Shown: positions 1 to 64,000 of the stretch, one piece after another
Position numbering within the stretch: the stretch's first letter is position 1
Layout of the letters: each line of letters starts with the position of its first letter
Sequence record: OQ411014.1
From: Escherichia phage EJP2
Strand: one strand, 5' to 3'
Length of the DNA: 64,000 bases
Program-made: the position numbers and the translations under genes
The notes under the pieces: generated by a model
Database searches by the model: none
Told to the model about the DNA's origin: nothing
The model's input: the letters and a program-made list of their open reading frames with translations, nothing else

Positions 1-47
1 ATCGTCGAAATAAATATGAATCCTATATTTAAAACAGGAGTATAATA

Positions 48-605
48 ATGCTACAAGAAATCCAAACACTAATTACACAAATTGAAAACTTCCTACAAGA
101 AAAAGAAGGTTTCAGTGCAGAAGTCCACACTGCTGGTGCAGTACTGAAAGTTCATGAACCATCTGGTAATGAAGTACAGTACGATGGGTATGAACTACTC
201 CTTTACACTCTAGCTTCACGTAAACTCGGTCATGAGATCAAACTAAGCGTAGTGAAAGATGAAAAAGGTAATGATACGTTCCGTATCAATTCAGGTGCTA
301 ATTATGACCTTGATAAATATATTGCAGAAGTAAACAGTACAGTACTGTCTAAAGTGAAAGCTAAAGATGTACACGCAGTAGTAATGAGCCGTCAAACTGG
401 TTCAGTAGAATTCCCGTACTGTATCAATACATTCTTTGAAGGTGGTTCTTGGTTGCGTTATGACGTAACTATGCCTGAAATGCTATATGCAGCTATTCAT
501 GAACTACCAGTAGAAGAACAGTCTGACAAGTCATTCGCGTTTACTAAACTACGTAACATCACTGAAACTCTACGCGTAGAGATTGAAGAATTTCTCAAAA
601 AATAA
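48..605 (+). CDS. hypothetical protein (185 aa)
   Basis: ORF track; AGGAG RBS 5 nt upstream of ATG. Confidence 0.6.
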   Translation: MLQEIQTLITQIENFLQEKEGFSAEVHTAGAVLKVHEPSGNEVQYDGYELLLYTLASRKLGHEIKLSVVKDEKGNDTFRINSGANYDLDKYIAEVNSTVLSKVKAKDVHAVVMSRQTGSVEFPYCINTFFEGGSWLRYDVTMPEMLYAAIHELPVEEQSDKSFAFTKLRNITETLRVEIEEFLKK

Positions 606-614
606 ATAAATTTT

Positions 615-643
615 TGAACATTTCAGAAAAAATGTGATATAAT
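615..643 (+). promoter_or_regulatory. sigma70-type promoter with extended -10 (TTGAAC N17 TGTGATATAAT), upstream of tRNA
   Basis: Conserved TGTGATATAATATAA block, one of 5 near-identical copies in window; followed by hairpin and tRNA. Confidence 0.5.
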
Positions 644-681
644 ATAAGTACAGGAGATGAGAGTTCTCCTGTAACAAATTA

Positions 682-754
682 GCTTGAATAGCTCAGTAGG
701 TAGAGCAGCGTACTTGTAATACGAAGGTCGTGGGTTCAATTCCTGCTTCAAGCA
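682..754 (+). tRNA. tRNA-Thr (anticodon UGU)
   Basis: Acceptor GCTTGAA/TTCAAGC, D-arm GCTC-AGTAGGTA-GAGC, anticodon loop CTTGTAA, T-loop GGTTCAATTCC; CCA not encoded. Confidence 0.75.
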
Positions 755-803
755 TTTATTCATACGATGATAATAAAAAATAAATATAGTCCTTGACAAT
801 CTT

Positions 804-833
804 ACCCAGAATTTGTATTCTGGGTTTTCTTTT
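804..833 (+). terminator. rho-independent terminator
   Basis: Inverted repeat ACCCAGAAT/ATTCTGGGT followed by T-run, immediately after tRNA. Confidence 0.5.
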
Positions 834-855
834 AACTAATCAAAAGGTAAATCCT

Positions 856-1362
856 ATGCAAATGACTTACGAAGATACAATGACTCATCTCAGTACTATT
901 GATATTGAAAAGTTCACTCTAGAAGTCACTACTGGCGACCGCAACAAGAAGATGTGGTACAGTGAATATGAAAATCAAGATGACCTGTATGTTGTGGTTT
1001 CTGATAACAGTTCTTGGGGATTGGTATCAATCACAGTATTCACACCAAATGCTGACAGGACAGTTTTGCATCGCTTCAACCGTTCTATCCATCCTAAGCA
1101 CGAACTGGACGTGATGAAGATTGAATCAATTATGTTCGACTTTGGTGGAAATCGAGATGATAAAGCGGACATTCCAGCAGTGTGCATTCAAAACCTAAGT
1201 ACACTGAAGTCCGAGTCTGATTTCTTCAGTTATATCCTAATGAACAACATCAATGATATCACACATCAGAATATCGTTGACTTCATTGAATTCACTGATA
1301 AACTGTACAGTAAATGGGTAGAACAGTTCGGTGAACCATCTCTAGGAGACGAAGATGAGTGA
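856..1362 (+). CDS. hypothetical protein (168 aa)
   Basis: ORF track 793..1362 trimmed to first ATG with AAAAGG RBS; track start overlaps terminator hairpin; C-terminal ESDFFSYIL resembles FFQ-family motif. Confidence 0.5.
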   Translation: MQMTYEDTMTHLSTIDIEKFTLEVTTGDRNKKMWYSEYENQDDLYVVVSDNSSWGLVSITVFTPNADRTVLHRFNRSIHPKHELDVMKIESIMFDFGGNRDDKADIPAVCIQNLSTLKSESDFFSYILMNNINDITHQNIVDFIEFTDKLYSKWVEQFGEPSLGDEDE

Positions 1363-1753
1363 AATTCAATCCAGATGTTATATAGTACTGAACAAAGAAC
1401 TCCAGATGCCTGTCGGTAAAGCTGCTGTACAGGTTGGTCATGCGATGGATCAGGTTTGGGGAGCTTTCTGTAATATGACTTCACAACCTACCATGTCTTT
1501 GTTGGGTAACCTGAAGTACATGGAAGACTTTTCCAAATGGAAAGATGAAGGCCGTAAGAAAGTAACACTAGGTGCTAAGAACGACGCTGAAGTTCAGAAA
1601 TATAAAGACAAACTCCTTGATGCGGGTTATACTGTGTTTGATATCGTTGACTACGGAATCAATTTCTTTGATGGTGTAACCAGGACTGGTATTGTAGTCT
1701 TTCCAGTACTGAATGCTATCCCTGAACTAAAACGTTTACAGGTATTCAAATGA
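1355..1753 (+). CDS. PTH2-like peptidyl-tRNA hydrolase domain protein (132 aa)
   Basis: Motif YIVLNKELQMPVGKAAVQVGHA resembles PTH2 core (hydrophobic strand, GK, AAQ..HA); ATGA start/stop overlap with upstream gene. Confidence 0.45.
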   Translation: MSEIQSRCYIVLNKELQMPVGKAAVQVGHAMDQVWGAFCNMTSQPTMSLLGNLKYMEDFSKWKDEGRKKVTLGAKNDAEVQKYKDKLLDAGYTVFDIVDYGINFFDGVTRTGIVVFPVLNAIPELKRLQVFK

Positions 1754-2172
1754 AAGAATTCAACCGTGCAGAAGCTATAGCAGAGGCTTATGAGAAAATA
1801 AAAAACAATGAACTACGTCTAAAGGATGTATCTCAATCGAATAAGCATCGTGAAACTGACGAATACGTATTGTATTTCAACCCATATGCTGGTATGTTCA
1901 TCTTACGAATGAACTTGGAATGTATCCTAGATACAAACCAGAATCGGACGTTATTATTTTATTCGACCGATGAACCAGATGAAGCATTAGTACCAGTACA
2001 GAACGGTATTGGTAGTATAATTGTACACCCTTATAAATCTGAAGCTGAACAGTTCCAGCGTACTTTGGTCGAAGAAGATTATCCTGACGTTGAAACTATG
2101 AAACAGATTCAATATATTGTTGAGTATATCAAAAGTACACATTTCGGAGGCGTTGATGCAGTACAAGAATAG
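1750..2172 (+). CDS. hypothetical protein (140 aa)
   Basis: ORF track; ATGA overlap coupling; C-terminal SEAEQFQRTL motif. Confidence 0.55.
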   Translation: MKEFNRAEAIAEAYEKIKNNELRLKDVSQSNKHRETDEYVLYFNPYAGMFILRMNLECILDTNQNRTLLFYSTDEPDEALVPVQNGIGSIIVHPYKSEAEQFQRTLVEEDYPDVETMKQIQYIVEYIKSTHFGGVDAVQE

Positions 2173-2521
2173 TTATGCAGTCCAACTCGGTACTATGCTG
2201 GCTTTTACTTTCCTGAACGGTTTGTTTGCGTTCTTTTCTCCTAGTACTCCAGAAGTACCAGCACAGGGTCAAGAGAAAGTACTCAAGATTGAAACCATCC
2301 GTCAGGACGTAACTTCATACACTCAAGTACTGAAAAAAGCCGATACGTGTGAAAAGGTAACTGATAAAGAAGAAAATGATTTCTATAGTTGTCCTGACAG
2401 TACTACTATTTCTATGGTACACTGGACTCGTAGCCCAGACCGTAAAGGTGTGGTAACAAAATACTATGACAAGGATAAGAACCTGTTGATGATCTATGGT
2501 CATCCAGATGATGTTTACTAA
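2156..2521 (+). CDS. hypothetical protein (121 aa)
   Basis: ORF track 2117..2521 trimmed to ATG preceded by GGAGG RBS. Confidence 0.5.
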   Translation: MQYKNSYAVQLGTMLAFTFLNGLFAFFSPSTPEVPAQGQEKVLKIETIRQDVTSYTQVLKKADTCEKVTDKEENDFYSCPDSTTISMVHWTRSPDRKGVVTKYYDKDKNLLMIYGHPDDVY

Positions 2522-2530
2522 GGATATATA

Positions 2531-2968
2531 ATGCAATCGTACTTCTCCATAATTACCGATGTACTCGCAGAATATACCAAACCAGAACAGTGGACACCAA
2601 TCAAATCAGACGTAGGAGAACGCTACCGTTCAGTACTGGATGGTAGTGTCCTGTCCGTATCTAAAGCATTGATTGGTTTCATTTACAATGGAGACAAAGC
2701 ACCAGTCCAGGAATTGACTGTGAACATTTTTGCTAACTCGAAGTATTTTGTATTTGTAGACCGAAATACCAACAAGGTAAGAATAAAGACCAGTGTAGGC
2801 AGTACTGGTATTATGACGAGTAAGGTACTTTCTACTTTAGTTCCAGAAGATGAGTATTTTCATTTGATGTTATCATCTGATGAGTATCAGATATCCTATG
2901 AAGAGCAGAAAATATTGCTCAAGTTCATAGAACTCGCAAAGTGGGTACACAGGAAAAATAATCGTTGA
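2531..2968 (+). CDS. hypothetical protein (145 aa)
   Basis: ORF track; TAAGGA RBS. Confidence 0.55.
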   Translation: MQSYFSIITDVLAEYTKPEQWTPIKSDVGERYRSVLDGSVLSVSKALIGFIYNGDKAPVQELTVNIFANSKYFVFVDRNTNKVRIKTSVGSTGIMTSKVLSTLVPEDEYFHLMLSSDEYQISYEEQKILLKFIELAKWVHRKNNR

Positions 2969-2993
2969 CAGTACTGCTAGGTGTGCGTATAAT
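2965..2993 (+). promoter_or_regulatory. sigma70-type promoter TTGACA N17 TATAAT
   Basis: Canonical hexamers; CAGTACTG abuts the -35 box. Confidence 0.55.
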
Positions 2994-3033
2994 CACTTCA
3001 TAACGAAATGACTTAAACACTAAGGATAACAAA

Positions 3034-3291
3034 ATGGCTAACGTAATTCGCTCTCGAAAAATGATTTCTGGTAATGACCTTCGCTATCTGAACAACTATC
3101 GTCATCTTTTCCAACAGTTGGGTAAAGGTGTAAAAATGACAGTTATTACTGATACCATTCAGGAACCAGAAGACATTTTTGGTGTATACCATAGCGTTTT
3201 CAATCTATACATCAAACGTGGTCTGTTGGACGTAAAAACCATTACTGAAATTGATGACGATGAAGAGATGGAGAATTTCCTGTTCCTATGA
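3034..3291 (+). CDS. hypothetical protein (85 aa)
   Basis: ORF track; AAGGA RBS. Confidence 0.55.
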   Translation: MANVIRSRKMISGNDLRYLNNYRHLFQQLGKGVKMTVITDTIQEPEDIFGVYHSVFNLYIKRGLLDVKTITEIDDDEEMENFLFL

Positions 3292-3434
3292 ATAATGAAT
3301 ACTACAATGCTTGGTCGTACGCGATTGAGTTTTGTCGAAAGTACGACATATGCACGAGTACTAAAAAATGGAAACCGTGGGAGAAGAAATTCTTCTTCTA
3401 CATTTATAACCTAAAATTAGGACGTGAGGTGTAA
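3288..3434 (+). CDS. small hypothetical protein (48 aa)
   Basis: Uninterrupted frame ATG..TAA found by hand; ATGA overlap with upstream stop; below ORF-track size cutoff. Confidence 0.35.
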   Translation: MNNEYYNAWSYAIEFCRKYDICTSTKKWKPWEKKFFFYIYNLKLGREV

Positions 3435-3457
3435 CATGCCAGAACCATTAGATCGTG

Positions 3458-3973
3458 ATGATGATTTCATGGATGAACGCTATGGTGATAAGGATGAGTA
3501 GATTCCTTACACTAGCTGATGTAATCAAGGAGGCTAATGATTATCTTGACAGTAAACCAGTGTTCAATGATAATGCAAAGGATACAAGAACATCTTTCGT
3601 CCCGAATTTGATTAACACTGCGTACGCTAATATTATTGACGTATTCGTGTGTCCACGCTATGCTATTTTCAAATTCCGTGATGTTGAGAATCTCGTGGAG
3701 TATCAACTATCAGTTCTTCCGTGGCGTAGTGGATTTTCGTTTATGTCATGGGATGATAGTTATATTGATGACGGTGAAGACATGCGGCATCTTTCAATGG
3801 GGTTTATTACATCAGAAGAACAGTTCTTCCAAGAATCGTTGAAACGTGATTTGTCATGGGTAGAATTGGTTGACGTTATCAATGCCAAGAAACTTCATGA
3901 CCGCATCTTTGAGTACTATGGTATTACACCATGTGATGATGAGCAGGACCAACTAGGTGACGTATACAAATGA
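3458..3973 (+). CDS. FFQ-motif family protein (start uncertain)
   Basis: ORF track 3455..3973; first ATG used; C-terminal TSEEQFFQESL motif. Confidence 0.5.
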   Translation: MMISWMNAMVIRMSRFLTLADVIKEANDYLDSKPVFNDNAKDTRTSFVPNLINTAYANIIDVFVCPRYAIFKFRDVENLVEYQLSVLPWRSGFSFMSWDDSYIDDGEDMRHLSMGFITSEEQFFQESLKRDLSWVELVDVINAKKLHDRIFEYYGITPCDDEQDQLGDVYK

Positions 3974-4488
3974 AAGTAGAACCGTTCAGTACTGAATTTA
4001 TGCTGGTGGACGTATCACTCTCCAATTTCAAGCGTACTATGCGAAATTCTGGAGTGCACTATTATCGTTTTAAGAATAAACGATTAGTGCATGATACGAT
4101 TCATAACACTGTAAAACTTGTATGTGAATATCAGATTGATGAAGATACTCACACAAACCAAGTTCTGCACTTCAATTACAAAACTAACGAGTTGACTGCA
4201 CTCTTTACTGTAGTTCACAATAAAGTCAAGGAAAAATTCGTAGGTAAATATAAGTTCACGCTAGACGAATGTGAGTACTTCTTACTAAGTTTATCTGCGG
4301 AGAAATATTTTCCTAGTCTACAAGATTTAGTTCAAATCAATTCAGTAGTTCAAGAATTGAAAGAAGATGTGAAGTCTTGGGATGAAGAGATGACCGCTGC
4401 CGCATATAAGCGTCGTGTTGAGAGTTTTCATAAATGGGAAATGAAAACAGGTCGGAAGTTATTTCATTATAATAGTAAGGCAAAATAA
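3970..4488 (+). CDS. hypothetical protein (172 aa)
   Basis: ORF track; ATGA overlap coupling. Confidence 0.55.
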   Translation: MKVEPFSTEFMLVDVSLSNFKRTMRNSGVHYYRFKNKRLVHDTIHNTVKLVCEYQIDEDTHTNQVLHFNYKTNELTALFTVVHNKVKEKFVGKYKFTLDECEYFLLSLSAEKYFPSLQDLVQINSVVQELKEDVKSWDEEMTAAAYKRRVESFHKWEMKTGRKLFHYNSKAK

Positions 4489-4742
4489 TGAGTGAATATT
4501 CAAACGTATTGAAAGCAATCATTGCTGATTTGGGCGAAGATTGTGCTAATGTTTCCGAAGAAGAATACCAGTTGTGGAAGATGAACTATGAAAGTCTCCC
4601 AGAGCATGATAAAGTATTCAATCTTCTAGGTGCAATGTCACAGTACTTGACTTGTGCATCTAAAGCTAGTGCAAGTATCTTAGCTACTGCGGTAGTTTGC
4701 ACAGAACGTTGGTGTAACGAAAAAGATTTGGAGAATTTCTAA
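4488..4742 (+). CDS. hypothetical protein (84 aa)
   Basis: ORF track; start overlaps upstream stop. Confidence 0.5.
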   Translation: MSEYSNVLKAIIADLGEDCANVSEEEYQLWKMNYESLPEHDKVFNLLGAMSQYLTCASKASASILATAVVCTERWCNEKDLENF

Positions 4743-4760
4743 TATATAAAAGGATTTTAT

Positions 4761-5618
4761 ATGCAACCAATAACAGTACTTAGTCTGTTCAATGGAATGT
4801 CAGGCGGGATGCTTGCTTTAAACGAAGCACAAATACCCGTACATAAGTACTATTCATCTGAGATAGATAAGTTCGCAAACGCTGAGTCCCAAGCGAATTT
4901 CCCTGATATAGTCCAGTTGGGTGATGTTACCAAGTGGAAGGAATGGGATATTGAATGGGACAAAATAGATCTACTCATGGGTGGATTTCCATGCCAGGCA
5001 TGGTCTGTGGCTGGTAAACAGGGTGGAACGAACGATCCACGTGGAATGCTATTCCATACTATGGTTGATATCTATCATCATATTAAGGCGTTGAATCCGA
5101 ACTTGAAAGTACTGTTCGAGAACGTCAAGATGAAAGAAGACTTCAAGCAATACATTGATGGTATCTTAGGAATGACACCTAAGATGATCAACTCTCAAAA
5201 CTACACTGCTCACTATCGCCAGCGATATTACTGGTACTCATCTGATAAGTACTTTATCCCGCCTCCTATCATGTCTTCCCCTTCACTGCAATCAATTCTT
5301 GATAGTGATTACACTGATAGAGAGAAATCGTACTGTATAGATGCGAACTATTGGAAGGGTGGAGATCCTAACCAGTACTTCAACAAGTCCAGGCGGCAGA
5401 TGGTGTTCATGGACCCTGATATTGATAGAGAGTACCTTATTGAAAAGGGTATAAACAAGATTGACTATCGTAAGCTAAGTGTAGTAGAATGTTGTCGTTG
5501 TCAGGGAGTGCCGGATGATTACTTTAAAGTGTCCAGCAATACCCAAGCGTACAAGATGTTAGGTAACGGGTGGACTATCCCAGTCATCGCTCACTTATTA
5601 CGTGATATATTCTTTTGA
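4761..5618 (+). CDS. DNA (cytosine-5)-methyltransferase
   Basis: C5-MTase motifs in order: I LFNGMSGG, IV GFPCQAWS, VI ENV, C-terminal GNGWTIPV; RBS AAAGGA. Confidence 0.8.
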   Translation: MQPITVLSLFNGMSGGMLALNEAQIPVHKYYSSEIDKFANAESQANFPDIVQLGDVTKWKEWDIEWDKIDLLMGGFPCQAWSVAGKQGGTNDPRGMLFHTMVDIYHHIKALNPNLKVLFENVKMKEDFKQYIDGILGMTPKMINSQNYTAHYRQRYYWYSSDKYFIPPPIMSSPSLQSILDSDYTDREKSYCIDANYWKGGDPNQYFNKSRRQMVFMDPDIDREYLIEKGINKIDYRKLSVVECCRCQGVPDDYFKVSSNTQAYKMLGNGWTIPVIAHLLRDIFF

Positions 5619-5648
5619 TATAATACTATGACTTACAAAGGAGAGCAT

Positions 5649-6218
5649 ATGAACTTTATCAAGTTCAATACATCTGAGTCAGAAGCATACTTTGATACAA
5701 ATAATAAATTCAATATTATTCTAAAAGACGGAACAGTTATTATCGGAGTATCATTACTATCATTTGATGGTGAAAACCGCAAAACTGTTTATAAATTCAC
5801 CAATCTTGATGGTGATTACTGGGATACATCAGATGTATCTAAAATTTGCACACATTATGTATTTGAATCAATTGAAGTTGGTGATGGATGGGCGTTGACT
5901 TGTAATGGTAATAAAGTATTTTCTGGTAACATATTTGGGGTAATCACCGAAAAGGAAATAGTAGACCATCATCTTCATGTCCTCAATGATACTGCTAACA
6001 CTTATACACCTGATAATATCAACCTTCGCGATATTGTAACATATACTGATTGTAATGGTTTCAGTCATAAAGCAATCGTAACTGAAGTCAAAAAACCAAG
6101 AAATTATTTCGACCACGGTGTAATTGAAGTATATATGGTAGATGTTGATAAACAATACTTTGAACATTTCACTTATACTGGTTGGGATAAATTCCTAACC
6201 GTTATTGAAGAATATTAG
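5649..6218 (+). CDS. hypothetical protein (189 aa)
   Basis: ORF track 5628..6218 trimmed to ATG with AAGGAG RBS. Confidence 0.55.
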   Translation: MNFIKFNTSESEAYFDTNNKFNIILKDGTVIIGVSLLSFDGENRKTVYKFTNLDGDYWDTSDVSKICTHYVFESIEVGDGWALTCNGNKVFSGNIFGVITEKEIVDHHLHVLNDTANTYTPDNINLRDIVTYTDCNGFSHKAIVTEVKKPRNYFDHGVIEVYMVDVDKQYFEHFTYTGWDKFLTVIEEY

Positions 6219-6272
6219 GATTACTCGTGTTCTTGATACATTTTTTACTAATTCAATGAGGTTTTTTATAGT

Positions 6273-6791
6273 ATGCCAAATACAAACAATTACAATATTC
6301 CGTCACTTGCTACTGCCAAATCAGACCGCATTAGTGAACAAAAAGAATATGTGAAACGCCGTACGGATGGTGGTTTTTGTCCAGAAAAGGGTGACCGCGT
6401 ATTCTTCCAAACAACCGACCGTGATGGTAATATTGGTCGCAGTGGTTATGGTAAAGTTAGTGGTAAACATCAGTACAGTTCAAAACACTACATGTACTTT
6501 ATAGACTGTGATGATGCTACAATAGAGAATGTTGTTGTTGGACATCCTAGTGGTTTCTATCCAAAGGACTTTATCCAGTTGGAATCAATGTATAATAAAG
6601 ATAAAGAACTCAAACCTGAAGTTGTACCAAAAGAATACTTTGGTCTATATGACTTCAGAACTCAACGAGTTGAACTTGGAAGTCTATTCACATACCGTTC
6701 TGATACGTTTGAGTATGCAACATCGAAGTACGGAAACCCATTACCACATAATTTAACGATTCGTGCATTCATCATACACGAAAAGTTATAA
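6273..6791 (+). CDS. hypothetical protein (172 aa)
   Basis: ORF track; followed by terminator. Confidence 0.55.
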   Translation: MPNTNNYNIPSLATAKSDRISEQKEYVKRRTDGGFCPEKGDRVFFQTTDRDGNIGRSGYGKVSGKHQYSSKHYMYFIDCDDATIENVVVGHPSGFYPKDFIQLESMYNKDKELKPEVVPKEYFGLYDFRTQRVELGSLFTYRSDTFEYATSKYGNPLPHNLTIRAFIIHEKL

Positions 6792-6798
6792 ATCATAC

Positions 6799-6823
6799 GG
6801 AGTCTTTTTTTAGACTCCTTTTA
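6799..6823 (+). terminator. rho-independent terminator
   Basis: GGAGTCT/AGACTCC hairpin with T-rich loop and tail. Confidence 0.55.
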
Positions 6824-6850
6824 AATTGAATATCCACACTAGGAGTTGTA

Positions 6851-7231
6851 ATGAATCAATTAGATTGGCTAGACAAAGCTCTTGAAAAGATGCGAGCCGA
6901 AGATCCTGAAGTCCTGCACAGAAAGTTATTCGGATTTAGTGCCGCCGAATTTGAACAGTACTGCAACGATTTGACATTCTTTGATGAAGCCAAAACTGTT
7001 CTTGACTTTATGAAGAGCAAAGACTACACGATCATTAACATCTATGATACTGATGATTTTGAGTTACCTTCTCGGATGTTCTTACATTATTTCGAATCTT
7101 ACTGTACTGAAGGATACGATGAATCCTTTTGGAGTGGGTATGGTGCACATACATTGACACATGATGAATTGCAGTTACAATATCTTTTCGTTAATGGTCA
7201 GGGGACTGAACATTTCTTTCGGATTATCTAA
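6851..7231 (+). CDS. hypothetical protein (126 aa)
   Basis: ORF track; TAGGAG RBS. Confidence 0.55.
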   Translation: MNQLDWLDKALEKMRAEDPEVLHRKLFGFSAAEFEQYCNDLTFFDEAKTVLDFMKSKDYTIINIYDTDDFELPSRMFLHYFESYCTEGYDESFWSGYGAHTLTHDELQLQYLFVNGQGTEHFFRII

Positions 7232-7233
7232 CT

Positions 7234-7602
7234 ATGTATGAAGATTACAAAGTAGTACTGGAACCTAAACATCTTGTAAAAATAAAACAAATTTATAAAA
7301 GAGCACATGAGTCCAATGAACCACATTCTTACATTGTAAATAACACAATGTTTTATCTGTGTAAGGGTTTTGCAACAATGACTCGTTCTGGTGGTAATTT
7401 TTATGTAATTTCACAAATGCATAATGACCACATAGAAATCTTCAAAATGAGTTCAATGGGAAAAATTACACATAGCCATACACTCAAATATTGTAATGAT
7501 GAAGACTATTTGTTTCAACTTTCCCTTGTGTGTGATTTTGATTTGACATTAGACGATATGAATCTTATGATTGGTATCCGAGACAATATAGTAAAGGAAT
7601 AA
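7234..7602 (+). CDS. hypothetical protein (122 aa)
   Basis: ORF track. Confidence 0.5.
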   Translation: MYEDYKVVLEPKHLVKIKQIYKRAHESNEPHSYIVNNTMFYLCKGFATMTRSGGNFYVISQMHNDHIEIFKMSSMGKITHSHTLKYCNDEDYLFQLSLVCDFDLTLDDMNLMIGIRDNIVKE

Positions 7603-7603
7603 A

Positions 7604-7816
7604 ATGAAATACCTAATAAAAGAAGTGTTTGCATTTCTGTATGTGTTGCTGTTGAGTATAGGCTCAATTACGTTAGCTCTTACTCCTTCAATTGTGTACC
7701 AATTCATTTGTGTATCAAATGATTATAACTTCGATGAAACGATCCATTTCACATTACGTGTTTTTGGCTTCATTGTGTGGTTATGTGCATTTAGTTATTT
7801 TATGAACAGGAAATAA
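7604..7816 (+). CDS. small membrane protein (70 aa)
   Basis: ORF track; hydrophobic segments. Confidence 0.5.
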   Translation: MKYLIKEVFAFLYVLLLSIGSITLALTPSIVYQFICVSNDYNFDETIHFTLRVFGFIVWLCAFSYFMNRK

Positions 7817-7817
7817 T

Positions 7818-8117
7818 ATGAACAAGCACGAAGTAATTATCTTTGACCGGAAAGTATTCGTACCAACCGAGAACAGTACTGAATCGTACTATCTCATCAA
7901 TGAGATCATGTCCGCAACTAGTACTAGCTGTGAGCAGAAACCAGGTGAGTACATCTTCAGTCAGACCATTGGGTATTATCGTTACAAAGAAAAAGAACAT
8001 TTTGACATTGATTCTGAAAAAATCATTGCAGTACTGAAAGAATGTGGCTATAATGAATGTATTGAAAACGACACTACCTTACCAGTTGTCGTGTTTACAC
8101 TAAACCCAACCATCTAG
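7818..8117 (+). CDS. hypothetical protein (99 aa)
   Basis: ORF track. Confidence 0.5.
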   Translation: MNKHEVIIFDRKVFVPTENSTESYYLINEIMSATSTSCEQKPGEYIFSQTIGYYRYKEKEHFDIDSEKIIAVLKECGYNECIENDTTLPVVVFTLNPTI

Positions 8118-8126
8118 GATAACATT

Positions 8127-8405
8127 ATGCATTTCGAAAAATTCAACGCAAACCGTAACACACGTATTGAAATGTTGTTTGAAACTCAAGATACTATCAG
8201 TATTTGTACTAAGAGTGGTGATGTTTACCATGAATGTACTATTGAGTGGGAACAAGGCCGAACACGTTCTGTTGAGTTTGACAACTACCATTTCAAACAA
8301 GGCGACCGCAAGATCTGGCCTGAACTGGTAGAAAGCATTGCATATGAAGATGAAGATAAAGAATCTTTTATCAAAGAAAATCCAGAAAATGATGAAGATT
8401 TTTGA
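8127..8405 (+). CDS. hypothetical protein (92 aa)
   Basis: ORF track; TAGGA RBS. Confidence 0.5.
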   Translation: MHFEKFNANRNTRIEMLFETQDTISICTKSGDVYHECTIEWEQGRTRSVEFDNYHFKQGDRKIWPELVESIAYEDEDKESFIKENPENDEDF

Positions 8406-8431
8406 GCATTTTGAAGAAAATGTGATATAAT
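8402..8431 (+). promoter_or_regulatory. extended -10 promoter (TTGAGC N18 TGTGATATAAT) upstream of tRNA pair
   Basis: Second copy of TGTGATATAATATAA block. Confidence 0.5.
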
Positions 8432-8485
8432 ATAATTAAGAAAGGGACAACATGATGTTCTTTTCTTGTTAATAAATAGAATACA

Positions 8486-8576
<91 letters not shown>

Positions 8577-8689
8577 GTTTTCAAAAGGTAGCCGAAAGGC
8601 AAGTTTATAGGATTTACGGATAGTTATAAATCTGAATTGACAGCAACTCCTAACAGAGTTACTATCCGCTCCTATCTTTTCTTAATCCA

Positions 8690-8764
8690 CGGGGTATAGC
8701 TTAATGGATAAAGCAGTAACCTTCTAAGTTATTGATCTAAGTTCGATTCTTAGTATCCCGACCA
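8690..8764 (+). tRNA. tRNA-Arg (anticodon UCU)
   Basis: Acceptor CGGGGTA/TATCCCG, anticodon stem GTAAC/GTTAT loop CTTCTAA, T-loop GTTCGATTC, encoded CCA. Confidence 0.75.
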
Positions 8765-8779
8765 AATAAGAGACACAAC

Positions 8780-9286
8780 ATGAACTCCAGAATCTATAAA
8801 GAACTAACTAATATAATGTATGAATTTATGGATTTTGAAGTCCAGCTTGGTGTCATATGGGGTCACACCCAACCCCGTGCCACAGATTTGTTTGAAAACT
8901 GTGGCTATTTTGTTTCTGATTGGTCATGGTATGATGGTCACATTGTATCATTACTTTCTAAACAGTACCCAAATATTGAAATTGACTACGCTGCTTGTGC
9001 TGATTCTTATACATTTAGCAGTACTGAATTTCCTGGTTTGGCAATATGTATAGAAGAAGTTCCTAAGATAAGGACAGAGCCATCAGATCATATCTTTAAT
9101 AGAGTTCCAATTTATAAGGTACTTGAAAATAGGTCAGAAGAAGTACGTATTACTAATCCAACTCCAGAGTTCAGTGAGTTCGTACAAGAATTATGTCAGT
9201 GGGTGATGACATTTGACAAGTCAGAAGAACTTGATTATACTGTCAGTATATATGTACAAGAAAACATTGAGGTCACTGAACTATGA
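8780..9286 (+). CDS. hypothetical protein (168 aa)
   Basis: ORF track. Confidence 0.5.
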   Translation: MNSRIYKELTNIMYEFMDFEVQLGVIWGHTQPRATDLFENCGYFVSDWSWYDGHIVSLLSKQYPNIEIDYAACADSYTFSSTEFPGLAICIEEVPKIRTEPSDHIFNRVPIYKVLENRSEEVRITNPTPEFSEFVQELCQWVMTFDKSEELDYTVSIYVQENIEVTEL

Positions 9287-9720
9287 TCAATTATGAAGCA
9301 GTACTGAAATCATTTATACACTGGTTGAACGACGATATCGTATACAAAACCATTGTGCGTACTAGAAATGATGAATACATTCCTATTCAGTATTTGGATA
9401 AGAATGAAGATATCTTCTTAGATAATGAAAACCTACATTACAGTTATCAACACTGGGAATTGAACACAACTACCCAAGCTGAAAGCCTGACTTCGTACTT
9501 TGGTATTGATATAAATCGTGATGGTTCTATTGTTATATTATATAATCCATCAGGAAGTGTACGTGATAAAACTCCACCTGCACGATTTAATATTAGTACT
9601 ACAGAAGAGGAATTATTCCAACTTAGTACTATCCAAGAGGATTATGACGTAACGATGGAAGTACTGAAAGAGTTTGCTAAACTGCACGAGAAATATTTTG
9701 GGAACCTAGACGATGTGTAA
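9283..9720 (+). CDS. FFQ-motif family protein
   Basis: ORF track; C-terminal TTEEELFQLST. Confidence 0.55.
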   Translation: MINYEAVLKSFIHWLNDDIVYKTIVRTRNDEYIPIQYLDKNEDIFLDNENLHYSYQHWELNTTTQAESLTSYFGIDINRDGSIVILYNPSGSVRDKTPPARFNISTTEEELFQLSTIQEDYDVTMEVLKEFAKLHEKYFGNLDDV

Positions 9721-10159
9721 TAGATATAACATAAAGATGATCCAACGTGGATTTGATGTGTTTAAAAATATCATTGCAGCTTATAGGTTCTTGATGGAAG
9801 TTGATAATCTTTCTGAACTTGACTTATGTAATGATTTCTGTATAATTGATGATGCTGGTAATCGCAATACTGCATCAGCCACTATAGACGATGATAGAAT
9901 AATTTTCTCATTTGACGCTGCTGGTGTTATAGTTGATAACAATGAACTGATTTACACGGAATGTCTATATGATGATTCTGGACATAAAATCAAGTTCATC
10001 GTGAAGAATCCGAAATTCATTGTAAATGAAGAAACATTCTTCCAAGCGAGTATGTTGTATGATTTGTCTGATGTGAAAAGTTACGAATGGTTTGTAACTA
10101 TTATGCAAACATATGATTTCGTTATGGATTTCATGAAAATGGATTTTGAACAATACTAG
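9713..10159 (+). CDS. FFQ-motif family protein (tandem paralog)
   Basis: ORF track; C-terminal VNEETFFQASMLYDLSDV nearly identical to next gene. Confidence 0.55.
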   Translation: MCNRYNIKMIQRGFDVFKNIIAAYRFLMEVDNLSELDLCNDFCIIDDAGNRNTASATIDDDRIIFSFDAAGVIVDNNELIYTECLYDDSGHKIKFIVKNPKFIVNEETFFQASMLYDLSDVKSYEWFVTIMQTYDFVMDFMKMDFEQY

Positions 10160-10167
10160 GACTTAAA

Positions 10168-10572
10168 ATGATTGATCTTCAGAAACTGCTAATGGTTCAG
10201 TATGGTTTTGATGTGTTGTCGAGTAGTGATTTATCGAACGTGAATTTGAAAGATTTTGAATTCATTATCAGAGATGCAAACAATAACAGTACTGATGCTT
10301 ATGCGTCAATTCATAACGAAAGCGTTGATTTCACATTCAATGATTGTTCTGTGTATGTTGATGCTACAGAAATCGAAATCGTTTACCGTGTATATAGTGA
10401 AAACTACGCGGACGATATCGAATATATCCTTTGTATTGAAAATCCAACTTATATAGTGAATGAAGAAACTTTCTTCCAGGCTAGTACACTTCAAGATTTA
10501 TCAGAAGTTCCTGGGTATGAGTGGATTGTTTCTATTATGCAAATGTACAAAAATATTATTACTAAGGTATAA
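10168..10572 (+). CDS. FFQ-motif family protein (tandem paralog)
   Basis: ORF track; C-terminal VNEETFFQASTLQDLSEV; TAGGA RBS. Confidence 0.55.
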   Translation: MIDLQKLLMVQYGFDVLSSSDLSNVNLKDFEFIIRDANNNSTDAYASIHNESVDFTFNDCSVYVDATEIEIVYRVYSENYADDIEYILCIENPTYIVNEETFFQASTLQDLSEVPGYEWIVSIMQMYKNIITKV

Positions 10573-10573
10573 T

Positions 10574-11092
10574 ATGAAAGAGCTTATTGAACGTGTAGAT
10601 TTCTTTGAACTGATTGCATTGGAATTTGATCCAGAATGTACTGATATTCTTTCAGATGTACCAATCTTCCCTATTGAAAACGATGATGGTACTTCATCGT
10701 ACTTAGAAGATTACGAAGATTATTTGCGTAGCTTCTGTCCAACATCAAACGATAAAGTGCATCTCTTTACTGAAATTATTCATGTACAATACAATACAAA
10801 TAATAAAGAAATTGTATTATGTGCAATGGATACATTCAACAGTACTGAAGCTGGTATTGCACGTGAGTATGCTAAACTATATCTCATTGATACAGGTGAG
10901 TATTGTAAACTTACCATCAAGGAAAATTCATTTATATTCAATAACAAAGAATATAAGCTAGGTACTACTGAAGAAGAGAACTTCCAGATTTCATGTACTG
11001 ACATGGGTTACTTCAATAATGTAGTAAATGAAGTAAAGAAATTTATTCTTCAAGATATTGACAAGAATGGATTACCTGAGTATAATAAATAA
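10574..11092 (+). CDS. FFQ-motif family protein
   Basis: ORF track 10460..11092 trimmed to ATG after TAAGGT RBS (track start overlaps upstream gene by >100 nt); motif TTEEENFQISC. Confidence 0.5.
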   Translation: MKELIERVDFFELIALEFDPECTDILSDVPIFPIENDDGTSSYLEDYEDYLRSFCPTSNDKVHLFTEIIHVQYNTNNKEIVLCAMDTFNSTEAGIAREYAKLYLIDTGEYCKLTIKENSFIFNNKEYKLGTTEEENFQISCTDMGYFNNVVNEVKKFILQDIDKNGLPEYNK

Positions 11093-11101
11093 CAGAATTA
11101 C

Positions 11102-11191
11102 AGAAGGTTGGCAGAGCGGCTAAATGCACTCGCCTACTAAGCGAGCACTCGCTCCGGCGAGTCGAGGGTTCGAATCCCCCACCTTCTGCCA
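11102..11191 (+). tRNA. type II tRNA with unusual anticodon loop (apparent anticodon ACU; identity uncertain)
   Basis: Acceptor AGAAGGT/ACCTTCT, T-loop GGTTCGAATCC, long variable arm, encoded CCA; anticodon stem CTCGC/GCGAG with loop CTACTAA. Confidence 0.6.
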
Positions 11192-11204
11192 TATTAGGAT
11201 TTCA

Positions 11205-11594
11205 ATGATGACAATGCATGTGTACGATGAGTATGAAGAACGTATAAAACATGAAATCCAAAGTTATTTGGATGGTGTCAATAAAAAATTGAAATACAGT
11301 TCGGGTAAACGTTTTCAATCATTCACCCTAGAATACATGGATTGTGATGATTATAAACAACGCAGAATAACTATAAAAATTGCAGTTGATCCGAAGTTTA
11401 GTTGTGTGCATTCATCTTTACAGATAGATTCCACTTTTGGTGAAGATGAAGATCAATACTGGAGTGGTTTTTCCTATATACCAGAAAGTGAAGAAAAGCA
11501 CTTTCAAGAAACGTTACTCAATAAACAGATTTTAAGCTGGGATTTATTGCAGTACTTGATTGTTTTCTTCACTAAAATGCAAAATAAAGATTGA
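11205..11594 (+). CDS. FFQ-motif family protein
   Basis: ORF track 11124..11594 trimmed because track start lies inside the tRNA; ATG after AGGAT RBS; motif SEEKHFQETL. Confidence 0.5.
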   Translation: MMTMHVYDEYEERIKHEIQSYLDGVNKKLKYSSGKRFQSFTLEYMDCDDYKQRRITIKIAVDPKFSCVHSSLQIDSTFGEDEDQYWSGFSYIPESEEKHFQETLLNKQILSWDLLQYLIVFFTKMQNKD

Positions 11595-11641
11595 CTGTAC
11601 TGTAATGAACTAGTATTATATTACTTAGAGGATATAAAAAC

Positions 11642-12001
11642 ATGGCAGTTCAGGATTTTTCAAAATATGAAAAGTTTCTTAGAACATTTTTGAATTCCAA
11701 ATTAACATCTTACGATGCAGCACATAGTGAAGATAAACCAGCACGTCGCATTGTAAATGAAAATCAAGATTCATTTATTATTACTAATGATGAAATTATT
11801 TTTGAATCATTTGAAGATATAAAAAGACCTGCAAAACCAACTTTACAAGATATCGTAAATAGCTTAAATGCTAGATACATTACCTTTCAGTTGTGTAATG
11901 ATGAAGAAGATGAATTTCAGAAAAGTACAGTATATGAGAATATCTTTCCACATGAATTAAATTCTGTTATACTTGATATACTGAATAGTACTGAACAGTA
12001 G
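11642..12001 (+). CDS. FFQ-motif family protein
   Basis: ORF track; RBS AGAGGA; promoter TTGACT N17 TATTAT upstream; motif EEDEFQKST. Confidence 0.55.
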   Translation: MAVQDFSKYEKFLRTFLNSKLTSYDAAHSEDKPARRIVNENQDSFIITNDEIIFESFEDIKRPAKPTLQDIVNSLNARYITFQLCNDEEDEFQKSTVYENIFPHELNSVILDILNSTEQ

Positions 12002-12028
12002 ATATCAGTACTGATAAAAGGGTAACAC

Positions 12029-12238
12029 ATGAAAGCACGAGAACTTGCTAAAATTCTGATGGATAATCCCGAAGCTGAAGTTGTTTTGAATGATAATGAA
12101 TCAAATTATCAATTTTCACATATTGCCTGTACTGAAACTTTTTATAAAGATTCGTATGCTGAATCTTGGCAAAACGATGATAACAAAACTATTTCAGAAA
12201 ATGAAAAATTCAAAGTTGATGTAATAGTTTTGTACTGA
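12029..12238 (+). CDS. small protein, MKxxELxxIL N-terminal family
   Basis: ORF track; N-terminus MKARELAKILMDNPEAEVV shared with 13494, 14536 and 16293 genes. Confidence 0.5.
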   Translation: MKARELAKILMDNPEAEVVLNDNESNYQFSHIACTETFYKDSYAESWQNDDNKTISENEKFKVDVIVLY

Positions 12239-12445
12239 TATAATGAATTCCACAATCAGACGTATATGGTGTAAGTTACGTCGATGTAATCCAGAACAAG
12301 ATCTCTGGTACTCTAGGAAGTGGTGAATGTTAACCTAGACGGGTTTGATAATTGGACGATAGGCAATTATTACTTGACTAGCAGGTTTAAACTAGAGGTG
12401 ACAGTCCTTCACCAAACTGGAAAACCGGATGGACTTTTTAATTTA

Positions 12446-12540
<95 letters not shown>

Positions 12541-12607
12541 TATTGTTCCGAAAAGAATCGAGTTCTAAGATTTGTGATAACTTGTCTTAGTATAAGATTT
12601 TGTGTAA

Positions 12608-12686
<79 letters not shown>

Positions 12687-12695
12687 TCCAAATTC

Positions 12696-12769
12696 GGCCC
12701 TTTAGCTCAGTTGGTTAGAGCAGAGAACTCATAATTCTTTGGTCACTGGTTCGAGTCCAGTAGGGGCCA
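12696..12769 (+). tRNA. tRNA-Met (anticodon CAU; could equally be a lysidine-modified tRNA-Ile)
   Basis: Acceptor GGCCCTT/AGGGGCC, D-arm AGCTCAGTTGGTTAGAGC, anticodon loop CTCATAA, T-loop GGTTCGAGTCC; CCA not encoded. Confidence 0.8.
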
Positions 12770-12785
12770 TTAACAAGGAAACAAA

Positions 12786-12971
12786 ATGCAACTTTTCATT
12801 CTTTCTGTATTGTATATTATGATAATGATTCCATTATCAATACGTCTAATTGCAGTAGAGGGATTTTTATCGAAACATGGACATAGATCTATGATCTTAG
12901 TTCCTATTGGTTTGATACTGTTTGGTATTGTTGCATTTATCATGGGAATTAAAGCTGCATTCTTTTCATAG
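12786..12971 (+). CDS. small membrane protein (61 aa)
   Basis: ORF track; AAGGAA RBS; two hydrophobic helices. Confidence 0.5.
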   Translation: MQLFILSVLYIMIMIPLSIRLIAVEGFLSKHGHRSMILVPIGLILFGIVAFIMGIKAAFFS

Positions 12972-12980
12972 GAAACAACA

Positions 12981-13238
12981 ATGACATATTTCTTGATTCA
13001 AAGCGATGCGGATGATGAAGTAATCGCAAAAACTAAAATCGATATTGATAACTACCGTACAGTACTGGAAGCTATTCACTACTATGATGTGCGTTTACCA
13101 AGCAATGTCAACGAAATCAAAAACTGGATTGAACTGGGTGAATACAAAATTGAATCTTTATCCATTTCAGGTGATGAGTTAGAAGAAGATGGTTTCCTTA
13201 CAGAAACTATGTACTTGACTATTGAAAACGAGTTCTAA
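12981..13238 (+). CDS. hypothetical protein (85 aa)
   Basis: ORF track. Confidence 0.5.
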   Translation: MTYFLIQSDADDEVIAKTKIDIDNYRTVLEAIHYYDVRLPSNVNEIKNWIELGEYKIESLSISGDELEEDGFLTETMYLTIENEF

Positions 13239-13255
13239 CTCACGGGGAATAACGA

Positions 13256-13507
13256 ATGTTATCAGTATATGTTGTAATATCAATGTCGATTGTCATTTCA
13301 CTTATTCTCATGGTTATCATTTACGATACACTGGTAACACTTAACATCGTTGATGGTACACGTATCAGTACTGGACTATTCGGTTGGCATGTGTTAGCAT
13401 TCATGCTTTCATTTCTACCATTTATCAATCTAGTATGGTTGATGGTTATTATCGTCCATATCCGAAACATGCGTAAAGACACTGGGAAATCAAATGAAAA
13501 AGAATGA
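13256..13507 (+). CDS. small membrane protein (83 aa)
   Basis: ORF track; hydrophobic. Confidence 0.5.
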   Translation: MLSVYVVISMSIVISLILMVIIYDTLVTLNIVDGTRISTGLFGWHVLAFMLSFLPFINLVWLMVIIVHIRNMRKDTGKSNEKE

Positions 13508-13895
13508 CTTGATCAAAATGCTCCAAGAGATTGACGGCAATCCAGAGATTGTTATTTGGAATGGCTATGTCGATGATTATATGAACATCGAAAAAGGCTT
13601 GACTAAAATCACTCTAGTCAAAGAAACTGAACAGTTCCTTCTGAACGCATTAGAACACGAATGGTGCGAACGTAACAAGACATTCGACATACCAGAAGAC
13701 CAACGAACTAAGATTGCTGAACGGGCAAAAGAACTTCATAAGAAACGTGAATACGATTTCCAGAACCCATATGTTACTGAAGAAGAATTCAATCACTGGT
13801 ACGGAAAGAAAAAGTTGACAAAGTATGTCCTTTCACCTAAACTACGTGGTAAGACTTCACTTGGTGTATTCAACGCTTCTGACTTGGACTACTAA
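13494..13895 (+). CDS. MKxxDLxxML N-terminal family protein (133 aa)
   Basis: ORF track; N-terminus MKKNDLIKMLQEIDGNPEIVIW. Confidence 0.5.
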   Translation: MKKNDLIKMLQEIDGNPEIVIWNGYVDDYMNIEKGLTKITLVKETEQFLLNALEHEWCERNKTFDIPEDQRTKIAERAKELHKKREYDFQNPYVTEEEFNHWYGKKKLTKYVLSPKLRGKTSLGVFNASDLDY

Positions 13896-13906
13896 GGAAA
13901 AATAAA

Positions 13907-14227
13907 ATGATGTGGTATTCTAACGTACCGTGTGAACCTAAATATATTCAGATTTCACATAATGCACTGAAAGCGTTCTGTGATAATTGCAGTACTAAAG
14001 ATTATCACTTCGAAGACTTCAGAACGTTGATTTATGACCATCACTGTCAGCCAGCAACCAAAGATGGTATGTTTGTAATTGAACAATTCTTTCATGGTAA
14101 AGTATTGCAAATTGTTGCTGATTATCTGAAAGCAATGGGATATATTATCAAAGATGATTATCTTGATTTGGAAGGTGAATGCATTGTTGATGGTTATGAT
14201 GGTGTACTGATGAATTGGACATGGTGA
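13907..14227 (+). CDS. hypothetical protein (106 aa)
   Basis: ORF track; TAAGGAA RBS. Confidence 0.5.
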   Translation: MMWYSNVPCEPKYIQISHNALKAFCDNCSTKDYHFEDFRTLIYDHHCQPATKDGMFVIEQFFHGKVLQIVADYLKAMGYIIKDDYLDLEGECIVDGYDGVLMNWTW

Positions 14228-14231
14228 TGAA

Positions 14232-14534
14232 ATGATTGCAACAATGATGATTGTACTTATCCCAATAGTACTAGTAATTCTAGTTACTTCATATGGTGCA
14301 ACCACAACTATTGAAGATCTAAAAACACATTACGCTATCGTCTTTAGTGAAGCACATGAAGACTTTGGTACAGTACTGACCGATAAGACTTATATTGCAA
14401 CTAAATGTAAGTACTACCGATTCTGGGAACGTTCTGACAAATACCACTACAGAGATGAGAAAGGCGTGAATCAGTACTTAGACGTACTGGATGCATTCTT
14501 GAAACCTTACTATACAGTAACCGAGGTAAAATAA
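14232..14534 (+). CDS. hypothetical protein with N-terminal hydrophobic segment (100 aa)
   Basis: ORF track. Confidence 0.5.
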   Translation: MIATMMIVLIPIVLVILVTSYGATTTIEDLKTHYAIVFSEAHEDFGTVLTDKTYIATKCKYYRFWERSDKYHYRDEKGVNQYLDVLDAFLKPYYTVTEVK

Positions 14535-14535
14535 C

Positions 14536-14751
14536 GTGAAAGCTAAAGATTTGATTTCAATTTTACAGAAAAACCCAGAAGCAGATATTCTTATTCATGC
14601 TTCGCCTTATGATGACTATGCGATTGGTAGTTGCGAAACTGCTCATTCATATCAAGCAGGGGACACCGCTGTTGAAGAGTCTGGTGAAGATTTTTCGGAT
14701 TCATTTGATGAAGATGGAAAACTCTTAGTACCAGTCATCATCCTCTCATAA
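14536..14751 (+). CDS. MKxxDLxxIL N-terminal family protein (71 aa)
   Basis: ORF track (GTG start, GAGGT RBS); N-terminus MKAKDLISILQKNPEADIL. Confidence 0.5.
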   Translation: MKAKDLISILQKNPEADILIHASPYDDYAIGSCETAHSYQAGDTAVEESGEDFSDSFDEDGKLLVPVIILS

Positions 14752-14840
14752 AAGAACGAAATGTAGACGGTCGTATTCAGTACTGAGTCACCAGGGGAGG
14801 TTGTGATTCCCGATTCAGTAGCTTATAAAGCAGTTCCGTG

Positions 14841-14941
<101 letters not shown>

Positions 14942-14960
14942 AGAGGTACTTCGAGTATGC

Positions 14961-15087
<127 letters not shown>

Positions 15088-15088
15088 A

Positions 15089-15135
<47 letters not shown>

Positions 15136-15232
15136 GTTAGATAAAGGTAAGAGTAAAAAATAATACAGTAAGATAACCTCCCCTCAATGCGAAAGAGTAT
15201 GGAGACTTGTTGGTTATCTTACTTCCTAAATA

Positions 15233-15294
15233 GCCGTTTAGCTCAGTTGGTAGAGCAAACACCTAGGTCGTCTGTTCGAGTCAGATAAACTGCA
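15233..15294 (+). pseudogene. tRNA-like element lacking an anticodon arm (degenerate tRNA or tRNA-derived RNA)
   Basis: Canonical D-arm TAGCTCAGTTGGTAGAGC and T-arm GTCTG-TTCGAGT-CAGAT with a 6/7 paired acceptor, but only 13 nt (containing palindrome ACCTAGGT) where the anticodon arm should be. Confidence 0.45.
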
Positions 15295-15311
15295 CAAAAT
15301 AAAGGTACAAT

Positions 15312-15728
15312 ATGGAATACAACATTGTTAAAATGGTGAACTACGTATTAAAAAACAACACATGGTCACTCTATGATGTACAAATAGAAGATATTGGTGA
15401 AGTTAGAGTATTTTGTTATGATCCAGATTTGTATGAAACCACAGATTTGAGTAAATGTTTTAATATTTTTCTTGGTTATGAAATCAATAATCATTTTTAT
15501 TCATTTGATGTGTATTTTGAACGAGTTATAATCAGAATTACTAATGTAGATAATGATTATTTTGACACTGAAATTATATTGAATTTTAACGATATTGATA
15601 CAGAAGAAAAATTCTTCCAGTACTCTTTAGTTAACGACACAATGGGATTGTCATTTGAGGACATTGAAGCTATACTTAAAGTTCAAAGTTCAATTTCAGA
15701 AGAGGTTCTAAATCCGTTAAATGTCTAG
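15312..15728 (+). CDS. FFQ-motif family protein
   Basis: ORF track; motif DTEEKFFQYSL. Confidence 0.55.
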   Translation: MEYNIVKMVNYVLKNNTWSLYDVQIEDIGEVRVFCYDPDLYETTDLSKCFNIFLGYEINNHFYSFDVYFERVIIRITNVDNDYFDTEIILNFNDIDTEEKFFQYSLVNDTMGLSFEDIEAILKVQSSISEEVLNPLNV

Positions 15729-15933
15729 AACAGTTTACAAGCACAATGGTGTAGTTTACATTACTGACAATGCTGGAACGTGGATTGTTAATAAAGGTAA
15801 TGCACCAAACCCGTACTCAATTGGTAGTGAGTTTTTATTGAAAAGGACATGGATTGCCACAGACAATATGTGCAAGTGCGGTGAGTACAGTACATATGAA
15901 GAAGCAATGAACCGTGTTCGTTCTATTATGTAA
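15721..15933 (+). CDS. hypothetical protein (70 aa)
   Basis: ORF track. Confidence 0.5.
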   Translation: MSRTVYKHNGVVYITDNAGTWIVNKGNAPNPYSIGSEFLLKRTWIATDNMCKCGEYSTYEEAMNRVRSIM

Positions 15934-15944
15934 TAGGAGATTTT

Positions 15945-16136
15945 ATGATTTGGAATTTAGCATGTTTATTTGGTCGTACATTCGTACTGGCAATTATCCA
16001 CACTCCTGGTATTCGTAATTTCGTTTCGTATGAATTCAAAGAAGCATACCATAACAACACTGAGCCTCGTCTTATTCGTATGAGTAAAGACTTTAACGTT
16101 CCTGTACAAAAATTCAAAAAGTACAGCGACGAATAA
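15945..16136 (+). CDS. hypothetical protein (63 aa)
   Basis: ORF track; TAGGAG RBS. Confidence 0.5.
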   Translation: MIWNLACLFGRTFVLAIIHTPGIRNFVSYEFKEAYHNNTEPRLIRMSKDFNVPVQKFKKYSDE

Positions 16137-16292
16137 TATAACAAATTTGAACAATTCAATCCGAACTAGTACTGATAGAACAAGCACTTACGGCTGTAAA
16201 CTGGGGTTCAGTACAAACCCCTTCAGGTACAGAGTGCAACAGATTGATGACAAAAGGTATCCTTCGTCACGTTCAACCCATAAGGACAACCC

Positions 16293-16658
16293 ATGAATGT
16301 AAAAGACCTCATGGCGATTTTAACTCGCCTTGACCCTGAAACTGAAGTAGTTATTGACGTTCAGGTTCCATATGACTCAATCGGTCCTACACCTAGTGTA
16401 GCTATCAAACACGCAGTAAAAGGATTTGATTGGGATAATGGTACAGTACGTTTATGTACTGAGCAGAAGTTAGTACTGTTCAATGAAGAGCAATATAAAC
16501 ATTTCTGTGTAATGAAGACTGAAGCTCGTAAAGAACGTTCAGATGCATGGAATAAACTAAACATCAGGAGTATGTCCTATGAAGAGTCCATTGAAGTTTC
16601 TAAGGACATTGATAAAAATGTACACCCTCTATTCAAAGGTTCTTACAATGAAAGATAA
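16293..16658 (+). CDS. MxxKDLxxIL N-terminal family protein (121 aa)
   Basis: ORF track; TAAGGA RBS; N-terminus MNVKDLMAILTRLDPETEVVI. Confidence 0.55.
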   Translation: MNVKDLMAILTRLDPETEVVIDVQVPYDSIGPTPSVAIKHAVKGFDWDNGTVRLCTEQKLVLFNEEQYKHFCVMKTEARKERSDAWNKLNIRSMSYEESIEVSKDIDKNVHPLFKGSYNER

Positions 16659-16877
16659 GAAATTCAATACAAAACGGTTTATCAGTCCAGAAGTAAAAGC
16701 TCGTCTAATCGAGATGTTGAAAAAGAAATAATCAATAATACCTATCATCTAATATCAGTACTACCAGGCGAGGTTCTACGTTTGCAGTACTGACAGGATA
16801 CCTCGTTCGCCAGTGGTGGGTTCGGGGGATGTACGTAAAGTCGTACTGGGTATGCCAAATGTGATATGGAGAGAAAC

Positions 16878-17357
16878 ATGGAATTAAGTTTAAAGCACCA
16901 GAATGCTCTGAAACGAGTAATGGACCATATCAAAACGAACAAGTCACTTTCTATGAGTACGTATGATTCCTTCCACAAAACAACACAAGTGTGGGCGAGT
17001 GATTCATTCGATAACTCGAAAGATAAAAGTAATTCTTGTATAGAAGATACTGATGGTGTAATATATGTAAATCTAAAGTACTCAAATTTTGAAGAAATGT
17101 ATATGTATATCGACATCAGAGATATGGTGGTTAACATTTCATATGCATATGATGAAGACATTGCTGCATTGAAACATGAATCGGAGATAACAAATGATTA
17201 TTGGTATGCTGATTTCACTGTTCCGATATTTGAAAAAGAAGAAGAATATTTCCAGTACTTAACTACTGAAGAGAATCCTTTGTCTATAGAAGAAAACAAA
17301 ATGTTTATTGATTTTGTTGTTGAATTTTATAAAAGAAAAGAAAAACATATTCGTTGA
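16878..17357 (+). CDS. FFQ-motif family protein
   Basis: ORF track 16866..17357, second in-frame ATG preferred (GGAGAG RBS); motif KEEEYFQYL. Confidence 0.55.
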   Translation: MELSLKHQNALKRVMDHIKTNKSLSMSTYDSFHKTTQVWASDSFDNSKDKSNSCIEDTDGVIYVNLKYSNFEEMYMYIDIRDMVVNISYAYDEDIAALKHESEITNDYWYADFTVPIFEKEEEYFQYLTTEENPLSIEENKMFIDFVVEFYKRKEKHIR

Positions 17358-17382
17358 CACATGACCTGTACTTGAGTATAAT
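17354..17382 (+). promoter_or_regulatory. sigma70-type promoter TTGACA N17 TATAAT with hairpin spanning the -10
   Basis: Inverted repeat ACCTGTACT/AGTACAGGT encloses the -10 and is followed by a T-run. Confidence 0.5.
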
Positions 17383-17417
17383 CAGTACAGGTTTTTTTAT
17401 TGTCAAAAGGTGAAGAC

Positions 17418-17885
17418 ATGACAGCCCAAACTATAGCAAAGCACTTTCAACAGGAATGTGAAACGTTCAGGACATTTAAAATTGACAACTGGTTAGGTCC
17501 AGATGGTAAGCCAACTGTAGATTTCAATGCTAGTGGTGAAGGAATTACTAATTACTACGCCCCGAACTATAAACCATCTGTAGGTTTAGCACAGACTATA
17601 TACATCGGCAATTATGCAACATCTATTGGTGTAGTTGGTGGTGATGGAACAGGTGATATTGAACTGGATTTGAGTTATTATTACGAAACCAGTACTCTGA
17701 AGATTCACTACAGTTATACTAACGCCAATGACTACGGTCAGATTGAAACGAAAATTAGCGGTACTGAAGAAGATTACTTTCAACAAAGTACAATTCATGA
17801 GAAGCTATTCTCGCTGGAGTTCGAAAAAGAAATGTACGAATTCTTTCAAGAAGTCAAGAAACATTTCGCATATAAATCTAGGTGA
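17418..17885 (+). CDS. FFQ-motif family protein
   Basis: ORF track 17400..17885 (TTG) trimmed to ATG with GGTGA RBS; motif GTEEDYFQQST. Confidence 0.55.
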   Translation: MTAQTIAKHFQQECETFRTFKIDNWLGPDGKPTVDFNASGEGITNYYAPNYKPSVGLAQTIYIGNYATSIGVVGGDGTGDIELDLSYYYETSTLKIHYSYTNANDYGQIETKISGTEEDYFQQSTIHEKLFSLEFEKEMYEFFQEVKKHFAYKSR

Positions 17886-17888
17886 CAT

Positions 17889-18302
17889 ATGAGTAAGTTA
17901 TTTGAAGAGTTATTAGACATGCTCGTTCAAGGGGCATATGATTTGGGTACGTTCTCTGCTGAAGAACATGCACGGAAATTCCGCTACGGCCTGACTAGTT
18001 CTTCTATGATCGTCGGGACGTACGCAGTGTTTGCACCTGATTCGTCCTTTAGTCTCAAAAGTGAAGCATATACTATTGACAAAGACGTATTGAAACTACC
18101 TAACGGTACTAAGATTCCACACAAAGAGTGCCAAACAGAAGAACAGTACTTCCAATTTAGTTTATTAGAGAATACTCTGGACCTGGAGTACCATGAATAC
18201 GCGTACGTTGTGAAGAAATATAAAACTCTACAATTCACTGCGAATCGCAAGATTTATCATTACAACAATTTATCACATAACAGTTTAGTTGCGAGGTACT
18301 AA
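17889..18302 (+). CDS. FFQ-motif family protein
   Basis: ORF track; motif QTEEQYFQFSL. Confidence 0.55.
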   Translation: MSKLFEELLDMLVQGAYDLGTFSAEEHARKFRYGLTSSSMIVGTYAVFAPDSSFSLKSEAYTIDKDVLKLPNGTKIPHKECQTEEQYFQFSLLENTLDLEYHEYAYVVKKYKTLQFTANRKIYHYNNLSHNSLVARY

Positions 18303-18700
18303 TGATGTGGACTATCAATGTAAAATATCAAACTGGGGATAGCTTTGGTTCTTCTGAATCTGAAGATACTATCCCTGTTGTGTGGGAAAACTTGGCATTA
18401 GCTAAAGAAGCACTACAGGCGATCCGTAATCACAACACAGCGGCGAATGAAATCGATAACGCAAGAAACCGTGAAGCAAAAATTGCATCCATGATGAAAT
18501 ACAATGCTGAGTACTGGTTCCTTCCATCAGAGAACCTGACAGGCCAGCACTGGGACTACAACTTAGCAGTACTGAACGATGATCGAATCCCTACTATTAT
18601 TCATGCTTTCTGGCGTGGATACTTTGAGCGTATTATTTGTGCTAAGATTGTGAAGTACACTGAAGATGATGAAGATGATGGTATGGAAATTTATTTCTAG
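18302..18700 (+). CDS. hypothetical protein (132 aa)
   Basis: ORF track; overlapping start/stop. Confidence 0.55.
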   Translation: MMWTINVKYQTGDSFGSSESEDTIPVVWENLALAKEALQAIRNHNTAANEIDNARNREAKIASMMKYNAEYWFLPSENLTGQHWDYNLAVLNDDRIPTIIHAFWRGYFERIICAKIVKYTEDDEDDGMEIYF

Positions 18701-18728
18701 TTGACAACGCATTCAGTACTGATATAAT
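18701..18728 (+). promoter_or_regulatory. sigma70-type promoter TTGACA N16 TATAAT with TCAGTACTGA in spacer
   Basis: Spacer and -10 context TTCAGTACTGATATAAT is identical to the promoter at 38714. Confidence 0.55.
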
Positions 18729-18759
18729 GTCAGTACTTTAACCAACTAAGGGTAATGAA

Positions 18760-18939
18760 ATGCAAAAGCAACGTATAGTGAACGTTCCAAAGGCGAATGA
18801 ACCTAATAACCGTGTGTTAGGGTTCGTGGTCGATTCTTCTAAAATTCCAGTAATGGGTTTATTCGAAGAAGAGTTCGAAGAAGAGTGCATTAACTATCTT
18901 CGTTCTAAGGGTTATGTTATTCAGTCCATAGGGGAATGA
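18760..18939 (+). CDS. small hypothetical protein (59 aa)
   Basis: Uninterrupted frame found by hand downstream of promoter; AAGGG RBS; below ORF-track cutoff. Confidence 0.45.
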   Translation: MQKQRIVNVPKANEPNNRVLGFVVDSSKIPVMGLFEEEFEEECINYLRSKGYVIQSIGE

Positions 18940-18940
18940 T

Positions 18941-19456
18941 ATGTTTTCAATTATGTACAAAGATGAGAATAATCAGCCACAGTACTTAGAGAGTTCCAGA
19001 TTTTACTCTTGGACTGATGATCTCGACGATGCTGCAAAGTTCGCACAAGAGAAGACAGCAGAAAAAGAAGTCAAGAAGATGTACAAAAATGGCTTCGATG
19101 AACAACTCTACGTAGTCTCTGTGAAGTGTGTTGCTATGTCTTTGAATACTGTAAAAATGCCCCCTATGAAGAATGGGTATACTTTCTGGTTGTCTGTTAC
19201 TGAAGAGTTCTATCGTGGTCCTAAGAAAAACTTCGGATTCAGTTCTTTCAGTACTGCGGTAAGTGCATGTACTATATTCAAAACAGAAGAAGAAGCTGAA
19301 AAAACAATGCAAGAATATATTCAGTTCTTGCAGGATTGTTATAATATGTATAAAACAACTTCACCTTCGTATAAAGTATATAAAGATACATATGATAAAG
19401 AATCAGTACAGCTTCGTGTTGTGAAAATTGTTGATGGGAAAATGCACAATGCGTAA
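18941..19456 (+). CDS. hypothetical protein (171 aa)
   Basis: ORF track; start overlaps upstream stop. Confidence 0.55.
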   Translation: MFSIMYKDENNQPQYLESSRFYSWTDDLDDAAKFAQEKTAEKEVKKMYKNGFDEQLYVVSVKCVAMSLNTVKMPPMKNGYTFWLSVTEEFYRGPKKNFGFSSFSTAVSACTIFKTEEEAEKTMQEYIQFLQDCYNMYKTTSPSYKVYKDTYDKESVQLRVVKIVDGKMHNA

Positions 19457-19937
19457 AATTCATCACAAGATGAAACCCTTCTGGAAAGAAGTTGATGGGC
19501 TGGTGGAGTACTTAGTGTACTACCATGCATTTGGTTCCGTCTATGAACGACAAGGCTTGAAGGACCGTTCCATCTGTATCAATAAATCCAAATCGTACTT
19601 CATTTCATTTCAGTACGATAACTTATTGTACATGATTCTTTACAGCCTGAAGAACCCGAATGTGTTTTCTATTGAGATTGCAGATACATGGGACAAAACA
19701 TCATATTCTACACTATATGATTTCACTGTACCAGTACTGCTAACTGAAGAAGAACTGTTCAGTAAAGCATTGACGCAAGACATTGCGGAGTATAGTATTG
19801 AATTGCATAAGGAAGTATATAATTACTTCATGTACGTTCACACTATGCTTGGGGTTGGTCAGTTGAAAGATATGGACCCAATCACACCGCACATCCAGTC
19901 AGTACTGGATTCTGTAAAAGATTTGAAGAAGTGTTGA
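19434..19937 (+). CDS. FFQ-like family protein (start uncertain)
   Basis: ORF track 19428..19937 (TTG); first ATG used; motif LTEEELFSKAL. Confidence 0.5.
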   Translation: MGKCTMRKIHHKMKPFWKEVDGLVEYLVYYHAFGSVYERQGLKDRSICINKSKSYFISFQYDNLLYMILYSLKNPNVFSIEIADTWDKTSYSTLYDFTVPVLLTEEELFSKALTQDIAEYSIELHKEVYNYFMYVHTMLGVGQLKDMDPITPHIQSVLDSVKDLKKC

Positions 19938-19962
19938 CATAGGGGGAATCTTCCCCTATAAT
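19934..19962 (+). promoter_or_regulatory. sigma70-type promoter TTGACA N17 TATAAT with hairpin in spacer
   Basis: GGGGGAATCTTCCCC inverted repeat sits in the spacer. Confidence 0.5.
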
Positions 19963-19989
19963 TAATTCATACAAAACGCAGAGGTTAAC

Positions 19990-20691
19990 ATGGACATTAC
20001 TGATTCTTTAATTGTGGTATTACGTAATCACATACAAAAGCACTTCAATAGGACTGAAATTAGAAATTTCAATTATGAACTATCTGAATGCACCAAGCTG
20101 CAATTTGTACACGAAGAACCATTTAAGGTTATTAGTGTAGCATTTGTTTCCGAAGGTGGGTGTACACAGCATCCGTTCTTTGAGTTCGAGGACAAATACT
20201 TAAAGAGTGCATTTAGCTATGAAGATACTATTTCAATTGAAACATCAAGGATTGCACCAATTCATATAGAAACGATTCCGTGGAGTCGATTACTTGATGC
20301 ACCTGCAATTCAATGCGAACCTGACTGGGTGGGACTTAGTATTGAAGTAATATCGTACATTCAATATCCTACGTCAGACGATTATGGATTTGCTCTTGAT
20401 GCGTACCTATTACAATGTACTGATTTGAAGATGAAAACAGTACTGAAGACTTCCAGAAAGCGAACTGACCTGATATACTATAAGGATGAGATTATAGCTA
20501 TCATGTCCGGTACTGGATCATATGGGATGCGTTATACAGTACTCAGTACTGATAGAGATAAGTTCACTGAAATGATACATACAATCATTACAGAATCCAA
20601 AGCTGAAGATTACAAAATTCCAATTGAACATACGAAAGTGATTGACTTCACCCAAGACCCTGATGTATACTTTCATGTACCAGGTTTATAA
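19990..20691 (+). CDS. hypothetical protein (233 aa)
   Basis: ORF track; GAGG RBS. Confidence 0.55.
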   Translation: MDITDSLIVVLRNHIQKHFNRTEIRNFNYELSECTKLQFVHEEPFKVISVAFVSEGGCTQHPFFEFEDKYLKSAFSYEDTISIETSRIAPIHIETIPWSRLLDAPAIQCEPDWVGLSIEVISYIQYPTSDDYGFALDAYLLQCTDLKMKTVLKTSRKRTDLIYYKDEIIAIMSGTGSYGMRYTVLSTDRDKFTEMIHTIITESKAEDYKIPIEHTKVIDFTQDPDVYFHVPGL

Positions 20692-20710
20692 ACAAACATA
20701 GGAACAGAAA

Positions 20711-20905
20711 ATGAAATTTTTTGAACGTATCGTCGCATCAATCAAAGCATATCTTGGTAACAACAACACAGGCCCAGGTGAGCTAGAGTGCTGGCGTGAT
20801 TGGGATAAACGTATGGATAGTATTGTTCCAGCGGCACATCCTAAGACGTATGACCGTTACGACCCGAAGTACAATCTTCATGAAAAAATTGAAAAAGATT
20901 CATAA
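20711..20905 (+). CDS. hypothetical protein (64 aa)
   Basis: ORF track; TAGGAA RBS. Confidence 0.5.
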   Translation: MKFFERIVASIKAYLGNNNTGPGELECWRDWDKRMDSIVPAAHPKTYDRYDPKYNLHEKIEKDS

Positions 20906-20910
20906 AAAAA

Positions 20911-20939
20911 TGAGACAAACTGGAAAATTGTGATATAAT
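20911..20939 (+). promoter_or_regulatory. extended -10 promoter (TGAGAC N~17 TGTGATATAAT)
   Basis: Third copy of TGTGATATAATATAA block; followed by ~95 nt leader with hairpin. Confidence 0.45.
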
Positions 20940-21036
20940 ATAATTATCCAAACATCGTCGGATGTAAAACGAAAAACTCACAGCGTTCAATCATTTGAAC
21001 GCAATTCTATAGAAAAGTAATAAAAGGATTTATAAA

Positions 21037-21258
21037 ATGGCTAACGAACTAAACCAAACCGCAGTAATCGCTGACATTTCCGATGTAGAACGTACCATGA
21101 ACTACATTCAATTCCAACTAAGTCAAGCAGATGCTGAATTGGCTACCTTTGCTGGTACAGATGCTAAGAAAATCTGTTATGTTCACCTACTTGCTTGGAA
21201 GCAAGAGCTACAAACTGAACTACATGAACTACGCAAAGCTCTAAAGCGTAAAGCATAA
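21037..21258 (+). CDS. hypothetical protein (73 aa)
   Basis: ORF track; AAAGGA RBS; host-like codon usage. Confidence 0.5.
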   Translation: MANELNQTAVIADISDVERTMNYIQFQLSQADAELATFAGTDAKKICYVHLLAWKQELQTELHELRKALKRKA

Positions 21259-21261
21259 GTT

Positions 21262-21296
21262 CATAATGAATGCCATCCACATGGGTGGCATTTTTA
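21262..21296 (+). terminator. rho-independent terminator
   Basis: ATGCCATCC/GGGTGGCAT hairpin followed by TTTTT. Confidence 0.5.
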
Positions 21297-21319
21297 AACT
21301 TACCTATTTGGAGATTATA

Positions 21320-21568
21320 ATGAAACAAGGCGATTTGGAGCAACAAGTCAAACATCTACACAAACGTATTGAGCAGATGAAAGCCCAACGTACAGAAGCG
21401 TGGAGTAAATGGCAAGAACTACAAAACGTACAAGCAACTCGTGAAATTCAAAAAGAAATTTCTTCTCTTTCTGGATTGATTTGTTCTCTGAACTATAGTA
21501 TTATGGGTACTCAGAAGACGTACAAAGAAGCGTGTTCCGAATTGATTTCATTCATCACTAAAGGGTAA
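21320..21568 (+). CDS. coiled-coil protein (82 aa)
   Basis: ORF track 21266..21568 trimmed to ATG after GGAG RBS (track start lies in terminator). Confidence 0.5.
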   Translation: MKQGDLEQQVKHLHKRIEQMKAQRTEAWSKWQELQNVQATREIQKEISSLSGLICSLNYSIMGTQKTYKEACSELISFITKG

Positions 21569-21573
21569 TAACA

Positions 21574-22101
21574 ATGTCAATTGAAATGATTTTTCTGTTC
21601 TCATGTTTAGCTTTCCTGGGTGCGTTCATTGTACTGCTAACTATCAGTACTGCGGTAATTGGTTCTAACAAAGCACTTCGTTTGCAATACATGATGAGTG
21701 CTCTGAAGAAAGATAAGAACGTTACTGATATCGTTGAGCATATCTTAGCTAAAGAAGAAGTAGGTCTTCTTGAAGTTTCACTATCTGGTAATCGCTTACG
21801 TTTTTATGAAGTAGGTGAAGTTCCAAATGATGGTCTTTCCTGGAGCAACCGTAACTCACATAGTGTTTCTATTTGGATTGGTAATCGTTATTCTAACTAT
21901 GGTTATATCGAGAAGTACTATTCCGAAGATGATTCACAGTTCGACGGTAAGTGTCCAGCATATAAGACTTGGTTGAAACTGATTGCACTTGAACAAAGGA
22001 TTGCAAACAAAGAAACTGGTATCAATACCGACAAGACCAAAGCTAAGAAAGAAACTACTTACAAAGCTGAAAAGAACAAAGTAACAGAAATCGAATTATA
22101 A
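21574..22101 (+). CDS. membrane-anchored protein (175 aa)
   Basis: ORF track; N-terminal transmembrane segment. Confidence 0.55.
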   Translation: MSIEMIFLFSCLAFLGAFIVLLTISTAVIGSNKALRLQYMMSALKKDKNVTDIVEHILAKEEVGLLEVSLSGNRLRFYEVGEVPNDGLSWSNRNSHSVSIWIGNRYSNYGYIEKYYSEDDSQFDGKCPAYKTWLKLIALEQRIANKETGINTDKTKAKKETTYKAEKNKVTEIEL

Positions 22102-22104
22102 TCA

Positions 22105-22127
22105 AAAGGGGTCTTGTGCCCCTTTTT
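22105..22127 (+). terminator. rho-independent terminator
   Basis: AAAAGGGGTC/GTGCCCCTTTTT hairpin. Confidence 0.55.
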
Positions 22128-22144
22128 CGTGTAAGGAAATGAAT

Positions 22145-22444
22145 ATGAGTATTCACCAAACTATTGTTGATAAACTCCAAGAAGTTCTCGATGAAGTTCA
22201 AGAACTTCCTGCTGGATATCAGTACAAGATTCGTGAGTTATGTTCTTGTATTGAAACTGTTGTTAGCATGTATGAAGATGTTCAGAAGGGTATCATCCCT
22301 GAAGTTTTCAAAAAGAATACGGCACAGCATGTAGATGCAGCAGAACATGAAGTTCAGGATGAACCACAGCCTGTTCAAGAAGTAAAAGAAGAAGTAAAGC
22401 CCATAAAGAATGATGTGTTGAATATCCCTAACATCGAGCTATAA
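22145..22444 (+). CDS. hypothetical protein (99 aa)
   Basis: ORF track 22139..22444, ATG with better spacing to AAGGA RBS preferred. Confidence 0.5.
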   Translation: MSIHQTIVDKLQEVLDEVQELPAGYQYKIRELCSCIETVVSMYEDVQKGIIPEVFKKNTAQHVDAAEHEVQDEPQPVQEVKEEVKPIKNDVLNIPNIEL

Positions 22445-22446
22445 TT

Positions 22447-22947
22447 ATGATAAACCCAAAGGTACTCAAAACTATAAAAGACGAATTGACAGTACTGCAA
22501 AGTACTATCCCAATGACTCGTAATAGTGGTGTACACAATTCAACAAAGAAGACTACCGTATTCATACCCATTGATGGTGTTAGTGGTGAAGATATAAATC
22601 TCACAGTGAACACGTATCATAATGGAGAGACATTCTTTGATGGTAAGTGTAGTAACATTCATATACTCGTTGTGGGTAGAAATGATGATGTTGATGCAGC
22701 GGGGAATCGATATTCTTCATTTTTCGAGATTGACATATATCGAGATAGATTGTTCATGCCTGGAATGAATGGTGAAGGATCTATCGATTTCAGTATGTTC
22801 TCTGACGATTATGAAATTAGTGAAAAAGAATTGTTTGAATTTTTCCTAGTTACTGATACAATGGGTTTACCAGATGACCTCATGTTGACTATCATCGAAG
22901 TTACACGAGTATTACAAGATACTGATACGTTTTCACCCATATTCTAA
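22447..22947 (+). CDS. FFQ-like family protein
   Basis: ORF track; C-terminal ISEKELFEFFLVTDTMGLPDD parallels 15312 protein FFQYSLVNDTMGLSFED. Confidence 0.55.
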   Translation: MINPKVLKTIKDELTVLQSTIPMTRNSGVHNSTKKTTVFIPIDGVSGEDINLTVNTYHNGETFFDGKCSNIHILVVGRNDDVDAAGNRYSSFFEIDIYRDRLFMPGMNGEGSIDFSMFSDDYEISEKELFEFFLVTDTMGLPDDLMLTIIEVTRVLQDTDTFSPIF

Positions 22948-22956
22948 GGAACAACA

Positions 22957-23229
22957 ATGCAAAATTTAGATGGCTTCAAACCTTTCTTCACTTTCTATGA
23001 CTTTGGTATTCGCAAAGAAGATGCTAAAGGTTTCTTACAATTTGGTGCTACTGTAGCAGGTTCCCCAAACAGTGGATATCATGTGTTCATTGCAGCACTA
23101 GGGAAACGTTCTAAAGTACTGGCAGACTTGGAACTCTTCCATAAGCTACATGTTGCGTTAGAAGATAATCAAGAGTTTTATGATTTGTGTGTTCAAATTG
23201 TAACAGAAAATCCAGAACGTAATAAATAA
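22957..23229 (+). CDS. hypothetical protein (90 aa)
   Basis: ORF track; TAAGGAA RBS. Confidence 0.5.
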   Translation: MQNLDGFKPFFTFYDFGIRKEDAKGFLQFGATVAGSPNSGYHVFIAALGKRSKVLADLELFHKLHVALEDNQEFYDLCVQIVTENPERNK

Positions 23230-23366
23230 TAATACCAAAAGAAGAATAACATAATTATATCCCTCCCCTACCTATGGGATTTGGTGTACTAGTACTGCAA
23301 TAGTACTGTACATCCCGTTGGTAGACAACTTGTGTATCTCCTGCACATATAAACATCCGCAAACTG

Positions 23367-23396
23367 TCCAGCTTTATGCTGGACTTTTTGTTTTTA
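23367..23396 (+). terminator. rho-independent terminator
   Basis: GTCCAGC-TTTAT-GCTGGAC hairpin followed by T-run. Confidence 0.5.
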
Positions 23397-23438
23397 TGCT
23401 GTTATAATTTAAGTATTAACAACCATAAAGAGATAATC

Positions 23439-23828
23439 ATGAAAGCTGAACTATATGATTTATTGTTACAATCATTGAAGACTGAATTTGTATTTGACTT
23501 CAAGAACCCAACTGGCTCAATTGTATTCACGAACAAGATCGTTTATGCCAAAGCTGAAGGCGGGGCATCTGTAATCTACGTACCGTATGAAGGTCAATCA
23601 TTTTATGTGTGTATCTATCCTGACACAACAGATTACGTTACAGTAATGTACATGTCAGGTGATGATTTTGAAGAAAAAGAGGGCAGTACTGAATCTTTTG
23701 GTACATTCAAAATGATCAGTACTGAAGAAGAGTTCTTCATGAAGAGTACTATCAACGATATGAATCATTCTTTTGAATTGATCAGTACTCTTCATGAACT
23801 CCAGAAAGAACTTGACCAGTATTTGTAA
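23439..23828 (+). CDS. FFQ-like family protein
   Basis: ORF track 23376..23828 trimmed (track start inside terminator); motif STEEEFFMKST. Confidence 0.55.
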   Translation: MKAELYDLLLQSLKTEFVFDFKNPTGSIVFTNKIVYAKAEGGASVIYVPYEGQSFYVCIYPDTTDYVTVMYMSGDDFEEKEGSTESFGTFKMISTEEEFFMKSTINDMNHSFELISTLHELQKELDQYL

Positions 23829-23834
23829 GGACAG

Positions 23835-24170
23835 ATGATGTTAGAACTACTAGAAACAATCCTGTACGCAGCTAGAGCAGAACGATATGATAAACTCGAT
23901 GCACTAGCACCTAAAGTGTTTTATGGTCGAGAAGGTGATGCGATATTGTCCTTTACTATCATGACAGAAGAAAACTTTTCTATCATGATTAGGGCAACAC
24001 ACGTCATTGACTGTCGTTGTAAAAACTGGTCTGACGCAACATTGAAGTACGGTTACAAGGAAGATGAATTCTTCTTAGAATCACTCAAGCGTGAAATACA
24101 TTTTTCCTATGAAGAATATCTACTTGCACAAAAAATTTCAGAAGTTCTAAAAAGACTCGCATATAAATGA
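23835..24170 (+). CDS. FFQ-like family protein
   Basis: ORF track; motif YKEDEFFLESL. Confidence 0.55.
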   Translation: MMLELLETILYAARAERYDKLDALAPKVFYGREGDAILSFTIMTEENFSIMIRATHVIDCRCKNWSDATLKYGYKEDEFFLESLKREIHFSYEEYLLAQKISEVLKRLAYK

Positions 24171-24196
24171 GAAATTTAGGATAAATGTGATATAAT
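24168..24196 (+). promoter_or_regulatory. extended -10 promoter (TGAGAA N17 TGTGATATAAT)
   Basis: Fourth copy of TGTGATATAATATAA block; followed by ~140 nt leader with two hairpins. Confidence 0.45.
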
Positions 24197-24338
24197 ATAA
24201 TTATTAGGGACATTCGTCCCAACCGCCCTCACTGAAGCATGGTCAGACTCAGTGAGCACACTACGGGTGCTCTGACTGGTAAATGGAGGCTACCATAGAT
24301 GTAGCCTCCAATTTATCCTTAAACAAAAGGAGAGCAAA

Positions 24339-24785
24339 ATGAAATTCAACAAAATTCAGTTAGTGTTTGAAAACTGTGAAACTTTAGTTATTAATGCATC
24401 TGATATTGTTACATTGAAGACTTCACCAGCCCAAACTTCTTATCACAAGAACTACGGTAACAGTATCATTGAAGAACATGAAATCAAACACATCTTCCTG
24501 GCAGTGAAGAATGGCACTAAGGCTGATCCTGATTCTGTGTCATGGGACGATGACAGTACTGTGCGATTCCGTAATGACGTTACGAACATTACCTTCATTA
24601 GTGATAATGAAAGTAAAAACTACGTAGTTCGTTGGGAAGAGAGTAATACTAATAATTACTCATCTGCGTATCAGCGTTGCACAACCACTCTAGATGGTCA
24701 TCAAGTCTGGATCAACTCATCTGATGTTATTATGGATTTGCAAATTTCTGACGTTGATGAGTTAGCATCGTTTATGAATATCTAA
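24339..24785 (+). CDS. hypothetical protein (148 aa)
   Basis: ORF track; AAGGAG RBS. Confidence 0.55.
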   Translation: MKFNKIQLVFENCETLVINASDIVTLKTSPAQTSYHKNYGNSIIEEHEIKHIFLAVKNGTKADPDSVSWDDDSTVRFRNDVTNITFISDNESKNYVVRWEESNTNNYSSAYQRCTTTLDGHQVWINSSDVIMDLQISDVDELASFMNI

Positions 24786-24794
24786 GGAAATCAA

Positions 24795-25157
24795 ATGACA
24801 AAGCACCGTACATTACATAATGCAATAAAACATGTTCATACTAATATCAGTACTATCATGTCTAACCAGCCATATATATGCGGTGCTTTGGAATTCACAT
24901 CTCTAGGACACCAAACTGTCCACGCATACGAACTCTTCTGGAACACCCACAGAGCCATTACTATTGATATGTATGAGAATCACATGGCCTTCAAATCATG
25001 GAACGTTGATACGTACCGATGGATGGATGTGTGCAAGATAAGTTATGACATCACCAGGGAAGAGTTCGATCAGTTGTTGTTCGTTCATGACTTACGTACT
25101 TTGGAGTTCAAATCATTCAAGTACCTAAAGCTCATCAAAGAACACATTTTCAGTTGA
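24795..25157 (+). CDS. hypothetical protein (120 aa)
   Basis: ORF track. Confidence 0.5.
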   Translation: MTKHRTLHNAIKHVHTNISTIMSNQPYICGALEFTSLGHQTVHAYELFWNTHRAITIDMYENHMAFKSWNVDTYRWMDVCKISYDITREEFDQLLFVHDLRTLEFKSFKYLKLIKEHIFS

Positions 25158-25210
25158 CAATGATTTGTTATGATGTATAATACTAACAAATAACACAGAG
25201 GATTGAAAAC

Positions 25211-25639
25211 ATGTCATTAGAAGCTAAAGTACATTTCAAAGATACGTGGATTGACTTAACCACCAATACAGTACTGAACAATGAATTCAGTACACAAACT
25301 CTTTCTGCTGATACAGTAGAAGAACTAACCAAAGATGTTAAGCAACTCATCTCATCACGTGTTGGCTCTGACGTATACAACGCTCAACGCCATATTACTG
25401 AATTGTTAGGTGTAGATGGTATTGAATACCAGATGCAGTACAAAATGAGCAAAGAAGAGATGTTTGACTTCATTTTGACTAACAATGTAGAAATCACACG
25501 AGATGGTGCTGTTTGGACTAAAACTGACGGTCGTAAAGTTCGTGTGAAATATTCTGTCAAGATCAATGATTTGAACTTAGCTGGATATGATTTAGAAGAA
25601 GCTATTCAGTACTATCACGATACGAGAGGTTCACGATGA
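25211..25639 (+). CDS. hypothetical protein (142 aa)
   Basis: ORF track; promoter TTGACA N16 TATAAT at ~25154. Confidence 0.55.
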   Translation: MSLEAKVHFKDTWIDLTTNTVLNNEFSTQTLSADTVEELTKDVKQLISSRVGSDVYNAQRHITELLGVDGIEYQMQYKMSKEEMFDFILTNNVEITRDGAVWTKTDGRKVRVKYSVKINDLNLAGYDLEEAIQYYHDTRGSR

Positions 25640-26028
25640 TTGTAGTTGCAGTATTACTTGGATTTGCTATAATGGCTATAACGTTACGTCTTAACGGTTA
25701 CTACAGAGACGAACGATTTCGCATTGAGCGAGAGAAAGAACGTGACTTGCACAAAGAAATATATAAAGCACATGAGCCAGTAAAATCACCATATGAAGTT
25801 CGATTGTCTTTGAGTAAGGACAAGAAGTTGGGTTATGCAGTGTATGACCACAGTGTGGGGCATTTTGCGAACTCAAATGGTGTTTTTATGTGGTTTCCTG
25901 ATTCGAAAAGTGCTATGATATTTCAAACAACACTGGAAGTGATTGGTTCATATCCACTAACGTACAAAGAATATCTAGATGTAATTCTTCCTGAAGTACT
26001 AAACCAAGAGAAAACTGAGGAAAAATAA
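25636..26028 (+). CDS. membrane-anchored protein (130 aa)
   Basis: ORF track; N-terminal TM; related to next gene (shared RWGYAIWD / KLGYAVYD segment). Confidence 0.5.
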   Translation: MIVVAVLLGFAIMAITLRLNGYYRDERFRIEREKERDLHKEIYKAHEPVKSPYEVRLSLSKDKKLGYAVYDHSVGHFANSNGVFMWFPDSKSAMIFQTTLEVIGSYPLTYKEYLDVILPEVLNQEKTEEK

Positions 26029-26379
26029 ATGTTAGCTGCAATCATCTGTACTGTTATCTTTTCTGCAACGTATTATATTTGCCAGAAGAAACGTACTGAA
26101 GCGTTTGAAACAGCACAAGCTAATCAACTAGAACTTGAGCGTTCTATGTTGATACAGGAGTCCAATGAGGGTAAAGAAGATTCCCCATTCCTCATTAAAC
26201 GTGTAGAATGTAATGGTCGCTGGGGTTATGCAATTTGGGATAAACGTATTTCTGATTATGCTAACATCTCTGACCAAAAGATTGAATTCTTCAGGACATT
26301 GGCTGCGGTTTATTGTATTATGAACGAAATAGAAACTTTTGAGAACTTTAAAGTTACTAAACCTATGCATACATTATAA
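26029..26379 (+). CDS. membrane-anchored protein (116 aa), paralog of previous
   Basis: ORF track; N-terminal TM. Confidence 0.5.
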   Translation: MLAAIICTVIFSATYYICQKKRTEAFETAQANQLELERSMLIQESNEGKEDSPFLIKRVECNGRWGYAIWDKRISDYANISDQKIEFFRTLAAVYCIMNEIETFENFKVTKPMHTL

Positions 26380-26390
26380 GGAGATATAAG

Positions 26391-26537
26391 ATGATTACTG
26401 TACAACTAAATGGTGTAGAACTAGAACTATCTGTCAAGGATGCAGAGAAACTAGTAGAAGAACTGAACTTCAAAATCAACGAGTACTATTACAGTACTAC
26501 TAACGTTCCTGACTCGGAAATCCTATACCGCGAGTAA
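26391..26537 (+). CDS. small hypothetical protein (48 aa)
   Basis: Uninterrupted frame found by hand; strong AAGGAG RBS; below ORF-track cutoff. Confidence 0.45.
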   Translation: MITVQLNGVELELSVKDAEKLVEELNFKINEYYYSTTNVPDSEILYRE

Positions 26538-26540
26538 ATC

Positions 26541-26942
26541 ATGCAAGAAGAAGATATTGTCGATATACTGAAGGGTGTAGTCAAAGAAATCAGAGATAAT
26601 GGTGAATGCAAACAATGTAGGTTCACCATCAATGATGGTAATGGTTCTGATGGCTCATTTCTTATGCAGTTTGAGAATATGACACTTACCATTTACCCGA
26701 CTTCAGTTATAACAAATCAGTTCGAAACAAATTCAGTGAATTACTTTCGGCGGCATCCAAACGATACAGAAGAACAGTACTTCGCTAGAATGCTAACAGG
26801 CACTGAGAGTATAATTTCTCCCAGTACTGAATTAGTACTACAAAGATTCTTTTTCGTTGTCATTACATTCATTCGTGATGGTCTATCCATGTTTCACGAT
26901 ACAGTCTGGACTGGCAATGCATACTACGATGACCAATTATAA
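26541..26942 (+). CDS. FFQ-like family protein
   Basis: ORF track; motif DTEEQYFARML. Confidence 0.55.
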   Translation: MQEEDIVDILKGVVKEIRDNGECKQCRFTINDGNGSDGSFLMQFENMTLTIYPTSVITNQFETNSVNYFRRHPNDTEEQYFARMLTGTESIISPSTELVLQRFFFVVITFIRDGLSMFHDTVWTGNAYYDDQL

Positions 26943-26956
26943 GTTAGGAGATATAT

Positions 26957-27754
26957 ATGATTTTTGATAAAGTTAGTTTTCCTGCACATGCCTTCACTCA
27001 TGCGATTGTAGAAGACACAACTCTGTACGTGTACCTTAGTACTGGTAAGTGTATTGATATTGAATACGATAGCAATGACGCAGCAGAATACGCACTACTA
27101 CGCATTGATGCAGCCGTTTCACAATCCAATCCAGCACAAGAAGTTGTGTACGATGTGAAAGGTAAGATCACTGACATTGTGGGTTCTCTGAAAGAAAAAG
27201 TACTAGACGTTGCTAAAGATAAGGTCAAGAAAACTGCTCAAGAGAAAATCCAAGACACCATTGAAGAACGTGCACAGAAAATGTACGATGACCTACAGAA
27301 TGCACTAACTAACACCAAAGGTGTAGTTCAGAAGGTAGATGATATTTTCAGTACTATCTTTAGTGTTGGTGCACCCACTGAAGAAGAAAAACCTAAAGCA
27401 AAACCAGAAGTGAAACCTTCCCAACCTAAGAAGAAAACATACAAGCATTTTGGTGAAGATTTTTACAGTACTGTAAAAGTAACTGACCAACCGCGTGATC
27501 TAGACGGTCATCAACTACTCAATACTAAAGTATCTGATTTGACCCTGGATGAACTACGTACTGCTGTTGGTTTTGGTATTGATGATGCAATTTCTAACAA
27601 TCCAAATGTTAGTGAAAGTATCAAGATGATTGTGAAAACATTTGGTGCACAAGAAACTGAAGAAGCAATGACTTATCTAAAAGACCTGATTGTGGATTAT
27701 GCACAATCACAACCGAACGCAACCGTTCGACAAGCAATCGCTAAATTCTTGTAA
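26957..27754 (+). CDS. hypothetical protein with K/P/E-rich linker (265 aa)
   Basis: ORF track; TAGGAG RBS. Confidence 0.6.
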   Translation: MIFDKVSFPAHAFTHAIVEDTTLYVYLSTGKCIDIEYDSNDAAEYALLRIDAAVSQSNPAQEVVYDVKGKITDIVGSLKEKVLDVAKDKVKKTAQEKIQDTIEERAQKMYDDLQNALTNTKGVVQKVDDIFSTIFSVGAPTEEEKPKAKPEVKPSQPKKKTYKHFGEDFYSTVKVTDQPRDLDGHQLLNTKVSDLTLDELRTAVGFGIDDAISNNPNVSESIKMIVKTFGAQETEEAMTYLKDLIVDYAQSQPNATVRQAIAKFL

Positions 27755-27759
27755 TAAAA

Positions 27760-27785
27760 AAGGCTCCTATAAAGGAGCCTTTTGT
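27760..27785. terminator. bidirectional rho-independent terminator
   Basis: AAAAAGGCTCC/GGAGCCTTTT hairpin between convergent genes. Confidence 0.6.
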
Positions 27786-27786
27786 T

Positions 27787-28929
27787 TTAATCTTTTCCAG
27801 CAATTACGATAGAACCAGCAAACCCATCGAGGGCTGTTAGTACTATATCATCTGCGTCATTAACCTGAACCTGAACAGTACAAACTGATGTACCATCATA
27901 TACAGTATATGACATATTGGATTTACCATGTTGTGCTTTGGTAATAGAAGCACTTGAGGAACCATCACCATTTGGTGTCCATGATAGAGCAGAACGGAAT
28001 GGAACACTTTGAGATGTTTTACCAATAATAACAACAACAGCGGCAGACGCAGCACTTTGTGTAACAGTAATGTTACCACTTGCATCTACGTCTACAGTAC
28101 TGAATTGTACTGCGTCATCTTGAGGTTCATGTAACTGAACAACCAGGTCCGCACCACGTCCGTGAATGATAGCAGGAACAGTAGCTTTGTACTGACCATC
28201 TGATTGTATTGCAAAATCAGCAGGAGCAATGTTGATTGAAGTTACATAGTCAGAATCAGCACCATCTGCATATACAGGGAATTGTACTTGAATTTCATTG
28301 TAATTCGGTGAAGTAATTGTTATAGTAGCTGTACCAGTTTGGGAGATAACCACTGGAGAAATACTGAATGTTCCATCTGGATTAACAGTACCTTCATATT
28401 CAGAACCATCTGGTAGAACAATTTTAACAACCATATCAGTAACGTCTAGAGCACCCGAACTAGAGGTGATAGCACCACTAATTTCAGTATCATTAACGTG
28501 AACTGGATTGATTACGATGTTGTCAATATCTGGTAGAGGGATAGTACATGTAGGTGTGTACATATCATAAAGCGTTTTACCAGTACTGAGAATTATTTTG
28601 TTCAATAGGAAACGAATGACGAAACCTTCCTTGGTCTTTTGATCATTGTAACCCCTTACAAAGAAGGTATTGCGTGGAATCTTAGCCAAGATTTGATCGT
28701 TATTTTCTAGATAATCCAGAACTCTACCCTCGGTGTCATAACCAGTGAGTAGTACTTTTTGATAAATTGTGTTTGTCGCAGGATCAATAAGGTCGAACAT
28801 TACATCAGAACGTTGTTTGTATATACGTAACATCTTTTTCTTTGTAAAGTCTCGCAGATATGCCCCATCAACTACAAATCCACAAACCCCATAAGGATAA
28901 TCCCCAACCCCAGCTATCGGTTTAGCCAT
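27787..28929 (-). CDS. Ig-like domain protein (possible virion decoration or adhesin)
   Basis: ORF track 27787..29025 trimmed to ATG (MAKPIAG) preceded by AAGGAG RBS; S/T/V/G-rich beta-sandwich-like repeats. Confidence 0.55.
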   Translation of the reverse strand: MAKPIAGVGDYPYGVCGFVVDGAYLRDFTKKKMLRIYKQRSDVMFDLIDPATNTIYQKVLLTGYDTEGRVLDYLENNDQILAKIPRNTFFVRGYNDQKTKEGFVIRFLLNKIILSTGKTLYDMYTPTCTIPLPDIDNIVINPVHVNDTEISGAITSSSGALDVTDMVVKIVLPDGSEYEGTVNPDGTFSISPVVISQTGTATITITSPNYNEIQVQFPVYADGADSDYVTSINIAPADFAIQSDGQYKATVPAIIHGRGADLVVQLHEPQDDAVQFSTVDVDASGNITVTQSAASAAVVVIIGKTSQSVPFRSALSWTPNGDGSSSASITKAQHGKSNMSYTVYDGTSVCTVQVQVNDADDIVLTALDGFAGSIVIAGKD

Positions 28930-29049
28930 AGATAAACTCCTTTTTTTGTTTTTCATTATGAACGTATTTACCCCTTGACATGTGATTATGCTTGTATTAT
29001 GATACATGCATTGATTGACGCACATGTAATAAAGAACATTAAATGTGTG

Positions 29050-29078
29050 TTGACAGTACTGAATGACTGCTCTATAAT
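29050..29078 (+). promoter_or_regulatory. sigma70-type promoter TTGACA N17 TATAAT
   Basis: Canonical hexamers; CAGTACTG abuts -35. Confidence 0.55.
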
Positions 29079-29123
29079 ACTTACATCAACTACGAACTTA
29101 AAGAAACCATAAGGAATACTAAA

Positions 29124-29702
29124 ATGACTACTCGCTTAAAAATCGTTGACAACAAAATGTCCATCAGCCTGTTCAAAGACGAAGCTGATTCTTACATGGC
29201 TAAAGCAATGGCTAAATCACAGCGTTATAACAACATGCTGAATGGTCGTAAAGCTCCTTACGGTCAGAACCACCCACACAGCCACTACGTTGGTATGGTT
29301 GCTGAACACGCTACTTTAGTACTGATGGAAGAAATCGAACAGCTTCTGAACATTGATATGAAAATCGATGCAGTGTTCCTGGACGACAAGCGTGACAAAG
29401 AATGTGATATCGTTGTGAATGGTCTGCGTATTGAAGTAAAATGCATCAAGTACGGTTCATGGGTAAAATTCGGCCCTTGCATTACTGCCGCTCAACGTAA
29501 GAACATTGAACGCAAAGCTGATGTAGTACTGTGGGCTGTATACAACGAACGTAAACAATCCTTTACGTTTGAAGGTTTCAACCGTGTAGAAGACATTGCT
29601 AACATCCCAACTGAAATGACTGGTGTCCAAGGTCGTGAGAAGATCGAAAACCATCCAGTAATGAGTATCATCAAACCTTTACAGGAGATGCAATTTTGCT
29701 AA
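29124..29702 (+). CDS. hypothetical protein (192 aa), host-optimal codon usage
   Basis: ORF track; TAAGGAA RBS; CTG/CGT/GGT/AAC-rich codon usage unlike neighbours. Confidence 0.6.
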   Translation: MTTRLKIVDNKMSISLFKDEADSYMAKAMAKSQRYNNMLNGRKAPYGQNHPHSHYVGMVAEHATLVLMEEIEQLLNIDMKIDAVFLDDKRDKECDIVVNGLRIEVKCIKYGSWVKFGPCITAAQRKNIERKADVVLWAVYNERKQSFTFEGFNRVEDIANIPTEMTGVQGREKIENHPVMSIIKPLQEMQFC

Positions 29703-29905
29703 AATATTTCTTACACTTCGAAGATGATGATGAGTTTATTGTGGTACGTGAATTTACATTACCACATAAACCACAGAAAGGTGATTTCATTACAATTGGA
29801 ACTGAATACCATTCAGTACAATATGTAGTTCAAGAAGTCGATACGTTCCTTGATATTGAAAGTGCAGCGTATAGTGTGAATGTTCATTTGGAAAAACGAA
29901 AATAA
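29696..29905 (+). CDS. hypothetical protein (69 aa)
   Basis: ORF track. Confidence 0.45.
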   Translation: MLKYFLHFEDDDEFIVVREFTLPHKPQKGDFITIGTEYHSVQYVVQEVDTFLDIESAAYSVNVHLEKRK

Positions 29906-30252
29906 TGAAAATTGTATCAGTACTGGCTGGGTTGATTTTATGTAGTACTCAAGTATTGGCTAGTACAGTCGATACTGATGTGAATTATAAGAAAGAGTAC
30001 AAGACTGGTATTGCATCTGACCCATCATATTGTATTGGTTATGCGGATGCAAAGATGTTCCAGACAGGGAATCAGCAGTACTACGAATGGATGAAACAAT
30101 GGTACGAGGATCAAACTAGTAATACTGATTTGGTCATGAAGCCATTCAATCATCGTTCGTACGTTAACGGTACTGAAATGAATAATAACGATTTGACCGT
30201 TGAATGTGTAATGGAATTTGATTTCATTATCACTGACGAGGTACAACAGTGA
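29905..30252 (+). CDS. secreted protein (signal peptide)
   Basis: ORF track; N-terminus MKIVSVLAGLILCSTQVLAS. Confidence 0.5.
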   Translation: MKIVSVLAGLILCSTQVLASTVDTDVNYKKEYKTGIASDPSYCIGYADAKMFQTGNQQYYEWMKQWYEDQTSNTDLVMKPFNHRSYVNGTEMNNNDLTVECVMEFDFIITDEVQQ

Positions 30253-30258
30253 GGCTCT

Positions 30259-30723
30259 ATGAGTGTATTTGATTTGGTATCTAGTATTTCGTGGATTGAA
30301 GTAATAATCTTTATTGTACTTAGTGCAGTACTGTTCATGTTCATGTTCAACGATGATTACACGTACTGTAAAAAGATTCATAAAGCATGTGCAGAACCAG
30401 TATGGAAATCATTTTGGTATATGCAGTTCATCCCGAATAAGTTCATACGACCGTTTGAAAGCTGGTGTGATGTTTCAACCAGAACAGTCCCCACGATTGA
30501 AACGATTTTATCTCTCTATGAAGATAATCGAGATTCGTTGATTATCAAACTTATACCTACATTAGATGATGATACAATCGAATTCATATGCAAGAGATTA
30601 CCATCCGTATCAATTAGGGTTAGTAACAAAATGGTTGTGAACTACAGGACTGAGCATGTGATTCCACCACGAGTTCTTGTGGGTTTGTTGAATATGTACG
30701 AAATAGAACGAAAGAAAATCTAG
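30259..30723 (+). CDS. membrane protein (154 aa)
   Basis: ORF track; N-terminal TM. Confidence 0.5.
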   Translation: MSVFDLVSSISWIEVIIFIVLSAVLFMFMFNDDYTYCKKIHKACAEPVWKSFWYMQFIPNKFIRPFESWCDVSTRTVPTIETILSLYEDNRDSLIIKLIPTLDDDTIEFICKRLPSVSIRVSNKMVVNYRTEHVIPPRVLVGLLNMYEIERKKI

Positions 30724-30780
30724 ACATATACTTTGAGTGTGTTATAATACAGTCATCAAATAACAAGAAGAGAGGTTTAT

Positions 30781-31230
30781 ATGAACGTACTAGGAACGAA
30801 GTTCAGTACTGCAATGGGTGCACGTAATGGTTGGTTTACTATCAATGAAGTACTGGACGATACTTTCAAACATTACACGTTCAATCAGTGCCTAAAACTC
30901 AAAGTAACTCCAGAAACTAAAGATGACATGAACTTCATCGAGTGGGTTATGTATTGGGAAGGTTCACCCGTTGCAGTGCATTTACACGTTCTAACTACAG
31001 TATTGAGTACTGGTTATGTGAAAGCAACTGTCATCTCTAAGCGTCATGTATTCACTGATGAAATTGGTGAATTCCCAGGTAAACAAGCAATCATTGATGG
31101 TTACATGATTGATGGGAAATTCATGGATAAGAAGGGTGCAGAGGCATATCATACTCGTAAGCTAATGAACGGGAACTTCCGTCCAGCAGCTAAGATCCCT
31201 GATGCAGTCATTCAACCTAAACGTAAGTAA
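30781..31230 (+). CDS. hypothetical protein (149 aa)
   Basis: ORF track. Confidence 0.55.
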   Translation: MNVLGTKFSTAMGARNGWFTINEVLDDTFKHYTFNQCLKLKVTPETKDDMNFIEWVMYWEGSPVAVHLHVLTTVLSTGYVKATVISKRHVFTDEIGEFPGKQAIIDGYMIDGKFMDKKGAEAYHTRKLMNGNFRPAAKIPDAVIQPKRK

Positions 31231-31279
31231 TGTAGTCCCTCCTTAACTGGGGGGATTTAAACACATAAGGACAAAATAA

Positions 31280-31705
31280 ATGTTCAAATATTGTTTCCGT
31301 ACGTATGTAGTACTGTTCTTAGTACCAGCACTGTACTTGATTACTGCACAACTTAGTAAAATCTTCGAAAGTCTTAGCTTTTTGAATTTTACTGCACCAG
31401 AACAGTACAAAATTCTATTGACAATAATGTACGTTTTTTCTTTCATATTGTCAGTACTGATCATTTTCAATTCAGGATGTGACTACCGAGAGTTTCATAT
31501 TTTCAGAAACTTCAAGAACGTAACGTACTCAAAGTTCTGGAGTTATATACTCGCAGTCCCTGTTGTATTGAATTTCCATATTGAGGGCTTCTCGTTCACA
31601 ACTTTTATGCTCTTCATTGAACCAATTGCAATCTATATGTACATCCATCAACATAACCGATTCGTATTGAGTCATAATCTAGTCCACGTAGAGGAACAAC
31701 CATGA
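31280..31705 (+). CDS. multi-pass membrane protein (141 aa)
   Basis: ORF track; several hydrophobic helices. Confidence 0.5.
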   Translation: MFKYCFRTYVVLFLVPALYLITAQLSKIFESLSFLNFTAPEQYKILLTIMYVFSFILSVLIIFNSGCDYREFHIFRNFKNVTYSKFWSYILAVPVVLNFHIEGFSFTTFMLFIEPIAIYMYIHQHNRFVLSHNLVHVEEQP

Positions 31706-32199
31706 ATACGTATATCAGTGGGTTTTACAAGTACTACCTATCGTTCATAACTATATTTGCTATTCTGTTATTGAATGAAACAGAACAATTTGGATCAAAA
31801 TTCCTATCAGAAGGACTAGGAATCTTCCTTCAGGTTATCTTTGCACTGATGGCTGCTATATCAATGCCAGTACTGATCTATGGTATTCATCTTGTTGCGA
31901 GCGATGACCAGGATAGTAAGGACTCGTGTATCCGTGAGTACTGCCAAGCAGCAAAATACAGTACTATAAGTTCTATGATACCGTTTAGTCTAATTATTGT
32001 GTCCATCGCTATGTTCCAATGGAATCTGTGGTTCTTGGGTACGTTTGGATTTATTATGGGTTGTAGTATGTACGTGTATACTAAAGTACTATACAGAGGT
32101 GAGAAACTATTCACTGAAATGGAAGCCCGTAAAGGAACCAAAGCACCAGTTCAACGAGAAGAGCGAGATTATTTCGCACCAGACGATGAGTTACCTTGA
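31702..32199 (+). CDS. multi-pass membrane protein (165 aa)
   Basis: ORF track. Confidence 0.5.
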   Translation: MNTYISGFYKYYLSFITIFAILLLNETEQFGSKFLSEGLGIFLQVIFALMAAISMPVLIYGIHLVASDDQDSKDSCIREYCQAAKYSTISSMIPFSLIIVSIAMFQWNLWFLGTFGFIMGCSMYVYTKVLYRGEKLFTEMEARKGTKAPVQREERDYFAPDDELP

Positions 32200-32224
32200 C
32201 ACGTACCTGAAGAGTAGCTATAAT
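32196..32224 (+). promoter_or_regulatory. sigma70-type promoter TTGACA N17 TATAAT
   Basis: Canonical hexamers upstream of 32260 gene. Confidence 0.55.
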
Positions 32225-32259
32225 ACTTTCATTGAAGCGAAACTAACAAAGGAAACATA

Positions 32260-32514
32260 ATGGATACCGTACAGATTGAATCTTTGACTTCACTTGTTCT
32301 TGATAATGTAAAAGCTGAAGAAGAAATTTCAGTACAAATCAAAGCAGAGTATCAGTGCATTACTGAAAAGCTCCAAGATGCGAAGTACACTGTAACGAAA
32401 GAAATTGAAGAGCATTATAAGAACATTGAACGTCTGTTCCGTGTCAAGCAAGAACACATTGTTCGTCAGAATAACGCTAAGACTGCAATCAATAAACTTC
32501 TGGGAATCGCATAA
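32260..32514 (+). CDS. hypothetical protein (84 aa)
   Basis: ORF track. Confidence 0.5.
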   Translation: MDTVQIESLTSLVLDNVKAEEEISVQIKAEYQCITEKLQDAKYTVTKEIEEHYKNIERLFRVKQEHIVRQNNAKTAINKLLGIA

Positions 32515-32993
32515 TGAAAAACGTACAACAATACATTCAGAACTTCACCGCATATCCAGTATCAGTAATGTTCGGACATATCGATACACCTACTCCTAAG
32601 CAGAAGAAAGCGGAGAAACGTGTAGCAGAAATCTGTGAAGAACTGTATCGTTTTGATTGTACAGTACTATCAGATGTGCGAGCAGCATTCCGCGAGTTAG
32701 ATGTTCTTATCTCCTTGAGTGATGATAAGTTCCGCATCAAGCAAGTGCGTCTAACTCGTATGACTGGTCGTTTGGCATATTTTGTTGACAAAGCGGTTGT
32801 AATGCTCGATAATATGCACAAGAAAGACCAGCAACTTCAGCAGTACTGGCAACCGCTGTCAATGAAAGCTAAAGTACTGAAGGATGAAATCAAATCATTC
32901 CTTATCCAGTACGATACTTCAGTTGATAAGATTGTATTACTGTCTGAATTTGACAATGCATACAAAGAAGCCCAAGAGGAAGATAAGAAATGA
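32514..32993 (+). CDS. hypothetical protein (159 aa)
   Basis: ORF track. Confidence 0.55.
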   Translation: MKNVQQYIQNFTAYPVSVMFGHIDTPTPKQKKAEKRVAEICEELYRFDCTVLSDVRAAFRELDVLISLSDDKFRIKQVRLTRMTGRLAYFVDKAVVMLDNMHKKDQQLQQYWQPLSMKAKVLKDEIKSFLIQYDTSVDKIVLLSEFDNAYKEAQEEDKK

Positions 32994-33490
32994 CAACTGT
33001 TTTCGTGAGTAAAGAATTAGGAATTGCTATTACTGACTCACGAGCCACGTTTCAAGAGTCCAGGAAGTTTCTTGGGCTTTTTAACTTGACTCCATTACCA
33101 TCGTATAAAGTTGTGAATCAAAAGGCTTTGTATGTTCATGACCGTTTATTCTTAGCATGTGGAAGTGTAGATACTATTGATAAAGTATTGCAATATTTCA
33201 TCGACGGTACTAAGTTCAAGATAAACAAGAAAACTCCAAGCTGTGAGTGTCTTCTTCTTGGTAAAGAATACGGTGTACACTTGTACGTGTGGAATGGTAA
33301 GATTCATAAGAAGACTATCTTCTTGGCGTATAATTTTGTACACTTCATGGGGTCTGGTAGTTCTGCCCTACTCAGAAAGTACTACAAGACTTTAGAACGT
33401 AATACACCAGATGAAGTTATTGATATTTTCAAGACTGTACATTTGGATGATAGCTTCACTGACGATAACGTAAATTTATACAGAATCTAG
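32990..33490 (+). CDS. hypothetical protein (166 aa)
   Basis: ORF track. Confidence 0.55.
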   Translation: MTTVFVSKELGIAITDSRATFQESRKFLGLFNLTPLPSYKVVNQKALYVHDRLFLACGSVDTIDKVLQYFIDGTKFKINKKTPSCECLLLGKEYGVHLYVWNGKIHKKTIFLAYNFVHFMGSGSSALLRKYYKTLERNTPDEVIDIFKTVHLDDSFTDDNVNLYRI

Positions 33491-33519
33491 TTGACAGTCT
33501 AAAAGAGATATCATATAAT
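33491..33519 (+). promoter_or_regulatory. sigma70-type promoter TTGACA N17 TATAAT
   Basis: Canonical hexamers upstream of small ORF and sigma gene. Confidence 0.55.
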
Positions 33520-33549
33520 CATTGCATACCACAACGAGAGAGAAACAAA

Positions 33550-33696
33550 ATGAGTACATTCATCGTAGAATATGTTCTGACTGGTCAAAGCATCTGGCAG
33601 GTACAAATGGTAAAAGCATGTAATAAAGAGCAAGCCCAGAGCACGCTCAAGAAAATGATTTCTGGTGTAGTAACCACCAAAGCATACCCAGCATAA
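33550..33696 (+). CDS. small hypothetical protein (48 aa) upstream of sigma factor
   Basis: Uninterrupted frame found by hand; followed by terminator hairpin AATCCGC-TCTGT-GCGGATT plus T-run. Confidence 0.4.
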   Translation: MSTFIVEYVLTGQSIWQVQMVKACNKEQAQSTLKKMISGVVTTKAYPA

Positions 33697-33758
33697 TTTA
33701 GAGCTATAATGAATCCGCTCTGTGCGGATTCTTTTTTTTAATATCAAAGGAGAAAGTA

Positions 33759-34751
33759 ATGACTGTAAAACAACTCAATCTAGAATCTATTCAAGACGAT
33801 ATCATGGATGAATGTTTTGTAAATGAAAACAATACGTTCGAGCGTATTAGTGAACAGTCACATGACAGTACTGAAGAAGTAGAAGAAAGTACTGATGACG
33901 TAGGTTCTTTCAAGACTTACAACACATCTAGCGTTTTACCAGAAGGTGAGACGAATGAATCTATTATTCGTTTAATCCGTGACGGTATCAATGTGAAGCG
34001 TAACATTGACCTTATCGTACGTAACAACGTAGGCTTAGTATATAGCCAAGCACGTCAGTGTACTTGTAATATCCCATTCCAAGATAAAGCACAGTACGCT
34101 TTTGAAGGTCTAATGCGTGCAATCCATCGTTATGATGTGAATCAGAATATTCTTTTCAGTACTTACGCTACTGTGTCTATTCGCCAAACACTCTATAACT
34201 TTGGTAATGATGAAGTTCGTCTAATCAGTATTCCACGTCACTTGTCAGTGGATAACATCAAGATTCAGAACTACATTGAGAAGCATCGTTCTAAGTTCGG
34301 TCGTACCCCAAGTGAAGATGAAATCAGTACTGCTACTGGCATCAAGTTATCCGCAGTGAAACGTGTAGTGCAGTACATGAACAGTAAGCCAATGAGTTTC
34401 GATACTCCAATGGGTTCTGACAGTACTGAAAACGATATGAGCTTAGTGGATGTAATCCCAGGAACTTCCAATGATTACACACTAAGTGCAGATACAGTTC
34501 AGAAAGCACCACTAGATGTAATTGCATTGGTCATGTCTGAACTACCAGAAGAAGAGCAGTTGCTGATCAATAAGATTCACGGCTTGAATGGACATGAAGA
34601 AAGTACTTTTATTGCTCTAGAGACTGCTGGATTGGTAGATGCGAAGGGTAAGAAGCTAACTAACCGTTGCACTATTCATCGTCGTTACAATGCAATACTG
34701 GATAAGATTCGTAATATTCTAAAAGCACGTGACATTTCATTCGATGACTGA
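33759..34751 (+). CDS. RNA polymerase sigma factor, sigma70 family
   Basis: Region 2 match VGLVYSQARQ..FEGLMRAIHRYD..FSTYATVSIRQT and C-terminal region-4-like helix-turn-helix; AAGGAG RBS. Confidence 0.7.
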   Translation: MTVKQLNLESIQDDIMDECFVNENNTFERISEQSHDSTEEVEESTDDVGSFKTYNTSSVLPEGETNESIIRLIRDGINVKRNIDLIVRNNVGLVYSQARQCTCNIPFQDKAQYAFEGLMRAIHRYDVNQNILFSTYATVSIRQTLYNFGNDEVRLISIPRHLSVDNIKIQNYIEKHRSKFGRTPSEDEISTATGIKLSAVKRVVQYMNSKPMSFDTPMGSDSTENDMSLVDVIPGTSNDYTLSADTVQKAPLDVIALVMSELPEEEQLLINKIHGLNGHEESTFIALETAGLVDAKGKKLTNRCTIHRRYNAILDKIRNILKARDISFDD

Positions 34752-34911
34752 TATGATTCGTTACAAGGCAAACAAAGTACAAGGAACTGCTGTTGTAGTT
34801 TTCTTGTACTGGACTGAGAATCCGGTCTATGTTCTGGCAGAGAACAGTACTGTATCGCTGTCGGAGTTCATTGATATAGCAATTGAAGAATTCAAATCAT
34901 TAGAGGAATAA
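34744..34911 (+). CDS. small hypothetical protein (start uncertain)
   Basis: ORF track 34729..34911 (GTG); internal ATG chosen; weak RBS. Confidence 0.35.
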   Translation: MTDMIRYKANKVQGTAVVVFLYWTENPVYVLAENSTVSLSEFIDIAIEEFKSLEE

Positions 34912-34915
34912 TACT

Positions 34916-35287
34916 ATGTTGCACAAAGTTGAAGGTTCAAAGCACAATTGGATTGACGAATACGATATCTATGTTGGGTATGATACTTCCCCGTGTTGTT
35001 GTGAATATGCGGATTACTTCTTGAGTTATGAGATTGAGAGGAATGGAGTACCAGACGAAGAACTAATTGATAAAAGTACTTTCAAATGGGAAGAATACGA
35101 CTTCTATCCATTCGCATCTGCACTGATCGAAAACGTCCCAGGACTTGATGAAGGTGCTATTGCGATGTTCCCAATGATCCACAAAACGACTTCCCGTATG
35201 GTGTACTTGCACTTGTTTAACGCTCACAATGGTTATTACAGCCACGGGTTCGAAAGCAATACATTCATTGGTAACGGTTCTTTATAA
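34916..35287 (+). CDS. hypothetical protein (123 aa)
   Basis: ORF track; AGAGGA RBS. Confidence 0.55.
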   Translation: MLHKVEGSKHNWIDEYDIYVGYDTSPCCCEYADYFLSYEIERNGVPDEELIDKSTFKWEEYDFYPFASALIENVPGLDEGAIAMFPMIHKTTSRMVYLHLFNAHNGYYSHGFESNTFIGNGSL

Positions 35288-35296
35288 GGAATTTTT

Positions 35297-35470
35297 GTGA
35301 AAACTAAAAACTCAAAATCTTTAGGTACATATGTGAATGGTAATCGCTATGCGAAAATCAGTACATGTATTGATTGCAGTACTGGAAATACTTTATACTA
35401 TTACTGTATTCCTGGTGAGCGGGTGTATATCAGTTCAGAAGAATTCAAGAATGAATGGGTAAAAAACTAA
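35297..35470 (+). CDS. small Cys-containing protein (57 aa, GTG start)
   Basis: Uninterrupted frame found by hand; TAAGGAA RBS. Confidence 0.35.
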   Translation: MKTKNSKSLGTYVNGNRYAKISTCIDCSTGNTLYYYCIPGERVYISSEEFKNEWVKN

Positions 35471-35476
35471 AACAAA

Positions 35477-35512
35477 ATGCTTGACTTCGGTCGAGCATTC
35501 TTTTAATATAAT
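35477..35512 (+). promoter_or_regulatory. terminator-promoter module (hairpin containing -35 TTGACT, T-run, -10)
   Basis: ATGCTTGAC-TTCG-GTCGAGCAT hairpin then TTTT then TAATAT. Confidence 0.5.
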
Positions 35513-35549
35513 TGCATCAACTACACTACTACACTTGAGGATAACAATC

Positions 35550-35990
35550 ATGGCTTGGATTCACAGCAATCATTCTGAACTGAACAATTTCGATATCTTT
35601 GCATTCGTGAACATGCAAGAGAAGATCTTCATCAAAGGACGTCTCTGCACGCTCTCTGACGGCTCACGGGCCATCTGTAACATGAACAACAAGGGTGAAG
35701 TACTGGATATCGTTGCTCTTCCTGCGTGGGCTACTGTGCAGCCTGAAGAGGCACTTATGCGTCTACTCTTTGAAGAGATTGGTAAACTTCCAGGTACTGA
35801 TGTGGAGAACAAACTCTTCAACATCAAACACTCCAAGTACAGTGCTGACCAATTATCTGGTTTAACTGATACAGTACTGAAAGAAGTTGTAAGTAATCAA
35901 TGTAACGTAATTCTTAAGTACGTTCCTGAACTGGAACTGACTGAAGAAATGCTAGTGGAATTTGACATCAACGCTAAGGGTTCTCTATGA
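35550..35990 (+). CDS. hypothetical protein (146 aa)
   Basis: ORF track 35481..35990 trimmed (track start is the TTG of the promoter -35); ATG after GAGGA RBS. Confidence 0.55.
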   Translation: MAWIHSNHSELNNFDIFAFVNMQEKIFIKGRLCTLSDGSRAICNMNNKGEVLDIVALPAWATVQPEEALMRLLFEEIGKLPGTDVENKLFNIKHSKYSADQLSGLTDTVLKEVVSNQCNVILKYVPELELTEEMLVEFDINAKGSL

Positions 35991-36349
35991 GACTAATCCT
36001 GTTACTGATTTTGTTAGTAACTGCACAGACGATACCATCTGATTCATATATCGATATAAATCCAGCACGTGAGTTCATTATTTGTACAGACAGAGTAGAC
36101 AGTACTAAAAAGATTGAAGTCCTCTTCGATTCAAGTACTCCAGAATATGTAGTGACGAACAAAGTACAGTACAAATTCATTTCTCACGAAGTTATTGGGG
36201 ATGTAGATGTACTTCAATATAAGTTCGGTTCAAAGACTATGAATTTTGAATTTATTATGCAAGGTGATAAAGTATCTTCTATTCGATTGGAAGTACTTGG
36301 TGCTATCCCTGGTATGGAATTCATGGATGGGGAGTGTAAACTGCTATGA
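35987..36349 (+). CDS. secreted protein (signal peptide)
   Basis: ORF track; N-terminus MRLILLLILLVTAQT. Confidence 0.5.
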   Translation: MRLILLLILLVTAQTIPSDSYIDINPAREFIICTDRVDSTKKIEVLFDSSTPEYVVTNKVQYKFISHEVIGDVDVLQYKFGSKTMNFEFIMQGDKVSSIRLEVLGAIPGMEFMDGECKLL

Positions 36350-36690
36350 TTTCAGTACTGAATAGTATTAGTATTGTTGTTATGATTTTAGCCTGTACCT
36401 ACGCTATCCTAGCTGGGGTGCTCATCTTCTACAAGAAGACTAAGTTCTTGGGGTGGTTACAGATAAGTAAAACTGGCTATTGTTTTGTGTACGGAATAAG
36501 TGCCTTTTGTATATACAGGGATTTATTTTTAGGAGTACTTCCTCCTGATTTCAATGGGTACAACTTTAGTGCAGTGTTCTTATTGTTTTATATTGTACTT
36601 ATTGTGCTTGGTCTTTGTATACCGTATGTACTTATAGTTGGTGTTTCAAAGGTACTTGAGTACCGTAAACGTATTCCTGATGAGGATTGA
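36346..36690 (+). CDS. multi-pass membrane protein (114 aa)
   Basis: ORF track. Confidence 0.5.
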   Translation: MISVLNSISIVVMILACTYAILAGVLIFYKKTKFLGWLQISKTGYCFVYGISAFCIYRDLFLGVLPPDFNGYNFSAVFLLFYIVLIVLGLCIPYVLIVGVSKVLEYRKRIPDED

Positions 36691-36693
36691 TAA

Positions 36694-37023
36694 ATGAAGA
36701 TGGAAGACTTAGTAGAACTATTACAGCCGTACGCTACAGTACTATTTTTGATTGCTTCAATGTATACTGTTGTAACTCTAGTACTTGGATTCTTCAAGTA
36801 TCGAACACTAGCTAAACGCTTAGACGAGAACTTATGGCTCTCTGTTCCTAGTATCTTTAGTGTAGCTATTAGTATTGCAAACTATTTTATTGAAGATCGT
36901 ATGTTCGCTGCTATTATGTTATTATTTGTTTTGGTTGGGGTAACATTTGTAGGTACTATCTATGCAATGTGTAAAGGATTTGTGTACGTTCGTTCCAAGA
37001 TACCAGATCCAGAACAAGAATAA
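36694..37023 (+). CDS. multi-pass membrane protein (109 aa)
   Basis: ORF track; ends KIPDPEQE like previous gene (RIPDED). Confidence 0.5.
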   Translation: MKMEDLVELLQPYATVLFLIASMYTVVTLVLGFFKYRTLAKRLDENLWLSVPSIFSVAISIANYFIEDRMFAAIMLLFVLVGVTFVGTIYAMCKGFVYVRSKIPDPEQE

Positions 37024-37029
37024 TTCTAA

Positions 37030-37058
37030 TTAATGCTCACTTCGGTGAGCATTTTTTT
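37030..37058 (+). terminator. rho-independent terminator
   Basis: GCTCAC-TTCG-GTGAGC hairpin followed by TTTTTTTT. Confidence 0.6.
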
Positions 37059-37074
37059 TATTTTGTGATATAAT
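37045..37074 (+). promoter_or_regulatory. extended -10 promoter (GTGAGC N~16 TGTGATATAAT)
   Basis: Fifth copy of the TGTGATATAAT block; drives a ~580 nt ORF-free region. Confidence 0.45.
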
Positions 37075-37654
37075 TAAGCTATAATCTCGATTAACCATTA
37101 TGGTATAAAGAAACCTAATCCACTCGAAAATGTAGAGGGTAGATGAGTTGAGTAATCGCAACGAAGTGCAAATGAAACCCGTTAGGTGAAGGCATAGTTA
37201 GTACCTCCCACGGCGACGCGGCACTATAAATGAGCATGGTAAGATGATATTGCTCACTCGATAGACGTATAGGATGAACACCTACCAAATATCTAAGGGA
37301 GTTCATCAAAAAGGCTGGCTATAGATCCGTCCAGAATTTGATGAACACAGTACTGAATTGACTGTATAGTTCAGTACTGAAGTGTAGTAAGACTACGACC
37401 GTTGCAGAACAGAGATAGGGAGAAACAGGGCAACCCGCTTCCGTATCGTAAGATAATTCTCTATACAGTACTCCGATGCTATCAGCGTCAGATTGTCGTC
37501 CCTCCCTTGTGGGGGGATGAAATTTCCTCAACAAATCTCGTCAGGATTGATTCAGTACTATTGATATTAAATGAATATTCAGTTATGATACGAAGTATCT
37601 AACGAATACCAGACTTCTCATAAGAGAAGGATGTGATGACCCAAAGGAGATATA
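37075..37654 (+). ncRNA. putative structured non-coding RNA region (identity unknown)
   Basis: No + strand ORF of 60 aa or more across ~580 nt downstream of a promoter; multiple strong inverted repeats. Confidence 0.3.
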
Positions 37655-37903
37655 ATGAAGATTTTCAAATTTATTGCTGCTTCAGTACTAGCACTTTCCC
37701 TAAGTGCGTGTGATCGCGTAACAGAAGAACGTTCGCATGAGTTCGCACTTCCTTCTGAGTTAGTTCAAGCAGGATGTAAGATTTATCGTATGCGAGCTGA
37801 AAGTGGTGTAACTCTATATGCTTTGTATTGTCCTAATTCCACAACCACAACAAGCTACACCAGTGGTAAACAAACTCATCATGTCACTACGTACAGTAAC
37901 TAA
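37655..37903 (+). CDS. lipoprotein (82 aa)
   Basis: ORF track; AAGGAG RBS; signal MKIFKFIAASVLALSLSAC with lipobox LSAC. Confidence 0.55.
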   Translation: MKIFKFIAASVLALSLSACDRVTEERSHEFALPSELVQAGCKIYRMRAESGVTLYALYCPNSTTTTSYTSGKQTHHVTTYSN

Positions 37904-37905
37904 CT

Positions 37906-38676
37906 ATGTTCAAAATATCATACTACTCACCTAAGTGTATAACTGAGCTTACACAGTCAGAGATTGATGGTATTGACTGGACTGAAATAGATCCACCAAC
38001 AATGGATTCTATCCCAGAGGATTATCTACATCACGTCAAGAATCTTCCGATTCTCTTTGAAAAGAGAACACCTGGTACGGTCAGTGATGCGTGTCTTCGT
38101 AAGTTACTTCTCAAAAGCATGAAAGGACGTAGTACGTACTATCGTGATAGTATTTGTGAAAGTCTCTGTGACTGGGCTGGGCCAGAATTTAGTGCTAGAA
38201 ATGTGACAATGTTTGCACGTTTCATGCGAACTGGACCAATGTGGAGAACTAAACTCTACCTTATGAAACATAACATCATTAGCCTAAATGTTTACAGAAG
38301 TACCAAATCATTGAGTTCTGCAAACATGGAAGAAGTGCTGAGTTCTGTACATGTCCCAGTGCAGGAAAAGTTTGAGTACTTACTGCATTCGAATTACATT
38401 TTCGACAAGTACAATATCATTGACGAATCGTGCTTATTCGTTCATAATAAGTATCTCATAGATTTGGGCCTACCACCAATAGTGGTTAACCCTAACTCCA
38501 TGAACGAATATGAAGTACAAGAATGGAGTAATCTCGGATGTCTACAATGGGATGTTCTCCTTGATGCGTACCTTCGTGGAGAAATCGCTCCAGAATATCT
38601 GTATGACATTCATATGATGTTCTTTGATGAAAATAGCATGAAAGATAGAACCTTCTATTTTCGTGATAATGAATAG
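37906..38676 (+). CDS. hypothetical protein (256 aa)
   Basis: ORF track. Confidence 0.6.
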   Translation: MFKISYYSPKCITELTQSEIDGIDWTEIDPPTMDSIPEDYLHHVKNLPILFEKRTPGTVSDACLRKLLLKSMKGRSTYYRDSICESLCDWAGPEFSARNVTMFARFMRTGPMWRTKLYLMKHNIISLNVYRSTKSLSSANMEEVLSSVHVPVQEKFEYLLHSNYIFDKYNIIDESCLFVHNKYLIDLGLPPIVVNPNSMNEYEVQEWSNLGCLQWDVLLDAYLRGEIAPEYLYDIHMMFFDENSMKDRTFYFRDNE

Positions 38677-38682
38677 AATAAT

Positions 38683-38712
38683 ACAGTACAGAAACTTTTC
38701 TGTACTTTTTAA
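38683..38712 (+). terminator. rho-independent terminator
   Basis: CAGTACAGAAA/TTTCTGTACT hairpin followed by TTTTT. Confidence 0.55.
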
Positions 38713-38713
38713 G

Positions 38714-38740
38714 AAAAAAGAGTTGACACAGATTTCAGTA
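38714..38740 (+). promoter_or_regulatory. sigma70-type promoter TTGACA N15 TATAAT with TCAGTACTGA in spacer
   Basis: Spacer and -10 identical to promoter at 18701. Confidence 0.5.
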
Positions 38741-38801
38741 CTGATATAATTACTACATCAAGAACGAACTAACTAAAACACTCAAACATAGGATTAAAAA
38801 T

Positions 38802-38960
38802 ATGCCATATCTTCTGATTATTATCATTTCTTTCGGTGCAGGTATCTACAGTGGTAAAGTGATGTTTGAAAAAGAAATCACTGCTGGTGCTTGTTTGGAC
38901 AACAGTACTAAGTCCATCGGAGAGAAGTATGATGATATTATGAAAATCATCAAAGAATAA
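38802..38960 (+). CDS. small membrane protein (52 aa)
   Basis: Uninterrupted frame found by hand; AGGA RBS; preferred over antisense track ORF 38769..38975. Confidence 0.4.
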   Translation: MPYLLIIIISFGAGIYSGKVMFEKEITAGACLDNSTKSIGEKYDDIMKIIKE

Positions 38961-38987
38961 TTCTACACTATACAAAAGGAAACAACT

Positions 38988-39311
38988 ATGAAAGCTCTAC
39001 GTAACATTATCGCTTATGCAGTAATCTCTATGGGTATGACCTTTGCAGCACATGCAAACAGTTCTATCCTATGTGAATCGGAAAATGGCAAACAGCACGT
39101 TATGAAACATAACAGTACTGTTATGACTGTTCACGGTGAAAACTTCAACTTTGAACAAACTGGCACTCTCAAGAGCGGTGCGGATGTATTTGTTTACTGG
39201 AACCAAGAGCGTACTAAACTATTGGCGGTAACTTCTGCTGATAAGCAAACTATTGTTTATCAAATCATGGATAAGCGTCAACGTGTACTTGACATGGGTA
39301 CTTGTAACTAA
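38988..39311 (+). CDS. secreted protein (signal peptide)
   Basis: ORF track; AAGGAA RBS; N-terminus ends AAHA. Confidence 0.55.
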   Translation: MKALRNIIAYAVISMGMTFAAHANSSILCESENGKQHVMKHNSTVMTVHGENFNFEQTGTLKSGADVFVYWNQERTKLLAVTSADKQTIVYQIMDKRQRVLDMGTCN

Positions 39312-39371
39312 TATACTTTATGGGTGCATTAATATTGATGCACCTAAAACAACTAGCTCTGGAGTTTAGAT

Positions 39372-39677
39372 ATGATTGGTGTAAATTGGAATATCATTGT
39401 ATTATGTGTACCGTTGTTATTCATGACTATTGCAATGCTTGTCCGAATGTGGAAGCCCAGCATCACTGAAAAGGATATCGGATTCAATCCGCTGATTCAG
39501 CTACTCGACAATGTTTTATGTATGTGGGTAGTACTGGCATTCGTTTGGCTCTATGTATTCAATGAAGATTATCTAAACGCCAGAGCAGCACTGTATTCAA
39601 TGATTGCACTTGGGTGGTTGTGGTTGACGTGCTTCACTATTCAAACTACAGTAAAGTTCTTTCAAAATAAGGGTTGA
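39372..39677 (+). CDS. membrane protein (101 aa)
   Basis: ORF track. Confidence 0.5.
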   Translation: MIGVNWNIIVLCVPLLFMTIAMLVRMWKPSITEKDIGFNPLIQLLDNVLCMWVVLAFVWLYVFNEDYLNARAALYSMIALGWLWLTCFTIQTTVKFFQNKG

Positions 39678-39700
39678 CTTCGGTCAACCTTTTTTGAGCC
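39671..39700 (+). terminator. rho-independent terminator (hairpin-with-TTGACT family)
   Basis: GGTTGAC-TTCG-GTCAACC then TTTTTT. Confidence 0.55.
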
Positions 39701-39742
39701 TAATTTTGGGAACTTGATCTAGATCAATGTACAGGAGTAGTA

Positions 39743-40069
39743 ATGAAAAAGATATTTTTCAGCACTTTAGTAGTACTGAGTTTGTTGTCTTTCAATGTTA
39801 GTGCTTTAGAGTGCATAGATGATGCCGATAATCATTACATCATTGAGCCAGGAGAAGAAGATTCAGTACTGATCAATAACACAGAGTTTTATAAACTCAA
39901 TACGGAGGAATTCAAAGATACAGAGACAACCATTCATGATACTTGGTTACAGGATGAATCTGGAACCATTGCATTACTATCAGTAATAACAACAAAGAAA
40001 TCAAAAGAAGTTCAAACTAAACTGCACTTCGTCCAGGGAGATGAAATGTATAAGGGGATTTGTAAGTGA
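39743..40069 (+). CDS. secreted protein (signal peptide)
   Basis: ORF track; AGGAG RBS; N-terminus MKKIFFSTLVVLSLLSFNVSA. Confidence 0.55.
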   Translation: MKKIFFSTLVVLSLLSFNVSALECIDDADNHYIIEPGEEDSVLINNTEFYKLNTEEFKDTETTIHDTWLQDESGTIALLSVITTKKSKEVQTKLHFVQGDEMYKGICK

Positions 40070-40371
40070 ATACAACACGCGTCATAAACTATGTCATGGC
40101 AGACATGAAACAAGCGTACGAAGATGCATACGTACGTTACTTAGGGAAAGAGGAAGTTATTGCGACGCGAGTATACCTTGCATATGAGATGAGTTGTTCT
40201 ACACACCCTTCACTGAATAGCAAAGAAAACGCTAAGTTATTTCGTAAAGTAATTATTGACCACTACCGTAAAAACGGGTATCATATCCCTAGTGTTATGA
40301 AACTCTTCATGAATGTGATTCCTTCTAAGTATTCAGTTCATGGGGACTACGAGCCATTAACCTTAGAGTGA
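40066..40371 (+). CDS. hypothetical protein (101 aa)
   Basis: ORF track. Confidence 0.5.
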   Translation: MNTTRVINYVMADMKQAYEDAYVRYLGKEEVIATRVYLAYEMSCSTHPSLNSKENAKLFRKVIIDHYRKNGYHIPSVMKLFMNVIPSKYSVHGDYEPLTLE

Positions 40372-40377
40372 TAAACC

Positions 40378-40710
40378 ATGCAACTAAGAGAAGTACCATT
40401 AGTCCTGCCAGTACTGGCAAATTGTGTAGTACTGTTGATATTTGTATACGCATTCTTTGAATGTTTGTGTCACTTATATGTAACAGGAAGATACAGAAAC
40501 AAGTTCTTTGAGTACTCAAGAGTAGACGTAATTGCTTCAACATATTGTACGTTACTGTCGAGTACTTTGGTATGTGCTTTCTGTGTTTATATATTACCGG
40601 ACACATATTTCGCATTGACTATGTGGGCTATGATATCTAATGGTGCTGCTTTGATGTACCTGATATACATCGTGGACTACTGGAATCTAAAAAGAACTAA
40701 ACGTATATGA
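40378..40710 (+). CDS. membrane protein (110 aa)
   Basis: ORF track. Confidence 0.5.
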   Translation: MQLREVPLVLPVLANCVVLLIFVYAFFECLCHLYVTGRYRNKFFEYSRVDVIASTYCTLLSSTLVCAFCVYILPDTYFALTMWAMISNGAALMYLIYIVDYWNLKRTKRI

Positions 40711-40832
40711 TTTTATTCTTTATTTTATGTAGTACTGTAGTGTATACTCTCTTCGCTCCAAAGAAATCTACTATACAGATCTTGAGCGAAGAGATTAATA
40801 AATCCAAATCTAAATCCAATAAGGAGAAGTAA

Positions 40833-41084
40833 ATGTCACTACTTGCTTTTGTAGTACAAATGCTCATTGCAGTTTTAGTCGTACTTCCAGTACTGATCGC
40901 GTTATTCCGTGCTAAACAGGGTGTGTTCTTCGCAACAATGGGCTTGACATTTGTTATCCCAGTTGGACACCAAATCATCTTTGGTTCTTACGCAAACATG
41001 AGCAATACTGTACTAATTGTATATGGTGTATGTTATGTTACAGCACTAGCCCTCGCAATCTTCACTGAAGCAGATAAAGGATAA
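40833..41084 (+). CDS. membrane protein (83 aa)
   Basis: ORF track; AAGGAG RBS. Confidence 0.5.
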   Translation: MSLLAFVVQMLIAVLVVLPVLIALFRAKQGVFFATMGLTFVIPVGHQIIFGSYANMSNTVLIVYGVCYVTALALAIFTEADKG

Positions 41085-41088
41085 GAAC

Positions 41089-41592
41089 ATGCAACTAGAA
41101 AATTGGTTAGGATGGACTATCGTAGTAATATGTGTAGTACTGATGTATGCCCCACTAGTGCTGGTATTCGTCAAAACTAAAACAATCTCAATGCTGCTTC
41201 TGTCAATGGCAATCATTGCTGGTGCAGTAGGTGCACTCTTCGGTCAAGCATCTCCTAAAATCAGTGCAGTATTGATGGTAATGATTTGGGTAGTGATGTT
41301 GTTCGTTTCTCTCAAACTCATTTGGGCTGAGAAGGCTCCAATGTTTGAAGCTGATGAAAAGGGTAAGCGATGGTTCCTGTACTGCTTGAGTCATGATTTA
41401 CGTGTACGCATTACTGACGGAAAGATTGAGTACTATCTAGGTGAAGTAGTAACGCTTGACGAAATTCTAAAAGTGTATAAACTATCAGAACAGAATCATA
41501 ATGCATTACTTGACCAGATTGAAGCTGAAGAGTTCGCAGAACATCGTGAACAAATCAAGAAGGACTTAGCTGATTTGCGTTGTGCAAACTAA
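41089..41592 (+). CDS. membrane-anchored protein (167 aa)
   Basis: ORF track; terminator GGGAACC/GGTTCCC follows. Confidence 0.55.
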   Translation: MQLENWLGWTIVVICVVLMYAPLVLVFVKTKTISMLLLSMAIIAGAVGALFGQASPKISAVLMVMIWVVMLFVSLKLIWAEKAPMFEADEKGKRWFLYCLSHDLRVRITDGKIEYYLGEVVTLDEILKVYKLSEQNHNALLDQIEAEEFAEHREQIKKDLADLRCAN

Positions 41593-41646
41593 ACACTAGG
41601 GAACCGATGGGTTCCCTTTATTAATCCAACACACATAGAGAACAAA

Positions 41647-41946
41647 ATGAATTACATCTTATCTGTCATCTTCTTCAGTACTCTAATTGCGTATTCAGTC
41701 AATTCTTATAAAGAGAACATTGCACCAGATATGTATGAGTGTACAATAAATGTACAGTACGATACAGTACTGAAGACTAAGAAAGATACGTTCACATCCA
41801 CACGTCTGAACGAGATTGTAGACCACGGTGGTGCAATGCTGGGTGTTCATGTAGAAGATATGAAAGAAGATTCAGATTCATATAAAGGTGTAGTACTGAA
41901 ATATGAAGACGTAGTTGGTGGTAGTGTAGTGTGTAACAGAATATAA
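41647..41946 (+). CDS. hypothetical protein with N-terminal hydrophobic segment (99 aa)
   Basis: ORF track. Confidence 0.5.
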   Translation: MNYILSVIFFSTLIAYSVNSYKENIAPDMYECTINVQYDTVLKTKKDTFTSTRLNEIVDHGGAMLGVHVEDMKEDSDSYKGVVLKYEDVVGGSVVCNRI

Positions 41947-41961
41947 AAAGAGGTACGAGTG

Positions 41962-42135
41962 ATGAAAAAATGTACACTTTATGTATTGGCTTTTAGTATC
42001 TTTGCTGTACTGACATATTTTTCATTTTCTATCAAAGAAAGTTCTTCCCTTTGGGTATTCGTTGTGTTAGAATTCTTTTCGTTGGCAGTGACAATGTTGT
42101 TCATCGAACTATATTGTCGTTACATTAAAACTTAA
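41962..42135 (+). CDS. small membrane protein (57 aa)
   Basis: Uninterrupted frame found by hand; AGAGG RBS; below ORF-track cutoff. Confidence 0.4.
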   Translation: MKKCTLYVLAFSIFAVLTYFSFSIKESSSLWVFVVLEFFSLAVTMLFIELYCRYIKT

Positions 42136-42149
42136 ATGAGATACTAACC

Positions 42150-42785
42150 ATGACTAAACAAGATATTTTCAAAACTGTAATCAATGCTCTTCGGTCTGAA
42201 GAAGTTCGTTGTATGATGGAATACAACATCAATAAAGCCACTGACGCTATCGTTCCTGTTATTGAAGCTGCTGGCCTGGTGTTCGTTGGTATTGGTATGT
42301 ATTCTGTCGTTGTGGAGCATCCTAAGTACCCTGGACGTGTGTTTAAGGTTAGTACTTCACGTTGGGATGGTTTCCGTGAGTACGCTAAGTACTGCAAAGA
42401 TAACAGCAACAAACCATTTGTACCTGCTATCTATAGTGCTGAAGTTAAAGGTAACTTCGCATGGTATGAGATGGACAAATACTTCTCAATCATGAAGGCT
42501 GATGAATCTGATTTCGTAAGCAACAAAGCAGATGAAATGTATTCCTTTGCTAATGCTGGTCAGTACGGTTCATCTCTTCGTGAAGAGATGGATGTACAAC
42601 AGGATCGTATGGATATCTACAACTTCGCTAAGGAGTTAGAAAGTGCATACGGTTCGCGTTTCACGCTGGACATTCACACTGGCAATATCATGATGGATGT
42701 ATTCGGTAACTTCTTTATCACTGACCCACTTGCTGGTGATTTACGCCGCGAGATTCCAGTACTGGAAGAAGATCCAGTATTCTAA
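42150..42785 (+). CDS. protein kinase-like fold protein (211 aa)
   Basis: ORF track; glycine-rich GIGMYSVV, lysine in VFKV, catalytic-loop-like DIHTGNIMMD, DFG-like ITDP. Confidence 0.5.
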   Translation: MTKQDIFKTVINALRSEEVRCMMEYNINKATDAIVPVIEAAGLVFVGIGMYSVVVEHPKYPGRVFKVSTSRWDGFREYAKYCKDNSNKPFVPAIYSAEVKGNFAWYEMDKYFSIMKADESDFVSNKADEMYSFANAGQYGSSLREEMDVQQDRMDIYNFAKELESAYGSRFTLDIHTGNIMMDVFGNFFITDPLAGDLRREIPVLEEDPVF

Positions 42786-42794
42786 GGAGATATA

Positions 42795-43088
42795 ATGAAA
42801 GGTGCATTATTAGTAATTTTTGGAATGATTTTGATTTATTTTAGTGTTGACAAGTACACACAAAAGTCTGTACAATCAGTACCAGAAGCCCAAGAGACTT
42901 CACCAGTTCAGGAGCCACCAGCACCGGAACCTAAGTCCCAAGAGCAAGTACAAAACGAATACTACGCACATCACGTGTATCGTTTTAAAGATGACAAGTA
43001 CAAAGTTATTTGCTGGCGTATCATGAATATGAACCATGCAGGTTTATCTTGTCTCCCTGAACATTTGGTAAACGAAAGGACCGAATAA
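42795..43088 (+). CDS. membrane-anchored Pro/Gln-rich protein (97 aa)
   Basis: ORF track; AAGGAG RBS. Confidence 0.5.
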   Translation: MKGALLVIFGMILIYFSVDKYTQKSVQSVPEAQETSPVQEPPAPEPKSQEQVQNEYYAHHVYRFKDDKYKVICWRIMNMNHAGLSCLPEHLVNERTE

Positions 43089-43420
43089 TGAATATCATTT
43101 ATCCTAACACAAGCACCAATTTTGATGACGTTGTAAGTGTTCTGAACAATAACAGTACTGTAACAATTCAGTTTCAGTTATCACCAAGTACTGGTCTTCT
43201 TGTGAAGAAAGAAGTATCCAAATACGTTGGCTATGAAAACCAAACTGTAATTGAAGTTTCGTTCTATGAAGATGATGCATCTGTGTTCGGTCGCATGTCA
43301 TCTGGTACTGAAATTCATGCAGCAGATGAAGCACTATTAGTAGTGCGTGCACTAAAGGAACGCTTGGCTTCAACGTCACCAAGCGATGTCAGTTCTATCT
43401 CTCTAGCTCGCGTGTGGTAA
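43088..43420 (+). CDS. hypothetical protein (110 aa)
   Basis: ORF track. Confidence 0.5.
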   Translation: MNIIYPNTSTNFDDVVSVLNNNSTVTIQFQLSPSTGLLVKKEVSKYVGYENQTVIEVSFYEDDASVFGRMSSGTEIHAADEALLVVRALKERLASTSPSDVSSISLARVW

Positions 43421-43425
43421 ACGAA

Positions 43426-43728
43426 ATGAAACAGGTTATTATTGCAACGTTTGTATTTTTACTATTCACTCCAGTAACTTATGCTGGTATCAATCTGGAT
43501 TGTGTACTCACTAATTCATCTGGTGCAAAGATGCAGATCAATACCAGACAGACCTTTGGTGAATCTTATATTGAGTCAGATGCTTATATCAACTTCAAAG
43601 CAGTGGACTTTGTTGAAGGCTCGTTCATCAACTCCAACATGGTACTGGATAAGATTACTCTCAAGGGAGTGTTCAGTACTCAAAAGGATAACGGTAAAAC
43701 CCATCACGCAATGGTAGATTGTAACTAA
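43426..43728 (+). CDS. secreted protein (signal peptide)
   Basis: ORF track 43414..43728 (GTG) trimmed to ATG; N-terminus MKQVIIATFVFLLFTPVTYAG. Confidence 0.5.
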   Translation: MKQVIIATFVFLLFTPVTYAGINLDCVLTNSSGAKMQINTRQTFGESYIESDAYINFKAVDFVEGSFINSNMVLDKITLKGVFSTQKDNGKTHHAMVDCN

Positions 43729-43743
43729 GAGGAAAGCTAAGTT

Positions 43744-43827
43744 ATGACGTACTTATCTATTGCAGTTGTTGTATTTTTAGTTTTAGTCGTTTGTGCATTT
43801 GGGTATCTCATGACTAAAGGTGATTGA
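43744..43827 (+). CDS. membrane micro-protein (27 aa)
   Basis: GAGGAAAG RBS then ATG; single hydrophobic helix; speculative. Confidence 0.3.
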   Translation: MTYLSIAVVVFLVLVVCAFGYLMTKGD

Positions 43828-44018
43828 ATGTGAAATACATATTAGTCCTACTAGTATTATTCACTACATGCACAAATGCTAGTGCATTGAAGGAGCAGAA
43901 ATTCTTTGTATCCTTCTTTGCACCAGTACAAACGAAGCACATTAAATGGACGTATAATTCAAATCTACTAGAGTTGAATGAGCACAGGATTGGATTCGTT
44001 ATCAATTACGTGTGGTGA
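43824..44018 (+). CDS. secreted small protein (64 aa)
   Basis: ORF track (TTG start overlapping upstream stop); signal-peptide-like N-terminus. Confidence 0.4.
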   Translation: MNVKYILVLLVLFTTCTNASALKEQKFFVSFFAPVQTKHIKWTYNSNLLELNEHRIGFVINYVW

Positions 44019-44040
44019 ATAACAATTCAGTACTGAAGAA

Positions 44041-44073
44041 TGGGTTGACTTAGGTCAGCCCTTTTGTTATAAA
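44041..44073 (+). promoter_or_regulatory. terminator-promoter module (GGGTTGACTTAGGTCAGCCC hairpin, T-run, TATAAA)
   Basis: -35 TTGACT inside hairpin stem, 17 nt spacer, -10 TATAAA. Confidence 0.55.
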
Positions 44074-44120
44074 TAACGGTATAGAAAAACACTATATGAA
44101 ATCTATGGAGAGAAATCAAA

Positions 44121-45641
44121 ATGCCAAATGATATGAAACACAAGAATGGTGCATTAGTACAACACTCTGACAAATGGAGTGAAGCTAATCGTCGTAAGAA
44201 TTCACACAACGCAGGCCAAGGATCTCGTGGCTCTCGCAATCAGGGGACTGGTGAAGCTGGTAAAGCTAATACAGTTGCTTCTGGTGGTATGGACACTTCC
44301 AATATGTCTCAACATGAGAAACTAAAGTACTTCAACAGTTTAGGACTCCTAAACCCTACACAGAAGAAGCAATTACAAGACATGGACGCTGCTGCATCTG
44401 CACCAAAAGAACAGCCACAGCAAGCTCCTAAAGCTGCTCCTGCTGGTAATCCTGTCAAAGAGCTATCTGATAACTTAGGTCGTATCTTTGCACAGAAGCC
44501 TAATCTAATTCAAGGTATTGTAAAAGAACTACAAGCAGTACCGAAGGAAGAGCTAAAGAGTAAAGCACAAGCTGTACTTGATGCTATGAAAGGCAATCGC
44601 AGTACTGAACCAACCGAAGTATTCAGTACTATCATGCGTGCACTTCAAGCTAAACCACAAGCTGCTCCAGCACAGAAAGCACCTAAGATGGACAGTGCAC
44701 AGGACATGTCAGATTTGTTTGGTAAAGTTGGTGCTGAAGGTAAGAACAACGCACAACAAGTCAAGAACGTCCAAGCTAAGATTATTGATCGTTTAGGTGA
44801 TAATCAAGACAAGACTAAGCGGGCATTTGACGCATTGAACAAAGCACTTGAATCTTATGTTCCTGGTGAGAAAGACAAGTTCCAGACCATCATGAACGCA
44901 GTCTTTGGTGAAATGAAGAAGTACGAAGCAGAGCACGGTGAGAAGGTATCATCTGATGGCTATATGATTCGTAAAGACGAAGAAGGTGCAGTAGACCAGA
45001 AAGATGCTCCTAAAGAGCAAGAAGACCTACCTGATACAGTTGATATGGATGGTTACATTTCTCGTCCAGATGAATATGACTTCGGTTCAGACAAAGAAGG
45101 TTATGAGTATGCTATGGACATTTATCGTTTCCTAGCTAAGAACTATGATTATGCTAACAAGTACGTAGATCAGTTTGTCAGTGCTTGGGATAATTACAAA
45201 GATAAAGGTTATGACTTCCCTGCGGAAGCTGCATTCTTTGAGTTAGGTAAACTACTCCAGAAAGATGGTGTAGAGATTGGCTCGAAAGAAGATACTTCTA
45301 GTCTAGATGCAGAATTGGCAAAAGACCGTCAAATGACACCAGGTTCTAAAGCTGAATTGAATAAGCTCCTATCATGGATTGTTGACATTGGTAAAAATGC
45401 TGGTAAAGATAACAAGAGTATCAACCGCAGTATTTCTTGGATCAATAATAAAATTGATAACAACGGGCGTAAGCTACAGAAAGCATGGAGTGATTTAGTC
45501 AATGGTGCAGATGAGATCGATATTGATTCTCCTGAAGCATATGAGTATGCGATGACGACTCTAGACAATTCCTTCCAGGACTATGAAAATGGTAATCTAA
45601 CTGCTAGTGAACAAGACATCATGCGTTCACACGGAAAATAA
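44121..45641 (+). CDS. large A/K/Q/P-rich protein (506 aa)
   Basis: ORF track; GGAGAG RBS; low-complexity N-terminal half; host-like codon usage. Confidence 0.65.
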   Translation: MPNDMKHKNGALVQHSDKWSEANRRKNSHNAGQGSRGSRNQGTGEAGKANTVASGGMDTSNMSQHEKLKYFNSLGLLNPTQKKQLQDMDAAASAPKEQPQQAPKAAPAGNPVKELSDNLGRIFAQKPNLIQGIVKELQAVPKEELKSKAQAVLDAMKGNRSTEPTEVFSTIMRALQAKPQAAPAQKAPKMDSAQDMSDLFGKVGAEGKNNAQQVKNVQAKIIDRLGDNQDKTKRAFDALNKALESYVPGEKDKFQTIMNAVFGEMKKYEAEHGEKVSSDGYMIRKDEEGAVDQKDAPKEQEDLPDTVDMDGYISRPDEYDFGSDKEGYEYAMDIYRFLAKNYDYANKYVDQFVSAWDNYKDKGYDFPAEAAFFELGKLLQKDGVEIGSKEDTSSLDAELAKDRQMTPGSKAELNKLLSWIVDIGKNAGKDNKSINRSISWINNKIDNNGRKLQKAWSDLVNGADEIDIDSPEAYEYAMTTLDNSFQDYENGNLTASEQDIMRSHGK

Positions 45642-45654
45642 GTAAAAATAAGGG

Positions 45655-45683
45655 TTGACATATGTCATCCCTTTTTGTATCCT
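45655..45683 (+). promoter_or_regulatory. terminator-promoter module variant (GGGTTGACATATGTCATCCC)
   Basis: Hairpin with TTGACA in stem followed by TTTTT and weak -10. Confidence 0.45.
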
Positions 45684-45720
45684 ATCAGTACTGAATTAAT
45701 CCCAACTAAGGTGACAAAAC

Positions 45721-46041
45721 ATGGAACTCAAACAATACGACGCAGCAATCGAATTTATGGGTTATACTGAAGAGTACCCAAATGACTTCATCTATAAGCA
45801 CGATGTAGGGCGTGATCATTCAATTTATTTCATTCAGCATAAACAAACTGGTGTACGCATTGGTGTGAATGATACATATTCTGTAGCGAAGAACTTTTCT
45901 TCCTTCAATCATGTAAATTCAACTGTAGCAAAGAATGTTGTTGACACAGTACGCAAATTCATAGAGAATGAACGTCATCAGGAATCAGTTTCCTCCGACA
46001 ACGCAAGCCTTATGAAAGTGTTTGCTCACTATAAACTCTAA
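45721..46041 (+). CDS. hypothetical protein (106 aa)
   Basis: ORF track; AAGGTGA RBS. Confidence 0.55.
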   Translation: MELKQYDAAIEFMGYTEEYPNDFIYKHDVGRDHSIYFIQHKQTGVRIGVNDTYSVAKNFSSFNHVNSTVAKNVVDTVRKFIENERHQESVSSDNASLMKVFAHYKL

Positions 46042-46355
46042 TGCTGAGACTAATCATGACTAATCCACAATCTGATTTTGATATTGAAGTGTATGTAGGT
46101 TCTAATGTGTACCCTGAAATCTTGTCAGATGTACAGGAACTGAAAGGTACAAGTTCAGTACTGCACTTTGAAGAACTTTGCGTGAAGTACGGTTCTATGG
46201 GTGATAAAGAGTTTATTGCATTCTACATGGAAGCGAGAAACTTGAAGTTTTTAGATGGTTCATATTTCAAAGTACAAGAAACAGTCGCAGCAGACTATTC
46301 AAAGAAATATGAAAGTTCAATCATTGACTTGTATAAAAAGTACGGAATCTTATAA
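46041..46355 (+). CDS. hypothetical protein (104 aa)
   Basis: ORF track. Confidence 0.55.
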   Translation: MLRLIMTNPQSDFDIEVYVGSNVYPEILSDVQELKGTSSVLHFEELCVKYGSMGDKEFIAFYMEARNLKFLDGSYFKVQETVAADYSKKYESSIIDLYKKYGIL

Positions 46356-46364
46356 GGAACTCCA

Positions 46365-46742
46365 ATGCGTGTATCATATAAAGTAACTGAATTCAACAAA
46401 GATTTGTTAGTACGTTCTATGTTTGAAGATGCGAAATCATTCAAGTACTTCAAAATTGGATTAGATGCGTGTATTGAGATTCAGAAGTTGATAGATGCTG
46501 GATATATCATCATGGATAATGGTGAACCTATTCCACGGCATTATGAGTTCAAGATTGCATTTGACTCATTCGATTCAGTGCTTAGTATGCCGCGACTGGG
46601 ACCAGATGGGGTTATGTGGTTAGGTTCAACTATGGGTAACATTGAAGATACTGTGTTTGTGTATAAGAAAGAACTCAACGAAGCATTTGGTAAACTTTCT
46701 TACATCAAGCCAGAAGACCAATGTAAACTGAAATTTATTTGA
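46365..46742 (+). CDS. hypothetical protein (125 aa)
   Basis: ORF track; TAAGGAA RBS. Confidence 0.55.
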   Translation: MRVSYKVTEFNKDLLVRSMFEDAKSFKYFKIGLDACIEIQKLIDAGYIIMDNGEPIPRHYEFKIAFDSFDSVLSMPRLGPDGVMWLGSTMGNIEDTVFVYKKELNEAFGKLSYIKPEDQCKLKFI

Positions 46743-46749
46743 GGTATGT

Positions 46750-47082
46750 ATGTTAGTATATAATTACTTCAGTTTTATAATCTTCATGATGTTTTCGCTT
46801 TATATCATCATGGGTAACGTTGCGTGTTTCTTGAAGCATTATAAACTCGCAAACAGATGGTTTATGATGACAAATCCTTGCTTCCCGAATTTCTGTGCAT
46901 TTATATCTGGGATTTTAGTACTGGTAGATTTGTTCTTGGGTATCTCATCGGAACAACCATGCTTCTCTGCGGTAGCGATGACATTTTTGCTCGTTGCAAC
47001 AGTCCTGGGTATTGTGTTTATCATCTGTACAGTACTGATAGAGTTGATTAGTGATTGGCGACGAAAGTGGCCTGAACAATAA
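46750..47082 (+). CDS. multi-pass membrane protein (110 aa)
   Basis: ORF track. Confidence 0.5.
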   Translation: MLVYNYFSFIIFMMFSLYIIMGNVACFLKHYKLANRWFMMTNPCFPNFCAFISGILVLVDLFLGISSEQPCFSAVAMTFLLVATVLGIVFIICTVLIELISDWRRKWPEQ

Positions 47083-47095
47083 CATCATAAAAGGG

Positions 47096-47124
47096 TTGAC
47101 TTCGGTCAGCCCTTTCTGTATTAT
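47096..47124 (+). promoter_or_regulatory. terminator-promoter module (GGGTTGACTTCGGTCAGCCC, TATTAT)
   Basis: -35 TTGACT in hairpin stem, 17 nt spacer, -10 TATTAT. Confidence 0.55.
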
Positions 47125-47151
47125 ACATACATCAACTGAGAGGATAATTAA

Positions 47152-47580
47152 ATGCGTGTATTTCGTTTTGAATTAAAATATTCTATTCTTGAAGGTAAGT
47201 ACAACTCTATCATTACTGGTATGGGACCATTCACATGGTACTACAAAGATTACAGTACTGAAGCTGGCTACCGTGCACTTGAAATGAAAACGCTTGAAGA
47301 GTGTCAACCAGAGCCAGAGGATGATGGTATTCATGCTATTAAGAACGGATGGGCTTTTGGGTGTGACTCACTGGAATCGCTGTATGAGTTCTTTAATGCT
47401 GATATCCAGGCTTTGAGTGCTGCTGGGTTTGCAGTGTCTGAATATGAAGTTCCTTATCAGCACGTAGACATTGGTCTACATCAAGTACAGTACTACAAAA
47501 AGAGTGCACAATTGCTAGCTATCCATGATGTGAATGAAATATTCAAATCAGTACTTGACAATTGTACTGTTCAGTACTAA
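47152..47580 (+). CDS. hypothetical protein (142 aa)
   Basis: ORF track; GAGAGGA RBS. Confidence 0.55.
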   Translation: MRVFRFELKYSILEGKYNSIITGMGPFTWYYKDYSTEAGYRALEMKTLEECQPEPEDDGIHAIKNGWAFGCDSLESLYEFFNADIQALSAAGFAVSEYEVPYQHVDIGLHQVQYYKKSAQLLAIHDVNEIFKSVLDNCTVQY

Positions 47581-47612
47581 ACTATATCTAACTTAACAGA
47601 GGAATCAAACAA

Positions 47613-48224
47613 ATGACTAAATGTGCTTACGGTCTGGACTATTCCATCAATGGTAAATTCACATCTCTCGGCACTTCTAACGATTGGCGTGCCATTTTTG
47701 AGACATTCATTAATGATGTTATTAGCACATCAGTTGAAAGTGTTGAATATGCAATCCTCACGTTCAACGATGAACCGATTGTAAATTCAGTACTGGACGT
47801 TATTCTTTTTGGGATGGTAGAACACAAATATCGTGTAGTTCTTTTGAATAAAGAACGTGACACTATTATTTCATGTGCTTCTTACAACGAAACATATAAC
47901 ATGCGTGAATGTAATTTATGCTCTGGTATTATTGAAGTAAAAGCAGTAAATCAAAACAACTTATGTTTTTCATTGGGTAAGGACTTTTCATTTAGTAGTG
48001 CTGATTTTGAAGTGTTCATGAATGATTGGAATACTATGCATCTCAAGACTAAAACTAAAATTTCTAGCTTACAACGCCCTACTGAAGTTGCAAAAAACGA
48101 GAATACTATTCAGTACCATGTCAGTACTGAATTAGAGAAAGCAATCAAAGTAATTGATTCTAATCCAGAAGAAGCAAAGCGTATTCTTAACGTAATGCAA
48201 TATATGTTCACTAACAAAGGATAA
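47613..48224 (+). CDS. hypothetical protein (203 aa)
   Basis: ORF track; AGAGGAA RBS. Confidence 0.6.
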   Translation: MTKCAYGLDYSINGKFTSLGTSNDWRAIFETFINDVISTSVESVEYAILTFNDEPIVNSVLDVILFGMVEHKYRVVLLNKERDTIISCASYNETYNMRECNLCSGIIEVKAVNQNNLCFSLGKDFSFSSADFEVFMNDWNTMHLKTKTKISSLQRPTEVAKNENTIQYHVSTELEKAIKVIDSNPEEAKRILNVMQYMFTNKG

Positions 48225-48229
48225 TTGAA

Positions 48230-48826
48230 ATGCTATTCAATAAAAGTAATTATTTTTCAGTACCGAAGGTTTCTGGCAAACCGCTCCAAATGACTTTTGA
48301 TATGAATATCAGTACTATATTCTATAATTTGCTTCGCATTCAAAATAATGATAAAGAGTTCGTCTTGGGTAAAGCAGCAATTTACAATTCAGATGATATT
48401 CCTTTGATTTGTGATTTTGATAAAATTCTTGAAGCAGCACGTTCAGCCACCAGTAGAGTATATAAATTCACTGTTTGTGATTTGTCACAGAAGGTACTTG
48501 ATTATAGTTTCTATATGGATGAAGAAAGTTTGAAGGTAAGTATCACAAATATCATCAATGCAGACATTACCCTTGATAAGAAACCGCACCTTTCGATCAC
48601 AGATAATGAGACTGGGGAAACTCGAAGTGGTACTGTGAATGAAATTTATGATCATTACTTCCATGCACAGATTGCACCTAAAAATGATTCTACTATGTCT
48701 GTAGTACTGGACATGGAAGAAGTACTGAATGAAATGCGTCCTATTATTCAGAATGGTACTGACGTAGAAAAGTCCAACGCAAAAGCAATCCTGGCGTATG
48801 TTGCAGCTAAATTGGCTAAACAATAA
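48230..48826 (+). CDS. hypothetical protein (198 aa), paralog of 53302 gene
   Basis: ORF track; C-terminus LNEMRPIIQNGTDVEKSNAKAILAYVAAKLAKQ matches VNDMREQIKSGTDKEKIEAKAVLSYIATKIALKQ. Confidence 0.6.
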   Translation: MLFNKSNYFSVPKVSGKPLQMTFDMNISTIFYNLLRIQNNDKEFVLGKAAIYNSDDIPLICDFDKILEAARSATSRVYKFTVCDLSQKVLDYSFYMDEESLKVSITNIINADITLDKKPHLSITDNETGETRSGTVNEIYDHYFHAQIAPKNDSTMSVVLDMEEVLNEMRPIIQNGTDVEKSNAKAILAYVAAKLAKQ

Positions 48827-48832
48827 AAGAAA

Positions 48833-48856
48833 AAAGGAGACTTTGTAGTCTCCTTT
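48833..48856. terminator. bidirectional rho-independent terminator
   Basis: AAAGGAGAC-TTTGT-AGTCTCCTTT between convergent genes. Confidence 0.6.
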
Positions 48857-48860
48857 CTTT

Positions 48861-50039
48861 TTATGGTAAATCAAATTCCGTATATGAATATTTGTATACA
48901 CCATCTGGTCCACGACCTGAGTATCGTAATTTACCAGAAGTAGTTATATATGCTGAAGTAATATTACTAGTACTGAATATGTTAAACACTGACTTCATAT
49001 CATTCACTGTACCGTTACCGAATGGTATCAGGTTAAGTTCATTGCCGTTGACACCAGTACTCAATCTTCCTGAAGAATTTGCTCCACAACCATATGCATT
49101 TGATGGGCTAAGAGCAACGTAACCAGTATTACTAGTATAATAACTTAGTAAACCAATAAAATTCTCTGTAGTGGCTATTTCAGTAAAGACTCTAATATTG
49201 ACAGAACTATTCACTCCATTACCTAAGTTTCCAGCATTCTGGCTTCCCGCAGCATATAGATGTGTTTTACCAGTACCGTCACTGTACAATATTGTGAATG
49301 CTGATTCAGTTAGACCAATATCAAAAACACTAAGACCTGGGTCTGGTAGTGGTACTTGTGTTAGCACATTTATTCTTGTATCTGGATGACCAATACCGAG
49401 TTGACCAAATGAGTTTGAACCTGAAACCCAAACACTTAAATCATTTTTTAATATCAGTACTGATGAATTAACAAATTCAACTTTTTGAACATCTGATGTA
49501 AGTTTTGAGAAAGTAGTTAGTGCAAGATAATTACCAGTTGCTAGTTGGCCTTGGTTATTAAAACCGCTTCTATAAAGATCACCATTGTTCATTAATATAT
49601 ATAATGCATATACACCAGCATGAACAGATGTTATTTGATTAAGATTCCCTGTACCTATACCAGCTTCAATAAATGGGGTACAATCAGTATATGATGTCAC
49701 AACTTCAGTAGATGATGTATTGCCAGTTTGAAAGCTACGGCGACCAGTATATAATAATTTTCCATCCATAGTTTTAATGATAACAAAACTTGTGTTTGTA
49801 CACCAAACATCTTGAACATCATCTCTGATTAAAGTCCACTCTAGCTTTTGTTCTGTTGGCTTTCCATCCCCATAGATATAATTATCAACTGTTCCTCCAC
49901 CGATACCATACAATCTGTTATCATCATATAATACCATAAATGCCGGACGAGACGATGCATAAGGTACTAATATTTTTGTAATTTCAGGTAATGAAGGTGC
50001 TTTATTACCATAATTAAGCATTCGTACAAAAGGTAACAT
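48861..50039 (-). CDS. RCC1-like repeat (beta-propeller) protein (392 aa)
   Basis: ORF track; GGAGA RBS on minus strand; repeated G-x-N-x-x-G-Q/N-L-G motifs (GFNNQGQLATG, GSNSFGQLGIG, GSQNAGNLGNG). Confidence 0.65.
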   Translation of the reverse strand: MLPFVRMLNYGNKAPSLPEITKILVPYASSRPAFMVLYDDNRLYGIGGGTVDNYIYGDGKPTEQKLEWTLIRDDVQDVWCTNTSFVIIKTMDGKLLYTGRRSFQTGNTSSTEVVTSYTDCTPFIEAGIGTGNLNQITSVHAGVYALYILMNNGDLYRSGFNNQGQLATGNYLALTTFSKLTSDVQKVEFVNSSVLILKNDLSVWVSGSNSFGQLGIGHPDTRINVLTQVPLPDPGLSVFDIGLTESAFTILYSDGTGKTHLYAAGSQNAGNLGNGVNSSVNIRVFTEIATTENFIGLLSYYTSNTGYVALSPSNAYGCGANSSGRLSTGVNGNELNLIPFGNGTVNDMKSVFNIFSTSNITSAYITTSGKLRYSGRGPDGVYKYSYTEFDLP

Positions 50040-50148
50040 AATTAAATCTCCGTCTAATAATTATAATGTATTTACCAAAAAGGACTTGACAGTACTGAAC
50101 AGTACTAGTAGAATTGTATCCAAGATAACTCACTAAGGAATATCCAAA

Positions 50149-50439
50149 ATGACAACTGTTACTTATTATCAAACACGCCGCCTTTTTGACATGACTGAAG
50201 GGCGTGGCCCAATGATCAATGATTTGGCATTCACTGAGTACCGCCATGCTGAAGCATACATCAACTCCCAACCTGGTGTTATGGGTCGTCGCTGTAACTG
50301 GACACAAGAGCGTCATGCGTCTGACTGGGACATTCAAACAGTACACGCCAGGACTGAAGCCTATGATCCACAAGAAGAAGCACGTCAGCGTGCATTAGCT
50401 AAACTAACCAAAGAAGAACGTAAACTACTAGGACTCTAA
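50149..50439 (+). CDS. hypothetical protein (96 aa)
   Basis: ORF track; TAAGGAA RBS; promoter TTGACA at ~50082 with two CAGTACT copies in spacer. Confidence 0.55.
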   Translation: MTTVTYYQTRRLFDMTEGRGPMINDLAFTEYRHAEAYINSQPGVMGRRCNWTQERHASDWDIQTVHARTEAYDPQEEARQRALAKLTKEERKLLGL

Positions 50440-50440
50440 T

Positions 50441-50653
50441 ATGACAGTACAACTAAAAACTTATAAAGAAGATGATAAAACATATGTAGCTACTGGTTTT
50501 ATCAAAGACAATGGCTTCCATCGTGCACACGATCAACGTCAATACACAGCAGAACGTGCTGGCGGTGAAGTACTCAACACTGACAGCTATGATGATGCAT
50601 TAGCTTTCATTGCTGCCGGACTAGGTAAACCAGAGCGGTTATATACGTTATGA
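50441..50653 (+). CDS. hypothetical protein (70 aa)
   Basis: ORF track. Confidence 0.5.
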   Translation: MTVQLKTYKEDDKTYVATGFIKDNGFHRAHDQRQYTAERAGGEVLNTDSYDDALAFIAAGLGKPERLYTL

Positions 50654-50916
50654 AATACATTCTAGTACTTCTAAGTATCTTCTTTCTTACGGCATGTGAA
50701 CCGGAAGAAGAACGTGAAGAACGTATTGATGCGAAGTATCTGGTGGCGAATGATTGTAAGTACACTGGCGAATCCTTTATAAACGAAGAAACCATTATGG
50801 TGGGTCCAGCCCGTTTCTCTAGGCCAGAGGTCGTTGAGAAGCGTTATTACGTGTATAAATGCAGTCAAGAGCGGAAGGTTCTCGCTACAGTTCGATTTGA
50901 AATTGAAAAAGAATAG
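50650..50916 (+). CDS. lipoprotein (88 aa)
   Basis: ORF track; signal MKYILVLLSIFFLTAC with lipobox LTAC. Confidence 0.55.
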   Translation: MKYILVLLSIFFLTACEPEEEREERIDAKYLVANDCKYTGESFINEETIMVGPARFSRPEVVEKRYYVYKCSQERKVLATVRFEIEKE

Positions 50917-50944
50917 TTGACACACAATGGGAGTACTGTATAAT
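50917..50944 (+). promoter_or_regulatory. sigma70-type promoter TTGACA N16 TATAAT with hairpin across -10
   Basis: GGGAGTACTGTATAATACTCCC inverted repeat encloses -10. Confidence 0.5.
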
Positions 50945-50976
50945 ACTCCCATCTTAACGACAAAAGAGGAATTGAA

Positions 50977-51126
50977 ATGGAACGTGTATACTTGAACGTA
51001 ATCACTGGTGCTAAACGTAAGTTCATCGGCAAAGAAGGATATTTCTGGATGAACAATAAGCAGTGGGTTCCTAATGGTACATCAGAAGAACTCATCAAAG
51101 CATTACCATATTACAAAGTACTCTAA
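50977..51126 (+). CDS. small hypothetical protein (49 aa)
   Basis: Uninterrupted frame found by hand; AAGAGGA RBS. Confidence 0.4.
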   Translation: MERVYLNVITGAKRKFIGKEGYFWMNNKQWVPNGTSEELIKALPYYKVL

Positions 51127-51143
51127 CTATAGGAATCAATCCC

Positions 51144-51791
51144 ATGCTCAAAGATATATCAATTGATGTAGATGCACTGAATGAAGAGTACAAAGATAAA
51201 GGGATTGATTTTTTTGAAACCGTAAGGGAAAACCCAATTAATGGTTCAAAACTACAAGTTACAATGGGAGTTGTTAATCCATTACATCCAGCAATACAGG
51301 CAAAGAAACTACCTATTAGTACTAAACCAATACGCCTTATGCTCGCGGCACATTGTAGTACTGGTATCTATATGGGATTCCCATTACATGAAACTATTCG
51401 CAAGTACAGCAAAAGCGAAGTTGTTTCTCGTATGGTTGAGTTTGATTTGAGTACTGGAATGTGGTATGATTCTCATGAAGTGGCACAGTCCTTCAATGAG
51501 AAGGAATTACCTTCTGGAAAGGCTCCTGCCGATATTACTCGCTTGAGTAGTTCTTATGGTTTAGCTGATAACATCAAGCAAATCATCAAGCACTACAGAA
51601 AAGTAATTAACAGGAGTGACTTCAATGTAGTGCTGCATATTACGTACAACAATGAAAAGCAACTGGCTGGATTGCGTTGGCATAAATGCGGGAAGTACTT
51701 GGGTAAGCATAAACAGAAGCACGAATACTTAGAAGAAGATAATATAAAGAGTATTCTACAATTCCACCTTTATGTACTGAAGGAGGACTAA
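51144..51791 (+). CDS. hypothetical protein (215 aa)
   Basis: ORF track; TAGGAA RBS. Confidence 0.6.
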   Translation: MLKDISIDVDALNEEYKDKGIDFFETVRENPINGSKLQVTMGVVNPLHPAIQAKKLPISTKPIRLMLAAHCSTGIYMGFPLHETIRKYSKSEVVSRMVEFDLSTGMWYDSHEVAQSFNEKELPSGKAPADITRLSSSYGLADNIKQIIKHYRKVINRSDFNVVLHITYNNEKQLAGLRWHKCGKYLGKHKQKHEYLEEDNIKSILQFHLYVLKED

Positions 51792-51950
51792 ATGAATCAT
51801 GATAAGATTCAAGAAATTGAAGAGAAGCGTAATCACTTAAACGCACTCACGTATGAAATGACACAGACTGCTGATGTGGTGATGGGAGTATTATCAACAT
51901 CCGCAGTTCTTTCAGTACTGATAGCGATTTATATATTTTTCTTGTCATGA
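51792..51950 (+). CDS. small tail-anchored membrane protein (52 aa)
   Basis: Uninterrupted frame found by hand; strong AGGAGG RBS; C-terminal hydrophobic helix. Confidence 0.45.
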   Translation: MNHDKIQEIEEKRNHLNALTYEMTQTADVVMGVLSTSAVLSVLIAIYIFFLS

Positions 51951-52016
51951 AGTGTTTGACAATCTTAGTATCATCTAGTATGATGTTTGTACTATAATGA
52001 TATAAGGAAATACAAA

Positions 52017-52262
52017 ATGAAATTTATTAGTGCAATTATTCTTTCGATGACTTTATTGGTTGGATGTTCAACTGATTTCATGAAAGAAGCATACGTTGGT
52101 GAAGTGAATGGACGTACAATCGTCTTCTTCAAAGATATCCAACGTAACGGTATGCAGTACTACACTCCGCAGTTTGCATCTGTATGCCGTGATATGTTCG
52201 GGGTAAGTTCACCATGTAGGATAAAAGAAACTGCAATCAAAAACATTCGTCCATACAAATAA
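52017..52262 (+). CDS. lipoprotein (81 aa)
   Basis: ORF track 51987..52262 (TTG) trimmed to ATG after TAAGGAAA RBS; signal MKFISAIILSMTLLVGCS with lipobox LVGC. Confidence 0.55.
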   Translation: MKFISAIILSMTLLVGCSTDFMKEAYVGEVNGRTIVFFKDIQRNGMQYYTPQFASVCRDMFGVSSPCRIKETAIKNIRPYK

Positions 52263-52273
52263 GGAAACACAAT

Positions 52274-52597
52274 ATGTTTATTCTTTCTTTCCCACTGTTC
52301 GTTCTGCTTATCTGTTATATTGCAGTAGTAGCAGTAGGTTCTAAGTACAAAGATCTCCCTGAATATCTGAACATTGGTGACGGTCAAACAAATTCGCTAC
52401 GCTTTGTTCTGGGTGCAACGTTTGTATCATTAGGGTTCCAAATTCTTGGTCTGTTCTTTGCGTTTGCAATTAGTCTAGGACTGTTGTTTTCAACTATTGC
52501 TTCAGTCCTTGCGTGGTGGTGGTTGTTTGAAACATTCCAGTCTGGTAAGATCAAGATCTGGTACAAAGATGCTAAAGCATATTTCGATCAGGACTAA
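52274..52597 (+). CDS. multi-pass membrane protein (107 aa)
   Basis: ORF track; TAAGGAAA RBS. Confidence 0.5.
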   Translation: MFILSFPLFVLLICYIAVVAVGSKYKDLPEYLNIGDGQTNSLRFVLGATFVSLGFQILGLFFAFAISLGLLFSTIASVLAWWWLFETFQSGKIKIWYKDAKAYFDQD

Positions 52598-52615
52598 TTG
52601 ATTCATTGTTTCATC

Positions 52616-52645
52616 GGGGTTAACATGTGTTAGCCCTTTTTTGTA
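52616..52645 (+). terminator. rho-independent terminator (variant of hairpin family)
   Basis: GGGGTTAACA-TGTG-TTAGCCC hairpin followed by TTTTTT. Confidence 0.5.
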
Positions 52646-52652
52646 GGTAATA

Positions 52653-53036
52653 ATGCGAGCGATGATTAGTATAGATAAGAAAGGTGCAACTCGGATTGTA
52701 TTCTTGACGAAGAGATACGCAATCAAGATACCATCTTTCTATTCGTGGAAAATGTTCTTACATGGATTGATTGCTAATCTAAATGAAAGAGCATTCAAAG
52801 AGTACTCATGTTCTCCTGGTTCTGGATTATGCCCTACTGTATATGCGTCAGGAACGGGTCTAATAAGCATTCAGAAGAGATGTTTACCAGTACAGCACAG
52901 AGGTATGTTCTGGGTGGAATTGGCTCACCTAGCGTGCAGTACTGTACTACATGAGGACTTCTTTTATTCGGATGCGAAGCCTGAGAACTTCGGGTATATA
53001 GATGGGAAGTTAGTAAAATTGGATTACGGAGATTGA
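52653..53036 (+). CDS. protein kinase-like protein, N-lobe plus catalytic loop only (127 aa; possibly truncated or split)
   Basis: ORF track; YAIKIP (VAIK-like lysine), HEDFFYSDAKPENFGY (HRD-LKPEN-like catalytic loop), KLDYG (DFG-like); frame ends right after DYG. Confidence 0.5.
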   Translation: MRAMISIDKKGATRIVFLTKRYAIKIPSFYSWKMFLHGLIANLNERAFKEYSCSPGSGLCPTVYASGTGLISIQKRCLPVQHRGMFWVELAHLACSTVLHEDFFYSDAKPENFGYIDGKLVKLDYGD

Positions 53037-53037
53037 T

Positions 53038-53226
53038 ATGCTAATTTACAATAACAATGGTATTAGAGTACTTCAGCATGAATACTTACAAGTGTTTCAT
53101 GTACAGAAGTTCATGGAGGGTGATAATCCTCGGAGCTATGGTCGTACGATGGATTACTTCACTGTAAAGGAATGCTATAGTATTCAAGAAGTTCGTGAAG
53201 TTGTATCTGAATTACTTGAAGAATAA
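53038..53226 (+). CDS. hypothetical protein (62 aa), possibly C-terminal part of split kinase-like gene
   Basis: ORF track; begins 2 nt after previous stop in another frame. Confidence 0.4.
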   Translation: MLIYNNNGIRVLQHEYLQVFHVQKFMEGDNPRSYGRTMDYFTVKECYSIQEVREVVSELLEE

Positions 53227-53239
53227 TATTAGAAAGGGG

Positions 53240-53269
53240 TTGACTTCGGTCGGCCCTTTTTGTTATAAT
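53240..53269 (+). promoter_or_regulatory. terminator-promoter module (GGGGTTGACTTCGGTCGGCCC, TATAAT)
   Basis: -35 TTGACT in hairpin, T-run, -10 TATAAT. Confidence 0.55.
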
Positions 53270-53301
53270 CATTACATCGACAACCAATAGGAAATCTAAA
53301 A

Positions 53302-53964
53302 ATGCCAATTCCATTGTTTCATGAAAGTAATACATTCACTATCTACAAAAATAATGGCGAACTGAAGACTATTCACTTCACTGGTCACAAAGTAGGTTTG
53401 TATTACAAGTTGTATTCAATCCTACGTAAGAGTCACAACTTCAATATGCCTTCAGTAACTGTACGTGATATTACAGGGCGGGTATTATCCAATGGAAACT
53501 TCTTGGATATCTATTTTGAGTTGATTGATGTATTGAAAGCAGAACACAAGTACTCAATCATGACGACCAATAGTGTTGGTGAAGATCTATATCACTTCCG
53601 TGATGAACCTGAAGGTGTACTGCAACAACTGAAGCATCTGAGAGATACATATACTAAAAATGGTGATCCGCGTCGTTTTGAATATCACACAGTAGTACGA
53701 AGAGATGACTCATCGTTTATTCGTAACAAGTTGGATTATTTGATTATAGAATACCAGAAAATTGCTGATGCAGAGAACTCAGAGAAAGCTGGCGAAACCG
53801 ACTGCATTGGTGAAACTGGCGAAATGGGGTTAGGTGTGTACCTGGAGTTCGATGAAGTAGTGAACGATATGCGTGAGCAAATCAAATCAGGTACTGACAA
53901 AGAGAAGATTGAAGCTAAAGCAGTACTGTCATATATCGCTACTAAAATAGCACTGAAACAGTAA
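53302..53964 (+). CDS. hypothetical protein (220 aa), paralog of 48230 gene
   Basis: ORF track; TAGGAAA RBS; shared C-terminal block. Confidence 0.6.
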   Translation: MPIPLFHESNTFTIYKNNGELKTIHFTGHKVGLYYKLYSILRKSHNFNMPSVTVRDITGRVLSNGNFLDIYFELIDVLKAEHKYSIMTTNSVGEDLYHFRDEPEGVLQQLKHLRDTYTKNGDPRRFEYHTVVRRDDSSFIRNKLDYLIIEYQKIADAENSEKAGETDCIGETGEMGLGVYLEFDEVVNDMREQIKSGTDKEKIEAKAVLSYIATKIALKQ

Positions 53965-53974
53965 AATAAAAGGG

Positions 53975-54004
53975 TTGACTTCGGTCGGCCCTTTTTGCTA
54001 TAAT
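53975..54004 (+). promoter_or_regulatory. terminator-promoter module (GGGTTGACTTCGGTCGGCCC, TATAAT)
   Basis: Same architecture as 53240 copy. Confidence 0.55.
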
Positions 54005-54034
54005 CATTTCAACTTCTGATGAAAGGAAAATTAT

Positions 54035-54283
54035 ATGTTCGCACTACGCCACAAAGAAACAAAGAACTTCATGTGTATTGATACACAGTGGGATTGCTTT
54101 GGTAGTACTGAAGTATTGGAAGAACACGCTGAGAACGTCTTTGTTGTTAGTGAACGTTCATTGTTGGAAGCACTAATTGAGGACTTCAATGCTGGTACTA
54201 ATGCATTCTCTCTGAACTTTCCGGTTGTTGCAGATCCAGAAGCATTTGTTATGTACGAAATTGTAGAACTTACTGTGAAATAG
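54035..54283 (+). CDS. hypothetical protein (82 aa)
   Basis: ORF track; AAAGGAAA RBS. Confidence 0.5.
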   Translation: MFALRHKETKNFMCIDTQWDCFGSTEVLEEHAENVFVVSERSLLEALIEDFNAGTNAFSLNFPVVADPEAFVMYEIVELTVK

Positions 54284-54300
54284 TATCATTGGAGATAACC

Positions 54301-54597
54301 ATGAAAGCACTGACCGCCGTAGAAATCAAAGAGCAATACAAAGATTTATTCGAGTTTAAACACAACGGTGAAGAATTCAAACGTAGTAGTACTGTACGTG
54401 ACTTCTTGAACAAACTCTTCTGTACTAAGTTCAAAGCTGCGTACATTACTATGCCTGAGCGTACTTCAAGTGCAGAAGATATCAAGAAGTTCGGTTTAGG
54501 TTGGGATGCACAATCAATCATCCTGGTGAATGCAGATGAAGAGCTAGTGTACTTGACTAACTCCGAGTGGGCTTCTTTCATGTATCTTCGTAAATAA
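54301..54597 (+). CDS. hypothetical protein (98 aa)
   Basis: ORF track 54289..54597 (TTG) trimmed to ATG after GGAGA RBS. Confidence 0.5.
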   Translation: MKALTAVEIKEQYKDLFEFKHNGEEFKRSSTVRDFLNKLFCTKFKAAYITMPERTSSAEDIKKFGLGWDAQSIILVNADEELVYLTNSEWASFMYLRK

Positions 54598-54606
54598 GGA
54601 ACTATA

Positions 54607-54789
54607 ATGAAACTGAAACGTTATGACCGCAATCGTATTATGGATGCTTTGTATCGTGAAGAAATTTCACTCAATAAGGTGAAAGTGTACTTTATGTTAG
54701 AAGGACGGCTTCCAGCACGTAAAGCTAAACAGTTAGCTATTGAACTGTTGAACGAAGGTATTGAGTACTGGCATTATGACGGATATTGA
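54607..54789 (+). CDS. hypothetical protein (60 aa)
   Basis: ORF track; TAAGGAA RBS. Confidence 0.45.
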   Translation: MKLKRYDRNRIMDALYREEISLNKVKVYFMLEGRLPARKAKQLAIELLNEGIEYWHYDGY

Positions 54790-54800
54790 TTTGTGAAATA

Positions 54801-54856
54801 AAAGGTTGACTTCGGTCAGCCTTTTTCGTATTATGTACTCATCGAAACGAAGGAGA
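54801..54856 (+). repeat. repeated ~55 bp promoter-leader cassette, copy 1 (hairpin with TTGACT, TATTAT, leader, AAGGAG)
   Basis: Near-identical to copies at 56641 and 56937. Confidence 0.6.
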
Positions 54857-54865
54857 TATAAAAAA

Positions 54866-55102
54866 ATGAAACTATCTTTTATACGATTGGGTCAATTCTT
54901 CGGTACTAATGTTATAACTTTACAACAAATTGCAGATAATACATCTCTAACGATTCAAGAAGTACTTGACTTGGATGACATAAATTACGATACTACATGT
55001 ATCGAGTACAAAGAAGGTCTTATCGAAAAGGATAAGATTCAGGCTAAAATTAATGGTGCTGGAAAAGTTCAGTACTGGAAGGGAGTGTTAAGTAATGTGT
55101 AA
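54866..55102 (+). CDS. hypothetical protein (78 aa)
   Basis: ORF track 54806..55102 trimmed: track start is TTG of the promoter -35 and the first 20 codons translate the cassette; ATG after AAGGAG RBS. Confidence 0.5.
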   Translation: MKLSFIRLGQFFGTNVITLQQIADNTSLTIQEVLDLDDINYDTTCIEYKEGLIEKDKIQAKINGAGKVQYWKGVLSNV

Positions 55103-56192
55103 CTTTGATGTTTTAGATTGTTTTTCTGTAGATGAAATTATTTATGAACCCAAATCACATAATTCAGTATCCCCAGGGCAATATGAAAAGAAAATAACAG
55201 AGTTATTTTCATTAAATGATCATAATGTTGTTTTTATCGGATTCAATATGAAAACCGCCAATGAATGGCAAGCGGGTGATACTAAAGTACATTTTAAACT
55301 CGTCAACAAATATTACGAGGATATTTTTTCTGATGTGACAATAGAAAAGATTATCAAAAAATTTAAGAAAAAAACCTACAAACCTAAACATAAAAAATTA
55401 ACAATGGAAATTATTGAATATCAGGCCAAGGCTGTATCTTACTTAAAAGGCCATCGGATTATATCATTTGGTCCATTTGATGGTGCACTCACTAAAATTG
55501 AGATGGAATGTCTAATGGATTCACATACGTGGTCTACCAGTTACAATTCATATGTGACAAATGACAAAGGTTGTGTTAAATGTGGAATTGTAGTGACCTC
55601 TGAGTTTCACCGGACAAATCACGATGATGTGAACTTGTTCTTAAAAGAAAATGGAGATATTAACAATTATGATTTATATGAAGAATTCATATATTCTAAT
55701 AATTTAACAATAATAAAAAGAATTTGCAAAATATGTAATCATGGTAAATGTGGAGAATGGAAAACGTCTTATGAATGCATTAAGAATCGTGATCATCAGT
55801 GTCCAGTATGTAAGACAACTGAAGCTCGGTGCATCAAACGTGATCTAGATCCGATTTTTAGTGGGTTCGGTGTGGTAGAATGTGAAAAAAAATATGATGA
55901 TTGTAGGATGATTAATCATTTACGCTACGACCGCTTCATCCCGAAACTCAACATGTTATTTGAATATGATGGAGAGCAACATTTCAATAAGAGGAACATT
56001 CGTTGGCATGGTGAAAGTGGTGAAAAACGTGATCAAATAAAAACAGAGTTCGCAATCAACAACGGTTACAACTTCATTAGGATTGCATACTATGAAGACC
56101 ACGTTGCAGTACTGGAATCTTTCCTTAAACTCATAGAAGAGAACCCAGGAAAGCAAATCGTACAGATCTATGGTGATGTGAAAATTATCTAA
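55095..56192 (+). CDS. PD-(D/E)xK nuclease-like protein (Vsr/DUF559-like), possible homing endonuclease
   Basis: ORF track; C-terminal FEYDGEQHF..RDQIKTEFAINNGYNFIRI resembles E-x-DG-x-x-H..RD..GW-x-x-R nuclease core; Cys-rich middle; markedly AT-rich. Confidence 0.5.
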   Translation: MCNFDVLDCFSVDEIIYEPKSHNSVSPGQYEKKITELFSLNDHNVVFIGFNMKTANEWQAGDTKVHFKLVNKYYEDIFSDVTIEKIIKKFKKKTYKPKHKKLTMEIIEYQAKAVSYLKGHRIISFGPFDGALTKIEMECLMDSHTWSTSYNSYVTNDKGCVKCGIVVTSEFHRTNHDDVNLFLKENGDINNYDLYEEFIYSNNLTIIKRICKICNHGKCGEWKTSYECIKNRDHQCPVCKTTEARCIKRDLDPIFSGFGVVECEKKYDDCRMINHLRYDRFIPKLNMLFEYDGEQHFNKRNIRWHGESGEKRDQIKTEFAINNGYNFIRIAYYEDHVAVLESFLKLIEENPGKQIVQIYGDVKII

Positions 56193-56201
56193 AATAAAAG
56201 G

Positions 56202-56230
56202 TTGACTTCGGTCAGCCTTTTTGCTATTAT
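56202..56230 (+). promoter_or_regulatory. terminator-promoter module (GGTTGACTTCGGTCAGCC, TATTAT)
   Basis: -35 in hairpin, 17 nt spacer. Confidence 0.55.
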
Positions 56231-56366
56231 ATCAGTACTATCAATGTGAAAGAGTTCGATAAACATCTGAAGAAGAATGGCTTCGATACGAACAACTTTG
56301 CTATCAGTAGTATTACTGAAATCATGATTCAATACAACATTATTGTAGATACATTACGAGGGTAAA

Positions 56367-56633
56367 ATGAAACCAATCACAACAACACAGAGTACTAACC
56401 TAACGGTTTTACATGATGGTTTAAAAGGTACAGTACGTGATCTTCTGAACTTCATTGATAGTATTCAAGGTGATACCGGATACTGCATTTATACTACTAT
56501 CATTCCTGGTGGTACAGAACTGTACTTCACCAATATGGAAGTATCGGAATCGGGTGAAACTGATGATTCATTCCAAGAAGCCATCCAACAATTTCAGGAA
56601 TCCTTAGAGGATTTAGGTTTTACGGTACAATGA
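56367..56633 (+). CDS. hypothetical protein (88 aa)
   Basis: ORF track; GAGGG RBS. Confidence 0.5.
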   Translation: MKPITTTQSTNLTVLHDGLKGTVRDLLNFIDSIQGDTGYCIYTTIIPGGTELYFTNMEVSESGETDDSFQEAIQQFQESLEDLGFTVQ

Positions 56634-56640
56634 CGAAAAA

Positions 56641-56698
56641 AAGGTTGACTTCGGTCAGCCTTTTTCGTATTATGTACTCATCGAAACGAAGGAGATTA
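56641..56698 (+). repeat. repeated promoter-leader cassette, copy 2
   Basis: AAGGTTGACTTCGGTCAGCCTTTTTCGTATTATGTACTCATCGAAACGAAGGAGAT. Confidence 0.6.
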
Positions 56699-56700
56699 TT

Positions 56701-56832
56701 ATGTATATTTTAATAGTGGAGTACTGCTTCTATACTCTATGGATTTACTTAGGTTGTCGATATGGCTTACCTTTATTTGGTAAGTACTTCTTAGATTCTG
56801 GTTCAGACAAATATGGCGAGAGAAATGACTAA
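56701..56832 (+). CDS. small hydrophobic protein (43 aa)
   Basis: ATG directly downstream of cassette RBS; uninterrupted frame found by hand. Confidence 0.35.
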   Translation: MYILIVEYCFYTLWIYLGCRYGLPLFGKYFLDSGSDKYGERND

Positions 56833-56936
56833 AGGAATGCAGAAGTTAAACTGTTCGTGAAAACTCAAGACTGGCCTGAAGTTGTACAGCAAGTAATATG
56901 TTCATTCACTAAGACTGAACTAATATAAGAAAAAAT

Positions 56937-56990
56937 GGTTGACTTCGGTCAGCCTTTTTCGTATTATGTACTCATCGAAACGAAACGTAC
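56937..56990 (+). repeat. repeated promoter-leader cassette, copy 3
   Basis: Same cassette; explains identical spurious N-terminus MTSVSLFRIMYSSKR of track ORFs 54806 and 56939. Confidence 0.6.
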
Positions 56991-57004
56991 TAAGGATTAA
57001 GAAA

Positions 57005-57775
57005 ATGAACCGCACAGAAAAAGCAATGCAAATCGAAAAGAACTTCAACTCCATGATGGCTGCTCTTGAATGTCTTCTGGATACCCAAGCTAACTCAATC
57101 AACTCTCTGATTGTTTCTGGTAAAGGTGGTGTTGGTAAAACTTATAACGTAGACAAACGTCTGCAACAAGCAGATAACAACTACGAAATCGACTACAAAA
57201 AGATTTCTGGTAAAGTAACTACTATGGGTCTGTACGAAGCACTGTATCACTCTCGCCACGCTGCTTCAGTACTGTTACTCGATGACGTTGATATCTTCGG
57301 TGACGAAACTAATATCGACCTCCTTAAAGCAGTACTGGATACTTCCGATAAGCGTGTTGTTTCTTATGCAACTTCCGGTAAGCACTTGGACGCGATGGGT
57401 ATTCCTAAGCAGTTCGAGTTCCGTGGTAAAGTGATCTTCCTGACGAACAAAAACCTGTCACAGATTGCTAAAGGTAAAAGCAGTTTAGCACCACACATCG
57501 ATGCTCTGATTACTCGTAGTATCTTCGTGGACCTGCAACTGTTCAGCAACGAAGAAGTAATGATTCACATCGAAAACGTTATGTCCAAAACTAACATTCT
57601 GGAAAACCAGTTCGTTAGTCCAGAAGGTGCAGGTCACATTCTGAACTTCATGCTCAAGAATGAAGATCGTCTGCGTAGTCCTTCTCTGCGTATGCCAGTA
57701 CTGATCGCTGGCTTGTATAATAAGTTCCCGTTTGATTGGGAATCAATGGCTGAAAACATGTTCCTGGAGAAATAA
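57005..57775 (+). CDS. P-loop ATPase with deviant Walker A (ParA/MinD-like)
   Basis: ORF track 56939..57775 trimmed to ATG after TAAGGA RBS; Walker A SGKGGVGKT, Walker B-like VLLLDDVD; host-optimal codon usage. Confidence 0.6.
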   Translation: MNRTEKAMQIEKNFNSMMAALECLLDTQANSINSLIVSGKGGVGKTYNVDKRLQQADNNYEIDYKKISGKVTTMGLYEALYHSRHAASVLLLDDVDIFGDETNIDLLKAVLDTSDKRVVSYATSGKHLDAMGIPKQFEFRGKVIFLTNKNLSQIAKGKSSLAPHIDALITRSIFVDLQLFSNEEVMIHIENVMSKTNILENQFVSPEGAGHILNFMLKNEDRLRSPSLRMPVLIAGLYNKFPFDWESMAENMFLEK

Positions 57776-57776
57776 T

Positions 57777-58154
57777 ATGCAAATGTTCTTGACACCTTTT
57801 GGTTCAATCTGTTTAGTACTGGAAACTTTCCTATCTGTTGCAGTACTATGTATGCTGATTGGGAAGTTCTTTAATGCTCGCCCATTCAATAAGTACTATG
57901 ATGCAATTTATGATCAAAGTGAAAGTGAAGGCGTAGCTATCTTTCAATTGCTGGTGGCTATCGTAATCGCTACTATCCTTGCATGGATTGGTATCATCGG
58001 GGAATTCGAACTCCTAACAGAATTTTCAGTTGTAGCAGCTTCTGTGTGTACTGCCTTTACAATTCTGTACTTTACAATCTGTGCAGTGGATGCTATTATT
58101 CCTTATATCAAAAACGTGCACCACAAAATCGTAAAGAAAACCAACGGGGAATAA
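57777..58154 (+). CDS. multi-pass membrane protein, tandem family member 1
   Basis: ORF track 57732..58154 trimmed to ATG after GGAGA RBS; C-terminus HHKIVKK. Confidence 0.5.
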   Translation: MQMFLTPFGSICLVLETFLSVAVLCMLIGKFFNARPFNKYYDAIYDQSESEGVAIFQLLVAIVIATILAWIGIIGEFELLTEFSVVAASVCTAFTILYFTICAVDAIIPYIKNVHHKIVKKTNGE

Positions 58155-58155
58155 A

Positions 58156-58284
58156 ATGAAACCTGAGCAGTGGATTATTGATGACATGCGTTCTATGCGA
58201 GCAATTAAAGAACGCACATACGTACAAGAACAATATCTCGAACTCTTGATGTGGTACGTAAAAGTACTGAACTCTAAGGAATAA
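58156..58284 (+). CDS. small hypothetical protein (42 aa)
   Basis: Uninterrupted frame found by hand; GGGGA RBS. Confidence 0.35.
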   Translation: MKPEQWIIDDMRSMRAIKERTYVQEQYLELLMWYVKVLNSKE

Positions 58285-58286
58285 TT

Positions 58287-58634
58287 ATGTCTGCATATAC
58301 TATGATTACATGTTCTAATCTTGTTAGTATTGCGTACTTTATGTACGTCGCACTTATGGTTGTATGTTGGTACTTTCGCTTGTCAAAGGTTTATTGTGCA
58401 ATTGTCCCAAGTTCTGAATTTGGGATGTTCTTTATAAAATTCATGTTCATTGTTACATCAGTAACGAACTTCCTACAACTTATGGACTCCTTCTTCCCAG
58501 GTACTGGTGAGCCAGTAGCGTTTGCATTCTATATGAACGTTGCAATTGCCGGAGCTTTATTAGGTTGGTTCTTACTGTGTAAAGTAGTGAATTACCTTTT
58601 GTACATCCGAGCAGAACATATTCCACGGAGATAA
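58287..58634 (+). CDS. multi-pass membrane protein, tandem family member 2
   Basis: ORF track; TAAGGAA RBS. Confidence 0.5.
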   Translation: MSAYTMITCSNLVSIAYFMYVALMVVCWYFRLSKVYCAIVPSSEFGMFFIKFMFIVTSVTNFLQLMDSFFPGTGEPVAFAFYMNVAIAGALLGWFLLCKVVNYLLYIRAEHIPRR

Positions 58635-58637
58635 TAA

Positions 58638-58985
58638 ATGAATTCGTTCTTTTCTTCATTAGCAGCATTAGCAACAGAAAACACACTATACACCATCTTC
58701 ATTTGTACTCTATCATTATGTTATGGTGCAATGTGGTTCACTAATCATCGCTGGTTCCATGTTATTGATAAGAAGTTCGGTATAGTAGTATTTGCAATAC
58801 ATTTAGCAACACTAGTAGCAGTACTGACGTGGGTGATTGATACTCTAGCTCCAGGAAAGCCCGTTGGGATGGTTATCAACTTCATGTATTGGGTTGTGAT
58901 GGGTGTATTTGTTGGTGGTGTATTCATCTTTGAATATATGTCAAAGATTCGTAAAAAATATTTTATTGATAAAGGAAACTACTAA
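58638..58985 (+). CDS. multi-pass membrane protein, tandem family member 3
   Basis: ORF track. Confidence 0.5.
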   Translation: MNSFFSSLAALATENTLYTIFICTLSLCYGAMWFTNHRWFHVIDKKFGIVVFAIHLATLVAVLTWVIDTLAPGKPVGMVINFMYWVVMGVFVGGVFIFEYMSKIRKKYFIDKGNY

Positions 58986-59323
58986 TGTTTTATTTCTGTT
59001 CAGCAGTAATGCTATTGTGGATCTTCACATGGGTTAGTTGGATCTTCTGTCTAGATATCGCCAAATGGTTCGACAAACAACTCAAATACACTACATATGA
59101 CTTTGATGGTAAGATCTTTATCATAATCGTTTCGGTTTTTGCTGTCATCGCTGAAGTTCTTGCGTGTCTTGGTATCTTTGTGATGCACGGTAAGGACTCA
59201 ACGGTACTATTGGTAATTGCTACACTAATTACTAGTACTACCTTGATATCTTATGTAGTTTCGTTTATAATCTTTTGTGTCGTCCCCTGGAGGGATAAAC
59301 TAGCACGTAAGAAAGGATATTAG
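58985..59323 (+). CDS. multi-pass membrane protein, tandem family member 4
   Basis: ORF track. Confidence 0.5.
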   Translation: MFYFCSAVMLLWIFTWVSWIFCLDIAKWFDKQLKYTTYDFDGKIFIIIVSVFAVIAEVLACLGIFVMHGKDSTVLLVIATLITSTTLISYVVSFIIFCVVPWRDKLARKKGY

Positions 59324-59324
59324 T

Positions 59325-59681
59325 ATGGAATCATTATCACCGTTCGGGTTAGGTATTTGGTACATGAACGTAGTCATTTCAGTACTGATAGTGTTGTTGT
59401 TCGTACTGAAGTTCTTCCATGTATCACCGTTTTATAAGTTCTATGACTCAATGATAGAAACTGCTGTTATTGTTCCTATTCTGTCTGTGGTATATGTAAT
59501 ATGCACATTGATTCTAGTGCCATCAAATATCAATACGTTCTGGACTATTTTTGGGATGATGATCCCAACGTTGTATGATATTTGTTTAGTAGTTTTCTTA
59601 TTCATTTTAGGACTACTCGGTGCATATCAAGGCTTAGAGAATCTTCACAAGAAAATCGTTGATAAAAAGGTAAATCGATAA
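59325..59681 (+). CDS. multi-pass membrane protein, tandem family member 5
   Basis: ORF track; C-terminus LHKKIVDKK parallels member 1. Confidence 0.5.
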   Translation: MESLSPFGLGIWYMNVVISVLIVLLFVLKFFHVSPFYKFYDSMIETAVIVPILSVVYVICTLILVPSNINTFWTIFGMMIPTLYDICLVVFLFILGLLGAYQGLENLHKKIVDKKVNR

Positions 59682-60019
59682 TGAATATTTCACCTGACTT
59701 CATCGTACTAGTGAACTGCATGAGTATCTTTGTATGTGCATGTTCACTGTTCCTTGCTGTTATCTGGTTCTTTGACACTCCATTATGGAACCATTTTACC
59801 AGTACTGATGGATGTACCTTCATTGTTATTCCAGTGCAATTGTTCCTTACTGTTCTAGTACTTACAGGTCAGTACGCAACAACTGGTGGTAATATGAAGC
59901 CATACGAAATATTATTCCTAGGTATTCTTCTCGGAATGGCAGTAAACATCGGTTCAGTACTAGTAGCTTTAGTAATGTACTGGAGAACAAAGATGCTAGA
60001 ACGTCGTGATAGACGATAA
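59681..60019 (+). CDS. multi-pass membrane protein, tandem family member 6
   Basis: ORF track. Confidence 0.5.
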   Translation: MNISPDFIVLVNCMSIFVCACSLFLAVIWFFDTPLWNHFTSTDGCTFIVIPVQLFLTVLVLTGQYATTGGNMKPYEILFLGILLGMAVNIGSVLVALVMYWRTKMLERRDRR

Positions 60020-60174
60020 AAAATAGTTTCAAATAACCCAGTCCTAATGGCTGGGTTTTGCTCTTGAATGTATTAAATACATTTTTAGACAATATCTTTC
60101 TTGTCTAATGCTTAAAAAAACAAGAGGAAATAAATGATAAATTTTGACTTCTATTTGATTGTTGAGGACTGTAT

Positions 60175-60477
60175 ATGCTAATTTATATATTGACCTCGAT
60201 TGTTGTGTATTATCACGTATGTATACTATTAGGTACTTCGCTGTTGTTGCTAGACTATGCTTTGGATGTAAACTATCTCGAAGGTTATAGATGGATTGCG
60301 GACGAGCCTCTCTTTATAATGTTGTGGTTCGTTGAGATCCCAATGATTATAGGATATGCATTGTCTTTCTACATGAACAGTACTTTAATATTAAGCATCT
60401 TATGGGTTAGTACTTTCATAGTACTAATAACTATCTTATTAACGTTAATTGGATATTATATACATAAAAATGTATAA
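60175..60477 (+). CDS. multi-pass membrane protein (100 aa)
   Basis: ORF track; GAGGA RBS. Confidence 0.5.
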   Translation: MLIYILTSIVVYYHVCILLGTSLLLLDYALDVNYLEGYRWIADEPLFIMLWFVEIPMIIGYALSFYMNSTLILSILWVSTFIVLITILLTLIGYYIHKNV

Positions 60478-60481
60478 CATA

Positions 60482-60508
60482 AAGCCCCTCAATCGAGGGG
60501 CTTTTTTT
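60482..60508 (+). terminator. rho-independent terminator
   Basis: AAAGCCCCTC-AATC-GAGGGGCTTTTTTT hairpin; TTGACA promoter immediately downstream. Confidence 0.6.
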
Positions 60509-60565
60509 ATTGACACAATCCCTTAGACTATGCTATGATGTATCAAATTCATTGGAGACGCAACG

Positions 60566-61243
60566 ATGCATAAGAAGACACAAAAGAAGAAATCCCGTAC
60601 ATTCAAACATTACTTACACAGTTTTAAGTTCTGGCGGTACAGGTCTAAGTTATATGAGAAGATGTATGATGTTGGGCGTGAACCTTGGCAGTACTATTCG
60701 ACTTACTCATTGGCAGTTCGAGAAAACGATTATGGCATTTCTAAGAAAGTACATAAGCTATTAGAAGCCTGTAATGTACGTTTGGACTATGCAGAAGTAC
60801 TACATGACTTTGTGTACATGTACATGGCAAAACCAAATGACCAAATGCACTACACAAGTGGTGAATTTATACACAGCAATACACAGTACGAATTCAATAT
60901 CATGGGGGATAAATCCTTTATGATCCGTGAGTACAATCGTGCTGATCCACAGGTGTATATTTCGTACAAGAAAGGTTCAGTAAAGGTAGAACTAAAGTAC
61001 GCATACAGTGCTAGACCTAAAAATAATGATGAGCTACAAGAAGCTCTCACTAAGCACGTACAATCTGAACTAACCGAAGCGGAGTTATTTCAGTACACAA
61101 TTATGTACGAACAGTTCGAGAGACTCATTTTCATGTTGAATCTGCTTAAACCTTTATGTATATTCAAAGATACTAAAGTAAATGCCTATTCGTTGTACAC
61201 ACTATTCAGTACTCACGAGACTTACAAAGGACAATTACAATGA
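60566..61243 (+). CDS. large FFQ-family paralog (225 aa)
   Basis: ORF track; GGAGA RBS; motif LTEAELFQYTIMYEQ. Confidence 0.6.
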   Translation: MHKKTQKKKSRTFKHYLHSFKFWRYRSKLYEKMYDVGREPWQYYSTYSLAVRENDYGISKKVHKLLEACNVRLDYAEVLHDFVYMYMAKPNDQMHYTSGEFIHSNTQYEFNIMGDKSFMIREYNRADPQVYISYKKGSVKVELKYAYSARPKNNDELQEALTKHVQSELTEAELFQYTIMYEQFERLIFMLNLLKPLCIFKDTKVNAYSLYTLFSTHETYKGQLQ

Positions 61244-61860
61244 AGCTAACAGCCTTACAGAAGCACTATCAACAAACGTTCAATTTCTACCGAACTCGAT
61301 ATCATCGCACACACGGAGCAACAATCTATCGCCCTCGTAGATTGGGACGTGTACGTAAAGGAGGTAAGTTCTTCAAAAAGATCTGTAACGAACTGAACAT
61401 CAAATGTCATGGACTGTACGGTTCTAATTCTAATGGCAAAGTAAACGTAAATGAAAACCTTCGCAGTGGTACACGTATTGATACGGTTGCTGGGAATATC
61501 TACACATCCGAAAGCCGGATGTATTTCCCTAAAGGTAAGTCCGAAGATTCTCGCTATGTATTGTGTTATGATTCTTGTGAGTCACCGCTTAGTATCGAAG
61601 ATATCATGGTACTTGATTATAAGTTCGAATACCAGGATGATTCGGTCACTAGTGAAGAACTAACCGACATCGTTCAGAAGCACCTAAAAGGTACTCTAAC
61701 GGAGGCAGAACTATTTGTAGCCCTACTATACCATGAAGAGGTAATGCAGCTTCTGGCTGGTGCTGAGATGCTTTATAAGCTATTTGGATACGTACACAAA
61801 GAGCAAGTATCACTCATTGACATTTATGTTTCAGTACTGAAGAGTGAGCAATCTAAATGA
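61240..61860 (+). CDS. large FFQ-family paralog (206 aa)
   Basis: ORF track; motif LTEAELFVALLYHEE. Confidence 0.6.
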   Translation: MKLTALQKHYQQTFNFYRTRYHRTHGATIYRPRRLGRVRKGGKFFKKICNELNIKCHGLYGSNSNGKVNVNENLRSGTRIDTVAGNIYTSESRMYFPKGKSEDSRYVLCYDSCESPLSIEDIMVLDYKFEYQDDSVTSEELTDIVQKHLKGTLTEAELFVALLYHEEVMQLLAGAEMLYKLFGYVHKEQVSLIDIYVSVLKSEQSK

Positions 61861-62531
61861 AGATGAACCGTTTTGGGAATCACTACAACAAGTACTTCAA
61901 ACATATGCACTACGTACAAGCAGAATCTACTACTTCTGCGTATGTATATAACCGTAATGCAACCAGACGGACTCATATGCGTAGGTCGTTTTCTGCTGTA
62001 CTGAAGAAGTTCATGCGAGCTAAAGGATTTATGTTCAAAAAAGATACACGGTCTGGATGGTCTTGGGAGAACCATAACACATCACCATCATCTGTGTATA
62101 ATATAGGTCTAACATATTTCAGTTTTATGATTGATGATATTCCTTGTTTGGTTTCGTATTATACATATCCATATACCTACAATGTCACTGTATATGTGAA
62201 TTATATATCAGTCGATGATGATGAAAAATTACTGAAACAAAACGTTATTCAAGTTGGTATATCAAATGAAGTATACGCCGCCCAGGATAAAGAGTTGGAG
62301 GATATTCTTAGGAAAAAGTTACCAAAGTACCATGAAGTACTGACGGATGAAAAGATGTTTCAGTACAGTACAATGATACCGAATGCAGATGTATATTGGA
62401 AAGCTAACAATATATATCATAATATTACACAAATGATAATGAGTAGTTATCATGAGAACATACATCACCCATACAATAAAAAGAATAAAACAATCATTCA
62501 TTTATTGAATTGTATCTTGAAGGAATTATAA
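61857..62531 (+). CDS. large FFQ-family paralog (224 aa)
   Basis: ORF track; motif LTDEKMFQYSTM. Confidence 0.6.
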   Translation: MKMNRFGNHYNKYFKHMHYVQAESTTSAYVYNRNATRRTHMRRSFSAVLKKFMRAKGFMFKKDTRSGWSWENHNTSPSSVYNIGLTYFSFMIDDIPCLVSYYTYPYTYNVTVYVNYISVDDDEKLLKQNVIQVGISNEVYAAQDKELEDILRKKLPKYHEVLTDEKMFQYSTMIPNADVYWKANNIYHNITQMIMSSYHENIHHPYNKKNKTIIHLLNCILKEL

Positions 62532-62537
62532 AAGAAA

Positions 62538-62566
62538 AATGCCAGTACATATTTTAGTACTGGCAT
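62538..62566. terminator. bidirectional rho-independent terminator
   Basis: AATGCCAGTAC-ATATTTTA-GTACTGGCATT hairpin between convergent genes. Confidence 0.55.
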
Positions 62567-62570
62567 TTTG

Positions 62571-63701
62571 TTAAAATGGTAAATCTATTTGTTTGGTAAT
62601 CGTCATACCTAAAGGTATTGAACACATTGACATATTTTTCCCATTTAGATTGGAAGGCGGCTGTCCGTTCATCCATATATTGGTATCGTCATAGAATGTA
62701 CTCCACCACGTAGAACCACCTTCTATGTGAATATTTTGATTAAAATCAGCGAATTGGCATTCTTGAAAAACTTCAAAAAACGGAATAGATGATAAACTAC
62801 TACTAGTAAATGGTGTATATCCTGTTGCCATTAACTTATTCGTATCTGAATTTACTAAAAAGATAACATTACCTGCATTGTATGGTACATATTTGGGATA
62901 TAAATTACTCATATCACCAATAGGGAAGTTAATATTAAATATTTTACTATGCGTACCCGTTCCTGAAAGTGTAGTACCAGTTACGTATATTTTATTATCA
63001 GTTGTACCCATAATAAACCCAATACCAAACCCAGAACAAAATGTAATGTCGTATGAAACATTATCAAATAGTTGAACAAACGTAGTTACATCACCTGCTG
63101 GACTTTGTATTTGTAAACTATTGTTTGCACCTGCTCCCCAAACAGTTCCGTTACTTTTCACTTTGAATAAAGTATCTCCTATATAGTGACCATATATGCT
63201 ATCAACTTCAGTATCAAGTTCTGTCCATTGTGACACAAAGTTTTTATGCCCTAAACCTAAACACCCATTACGATTAAGCCCTCTACCGTACAATGTACCA
63301 TCATTCATCAATACAAATACTGTATATCCACATAACATTTTTTTAATTTGTGTAACGTCGATACCATTAAAATACCCACTCCAATCTGCATAACCTTGTT
63401 GCATTGTCGAAGAATTTGTAAATGCTTGTGTTGGCCCTGAACCATATATTTTACCACCTTTAATAATGACTGAAAACGATCCCAACCACACATCTTGAAC
63501 ATCCTGAGCAATTGTTTTCAATTCACCATATGCAGTTAAGGGAGTACTTTGCCCTGAACTATATGTTGAATCTTCTCCGTGTGCATATAATGTTCCATCT
63601 TGTGTTAGAATCATTTCTAAGTAAACAGCACTTACACTTTTCTTTATTTTATTAACTTCTATTTTATTTCCGTACTTCAACATCCTTGCAAAAGGTAACA
63701 T
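62571..63701 (-). CDS. RCC1-like repeat (beta-propeller) protein (376 aa), paralog of 48861..50039
   Basis: ORF track; shared N-terminus MLPFARMLKYGNK vs MLPFVRMLNYGNK; motif GLNRNGCLGLG; GGAGA RBS on minus strand. Confidence 0.65.
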   Translation of the reverse strand: MLPFARMLKYGNKIEVNKIKKSVSAVYLEMILTQDGTLYAHGEDSTYSSGQSTPLTAYGELKTIAQDVQDVWLGSFSVIIKGGKIYGSGPTQAFTNSSTMQQGYADWSGYFNGIDVTQIKKMLCGYTVFVLMNDGTLYGRGLNRNGCLGLGHKNFVSQWTELDTEVDSIYGHYIGDTLFKVKSNGTVWGAGANNSLQIQSPAGDVTTFVQLFDNVSYDITFCSGFGIGFIMGTTDNKIYVTGTTLSGTGTHSKIFNINFPIGDMSNLYPKYVPYNAGNVIFLVNSDTNKLMATGYTPFTSSSLSSIPFFEVFQECQFADFNQNIHIEGGSTWWSTFYDDTNIWMNGQPPSNLNGKNMSMCSIPLGMTITKQIDLPF

Positions 63702-64000
63702 GATAATCTCCTATCGATCAAATTTAAAATCTGTTATGTGTGTCCAAACATGTGGTAATGGTGTACTCAATGGTGTAAATCCAGCAGGGTCTGACAAAGT
63801 ACTACCACATGCGTACATAAATTGATTACCAGTACAATCCATTATAGCATAAGAACGTGTAGCTGTACCACATTTGAATCCAACTGCACTGCTTGGTGTT
63901 GGTAATACTTCAAATGTTAGTGCATTTGATGAACCACCACCATCCTTTGTACCTGCGATGTATAGTACTCCATTATTATCAATGATTAAGTTGGTCCAAT
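63677..64000 (-). CDS. hypothetical protein, partial (5' end beyond window)
   Basis: Uninterrupted minus-strand frame from window edge to a stop ~25 nt inside the start of the 62571..63701 gene; G/T/S-rich like neighbours. Confidence 0.4.

Follow-up and report, generated by a model that had tools for sequence, protein, structure and literature searches.

Sigma70-family gene locus of the Rak2-like jumbo phage EJP2 and its candidate target promoters

Introduction

Sigma genes are a recognized hallmark of jumbo phages that lack an RNA polymerase of their own, and reviews regard the sigma homologues of such phages as likely to redirect the host enzyme. For the Rak2-like group, putative redirection of host RNA polymerase by the phage sigma factor is the accepted reading. 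The described proteins of this group (GAP32_490, CBB_513, Munch_487, the 121Q-type proteins and Hallingskeid CDS0173) belong to PHROG 351, and their genes lie on the early strand within the early region, preceded by a gene context that differs from lineage to lineage; the CBB gene was assigned to the early region in the CBB paper (PMC5259590).

Outside the group, gp28 of Bacillus phage SPO1 and the sigma factors of phiEco32 and 7-11 are made early from host-type promoters and switch the host core enzyme to middle or late promoters, for which a consensus and biochemical support are available; the EJP2 protein described here is likened to them by role, its promoters being predicted.

Phage T4 proceeds from early promoters, through delayed-early read-through of terminators, to the MotA/AsiA middle promoters and the gp55/gp33 late promoters. 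For middle transcription it remodels host sigma70, and it has no RpoD-like sigma factor, whereas EJP2 encodes a complete sigma70-family protein as a candidate middle factor.

Results and discussion

Locus organization and gene identity

The window analysed here is a 64,000-nucleotide stretch of the genome of Escherichia phage EJP2 (OQ411014.1), a Rak2-like jumbo phage. The 48-aa open reading frame (ORF), the hairpin followed by eight T residues (T8) and the 330-aa ORF listed in the initial annotation were all recovered at their positions (Table 1). We consider it moderately probable, taking the explanation as a whole, that they form a short early transcription unit. The surrounding region is dense in promoters of the host consensus type, which share a single strand: 26 sites of the form TTGACA-N16–18-TAnnnT (class 1) occur in the window, every one on the + strand, against 5.6 expected.

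Table 1 Features of the sigma locus and candidate class-2 promoters in the window
Feature	Coordinates	Strand	Remarks
Class-2 promoter, TTGAAC-18-TATAAT with ATGTGATATAATA	614–643	+	5′ of tRNA-Thr (682–754); candidate sigma target
Class-2 promoter, TTGAGC-18-TATAAT	8402–8431	+	5′ of tRNA-Ser (8487–8576) and tRNA-Arg (8690–8764)
Class-2 promoter, ATGAGA-18-TATAAT (TTGTGATATAATA)	20910–20939	+	Precedes an ORF-poor gap
Class-2 promoter, ATGAGA-18-TATAAT	24167–24196	+	Precedes a structured ORF-less stretch (24204–24320)
Early promoter, host sigma70 type, TTGACA-17-TATAAT	33491–33519	+	12/12 consensus positions; directly 5′ of the small ORF
Small gene EJP02_430, 48 aa	33550–33696	+	Conserved protein; beta-beta-alpha-beta model
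TATAAT hexamer, doubtful second promoter	33705–33710	+	Abuts the hairpin; no −35 box, no TG extension
Terminator-like hairpin and T8	33711–33739	+	8-bp stem, 5 G-C pairs, 5-nt loop; ΔG −12.3 kcal/mol
Sigma gene ribosome-binding site, GGAG	33749–33752	+	Unchanged throughout the group A alignment
Sigma70-family sigma factor gene, 330 aa	33759–34751	+	Identical to WEM33492.1; contains FSTYATVSIRQT
Sigma region 2, residues 87–148	34017–34202	+	Pfam PF04542 Sigma70_r2; 4.8e-9, 36.3 bits (cut-off 24)
Sigma region 3, residues 168–236	34260–34466	+	Pfam PF04539 Sigma70_r3; 2.8e-8, 34.2 bits (cut-off 25.3)
Divergent sigma4-like C-terminal domain (predicted), residues 250–325	34506–34733	+	AF2 model, Foldseek
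52-aa ORF	34753–34911	+	Starts 1 nt past the sigma stop codon
Class-2 promoter, GTGAGC-18-TATAAT (TTGTGATATAATT)	37045–37074	+	Directly past a terminator

The 330-aa product corresponds exactly to an EJP2 protein deposited as 'RNA polymerase sigma factor'; its gene, already annotated in GenBank, is ordinary for its phage group and as an object adds nothing new. A megablast search of the phage collection with the locus returned no match. At the protein level, PHROG 351 ('RNA polymerase sigma factor') aligns to residues 1–329 (8e-51), and at least 80% of the protein is covered in 71 phage records, all of approximately 350 kb, so that similarity over the full length and a jumbo myovirus genome place it with the Rak2-like sigma factors. 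To the described members of that group it is 36–60% identical over the full length and equal in size. Nothing essential sets the EJP2 locus apart from theirs, except that it has an ATG start codon, where 16 of 20 loci use GTG, and the longest T-run after the hairpin among the relatives compared. The 52-aa ORF that follows is probably co-transcribed with the sigma gene and is only 24–27% identical to the Hallingskeid ORF in the equivalent position.

The sigma protein

The encoded protein belongs to the sigma70 family; it contains regions 2 and 3, followed by a C-terminal domain that is predicted to be remodelled. The family assignment and the clear region 2 of the initial annotation were borne out by PHROG 351 and by a Pfam match above the curated threshold, and region 3 was recognized besides. 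Region 2 was found by Pfam in all 21 homologues, and in the family alignment it holds the invariant motifs CTCNIPFQDK and FSTYAT, the first of which is family-specific, as is the N-terminal motif LNLESIxEEVLDECF. The NCBIfam model RpoD_Cterm aligns to residues 85–286 (6.7e-27), and the matches in the PDB are SigA, SigB, RpoD and RpoS (best 2e-16). The scores remain below the equivalog cut-offs for both RpoD_Cterm (94.6 bits against 354) and RpoS (75.4 against 378.7), and the label 'sigma factor D' used in GenBank and in the paper should not be taken to denote orthology.

Among bacterial proteins, the group 2 and group 3 sigma factors (RpoS, SigB, SigF and FliA) give the best profile and structure matches and likewise contain regions 2 and 3 without a long region 1.1, whereas the EJP2 protein scores far under every NCBIfam cut-off and has a region 4.2 that is unrecognizable by sequence and a predicted beta-hairpin insertion. 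The residues aligned with Y430, R436 and Q437 of E. coli sigma70 are kept, and the positions of the recognition helix that contact the −35 element (E585, R586, R588 and Q589 in E. coli sigma70) are changed. V and S stand in place of W433 and W434, which leaves unaided melting of promoters uncertain; the lack of the Trp dyad in region 2.3/2.4 is a property shared with group 3 sigma factors.

Region 4 was sought by sequence in four ways, none of which gave a significant result. The Sigma70_r4 profile did not match the EJP2 protein, 20 homologues or 14 isolated C-termini; a C-terminal profile compared with the PDB gave a best E value of about 0.9, covering the 4.1 part only; and hhalign of the C-terminus against that of E. 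coli sigma70 returned a probability of 0.65%. The RpoD_Cterm and SigA alignments extend through region 4.1, the HMMER alignment to Thermus aquaticus SigA reaching residue 305. In the AF2 model (pLDDT 68–83 over residues 250–325), the C-terminus comprises four helices (residues 251–261, 264–274, 284–290 and 303–323), with a beta-hairpin (residues 292–300) inserted in the turn of the helix-turn-helix, and whole-chain Foldseek aligns 266–280 columns to sigmaS and SigA chains, including nearly the entire sigmaS chain. Of the refuting result named in the initial annotation, a lack of regions 2 and 4 in profile alignments, one half thus applies, since profiles detect region 2 and leave region 4 undetected, and the region-4-like C-terminus proposed in the initial annotation is carried by the predicted structure (AlphaFold and whole-chain Foldseek), which weakly suggests a sigma4-like domain.

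Candidate class-2 promoters

The initial annotation saw no candidate sigma-specific promoter motif in this DNA, a statement contradicted by five copies of TGTGATATAAT, each separated by 18 nt from a TGAGCA-like box; all five are on the + strand, and 0.16 would be expected. In these candidate promoters, termed class 2, the −10 element is TATAAT with a TGTGA extension, and TTGACA gives way to a box of the type TG(A/G)G(A)CA, placed 18 nt further upstream. tRNA genes follow two of the five copies. In Hallingskeid, 17 copies lie within 100–200 kb, all on the gene strand, and precede the genes for SSB, primase, DNA polymerase and topoisomerase II, a DHFR-RNase H-Dda operon and tRNAs, an assortment of tRNA, replication and nucleotide-metabolism operons that would amount to middle-type genes. 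Class-1 promoters are found there only in the early region, and TATAAATA only in the structural region. A class-2-type promoter also precedes the SSB gene in Munch and in 121Q. The arrangement resembles the T4 programme, with three promoter classes partitioned along the genome, a middle class that keeps a sigma70-type −10 element and carries another upstream box, TATAAATA-type sites near structural genes, and some genes reached only through terminators.

Class 2 is the best candidate for the target of the EJP2 sigma factor, which, we infer, would bind host core RNA polymerase and direct the enzyme to these promoters; late genes would depend on a different factor, akin to T4 gp55, in line with proposals in the literature. 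The 'divergent −35' of CBB and GAP32 given in the literature, TGAAACG, is not enriched in the window (13 against 8.7 expected), where all of its copies are intragenic and none has a suitably placed −10 element near a gene start, and it is not evident in the Hallingskeid replication region. TTGGGA-N16–20-TAnnnT is likewise not enriched in the window, and the EJP2 class-2 box reads TGAGCA or TGAGACA, not TGGGA.

Because class 2 carries a perfect extended −10 element (TGnTATAAT) and, when read with a 16-nt spacer, a box GGGACA that matches TTGACA at four of six positions, host sigma70 could use these promoters unaided. They might then be strong extended −10 promoters of the host factor, possibly aided by a phage activator as with MotA/AsiA in T4, and the phage sigma factor would serve otherwise, by replacing an inactivated sigma70 or by reading a motif absent from the window. 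The GACA-containing box fits such a division of labour, as do the AsiA-like proteins reported in some phages of the group. So does the constancy of the box: co-variation of the sigma4 helix with the upstream box was sought across lineages and not found, the box being nearly identical in lineages whose fast-evolving sigma factors are 36–42% identical (SSB, 81–91%), and protein–motif co-variation therefore lends no support to a link between the sigma factor and class 2. However, in the Hallingskeid genome class 1 and class 2 occupy clearly separate stretches, an argument that they are recognized differently; the phage protein keeps the residues for a TATAAT-like −10 element and has an altered sigma4; and no further over-represented promoter-like motif was seen. 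That class 2 is read by host sigma70 and not by the phage sigma factor is considered unlikely, and recognition by the phage sigma factor is preferred.

The comparison yields a concrete pairing that can be tested, that of the EJP2 sigma factor with TG(A/G)G(A)CA-18-TATAAT promoters carrying TGTGATATAAT; the tRNA-Thr and tRNA-Ser promoters are short natural templates from an E. coli phage that could be used in vitro with E. coli core enzyme.

Transcription of the sigma gene

The unit begins with a perfect consensus promoter, and a homologous promoter occupies the equivalent position in relatives of EJP2; this promoter went unmentioned in the initial annotation. Soon after infection, host sigma70 holoenzyme would initiate here, giving a transcript of approximately 210 nt that encodes the 48-aa protein. 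At the hairpin and T8 most transcripts would stop, a fraction reading through into the sigma gene. Supply by read-through would keep the amount of sigma protein limited and might delay its accumulation, and the GTG start codon common among the relatives may likewise point to a limited level.

The terminator that the initial annotation had placed between the two genes is present, conserved and covarying. It consists of GAATCCGC-TCTGT-GCGGATTC (33711–33731) followed by T8 (33732–33739), a G+C-rich hairpin and U-run of the kind that defines intrinsic terminators. Its position is conserved in 19 of 20 related loci (groups A–C), and double compensatory changes affect seven of the eight stem pairs across 11 of those loci, indicating a structure maintained by selection. 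A terminator scan of the region alone found three candidates against 1.7 expected, which is not above chance. The hairpin lies 27 nt from the sigma ATG, and the T-run 19 nt. Within this interval no sigma70-type promoter was found; since the 19 nt leave no room for one in EJP2, the sigma gene is most likely transcribed by polymerase that reads through from the early promoter. In GAP32-like phages, 45 conserved nt separate the terminator from the sigma gene; inspected by eye for a promoter, they contain a TTGGnn box with no consistently spaced −10 element. The 121Q-like phages have no hairpin before the sigma gene, and the hairpin is therefore not essential to sigma expression across the group.

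A different route would exist if the terminator were efficient and the TATAAT hexamer served as the sigma gene's own promoter: transcripts started at about 33716–33718, inside the 5′ arm, would be unable to fold into the hairpin and would continue into the sigma gene. The hexamer is perfect and abuts the stem, and in Munch-like phages, which have no small ORF, a full TTGACA-17-TATTAT promoter ends 2 nt before the homologous hairpin, placing the predicted start inside the stem; compact, overlapping terminator/promoter cassettes number eight in the window. The EJP2 hexamer, however, has neither a −35 box at 16–18 nt nor a TG extension, is not kept in the other seven loci of group A, and is of a kind common by chance in sequence of 63% A+T. 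A separate sigma promoter is thus quite unlikely, and read-through from the early promoter is retained.

The arrangement for expressing the sigma gene varies by lineage: a hairpin may precede it, or a small gene together with a hairpin, or nothing may lie in between, which matters for engineering or timing Rak2-like phages.

The small gene

The 48-aa ORF is a genuine gene under purifying selection. Its length is kept at exactly 48 codons and its amino-acid sequence is conserved, with pN/pS well under 1 and variable columns distributed 30/30/46 over the three codon positions, and the protein has a confident structure model. The family comprises 26 clusters and is confined to Rak2-like phages. 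It is absent from Munch-like and 121Q-like phages, which retain the sigma gene, and so does not qualify as an obligate sigma partner.

The suggestion in the initial annotation that this ORF regulates or attenuates sigma expression could not be demonstrated, given that it encodes a conserved protein and not a leader peptide, that it is missing where the sigma gene persists, and that folding gave nothing beyond the terminator hairpin and weak pairing of the U-run with the Shine-Dalgarno sequence, with no alternative antiterminator structure. A weaker idea survives, in which the conserved hairpin restricts how much transcription reaches the sigma gene.

Two protein-based versions of the suggestion are very doubtful. 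In one, the 48-aa protein would be a dedicated regulator of the sigma factor or of host RNA polymerase (an anti-sigma factor, a co-factor or an inhibitor resembling T7 Gp2) whose expression would precede that of the sigma factor and time the switch. The other, to which we give equally little credence, treats the sigma gene, together with the small gene and a leaky hairpin, as a dosage and timing module, the 48-aa protein binding host RNA polymerase or sigma70 as T7 Gp2 does and helping a sigma factor with a remodelled sigma4 and no Trp dyad to take over the core enzyme at a family-wide class of TGGGACA-N11-TGTGATATAAT middle promoters.

It is highly improbable that the 33526–33739 unit works as a small non-coding RNA, or that it encodes a leader peptide which matters only through its translation and attenuates the sigma gene in the classical way: the unit between promoter and terminator is indeed short, and with the stop codon 14 nt before the hairpin (15 nt or less in group A) a ribosome terminating there could cover the 5′ arm, but the coding conservation and structure model described above speak against both, mutually exclusive terminator and antiterminator folds are lacking, no Rfam family matched at the locus, and the hairpin lies 19–27 nt from the stop codon in group C and is kept in group B, where the ORF is absent.

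Distant matches of the small protein to repeat proteins of 600–1,000 aa were discarded as artefacts of the repeats. In tblastn searches, the protein has weak matches to helicases of Pseudomonas N4-like phages (E of about 4e-3 to 2e-2).

A divergent phage sigma factor

The core finding, a phage sigma gene, is correct, yet already known and annotated: a 349,185-bp contig encodes an exact match to the 330-aa protein, WEM33492.1 ('RNA polymerase sigma factor [Escherichia phage EJP2]'). What is new comprises a conserved small-protein family, a covarying hairpin with lineage-specific context, divergence of region 4 and a defined candidate class of middle promoters, modest gains that are open to experimental test; the excess of the palindrome CAGTACTG and a UUCG-hairpin terminator/promoter cassette merit separate attention. 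The phage collection searched contained no near-identical DNA. The closest protein-level match is from Erwinia phage Hallingskeid (60%), and the remaining matches, at most 42%, are to Munch/7t3, GAP32, CBB, Serratia BF, Yersinia fHe-Yen9 and 121Q-type phages (~350 kb).

Judged by profile matches, the protein is a sigma70-family sigma factor. Pfam regions 2 (residues 87–148) and 3 (168–236) both score above curated cut-offs, PHROG 351 covers the entire length (8e-51), NCBIfam RpoD_Cterm aligns with residues 85–286 (6.7e-27) and solved SigA, SigB, RpoD and RpoS chains give matches down to 2e-16. With all NCBIfam scores falling far short of their cut-offs, the protein is no RpoD or RpoS orthologue. 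Region 2, read from the sequence in the initial annotation, is borne out, whereas the region-4-like C-terminus proposed with it has no profile match and appears in the predicted structure only. Sigma70_r4 matches neither the EJP2 protein nor 20 homologues nor 14 isolated C-termini; a PDB search with a profile of the family C-termini gave nothing significant; hhalign against the E. coli sigma70 C-terminus returned a probability of 0.65%; and the RpoD_Cterm alignment ends at model position 201 of 238, past region 4.1. In an AlphaFold model built on 20 family members (mean pLDDT 65; 68–83 for residues 250–325), the C-terminus consists of helices 251–261, 264–274 and 284–290, a β-hairpin (292–300) and a long helix (303–323), and residues 250–325 are predicted to form a sigma4-like domain whose helix-turn-helix has an insertion in its turn. 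Foldseek aligned 266–280 columns of the model to sigmaS/SigA chains of ~277–320 residues. Sigma4 is therefore a predicted domain.

With E. coli sigma70 residue numbering applied to SigA and family alignments, we take the equivalents of Y430, R436 and Q437 to be retained, those of W433 and W434 to be V and S, and positions E585, R586, R588 and Q589 to be altered in the presumed recognition helix. This residue pattern fits a factor that would suit a TATAAT-like −10 and a non-TTGACA −35 element.

Candidate target promoters

Three promoter classes have been described in CBB and GAP32, RpoD-like early, 'divergent' before DNA-synthesis genes and T4-late-like ATAAATA, with a gp55-like factor noted alongside them (PMC5259590). 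A motif of that paper, TGAAACG, is not enriched in the EJP2 window. The initial annotation saw no candidate sigma-specific promoter motif here; this is contradicted by five copies of TGTGATATAAT, all on the plus strand, against 0.16 expected (class-2 promoters; Table). In Hallingskeid, 17 copies of tTTGGGAta-N10-aaaaTGTGATATAATa lie in intergenic regions of the 100–200 kb interval, every one on the gene strand, preceding SSB (two), primase, DNA polymerase, topoisomerase II, exonuclease and tRNA genes and a DHFR-RNase H-Dda operon; the SSB genes of Munch and 121Q are preceded by a promoter of the same type. Over three 50-kb Hallingskeid segments (1–50, 100–150 and 150–200 kb), class-1 promoters of host sigma70 type number 16, 5 and 0 on the gene strand, and TATAAATA 0, 2 and 5.

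The class-2 promoters are candidate targets of the EJP2 sigma, a link that we treat as an inference because their motif includes a perfect extended −10, with which host sigma70 could itself use them, and because the upstream box shows no co-variation with the sigma, which evolves fast. Lineages whose sigma factors are only 36–42% identical have SSB proteins 81–91% identical.

Downstream of one class-2 promoter, a 117-nt ORF-less stretch ending in a long hairpin folds with an MFE of −43.8 kcal/mol (z −4.1; 0 of 200 shuffles equally stable). It matches no Rfam family and is a candidate small RNA.

Organization of the sigma locus across lineages

The 48-aa ORF, the hairpin with its T-run and the 330-aa ORF lie where the initial annotation placed them. 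A perfect promoter absent from it was found directly 5′ of the small ORF, and the order is therefore promoter, small ORF, hairpin with eight T, sigma gene.

Group A (EJP2, Hallingskeid and six metagenomic relatives) has an early promoter (often TTGACAGTACTG), the 48-aa ORF, a hairpin with T-run, ~20 nt with GGAG and the sigma gene. Group B (Munch-like, four loci) is without the small ORF and runs from a TTGACA-17-TATTAT promoter through the hairpin ATGCCAGC...GCTGGCAT and T-run to the sigma gene; the promoter ends 2 nt 5′ of the hairpin, with the predicted start site inside the 5′ arm. Group C (GAP32, CBB, BF, Yen9 and others) has a 49-aa small-ORF homologue, a strong terminator, a conserved ~45 nt and a GTG-initiated sigma gene, and group D (Asteriusvirus vB_Ec-M-J) the 166-aa gene, 22 nt and the sigma gene, without promoter, small ORF or hairpin between. 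The hairpin, differing in sequence, occurs in 19 of 20 loci of groups A–C, with compensatory changes at seven of eight pairs (11 loci, groups A and B); 16 of 20 loci start the sigma gene with GTG. Selection thus acts on the hairpin, sigma function does not require the small ORF, and the arrangement differs by lineage instead of being a fixed regulatory device.

In groups A, B and D the 166-aa gene (PHROG 24804) lies immediately 5′ of the sigma unit, and it accompanies the sigma gene more widely than the 48-aa ORF does. Its product begins with MTT, ends in a conserved DDN(V/I)N(L/V)YR(I/F), faintly matches the PHROG HslV-peptidase family (E 0.006) and in the PDB hits only anti-sigma NepR, non-significantly (E 0.52). 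An Xre-type HTH gene shares an ATGA overlap with the small-ORF homologue in six of eight GAP32-like loci examined, the exceptions being Serratia BF and the Yersinia fHe-Yen9 locus; this suggests that a DNA-binding regulator is translationally coupled to the small protein immediately 5′ of the sigma gene.

The small gene and expression of sigma

On its pattern of conservation, the 48-aa ORF is a real gene. Its product is 100% identical to EJP02_430 of EJP2. Seven group A sequences all have exactly 48 codons; their alignment has 30, 30 and 46 variable columns at codon positions 1, 2 and 3, and pN/pS is 0.18–0.61 with synonymous sites nearly saturated. A profile search recovered 26 clusters, nearly all of 48–49 aa, exclusively from this phage group and without a Pfam domain; a HMMER scan of 1.84 billion representatives gained only spurious repeat proteins. 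In several group A relatives the leader carries an inverted repeat pairing the Shine-Dalgarno with an upstream anti-SD (CCTCTT/AAGAGG, TCTCTC/GAGAGG or CCTTTC/GAGAGG by locus, read by eye); by eye, the EJP2 leader has none.

The window is an early region, with ~137 small plus-strand ORFs and 26 TTGACA-N16-18-TAnnnT sites, all on the plus strand, against 5.6 expected. Because the T-run, only 19 nt from the sigma ATG, leaves no promoter space after it, read-through from the promoter upstream of the small ORF would be the simplest route to sigma transcription, and the hairpin would fix the ratio of small-ORF to sigma transcript. Folding of the EJP2 locus revealed no alternative RNA structure. A ribosome ending at the small-ORF stop, 14 nt 5′ of the stem, could in principle impede hairpin formation, but group C has 19–27 nt here, and in group B the small ORF is absent. 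It is improbable that a TATAAT abutting the hairpin (33705–33710) is the sigma gene's own promoter: although perfect and in the geometry of the group B promoter and hairpin, it has no −35 box or TG extension and is not kept across group A.

Features of the EJP2 window and of compared sigma loci (L numbers)
Feature	Position	Strand	Remarks
Promoter TTGACA-17-TATAAT	33491–33519
Small ORF	33550–33696
Hairpin GAATCCGC-TCTGT-GCGGATTC	33711–33731		T-run ends 33739
Sigma ribosome-binding site	33749–33752		GGAG
Sigma ORF	33759–34751
166-aa gene	32990–33490
Class-2 promoter	−10 from 638	+	TTGAAC 18 nt upstream; drives tRNA-Thr 682–754
Class-2 promoter	−10 from 8426	+	TTGAGC 18 nt upstream; drives tRNA-Ser 8487–8576, tRNA-Arg 8690–8764
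Class-2 promoter	−10 from 20934	+	ATGAGA 18 nt upstream; faces ORF-poor stretch
Class-2 promoter	−10 from 24191	+	ATGAGA 18 nt upstream
Class-2 promoter	−10 from 37069	+	GTGAGC 18 nt upstream; faces ORF-poor stretch
Candidate small RNA	24204–24320
SD/anti-SD repeat (approximate)	L013 2265–2300; L015 2265–2300; L018 2270–2305; L019 2185–2220
Xre-type HTH/small-ORF overlap	L003, L005, L008–L011, ~2520–2750
CAGTACTG (examples)	139, 2969, 18714, 29054, 33866, 34325, 34421, 50090		also L001, L013–L024
tRNA genes	682–754, 8487–8576, 8690–8764, 11102–11191, 12451–12540, 12696–12769		11102–11191: tRNA-Ser, anticodon ACT
UUCG cassette	35476–35515, 47090–47125, 53233–53270, 53970–54005, 54800–54835, 56196–56231, 56639–56674, 56937–56970		also L027 1676–1702
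RCC1-like repeat proteins	48861–50039, 62571–63701	−
Third large ORF	27787–29025	−	no Pfam match

Other features of the early region

The 64-kb window has 84 copies of the palindrome CAGTACTG, spaced 743 bp apart on average, where ~0.7–1 would be expected, a roughly 120-fold excess. It is graded in the window (GTAC, 659 against 215 expected; AGTACT, 240 against 21; CAGTACTG, 84 against 0.7) and present in four of four lineages (~100-fold in group A, 20–30-fold in groups B and C); Hallingskeid has 91, 56 and 32 copies in segments 1–50, 100–150 and 150–200 kb. Sites are both intragenic (codon phases 4/36/26) and intergenic, and some overlap early promoters, as TTGACAGTACTG. No mention of this excess was found in the literature; binding, nicking or modification by a phage protein are possibilities. 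Among the six tRNA genes, a tRNA-Ser with an unusual anticodon would read AGT, and the 26 sites in codon phase 2 encode AGT-ACT; going by these sequences, EJP2 may supply a tRNA for a codon imposed by the DNA motif.

Eight copies of the composite cassette, AAAGG(G)TTGACTTCGGTCAGCC(C)TTTTT followed by TATTAT or TATAAT, occur in the window. Its hairpin has a UUCG tetraloop, with a −35 box TTGACT within the 5′ arm and the −10 right behind the T-run; Asteriusvirus vB_Ec-M-J carries one 3′ of its sigma gene. Three large minus-strand ORFs lie within the plus-strand early region, two of them encoding RCC1-like repeat proteins, and Hallingskeid has eight tandem RCC1-like genes.

Follow-up and report, generated by a model that had tools for sequence, protein, structure and literature searches.

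Early promoters combined with a stem-loop (promoter-early stem-loops, PeSLs) were previously described in T4-like bacteriophages (Arbiol et al., 2010, PMC2839356; Comeau, Arbiol and Krisch, 2014, PMC4122927). As reported in these papers, PeSLs of the nt-1/KVP40 type join a sigma-70-type early promoter and an AT-rich upstream tract to a terminator-like stem-loop, precede a Shine-Dalgarno sequence and a start codon, occur in multiple intergenic copies among small ORFs of unknown function, and are sited at indels and replacements between close relatives. For RB49 and phi1, it was reported that one PeSL stem-loop reduced the expression of a lacZ reporter to a similar extent as did the strong rrnB T1 terminator, that the promoters were too strong to be cloned intact, and that recombination between neighbouring PeSLs yielded mini-circles (PMC2839356). 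The consensus published for Vibrio phage nt-1 is A3-4G3-loop-C3T3-4 with TTGYVH-N17-TAWWAT (PMC4122927).

In this study, we analysed a stretch of 64,000 nucleotides of Escherichia phage EJP2 (OQ411014.1), hereafter the window, which carries a family of repeated elements that share with the nt-1/KVP40 type the promoter boxes, the AT-rich upstream tract, the terminator-like stem-loop, the Shine-Dalgarno sequence and start codon that follow, the intergenic position and the siting at indels and replacements. The elements fit the published nt-1 consensus, and the nt-1 sequence AAAAGGGTTGACACATGTCAGCCCTTTTTGTATTAT...CATCAAAACGAAAC has the same layout, with the −35 box in the 5' arm of the hairpin. 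They belong to the PeSL class, whose concept is already published, and are therefore not new as a class. As in RB49 and phi1, near-perfect sigma-70 boxes physically overlap a G/C stem-loop, but in the window family the stem-loop encloses the −35 box and not the spacer or the −10 box. Where the PeSL papers describe the position of the stem-loop, they put it 5' of the promoter, in the interval between the boxes or across the −10 box; a −35 box acting as stem is not stated in those descriptions. The window family also differs from the T4-like PeSLs in having a hairpin dominated by one sequence with a UUCG tetraloop, and in its host, a divergent 121Q/RaK2-like jumbo myovirus (Asteriusvirus-related), a difference of taxonomic range and not of mechanism. 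The data on activity and mini-circles come from RB49 and phi1; for the window elements, the promoter and terminator functions are predicted from sequence and comparison. We hold it quite likely that, in this 121Q/RaK2-like jumbo phage, they are composite regulatory cassettes of the PeSL type, working by the mechanism proposed below.

The same physical sites appear in the catalogues of RaK2-like phages, namely that of CBB (Buttimer et al., 2017, PMC5259590) and the GenBank records of G17 and GAP32. The CBB equivalents are Torf515, Torf518, Torf520 (GGGTTGACTTCGGTCAGCCC...) and Porf_41. In the entries of these catalogues each site is either a promoter or a terminator, and none is credited there with both roles or described as a place of recombination. 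A full-text literature search with the core TTGACTTCGGTCA returned one unrelated paper, and a search with a palindrome observed on the side, CAGTACTG, returned nothing useful.

Elements in the window

An earlier note on this DNA had listed at least 12 copies of a hairpin module carrying the −35 box. Using a looser regular expression and direct reading, we recovered all 12 sites, each within 5 nt of the coordinate given in that note, which had mixed hairpin starts with −35 starts. Ten are close copies of (A-tract)-(G)GGTTGAC-TTCG-GTC[AG][AG]CC(C)-T4-5, and two are divergent hairpins off the consensus, at 45655 (GGGTTGACATATGTCATCCC) and 52620 (GGGGTTAACATGTGTTAGCCC). With up to 3 mismatches allowed, GGTTGACTTCGGTCAGCC was matched 9 times, each time on the + strand; shuffled sequences gave an expectation of 0.03 and never more than 1 match. 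The elements are as follows.

Element 1, 35476-35509, + strand: hairpin AATGCTTGAC-TTCG-GTCGAGCATT at 35476-35499 (−13.4 kcal/mol, z −6.0); −35 TTGACT at 35481-35486; weak −10 TAATAT at 35504-35509; next ORF from 35550
Element 2, 39671-39695, + strand: perfect palindrome hairpin GGTTGAC-TTCG-GTCAACC followed by T6; −35 from 39674; −10 absent at 16-18 nt; looks terminator-only
Element 3, 44042-44073, + strand: hairpin GGGTTGAC-TTAG-GTCAGCCC at 44042-44061; −35 from 44045; weak −10-like TATAAA at 44068-44073, without the final T; upstream of a 506-aa ORF (44121-45641)
Element 4 (divergent), 45652-45683, + strand: hairpin GGGTTGAC-ATAT-GTCATCCC with 1 internal mismatch; −35 TTGACA from 45655; weak −10 TATCCT at 45678-45683
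Element 5, 47090-47124, + strand: hairpin AAAGGGTTGAC-TTCG-GTCAGCCCTTT (−16.8 kcal/mol); −35 at 47096-47101; strong −10 TATTAT at 47119-47124; next ORF from 47152
Element 6 (divergent), 52616-52643, + strand: hairpin GGGGTTAAC-ATGT-GTTAGCCCT followed by T6, a G-to-A change in the 5' arm being compensated by C-to-T in the 3' arm; −35 lost (TTAACA, from 52620); −10 absent; looks terminator-only
Element 7, 53237-53269, + strand: hairpin GGGTTGAC-TTCG-GTCGGCCC with two U.G wobble pairs and T5 (−17.7 kcal/mol); −35 from 53240; 18-nt spacer; strong, TG-extended −10 TATAAT at 53264-53269
Element 8, 53972-54004, + strand: hairpin as in element 7; −35 from 53975; strong, TG-extended −10 TATAAT at 53999-54004
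Element 9, 54804-54834, + strand: GGTTGAC-TTCG-GTCAGCC and T5; −35 from 54806; strong −10 TATTAT at 54829-54834, then GTACTCATCGAAACGAAGGAG; a block shared with phage Turkey5 at 97% identity ends just past it
Element 10, 56200-56230, + strand: hairpin as in element 9; −35 from 56202; strong, TG-extended −10 TATTAT at 56225-56230; start of a block shared with Turkey5 at 98.8% identity
Element 11, 56643-56673, + strand: 98% identical to element 9 over 61 nt; −35 from 56645; strong −10; left boundary of a 294-bp cassette with a 43-aa ORF, absent in Turkey5 and G17
Element 12, 56937-56967, + strand: −35 from 56939; strong −10; right boundary of the 294-bp cassette; upstream of a 256-aa ORF (57005-57775)

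The RNA hairpin has 8-11 bp, with TTGAC as its 5' arm, and TTGACT is this arm plus the first loop base; the note had placed the −35 box inside the upstream arm. The note had also given every copy the full series of hairpin, T-run and TATAAT or TATTAT, with a promoter in each. Ten copies are indeed near the hairpin consensus, and a strong −10 (TATTAT or TATAAT, 17-18 nt) follows in seven (elements 5 and 7 to 12) and a weak one in three (elements 1, 3 and 4), but the divergent copies 45655 and 52620 depart from the pattern, and 39674 and 52620 carry no −10. These last two look like terminators only, because the −10 is absent and, at 52620, the −35 has been lost too. An extending TG precedes the strong −10 at 53240, 53975 and 56202 and is absent at 54806, 56645, 56939 and 47096. 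A 5' AT-rich tract is present (consensus nnTnAAAAAAA preceding GGGTTGAC). These boxes, their 17-18 nt spacing and the A-tract support the putative promoter reading of the note.

Its putative terminator reading is supported as well. All 12 hairpins fold with energies of −11.4 to −17.7 kcal/mol (z −2.8 to −6.0 against shuffles), and they show the G+C-rich stem of at least 5 bp, the loop of 3-8 nt and the U-rich tract directly 3' that are expected of candidate intrinsic terminators. A consensus terminator scan called 7 of the 12, the remaining five having the same stem and T4-5, and ARNold terminator calls fall on the same hairpins in the records or supplements of G17, GAP32 and CBB. An Rfam scan of the whole window at the gathering score found only six tRNAs, all in the first 13 kb, and no match at the elements.

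All 12 elements lie on the + strand in gaps between + strand ORFs, in a window of which about 92% is covered by ORFs. They occupy 12 of the approximately 52 ORF boundaries, and not each gene boundary as had been claimed, and divide some 53 ORFs into units of 1-12. The upstream stop codon is 9-26 nt 5' of the −35 in 10 copies, overlaps the −35 at 39674 and is 106 nt away at 56939. From the −35 start to the next start codon the distance is 33-76 nt in 11 copies and 165 nt at 56202, and a Shine-Dalgarno sequence with ATG is found 28-41 nt past the −10 in 8 of the 9 copies that passed the −10 test, the distance being 137 nt at 56202. The 12 copies lie within 21.5 kb of mostly unannotated small ORFs, and elements of this type are absent from the first 35 kb of the window. 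Relatives have 9-14 element places in each genome.

Covariation of the hairpin

The stem was compared in 65 distinct copies from the window, Turkey5, G17, CBB, RaK2, 121Q, 7t3, CR9, Aeromonas phage 65 and nt-1. Compensatory changes were seen at five of the stem pairs (GGG/CCC, AGG/CCU, GGA/UCC, UAC/GUA, GAG/CUC and UGC/GCA), and the observed covariation score was reached by none of 500 shuffles. In the inner 3' arm variation occurs by wobble pairing only (U.G in 54 of the 65 copies at one pair), with TTGAC fixed. That the outer pairs covary and that the 3' arm varies only through G.U wobble fits a hairpin of RNA on the sense strand. It must be noted that the figure of 97% paired positions is partly built in, since only elements with TTGAC and no fewer than 7 of 8 stem pairs passed the filters by which the set of 66 elements considered below was collected; nor are the copies independent of one another. 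The loops are mostly UNCG or GNRA tetraloops, and the stability of the RNA core is greater on the sense than on the antisense strand, by about 5 kcal/mol.

Two other readings of the hairpin were rejected: a DNA cruciform, since in most copies the stem would contain T.G mismatches if formed by DNA, and, for most copies, a bidirectional terminator, the antisense RNA core reaching just −5 to −8 kcal/mol. In a scan of viral contigs for an exact 14-mer, the matches were mostly due to chance; about 100 of 125 had no complementary 3' arm, and therefore only copies with the full hairpin were kept.

That the 5' arm stays TTGAC as the 3' arm drifts suggests that a second constraint acts on the former, which would fit its being held fixed by a −35 function.

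The promoter half

A −10 follows at 17-18 nt in 60 of 66 non-redundant elements collected from the window and related phages, and it is preceded by TG in 43 of the 60. A search of 185,579 bacterial genomes gave the identical hairpin, an 18-mer, as 18 single copies, in Acinetobacter, Vibrio, Exiguobacterium and Bdellovibrio, and only 2 of these copies have the −10 (Fisher p = 1.5e-10 for 60/66 against 2/18). The phage elements resemble bacterial Rho-independent terminators in their G+C-rich stem, 4-nt loop, 3' T-run and 5' A-tract, but the bacterial copies differ from them in being single, in having longer T-runs (6-7 T) and in that 16 of the 18 have no −10 at promoter spacing.

With regard to the polymerase that would use these promoters, the boxes are sigma-70-like (TTGACT-17/18-TATTAT/TATAAT in seven window copies, weaker boxes in three), but host sigma-70 is not the sole candidate, because the phage encodes a sigma-70-family protein of its own. 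This 330-aa product of the ORF at 33759-34751 has Sigma70_r2 and Sigma70_r3 domains, is encoded about 700 nt upstream of the first element and has homologues conserved in Turkey5, 7t3 and CBB. Were it to read the promoter half in place of host sigma-70, the units would be middle and not immediate-early. We regard this as improbable, given that TTGACT-17-TATTAT with a UP-like A-tract and TG corresponds to the preference of host sigma-70, that nt-1, Aeromonas phage 65 and CR9 have near-identical elements with no sigma-factor gene annotated in the 6-12 kb around them, and that the part of the CBB report dealing with RpoD-like promoters places them in an early, host-transcribed region (PMC5259590).

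It is very unlikely that the elements are plain intrinsic terminators that have TTGAC in the stem and a TA-rich hexamer behind the T-run by coincidence, without any start of transcription there. This would agree with the annotation of these hairpins in the G17, GAP32 and CBB terminator lists, which give them as terminators only, with the lone terminator-like sites formed by the identical hairpin in bacteria, and with the window copies 39674 and 52620, which have no −10. It does not account for the exact 17-18 nt placement of the −10 in the phage copies as against the bacterial ones, for the TG that precedes most of these −10 boxes, for the second constraint on the 5' arm, or for the Shine-Dalgarno and ATG that follow at 28-41 nt; moreover, Porf_41, one such element, is included in CBB's own MEME promoter table.

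Gene content around the elements

The nearest records to the window are 121Q, PBECO4, G17 and Turkey5, jumbo phages in or near Asteriusvirus. Breakpoints were compared with two of these relatives, Turkey5 and G17, to which most of the 35-53 kb region shows almost no nucleotide similarity. Blocks of high identity shared with Turkey5 lie at 54023-54851, 56191-56690 and 56929-57777, and 5 of their 6 ends coincide with elements. Between two elements, the window ORF pair at 54866-56192 is replaced in Turkey5 by one unrelated gene. Nested indels are found at one site, which has one element in G17, two elements and one ORF in Turkey5, and three elements and two ORFs in the window. In addition, a Turkey5 junction consisting of flank A, the element at 16171 and flank B is split in the window, where A adjoins the element at 53240 and B follows that at 47096. 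Over 61 nt, neighbouring copies share 89-98% identity. The comparison thus finds elements at breaks of homology, at one replacement and at two nested cassette indels. The earlier note had proposed that the repeats offer recombination substrates and that copies might flank variable gene content in related phages; the second is borne out by the Turkey5 block ends and by the cassette absent from Turkey5 and G17, and the first is what the placement of these events suggests.

Elements 7 and 8 bracket a single 220-aa ORF (53302-53964), with homologues confined to five jumbo phages of Salmonella and Klebsiella. This ORF was considered as a travelling element-flanked cassette and gave no clear additional example: in 7t3 it lies inside a larger unit and has no directly flanking elements.

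The idea that the elements are attC-like or MITE-like mobile-DNA sites, with a folded DNA hairpin recognised by a recombinase or nuclease and a secondary regulatory resemblance, has hardly any chance of being right: the copies are direct repeats bounding single-ORF cassettes, indels are located there, and Arbiol et al., where they discuss the cassettes, liken those of PeSLs to integron cassettes (PMC2839356), but 54 of the 65 copies have a T.G stem mismatch at the DNA level, stem pairing and loop preferences are those of RNA, the 10 larger ORFs scanned gave no integrase or transposase Pfam match, and crossovers seem to fall anywhere within the shared 45-60 nt, as homologous exchange predicts.

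Proposed mechanism

Under the PeSL-type reading, the upstream transcript would most likely end at the module and a new one would begin there. For termination, for initiation by the sigma-70 RNA polymerase of the host and for the recombination pathway, the proposal draws on consensus rules and on analogy with the tested PeSLs of RB49 and phi1. In the upstream mRNA, an A-tract, GGGUUGAC-UUCG-GUCAGCCC and U4-5 would fold into a tetraloop hairpin with a U-run, that is, an intrinsic terminator, and the hairpin would probably serve also as a protective 3' end. In double-stranded DNA the same bases would supply the UP-like A-tract and the −35 box (TTGACT, the 5' arm plus the first loop base). The loop, 3' arm and T-run would make up the 17-18 nt spacer, with the −10, often preceded by TG, directly after it, giving a near-consensus sigma-70 promoter. 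The new transcript would begin about 7 nt past the −10 and would escape termination, because a start at that point leaves the hairpin out. Each element would close one early transcription unit of 1-12 small ORFs and open the next. Since the copies repeat in direct orientation, homologous recombination between cassettes (45-60 nt) would be possible and could delete, insert or exchange the flanked ORFs.

Termination may be partial, acting as an attenuator more than as a full stop, because the U-run is short (4-5 U before G/C). Similarly, the insulation may be less clean than drawn, because a polymerase bound at the promoter would block the upstream polymerase short of the termination point.

Distribution and implications

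A near-identical cassette of about 55 nt (A-tract, GGGTTGAC-UUCG-GTCAGCCC, T4-5, (TG)TATTAT, 5-6 nt, then CATCGAAACGAA) is common to large virulent phages of at least three lineages with different hosts: RaK2/121Q-like jumbo phages, Straboviridae (Vibrio phage nt-1 and Aeromonas phage 65) and Vequintavirinae (Cronobacter phage CR9). A 108,897-bp contig (L008) considered as T5-like was rejected as such; it matches Salmonella, Klebsiella and Escherichia jumbo phages and is a RaK2-like fragment. Locus L092 is phage CBB, and with both reassigned there was no evidence for the element in siphoviruses. It is conceivable, though we are doubtful, that the cassette and the ORFs it flanks are passed horizontally from one phage family to another, for example as PeSL mini-circles, and that the similarity does not reflect convergence. 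If so, the conserved leader AUCGAAACGAA would have a function of its own, in promoter escape or translation.

With these elements, PeSL-type cassettes and their link with gene shuffling, described in T4-like phages, are extended to the RaK2/121Q jumbo-phage clade. The PeSL concept, its experimental support and its evolutionary reading had already been presented in the papers of 2010 and 2014, and the window elements do not open a new question. As a rule for annotation, hairpins given only as terminators in this clade would mostly mark early promoters and boundaries of exchangeable cassettes as well. In addition, about 45 nt that combine a predicted terminator and a predicted strong promoter on shared bases are a compact natural design, which could be of interest to builders of genetic insulators.

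Apart from the family described here, the window also contains RB49-style copies: at 19934-19962 a G5/C4 stem separates the two boxes, and at 17354-17399 and 18701-18728 the −10 is enclosed by a stem.

Genomic context of the element-bearing region

The records nearest to the window are jumbo myoviruses of the 121Q/PBECO4/G17 group (Asteriusvirus) and phage Turkey5, and given that they cover only 10-13% of the query, at 87-95% identity, the phage is a divergent relative of that group. The region that carries the repeated hairpin-plus-promoter elements consists of small ORFs without family matches, downstream of a sigma-70-family gene located just upstream of the first element. The Sigma70_r2 and Sigma70_r3 domains of this 330-aa ORF indicate that the phage encodes a sigma-70-family factor, and the ORF is conserved in Turkey5, 7t3 and CBB. 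In the CBB report, the short hypothetical ORFs around the sigma-factor gene are read as an early region, with RpoD-like promoters and UP-like tracts (PMC5259590). Other features of the window are the following:

33759-34751, + strand, sigma-70-family ORF
682-12769, + strand, six tRNA genes (Thr-TGT, Ser-TGA, Arg-TCT, Ser-ACT, Ser-GCT, Met-CAT), some in intergenic gaps behind consensus promoters
48861-50039 and 62571-63701, - strand, RCC1-like repeat ORFs in an otherwise + strand region
48830-48859, bidirectional-looking terminator bounding the minus-strand ORF 48861-50039

In Turkey5, the RCC1-like repeat genes form a tandem array of about ten.

Structure and placement of the twelve elements

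An earlier note had described a recurrent hairpin carrying a -35 box, and its twelve copies were confirmed, with GGGTTGACTTCGGTCAGCC-type sequences at all 12 sites (-35 starts at 35481, 39674, 44045, 45655, 47096, 52620, 53240, 53975, 54806, 56202, 56645 and 56939). A search with an 18-mer, allowing up to 3 mismatches, gave 9 matches, on the + strand only, against 0.03 expected from dinucleotide-preserving shuffles; copies 35481, 45655 and 52620 were recovered by a looser pattern and direct reading. Ten of the copies are near the consensus and two are divergent. All 12 fold into a hairpin of 8-11 bp with a 4-nt loop, with free energies from -11.4 to -17.7 kcal/mol and z-scores from -2.8 to -6.0. 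The first five bases of the TTGACT box close the 5' arm and the sixth opens the loop; the spacer consists of loop, 3' arm and T-run, with TATTAT or TATAAT following at 17-18 nt. The -10 is strong in seven copies and weak in three; copies 39674 and 52620 are devoid of one. The divergent hairpins and the weak -10 boxes are:

45655, + strand, divergent hairpin GGGTTGAC-ATAT-GTCATCCC, weak -10 (TATCCT)
52620, + strand, divergent hairpin GGGGTTAAC-ATGT-GTTAGCCC
35481, + strand, weak -10 (TAATAT)
44045, + strand, weak -10 (TATAAA)

Every copy lies between + strand ORFs, in a window with an ORF coverage of about 92%. For most copies, 9-26 nt separate the upstream stop codon from the -35, and the following start codon is reached 33-76 nt downstream of the -35 start. 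The elements do not mark each gene boundary, as had been suggested, but 12 of about 52, resulting in units of 1-12 ORFs. At 37032-37053 (+ strand), a hairpin AATGCTCAC-TTCG-GTGAGCATT followed by T8 resembles the first element (AATGCTTGAC-TTCG-GTCGAGCATT) without its TTGAC; it has matching changes in its two arms and looks like a relative with a terminator function only.

Conservation of the hairpin as sense-strand RNA

We gathered 66 non-redundant elements from the window, Turkey5, G17, CBB, RaK2, 121Q, 7t3, Cronobacter phage CR9, Aeromonas phage 65, Vibrio phage nt-1 and metagenomic viral contigs, and covariation was tested on a gap-free alignment of 65 distinct 36-nt segments from this collection. 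Changes on both sides occur in five stem pairs (GGG/CCC, AGG/CCU, UGG/CCA, GGA/UCC, UAC/GUA, GAG/CUC, UGC/GCA), the observed covariation score was reached by none of 500 shuffles, and pairing collapses when the stem partners are slid. The copies are related to one another, and the overall percentage of paired positions is partly built in, because only elements with TTGAC and 7 or more of 8 stem pairs were admitted. The 5' arm of the inner stem is constant (TTGAC), and the only substitutions in the 3' arm are A/G opposite U and C/U opposite G. These wobble pairs hold only in + strand RNA and the sense core is therefore more stable than the antisense core (-10 to -13 vs. -5 to -8 kcal/mol). At one inner pair, 54 of the 65 elements have U.G and just 9 have U-A (alignment columns 15/28, e.g., window 54806/54819), so that the wobble is the preferred state at this position; we can only speculate that it avoids a mirror-image TTGAC/-35 on the bottom strand, or a perfect DNA palindrome. 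The main loops (UUCG, UACG, UCCG, GAAA, GCGA, GUAA and GAGA) belong to stable RNA tetraloop classes. In copy 52620 a G-to-A change in the 5' arm is matched by a C-to-T change in the 3' arm, which preserves the hairpin at the expense of the -35. The stem is thus conserved in the manner of an RNA.

The promoter half and its bacterial control

A -10-like hexamer was found at 17 or 18 nt in 60 of the 66 elements (TATTAT in 29, TATAAT in 12), preceded by TG in 43 of these 60. Together with the RNA-type stem and the intergenic, same-strand placement, this supports the earlier note's reading of the element as a putative terminator plus promoter. As a control, the exact hairpin and T-run were searched in one genome per species of 185,579 bacterial and archaeal species. 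The 18 matches were all single-copy, with an A-tract and T6-7, and have the appearance of ordinary terminators; a -10 at promoter spacing was present in only 2 of them (Fisher p = 1.5e-10 vs. the phage elements). It is therefore only in the phages that the hairpin is multi-copy and coupled to a -10, and the promoter half is unlikely to be incidental.

In many copies the -10 is followed, after 5-6 nt, by CATCGAAACGAA (window 54835-54857, 56674-56696 and 56968-56985), with the A of its CAT at the expected start-site position. This leader, (N5-6)CATCGAAACGAA, is common to the window copies, Turkey5, RaK2, viral contigs, CR9 (locus L124, about 3045) and nt-1 (locus L121, about 6050); it goes beyond promoter and terminator rules and may be an initial transcribed sequence or a translation leader. 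A further conserved motif, ACTAACCCAYAGGGTGC, with a small CCC/GGG stem inside, was seen about 20 nt past the -10 of several elements in loci of a RaK2-like phage fragment (L008), 121Q (L073) and CBB (L092), with no match in the window.

Relation to the PeSL class

The elements match the published promoter-early stem-loops (PeSLs) of T4-like phages and functionally belong to this class, for which a description and some tests exist. According to Arbiol et al. (2010; PMC2839356), RB49 and phi1 contain repeated intergenic motifs with a consensus sigma-70 promoter, an AT-rich upstream tract and a stem-loop; one stem-loop was about as effective as the rrnB T1 terminator in lowering lacZ expression, the promoters could not be cloned intact because of their strength, and neighbouring PeSLs recombine, with ORFs excised as mini-circles. 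The class was widened to T4/PST and nt-1/KVP40 by Comeau et al. (2014; PMC4122927), who give for nt-1 the consensus A3-4G3-loop-C3T3-4 and TTGYVH-N17-TAWWAT. Read directly, the nt-1 sequence (AAAAGGGTTGACACATGTCAGCCCTTTTTGTATTATAGCTACATCAAAACGAAAC) has a layout identical to that of the window elements, including the -35 within the 5' arm, and a similar leader. The RB49/phi1 style is matched by other composites in the window:

17354-17399 and 18701-18728, stem enclosing the -10
19934-19962, G5/C4 stem filling the spacer between the boxes (TTGACA-TAGGGGGAATCTTCCCC-TATAAT)
60481-60539, classic terminator followed 5 nt later by TTGACA-18-TATGAT

Plain stemless promoters are also present, and the + strand of the window contains 23 intergenic TTGAC-N16-18-TAnnnT sites in all. 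In the G17 and GAP32 records the element sites are labelled as ARNold terminators, and in the CBB supplement GGGTTGACTTCGGTCAGCCC sites are listed as terminators Torf515, Torf518 and Torf520 and a related site as promoter Porf_41. Within the literature collection searched, no paper was found to apply the PeSL concept to jumbo phages. The element type was previously unnamed in the RaK2-like clade, where its sites were recorded piecemeal as terminator or promoter.

Distribution among phages

A 43-nt consensus was found at 1140 places in 320 phage records, with these numbers per genome:

121Q-like coliphages, 9-12
Erwinia phage Hallingskeid, 14
Salmonella phage 7t3, 11
KVP40/nt-1-like vibriophages, 4-8
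Aeromonas phage 65, Cronobacter phage CR9 and related Pectobacterium phages, one or two each

Over about 30 nt, the element cores of Aeromonas phage 65, CR9 and G17 do not differ. Much of this agreement follows from having to fit together a -35, a G/C clamp, a UUCG tetraloop, a T-run and, at 17-18 nt, a -10. These demands do not obviously account for the shared leader and, therefore, horizontal spread of cassettes among phages is a live possibility.

Probable recombination at the elements

Rearrangement breakpoints lie at the elements. Only three high-identity blocks are shared with Turkey5:

54023-54851, 97% identity
56191-56690, 98.8% identity
56929-57777, 90% identity

For five of their six ends, an element is no more than about 50 nt away. 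The segment from element 54806 to element 56202 holds two ORFs in the window, both shared with G17; its counterpart in Turkey5 is an unrelated DUF4379 gene with an element on either side. Downstream there is a nested series, with one element in G17, two around an 88-aa ORF in Turkey5, and three around the 88-aa ORF and a further 43-aa ORF in the window; each time, the left flank of the lone element matches that of one window copy, and its right flank that of another. In addition, a Turkey5 junction (ORF, element 16171, ORF) is split in the window between ORF 53038-53226 with element 53240 and element 47096 with ORF 47152-47580. Over 61 nt, thus beyond the constrained bases, identity among copies 54806, 56645 and 56939 is 89-98%, and the three G17 copies are likewise near-identical by reading of their sequences; such near-identity of neighbouring copies is expected of exchange or conversion between them. 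These observations support the proposal that the elements are recombination substrates.

Proposed mechanism

The sharing of bases between stem and -35, the coupling of hairpin to -10, and the orientation and intergenic placement are direct observations. In the mechanism that we propose, a transcript arriving from upstream would terminate in the T-run, although the efficiency of termination with only 4-5 U is uncertain. Host sigma-70 polymerase would then initiate about 7 nt past the -10, and consequently the new RNA would be devoid of the hairpin. Some interference is expected, since promoter-bound polymerase would obstruct the incoming one. Alternatively, the promoter half may be read by the phage sigma factor (33759-34751) instead of host sigma-70. 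Besides termination and re-initiation, homologous exchange between direct copies would delete, insert or swap the flanked ORFs.

An abundant 8-bp palindrome

The palindrome CAGTACTG occurs 84 times in the window, about once per 740 bp, against 1.1 expected (largest shuffle count, 4), for example at 139-146, 14778-14785, 38736-38743, 44028-44035 and 61832-61839; AGTACT occurs 240 times. A literature search on CAGTACTG found nothing useful. Most copies are within ORFs and favour two of the three reading frames, a pattern suggestive of DNA-level selection. The nt-1, CR9 and Aeromonas phage 65 loci lack the palindrome, but it is dense in those of RaK2 (31 copies in 11 kb), 121Q, CBB, Turkey5 and G17, and several copies are located in promoter spacers.
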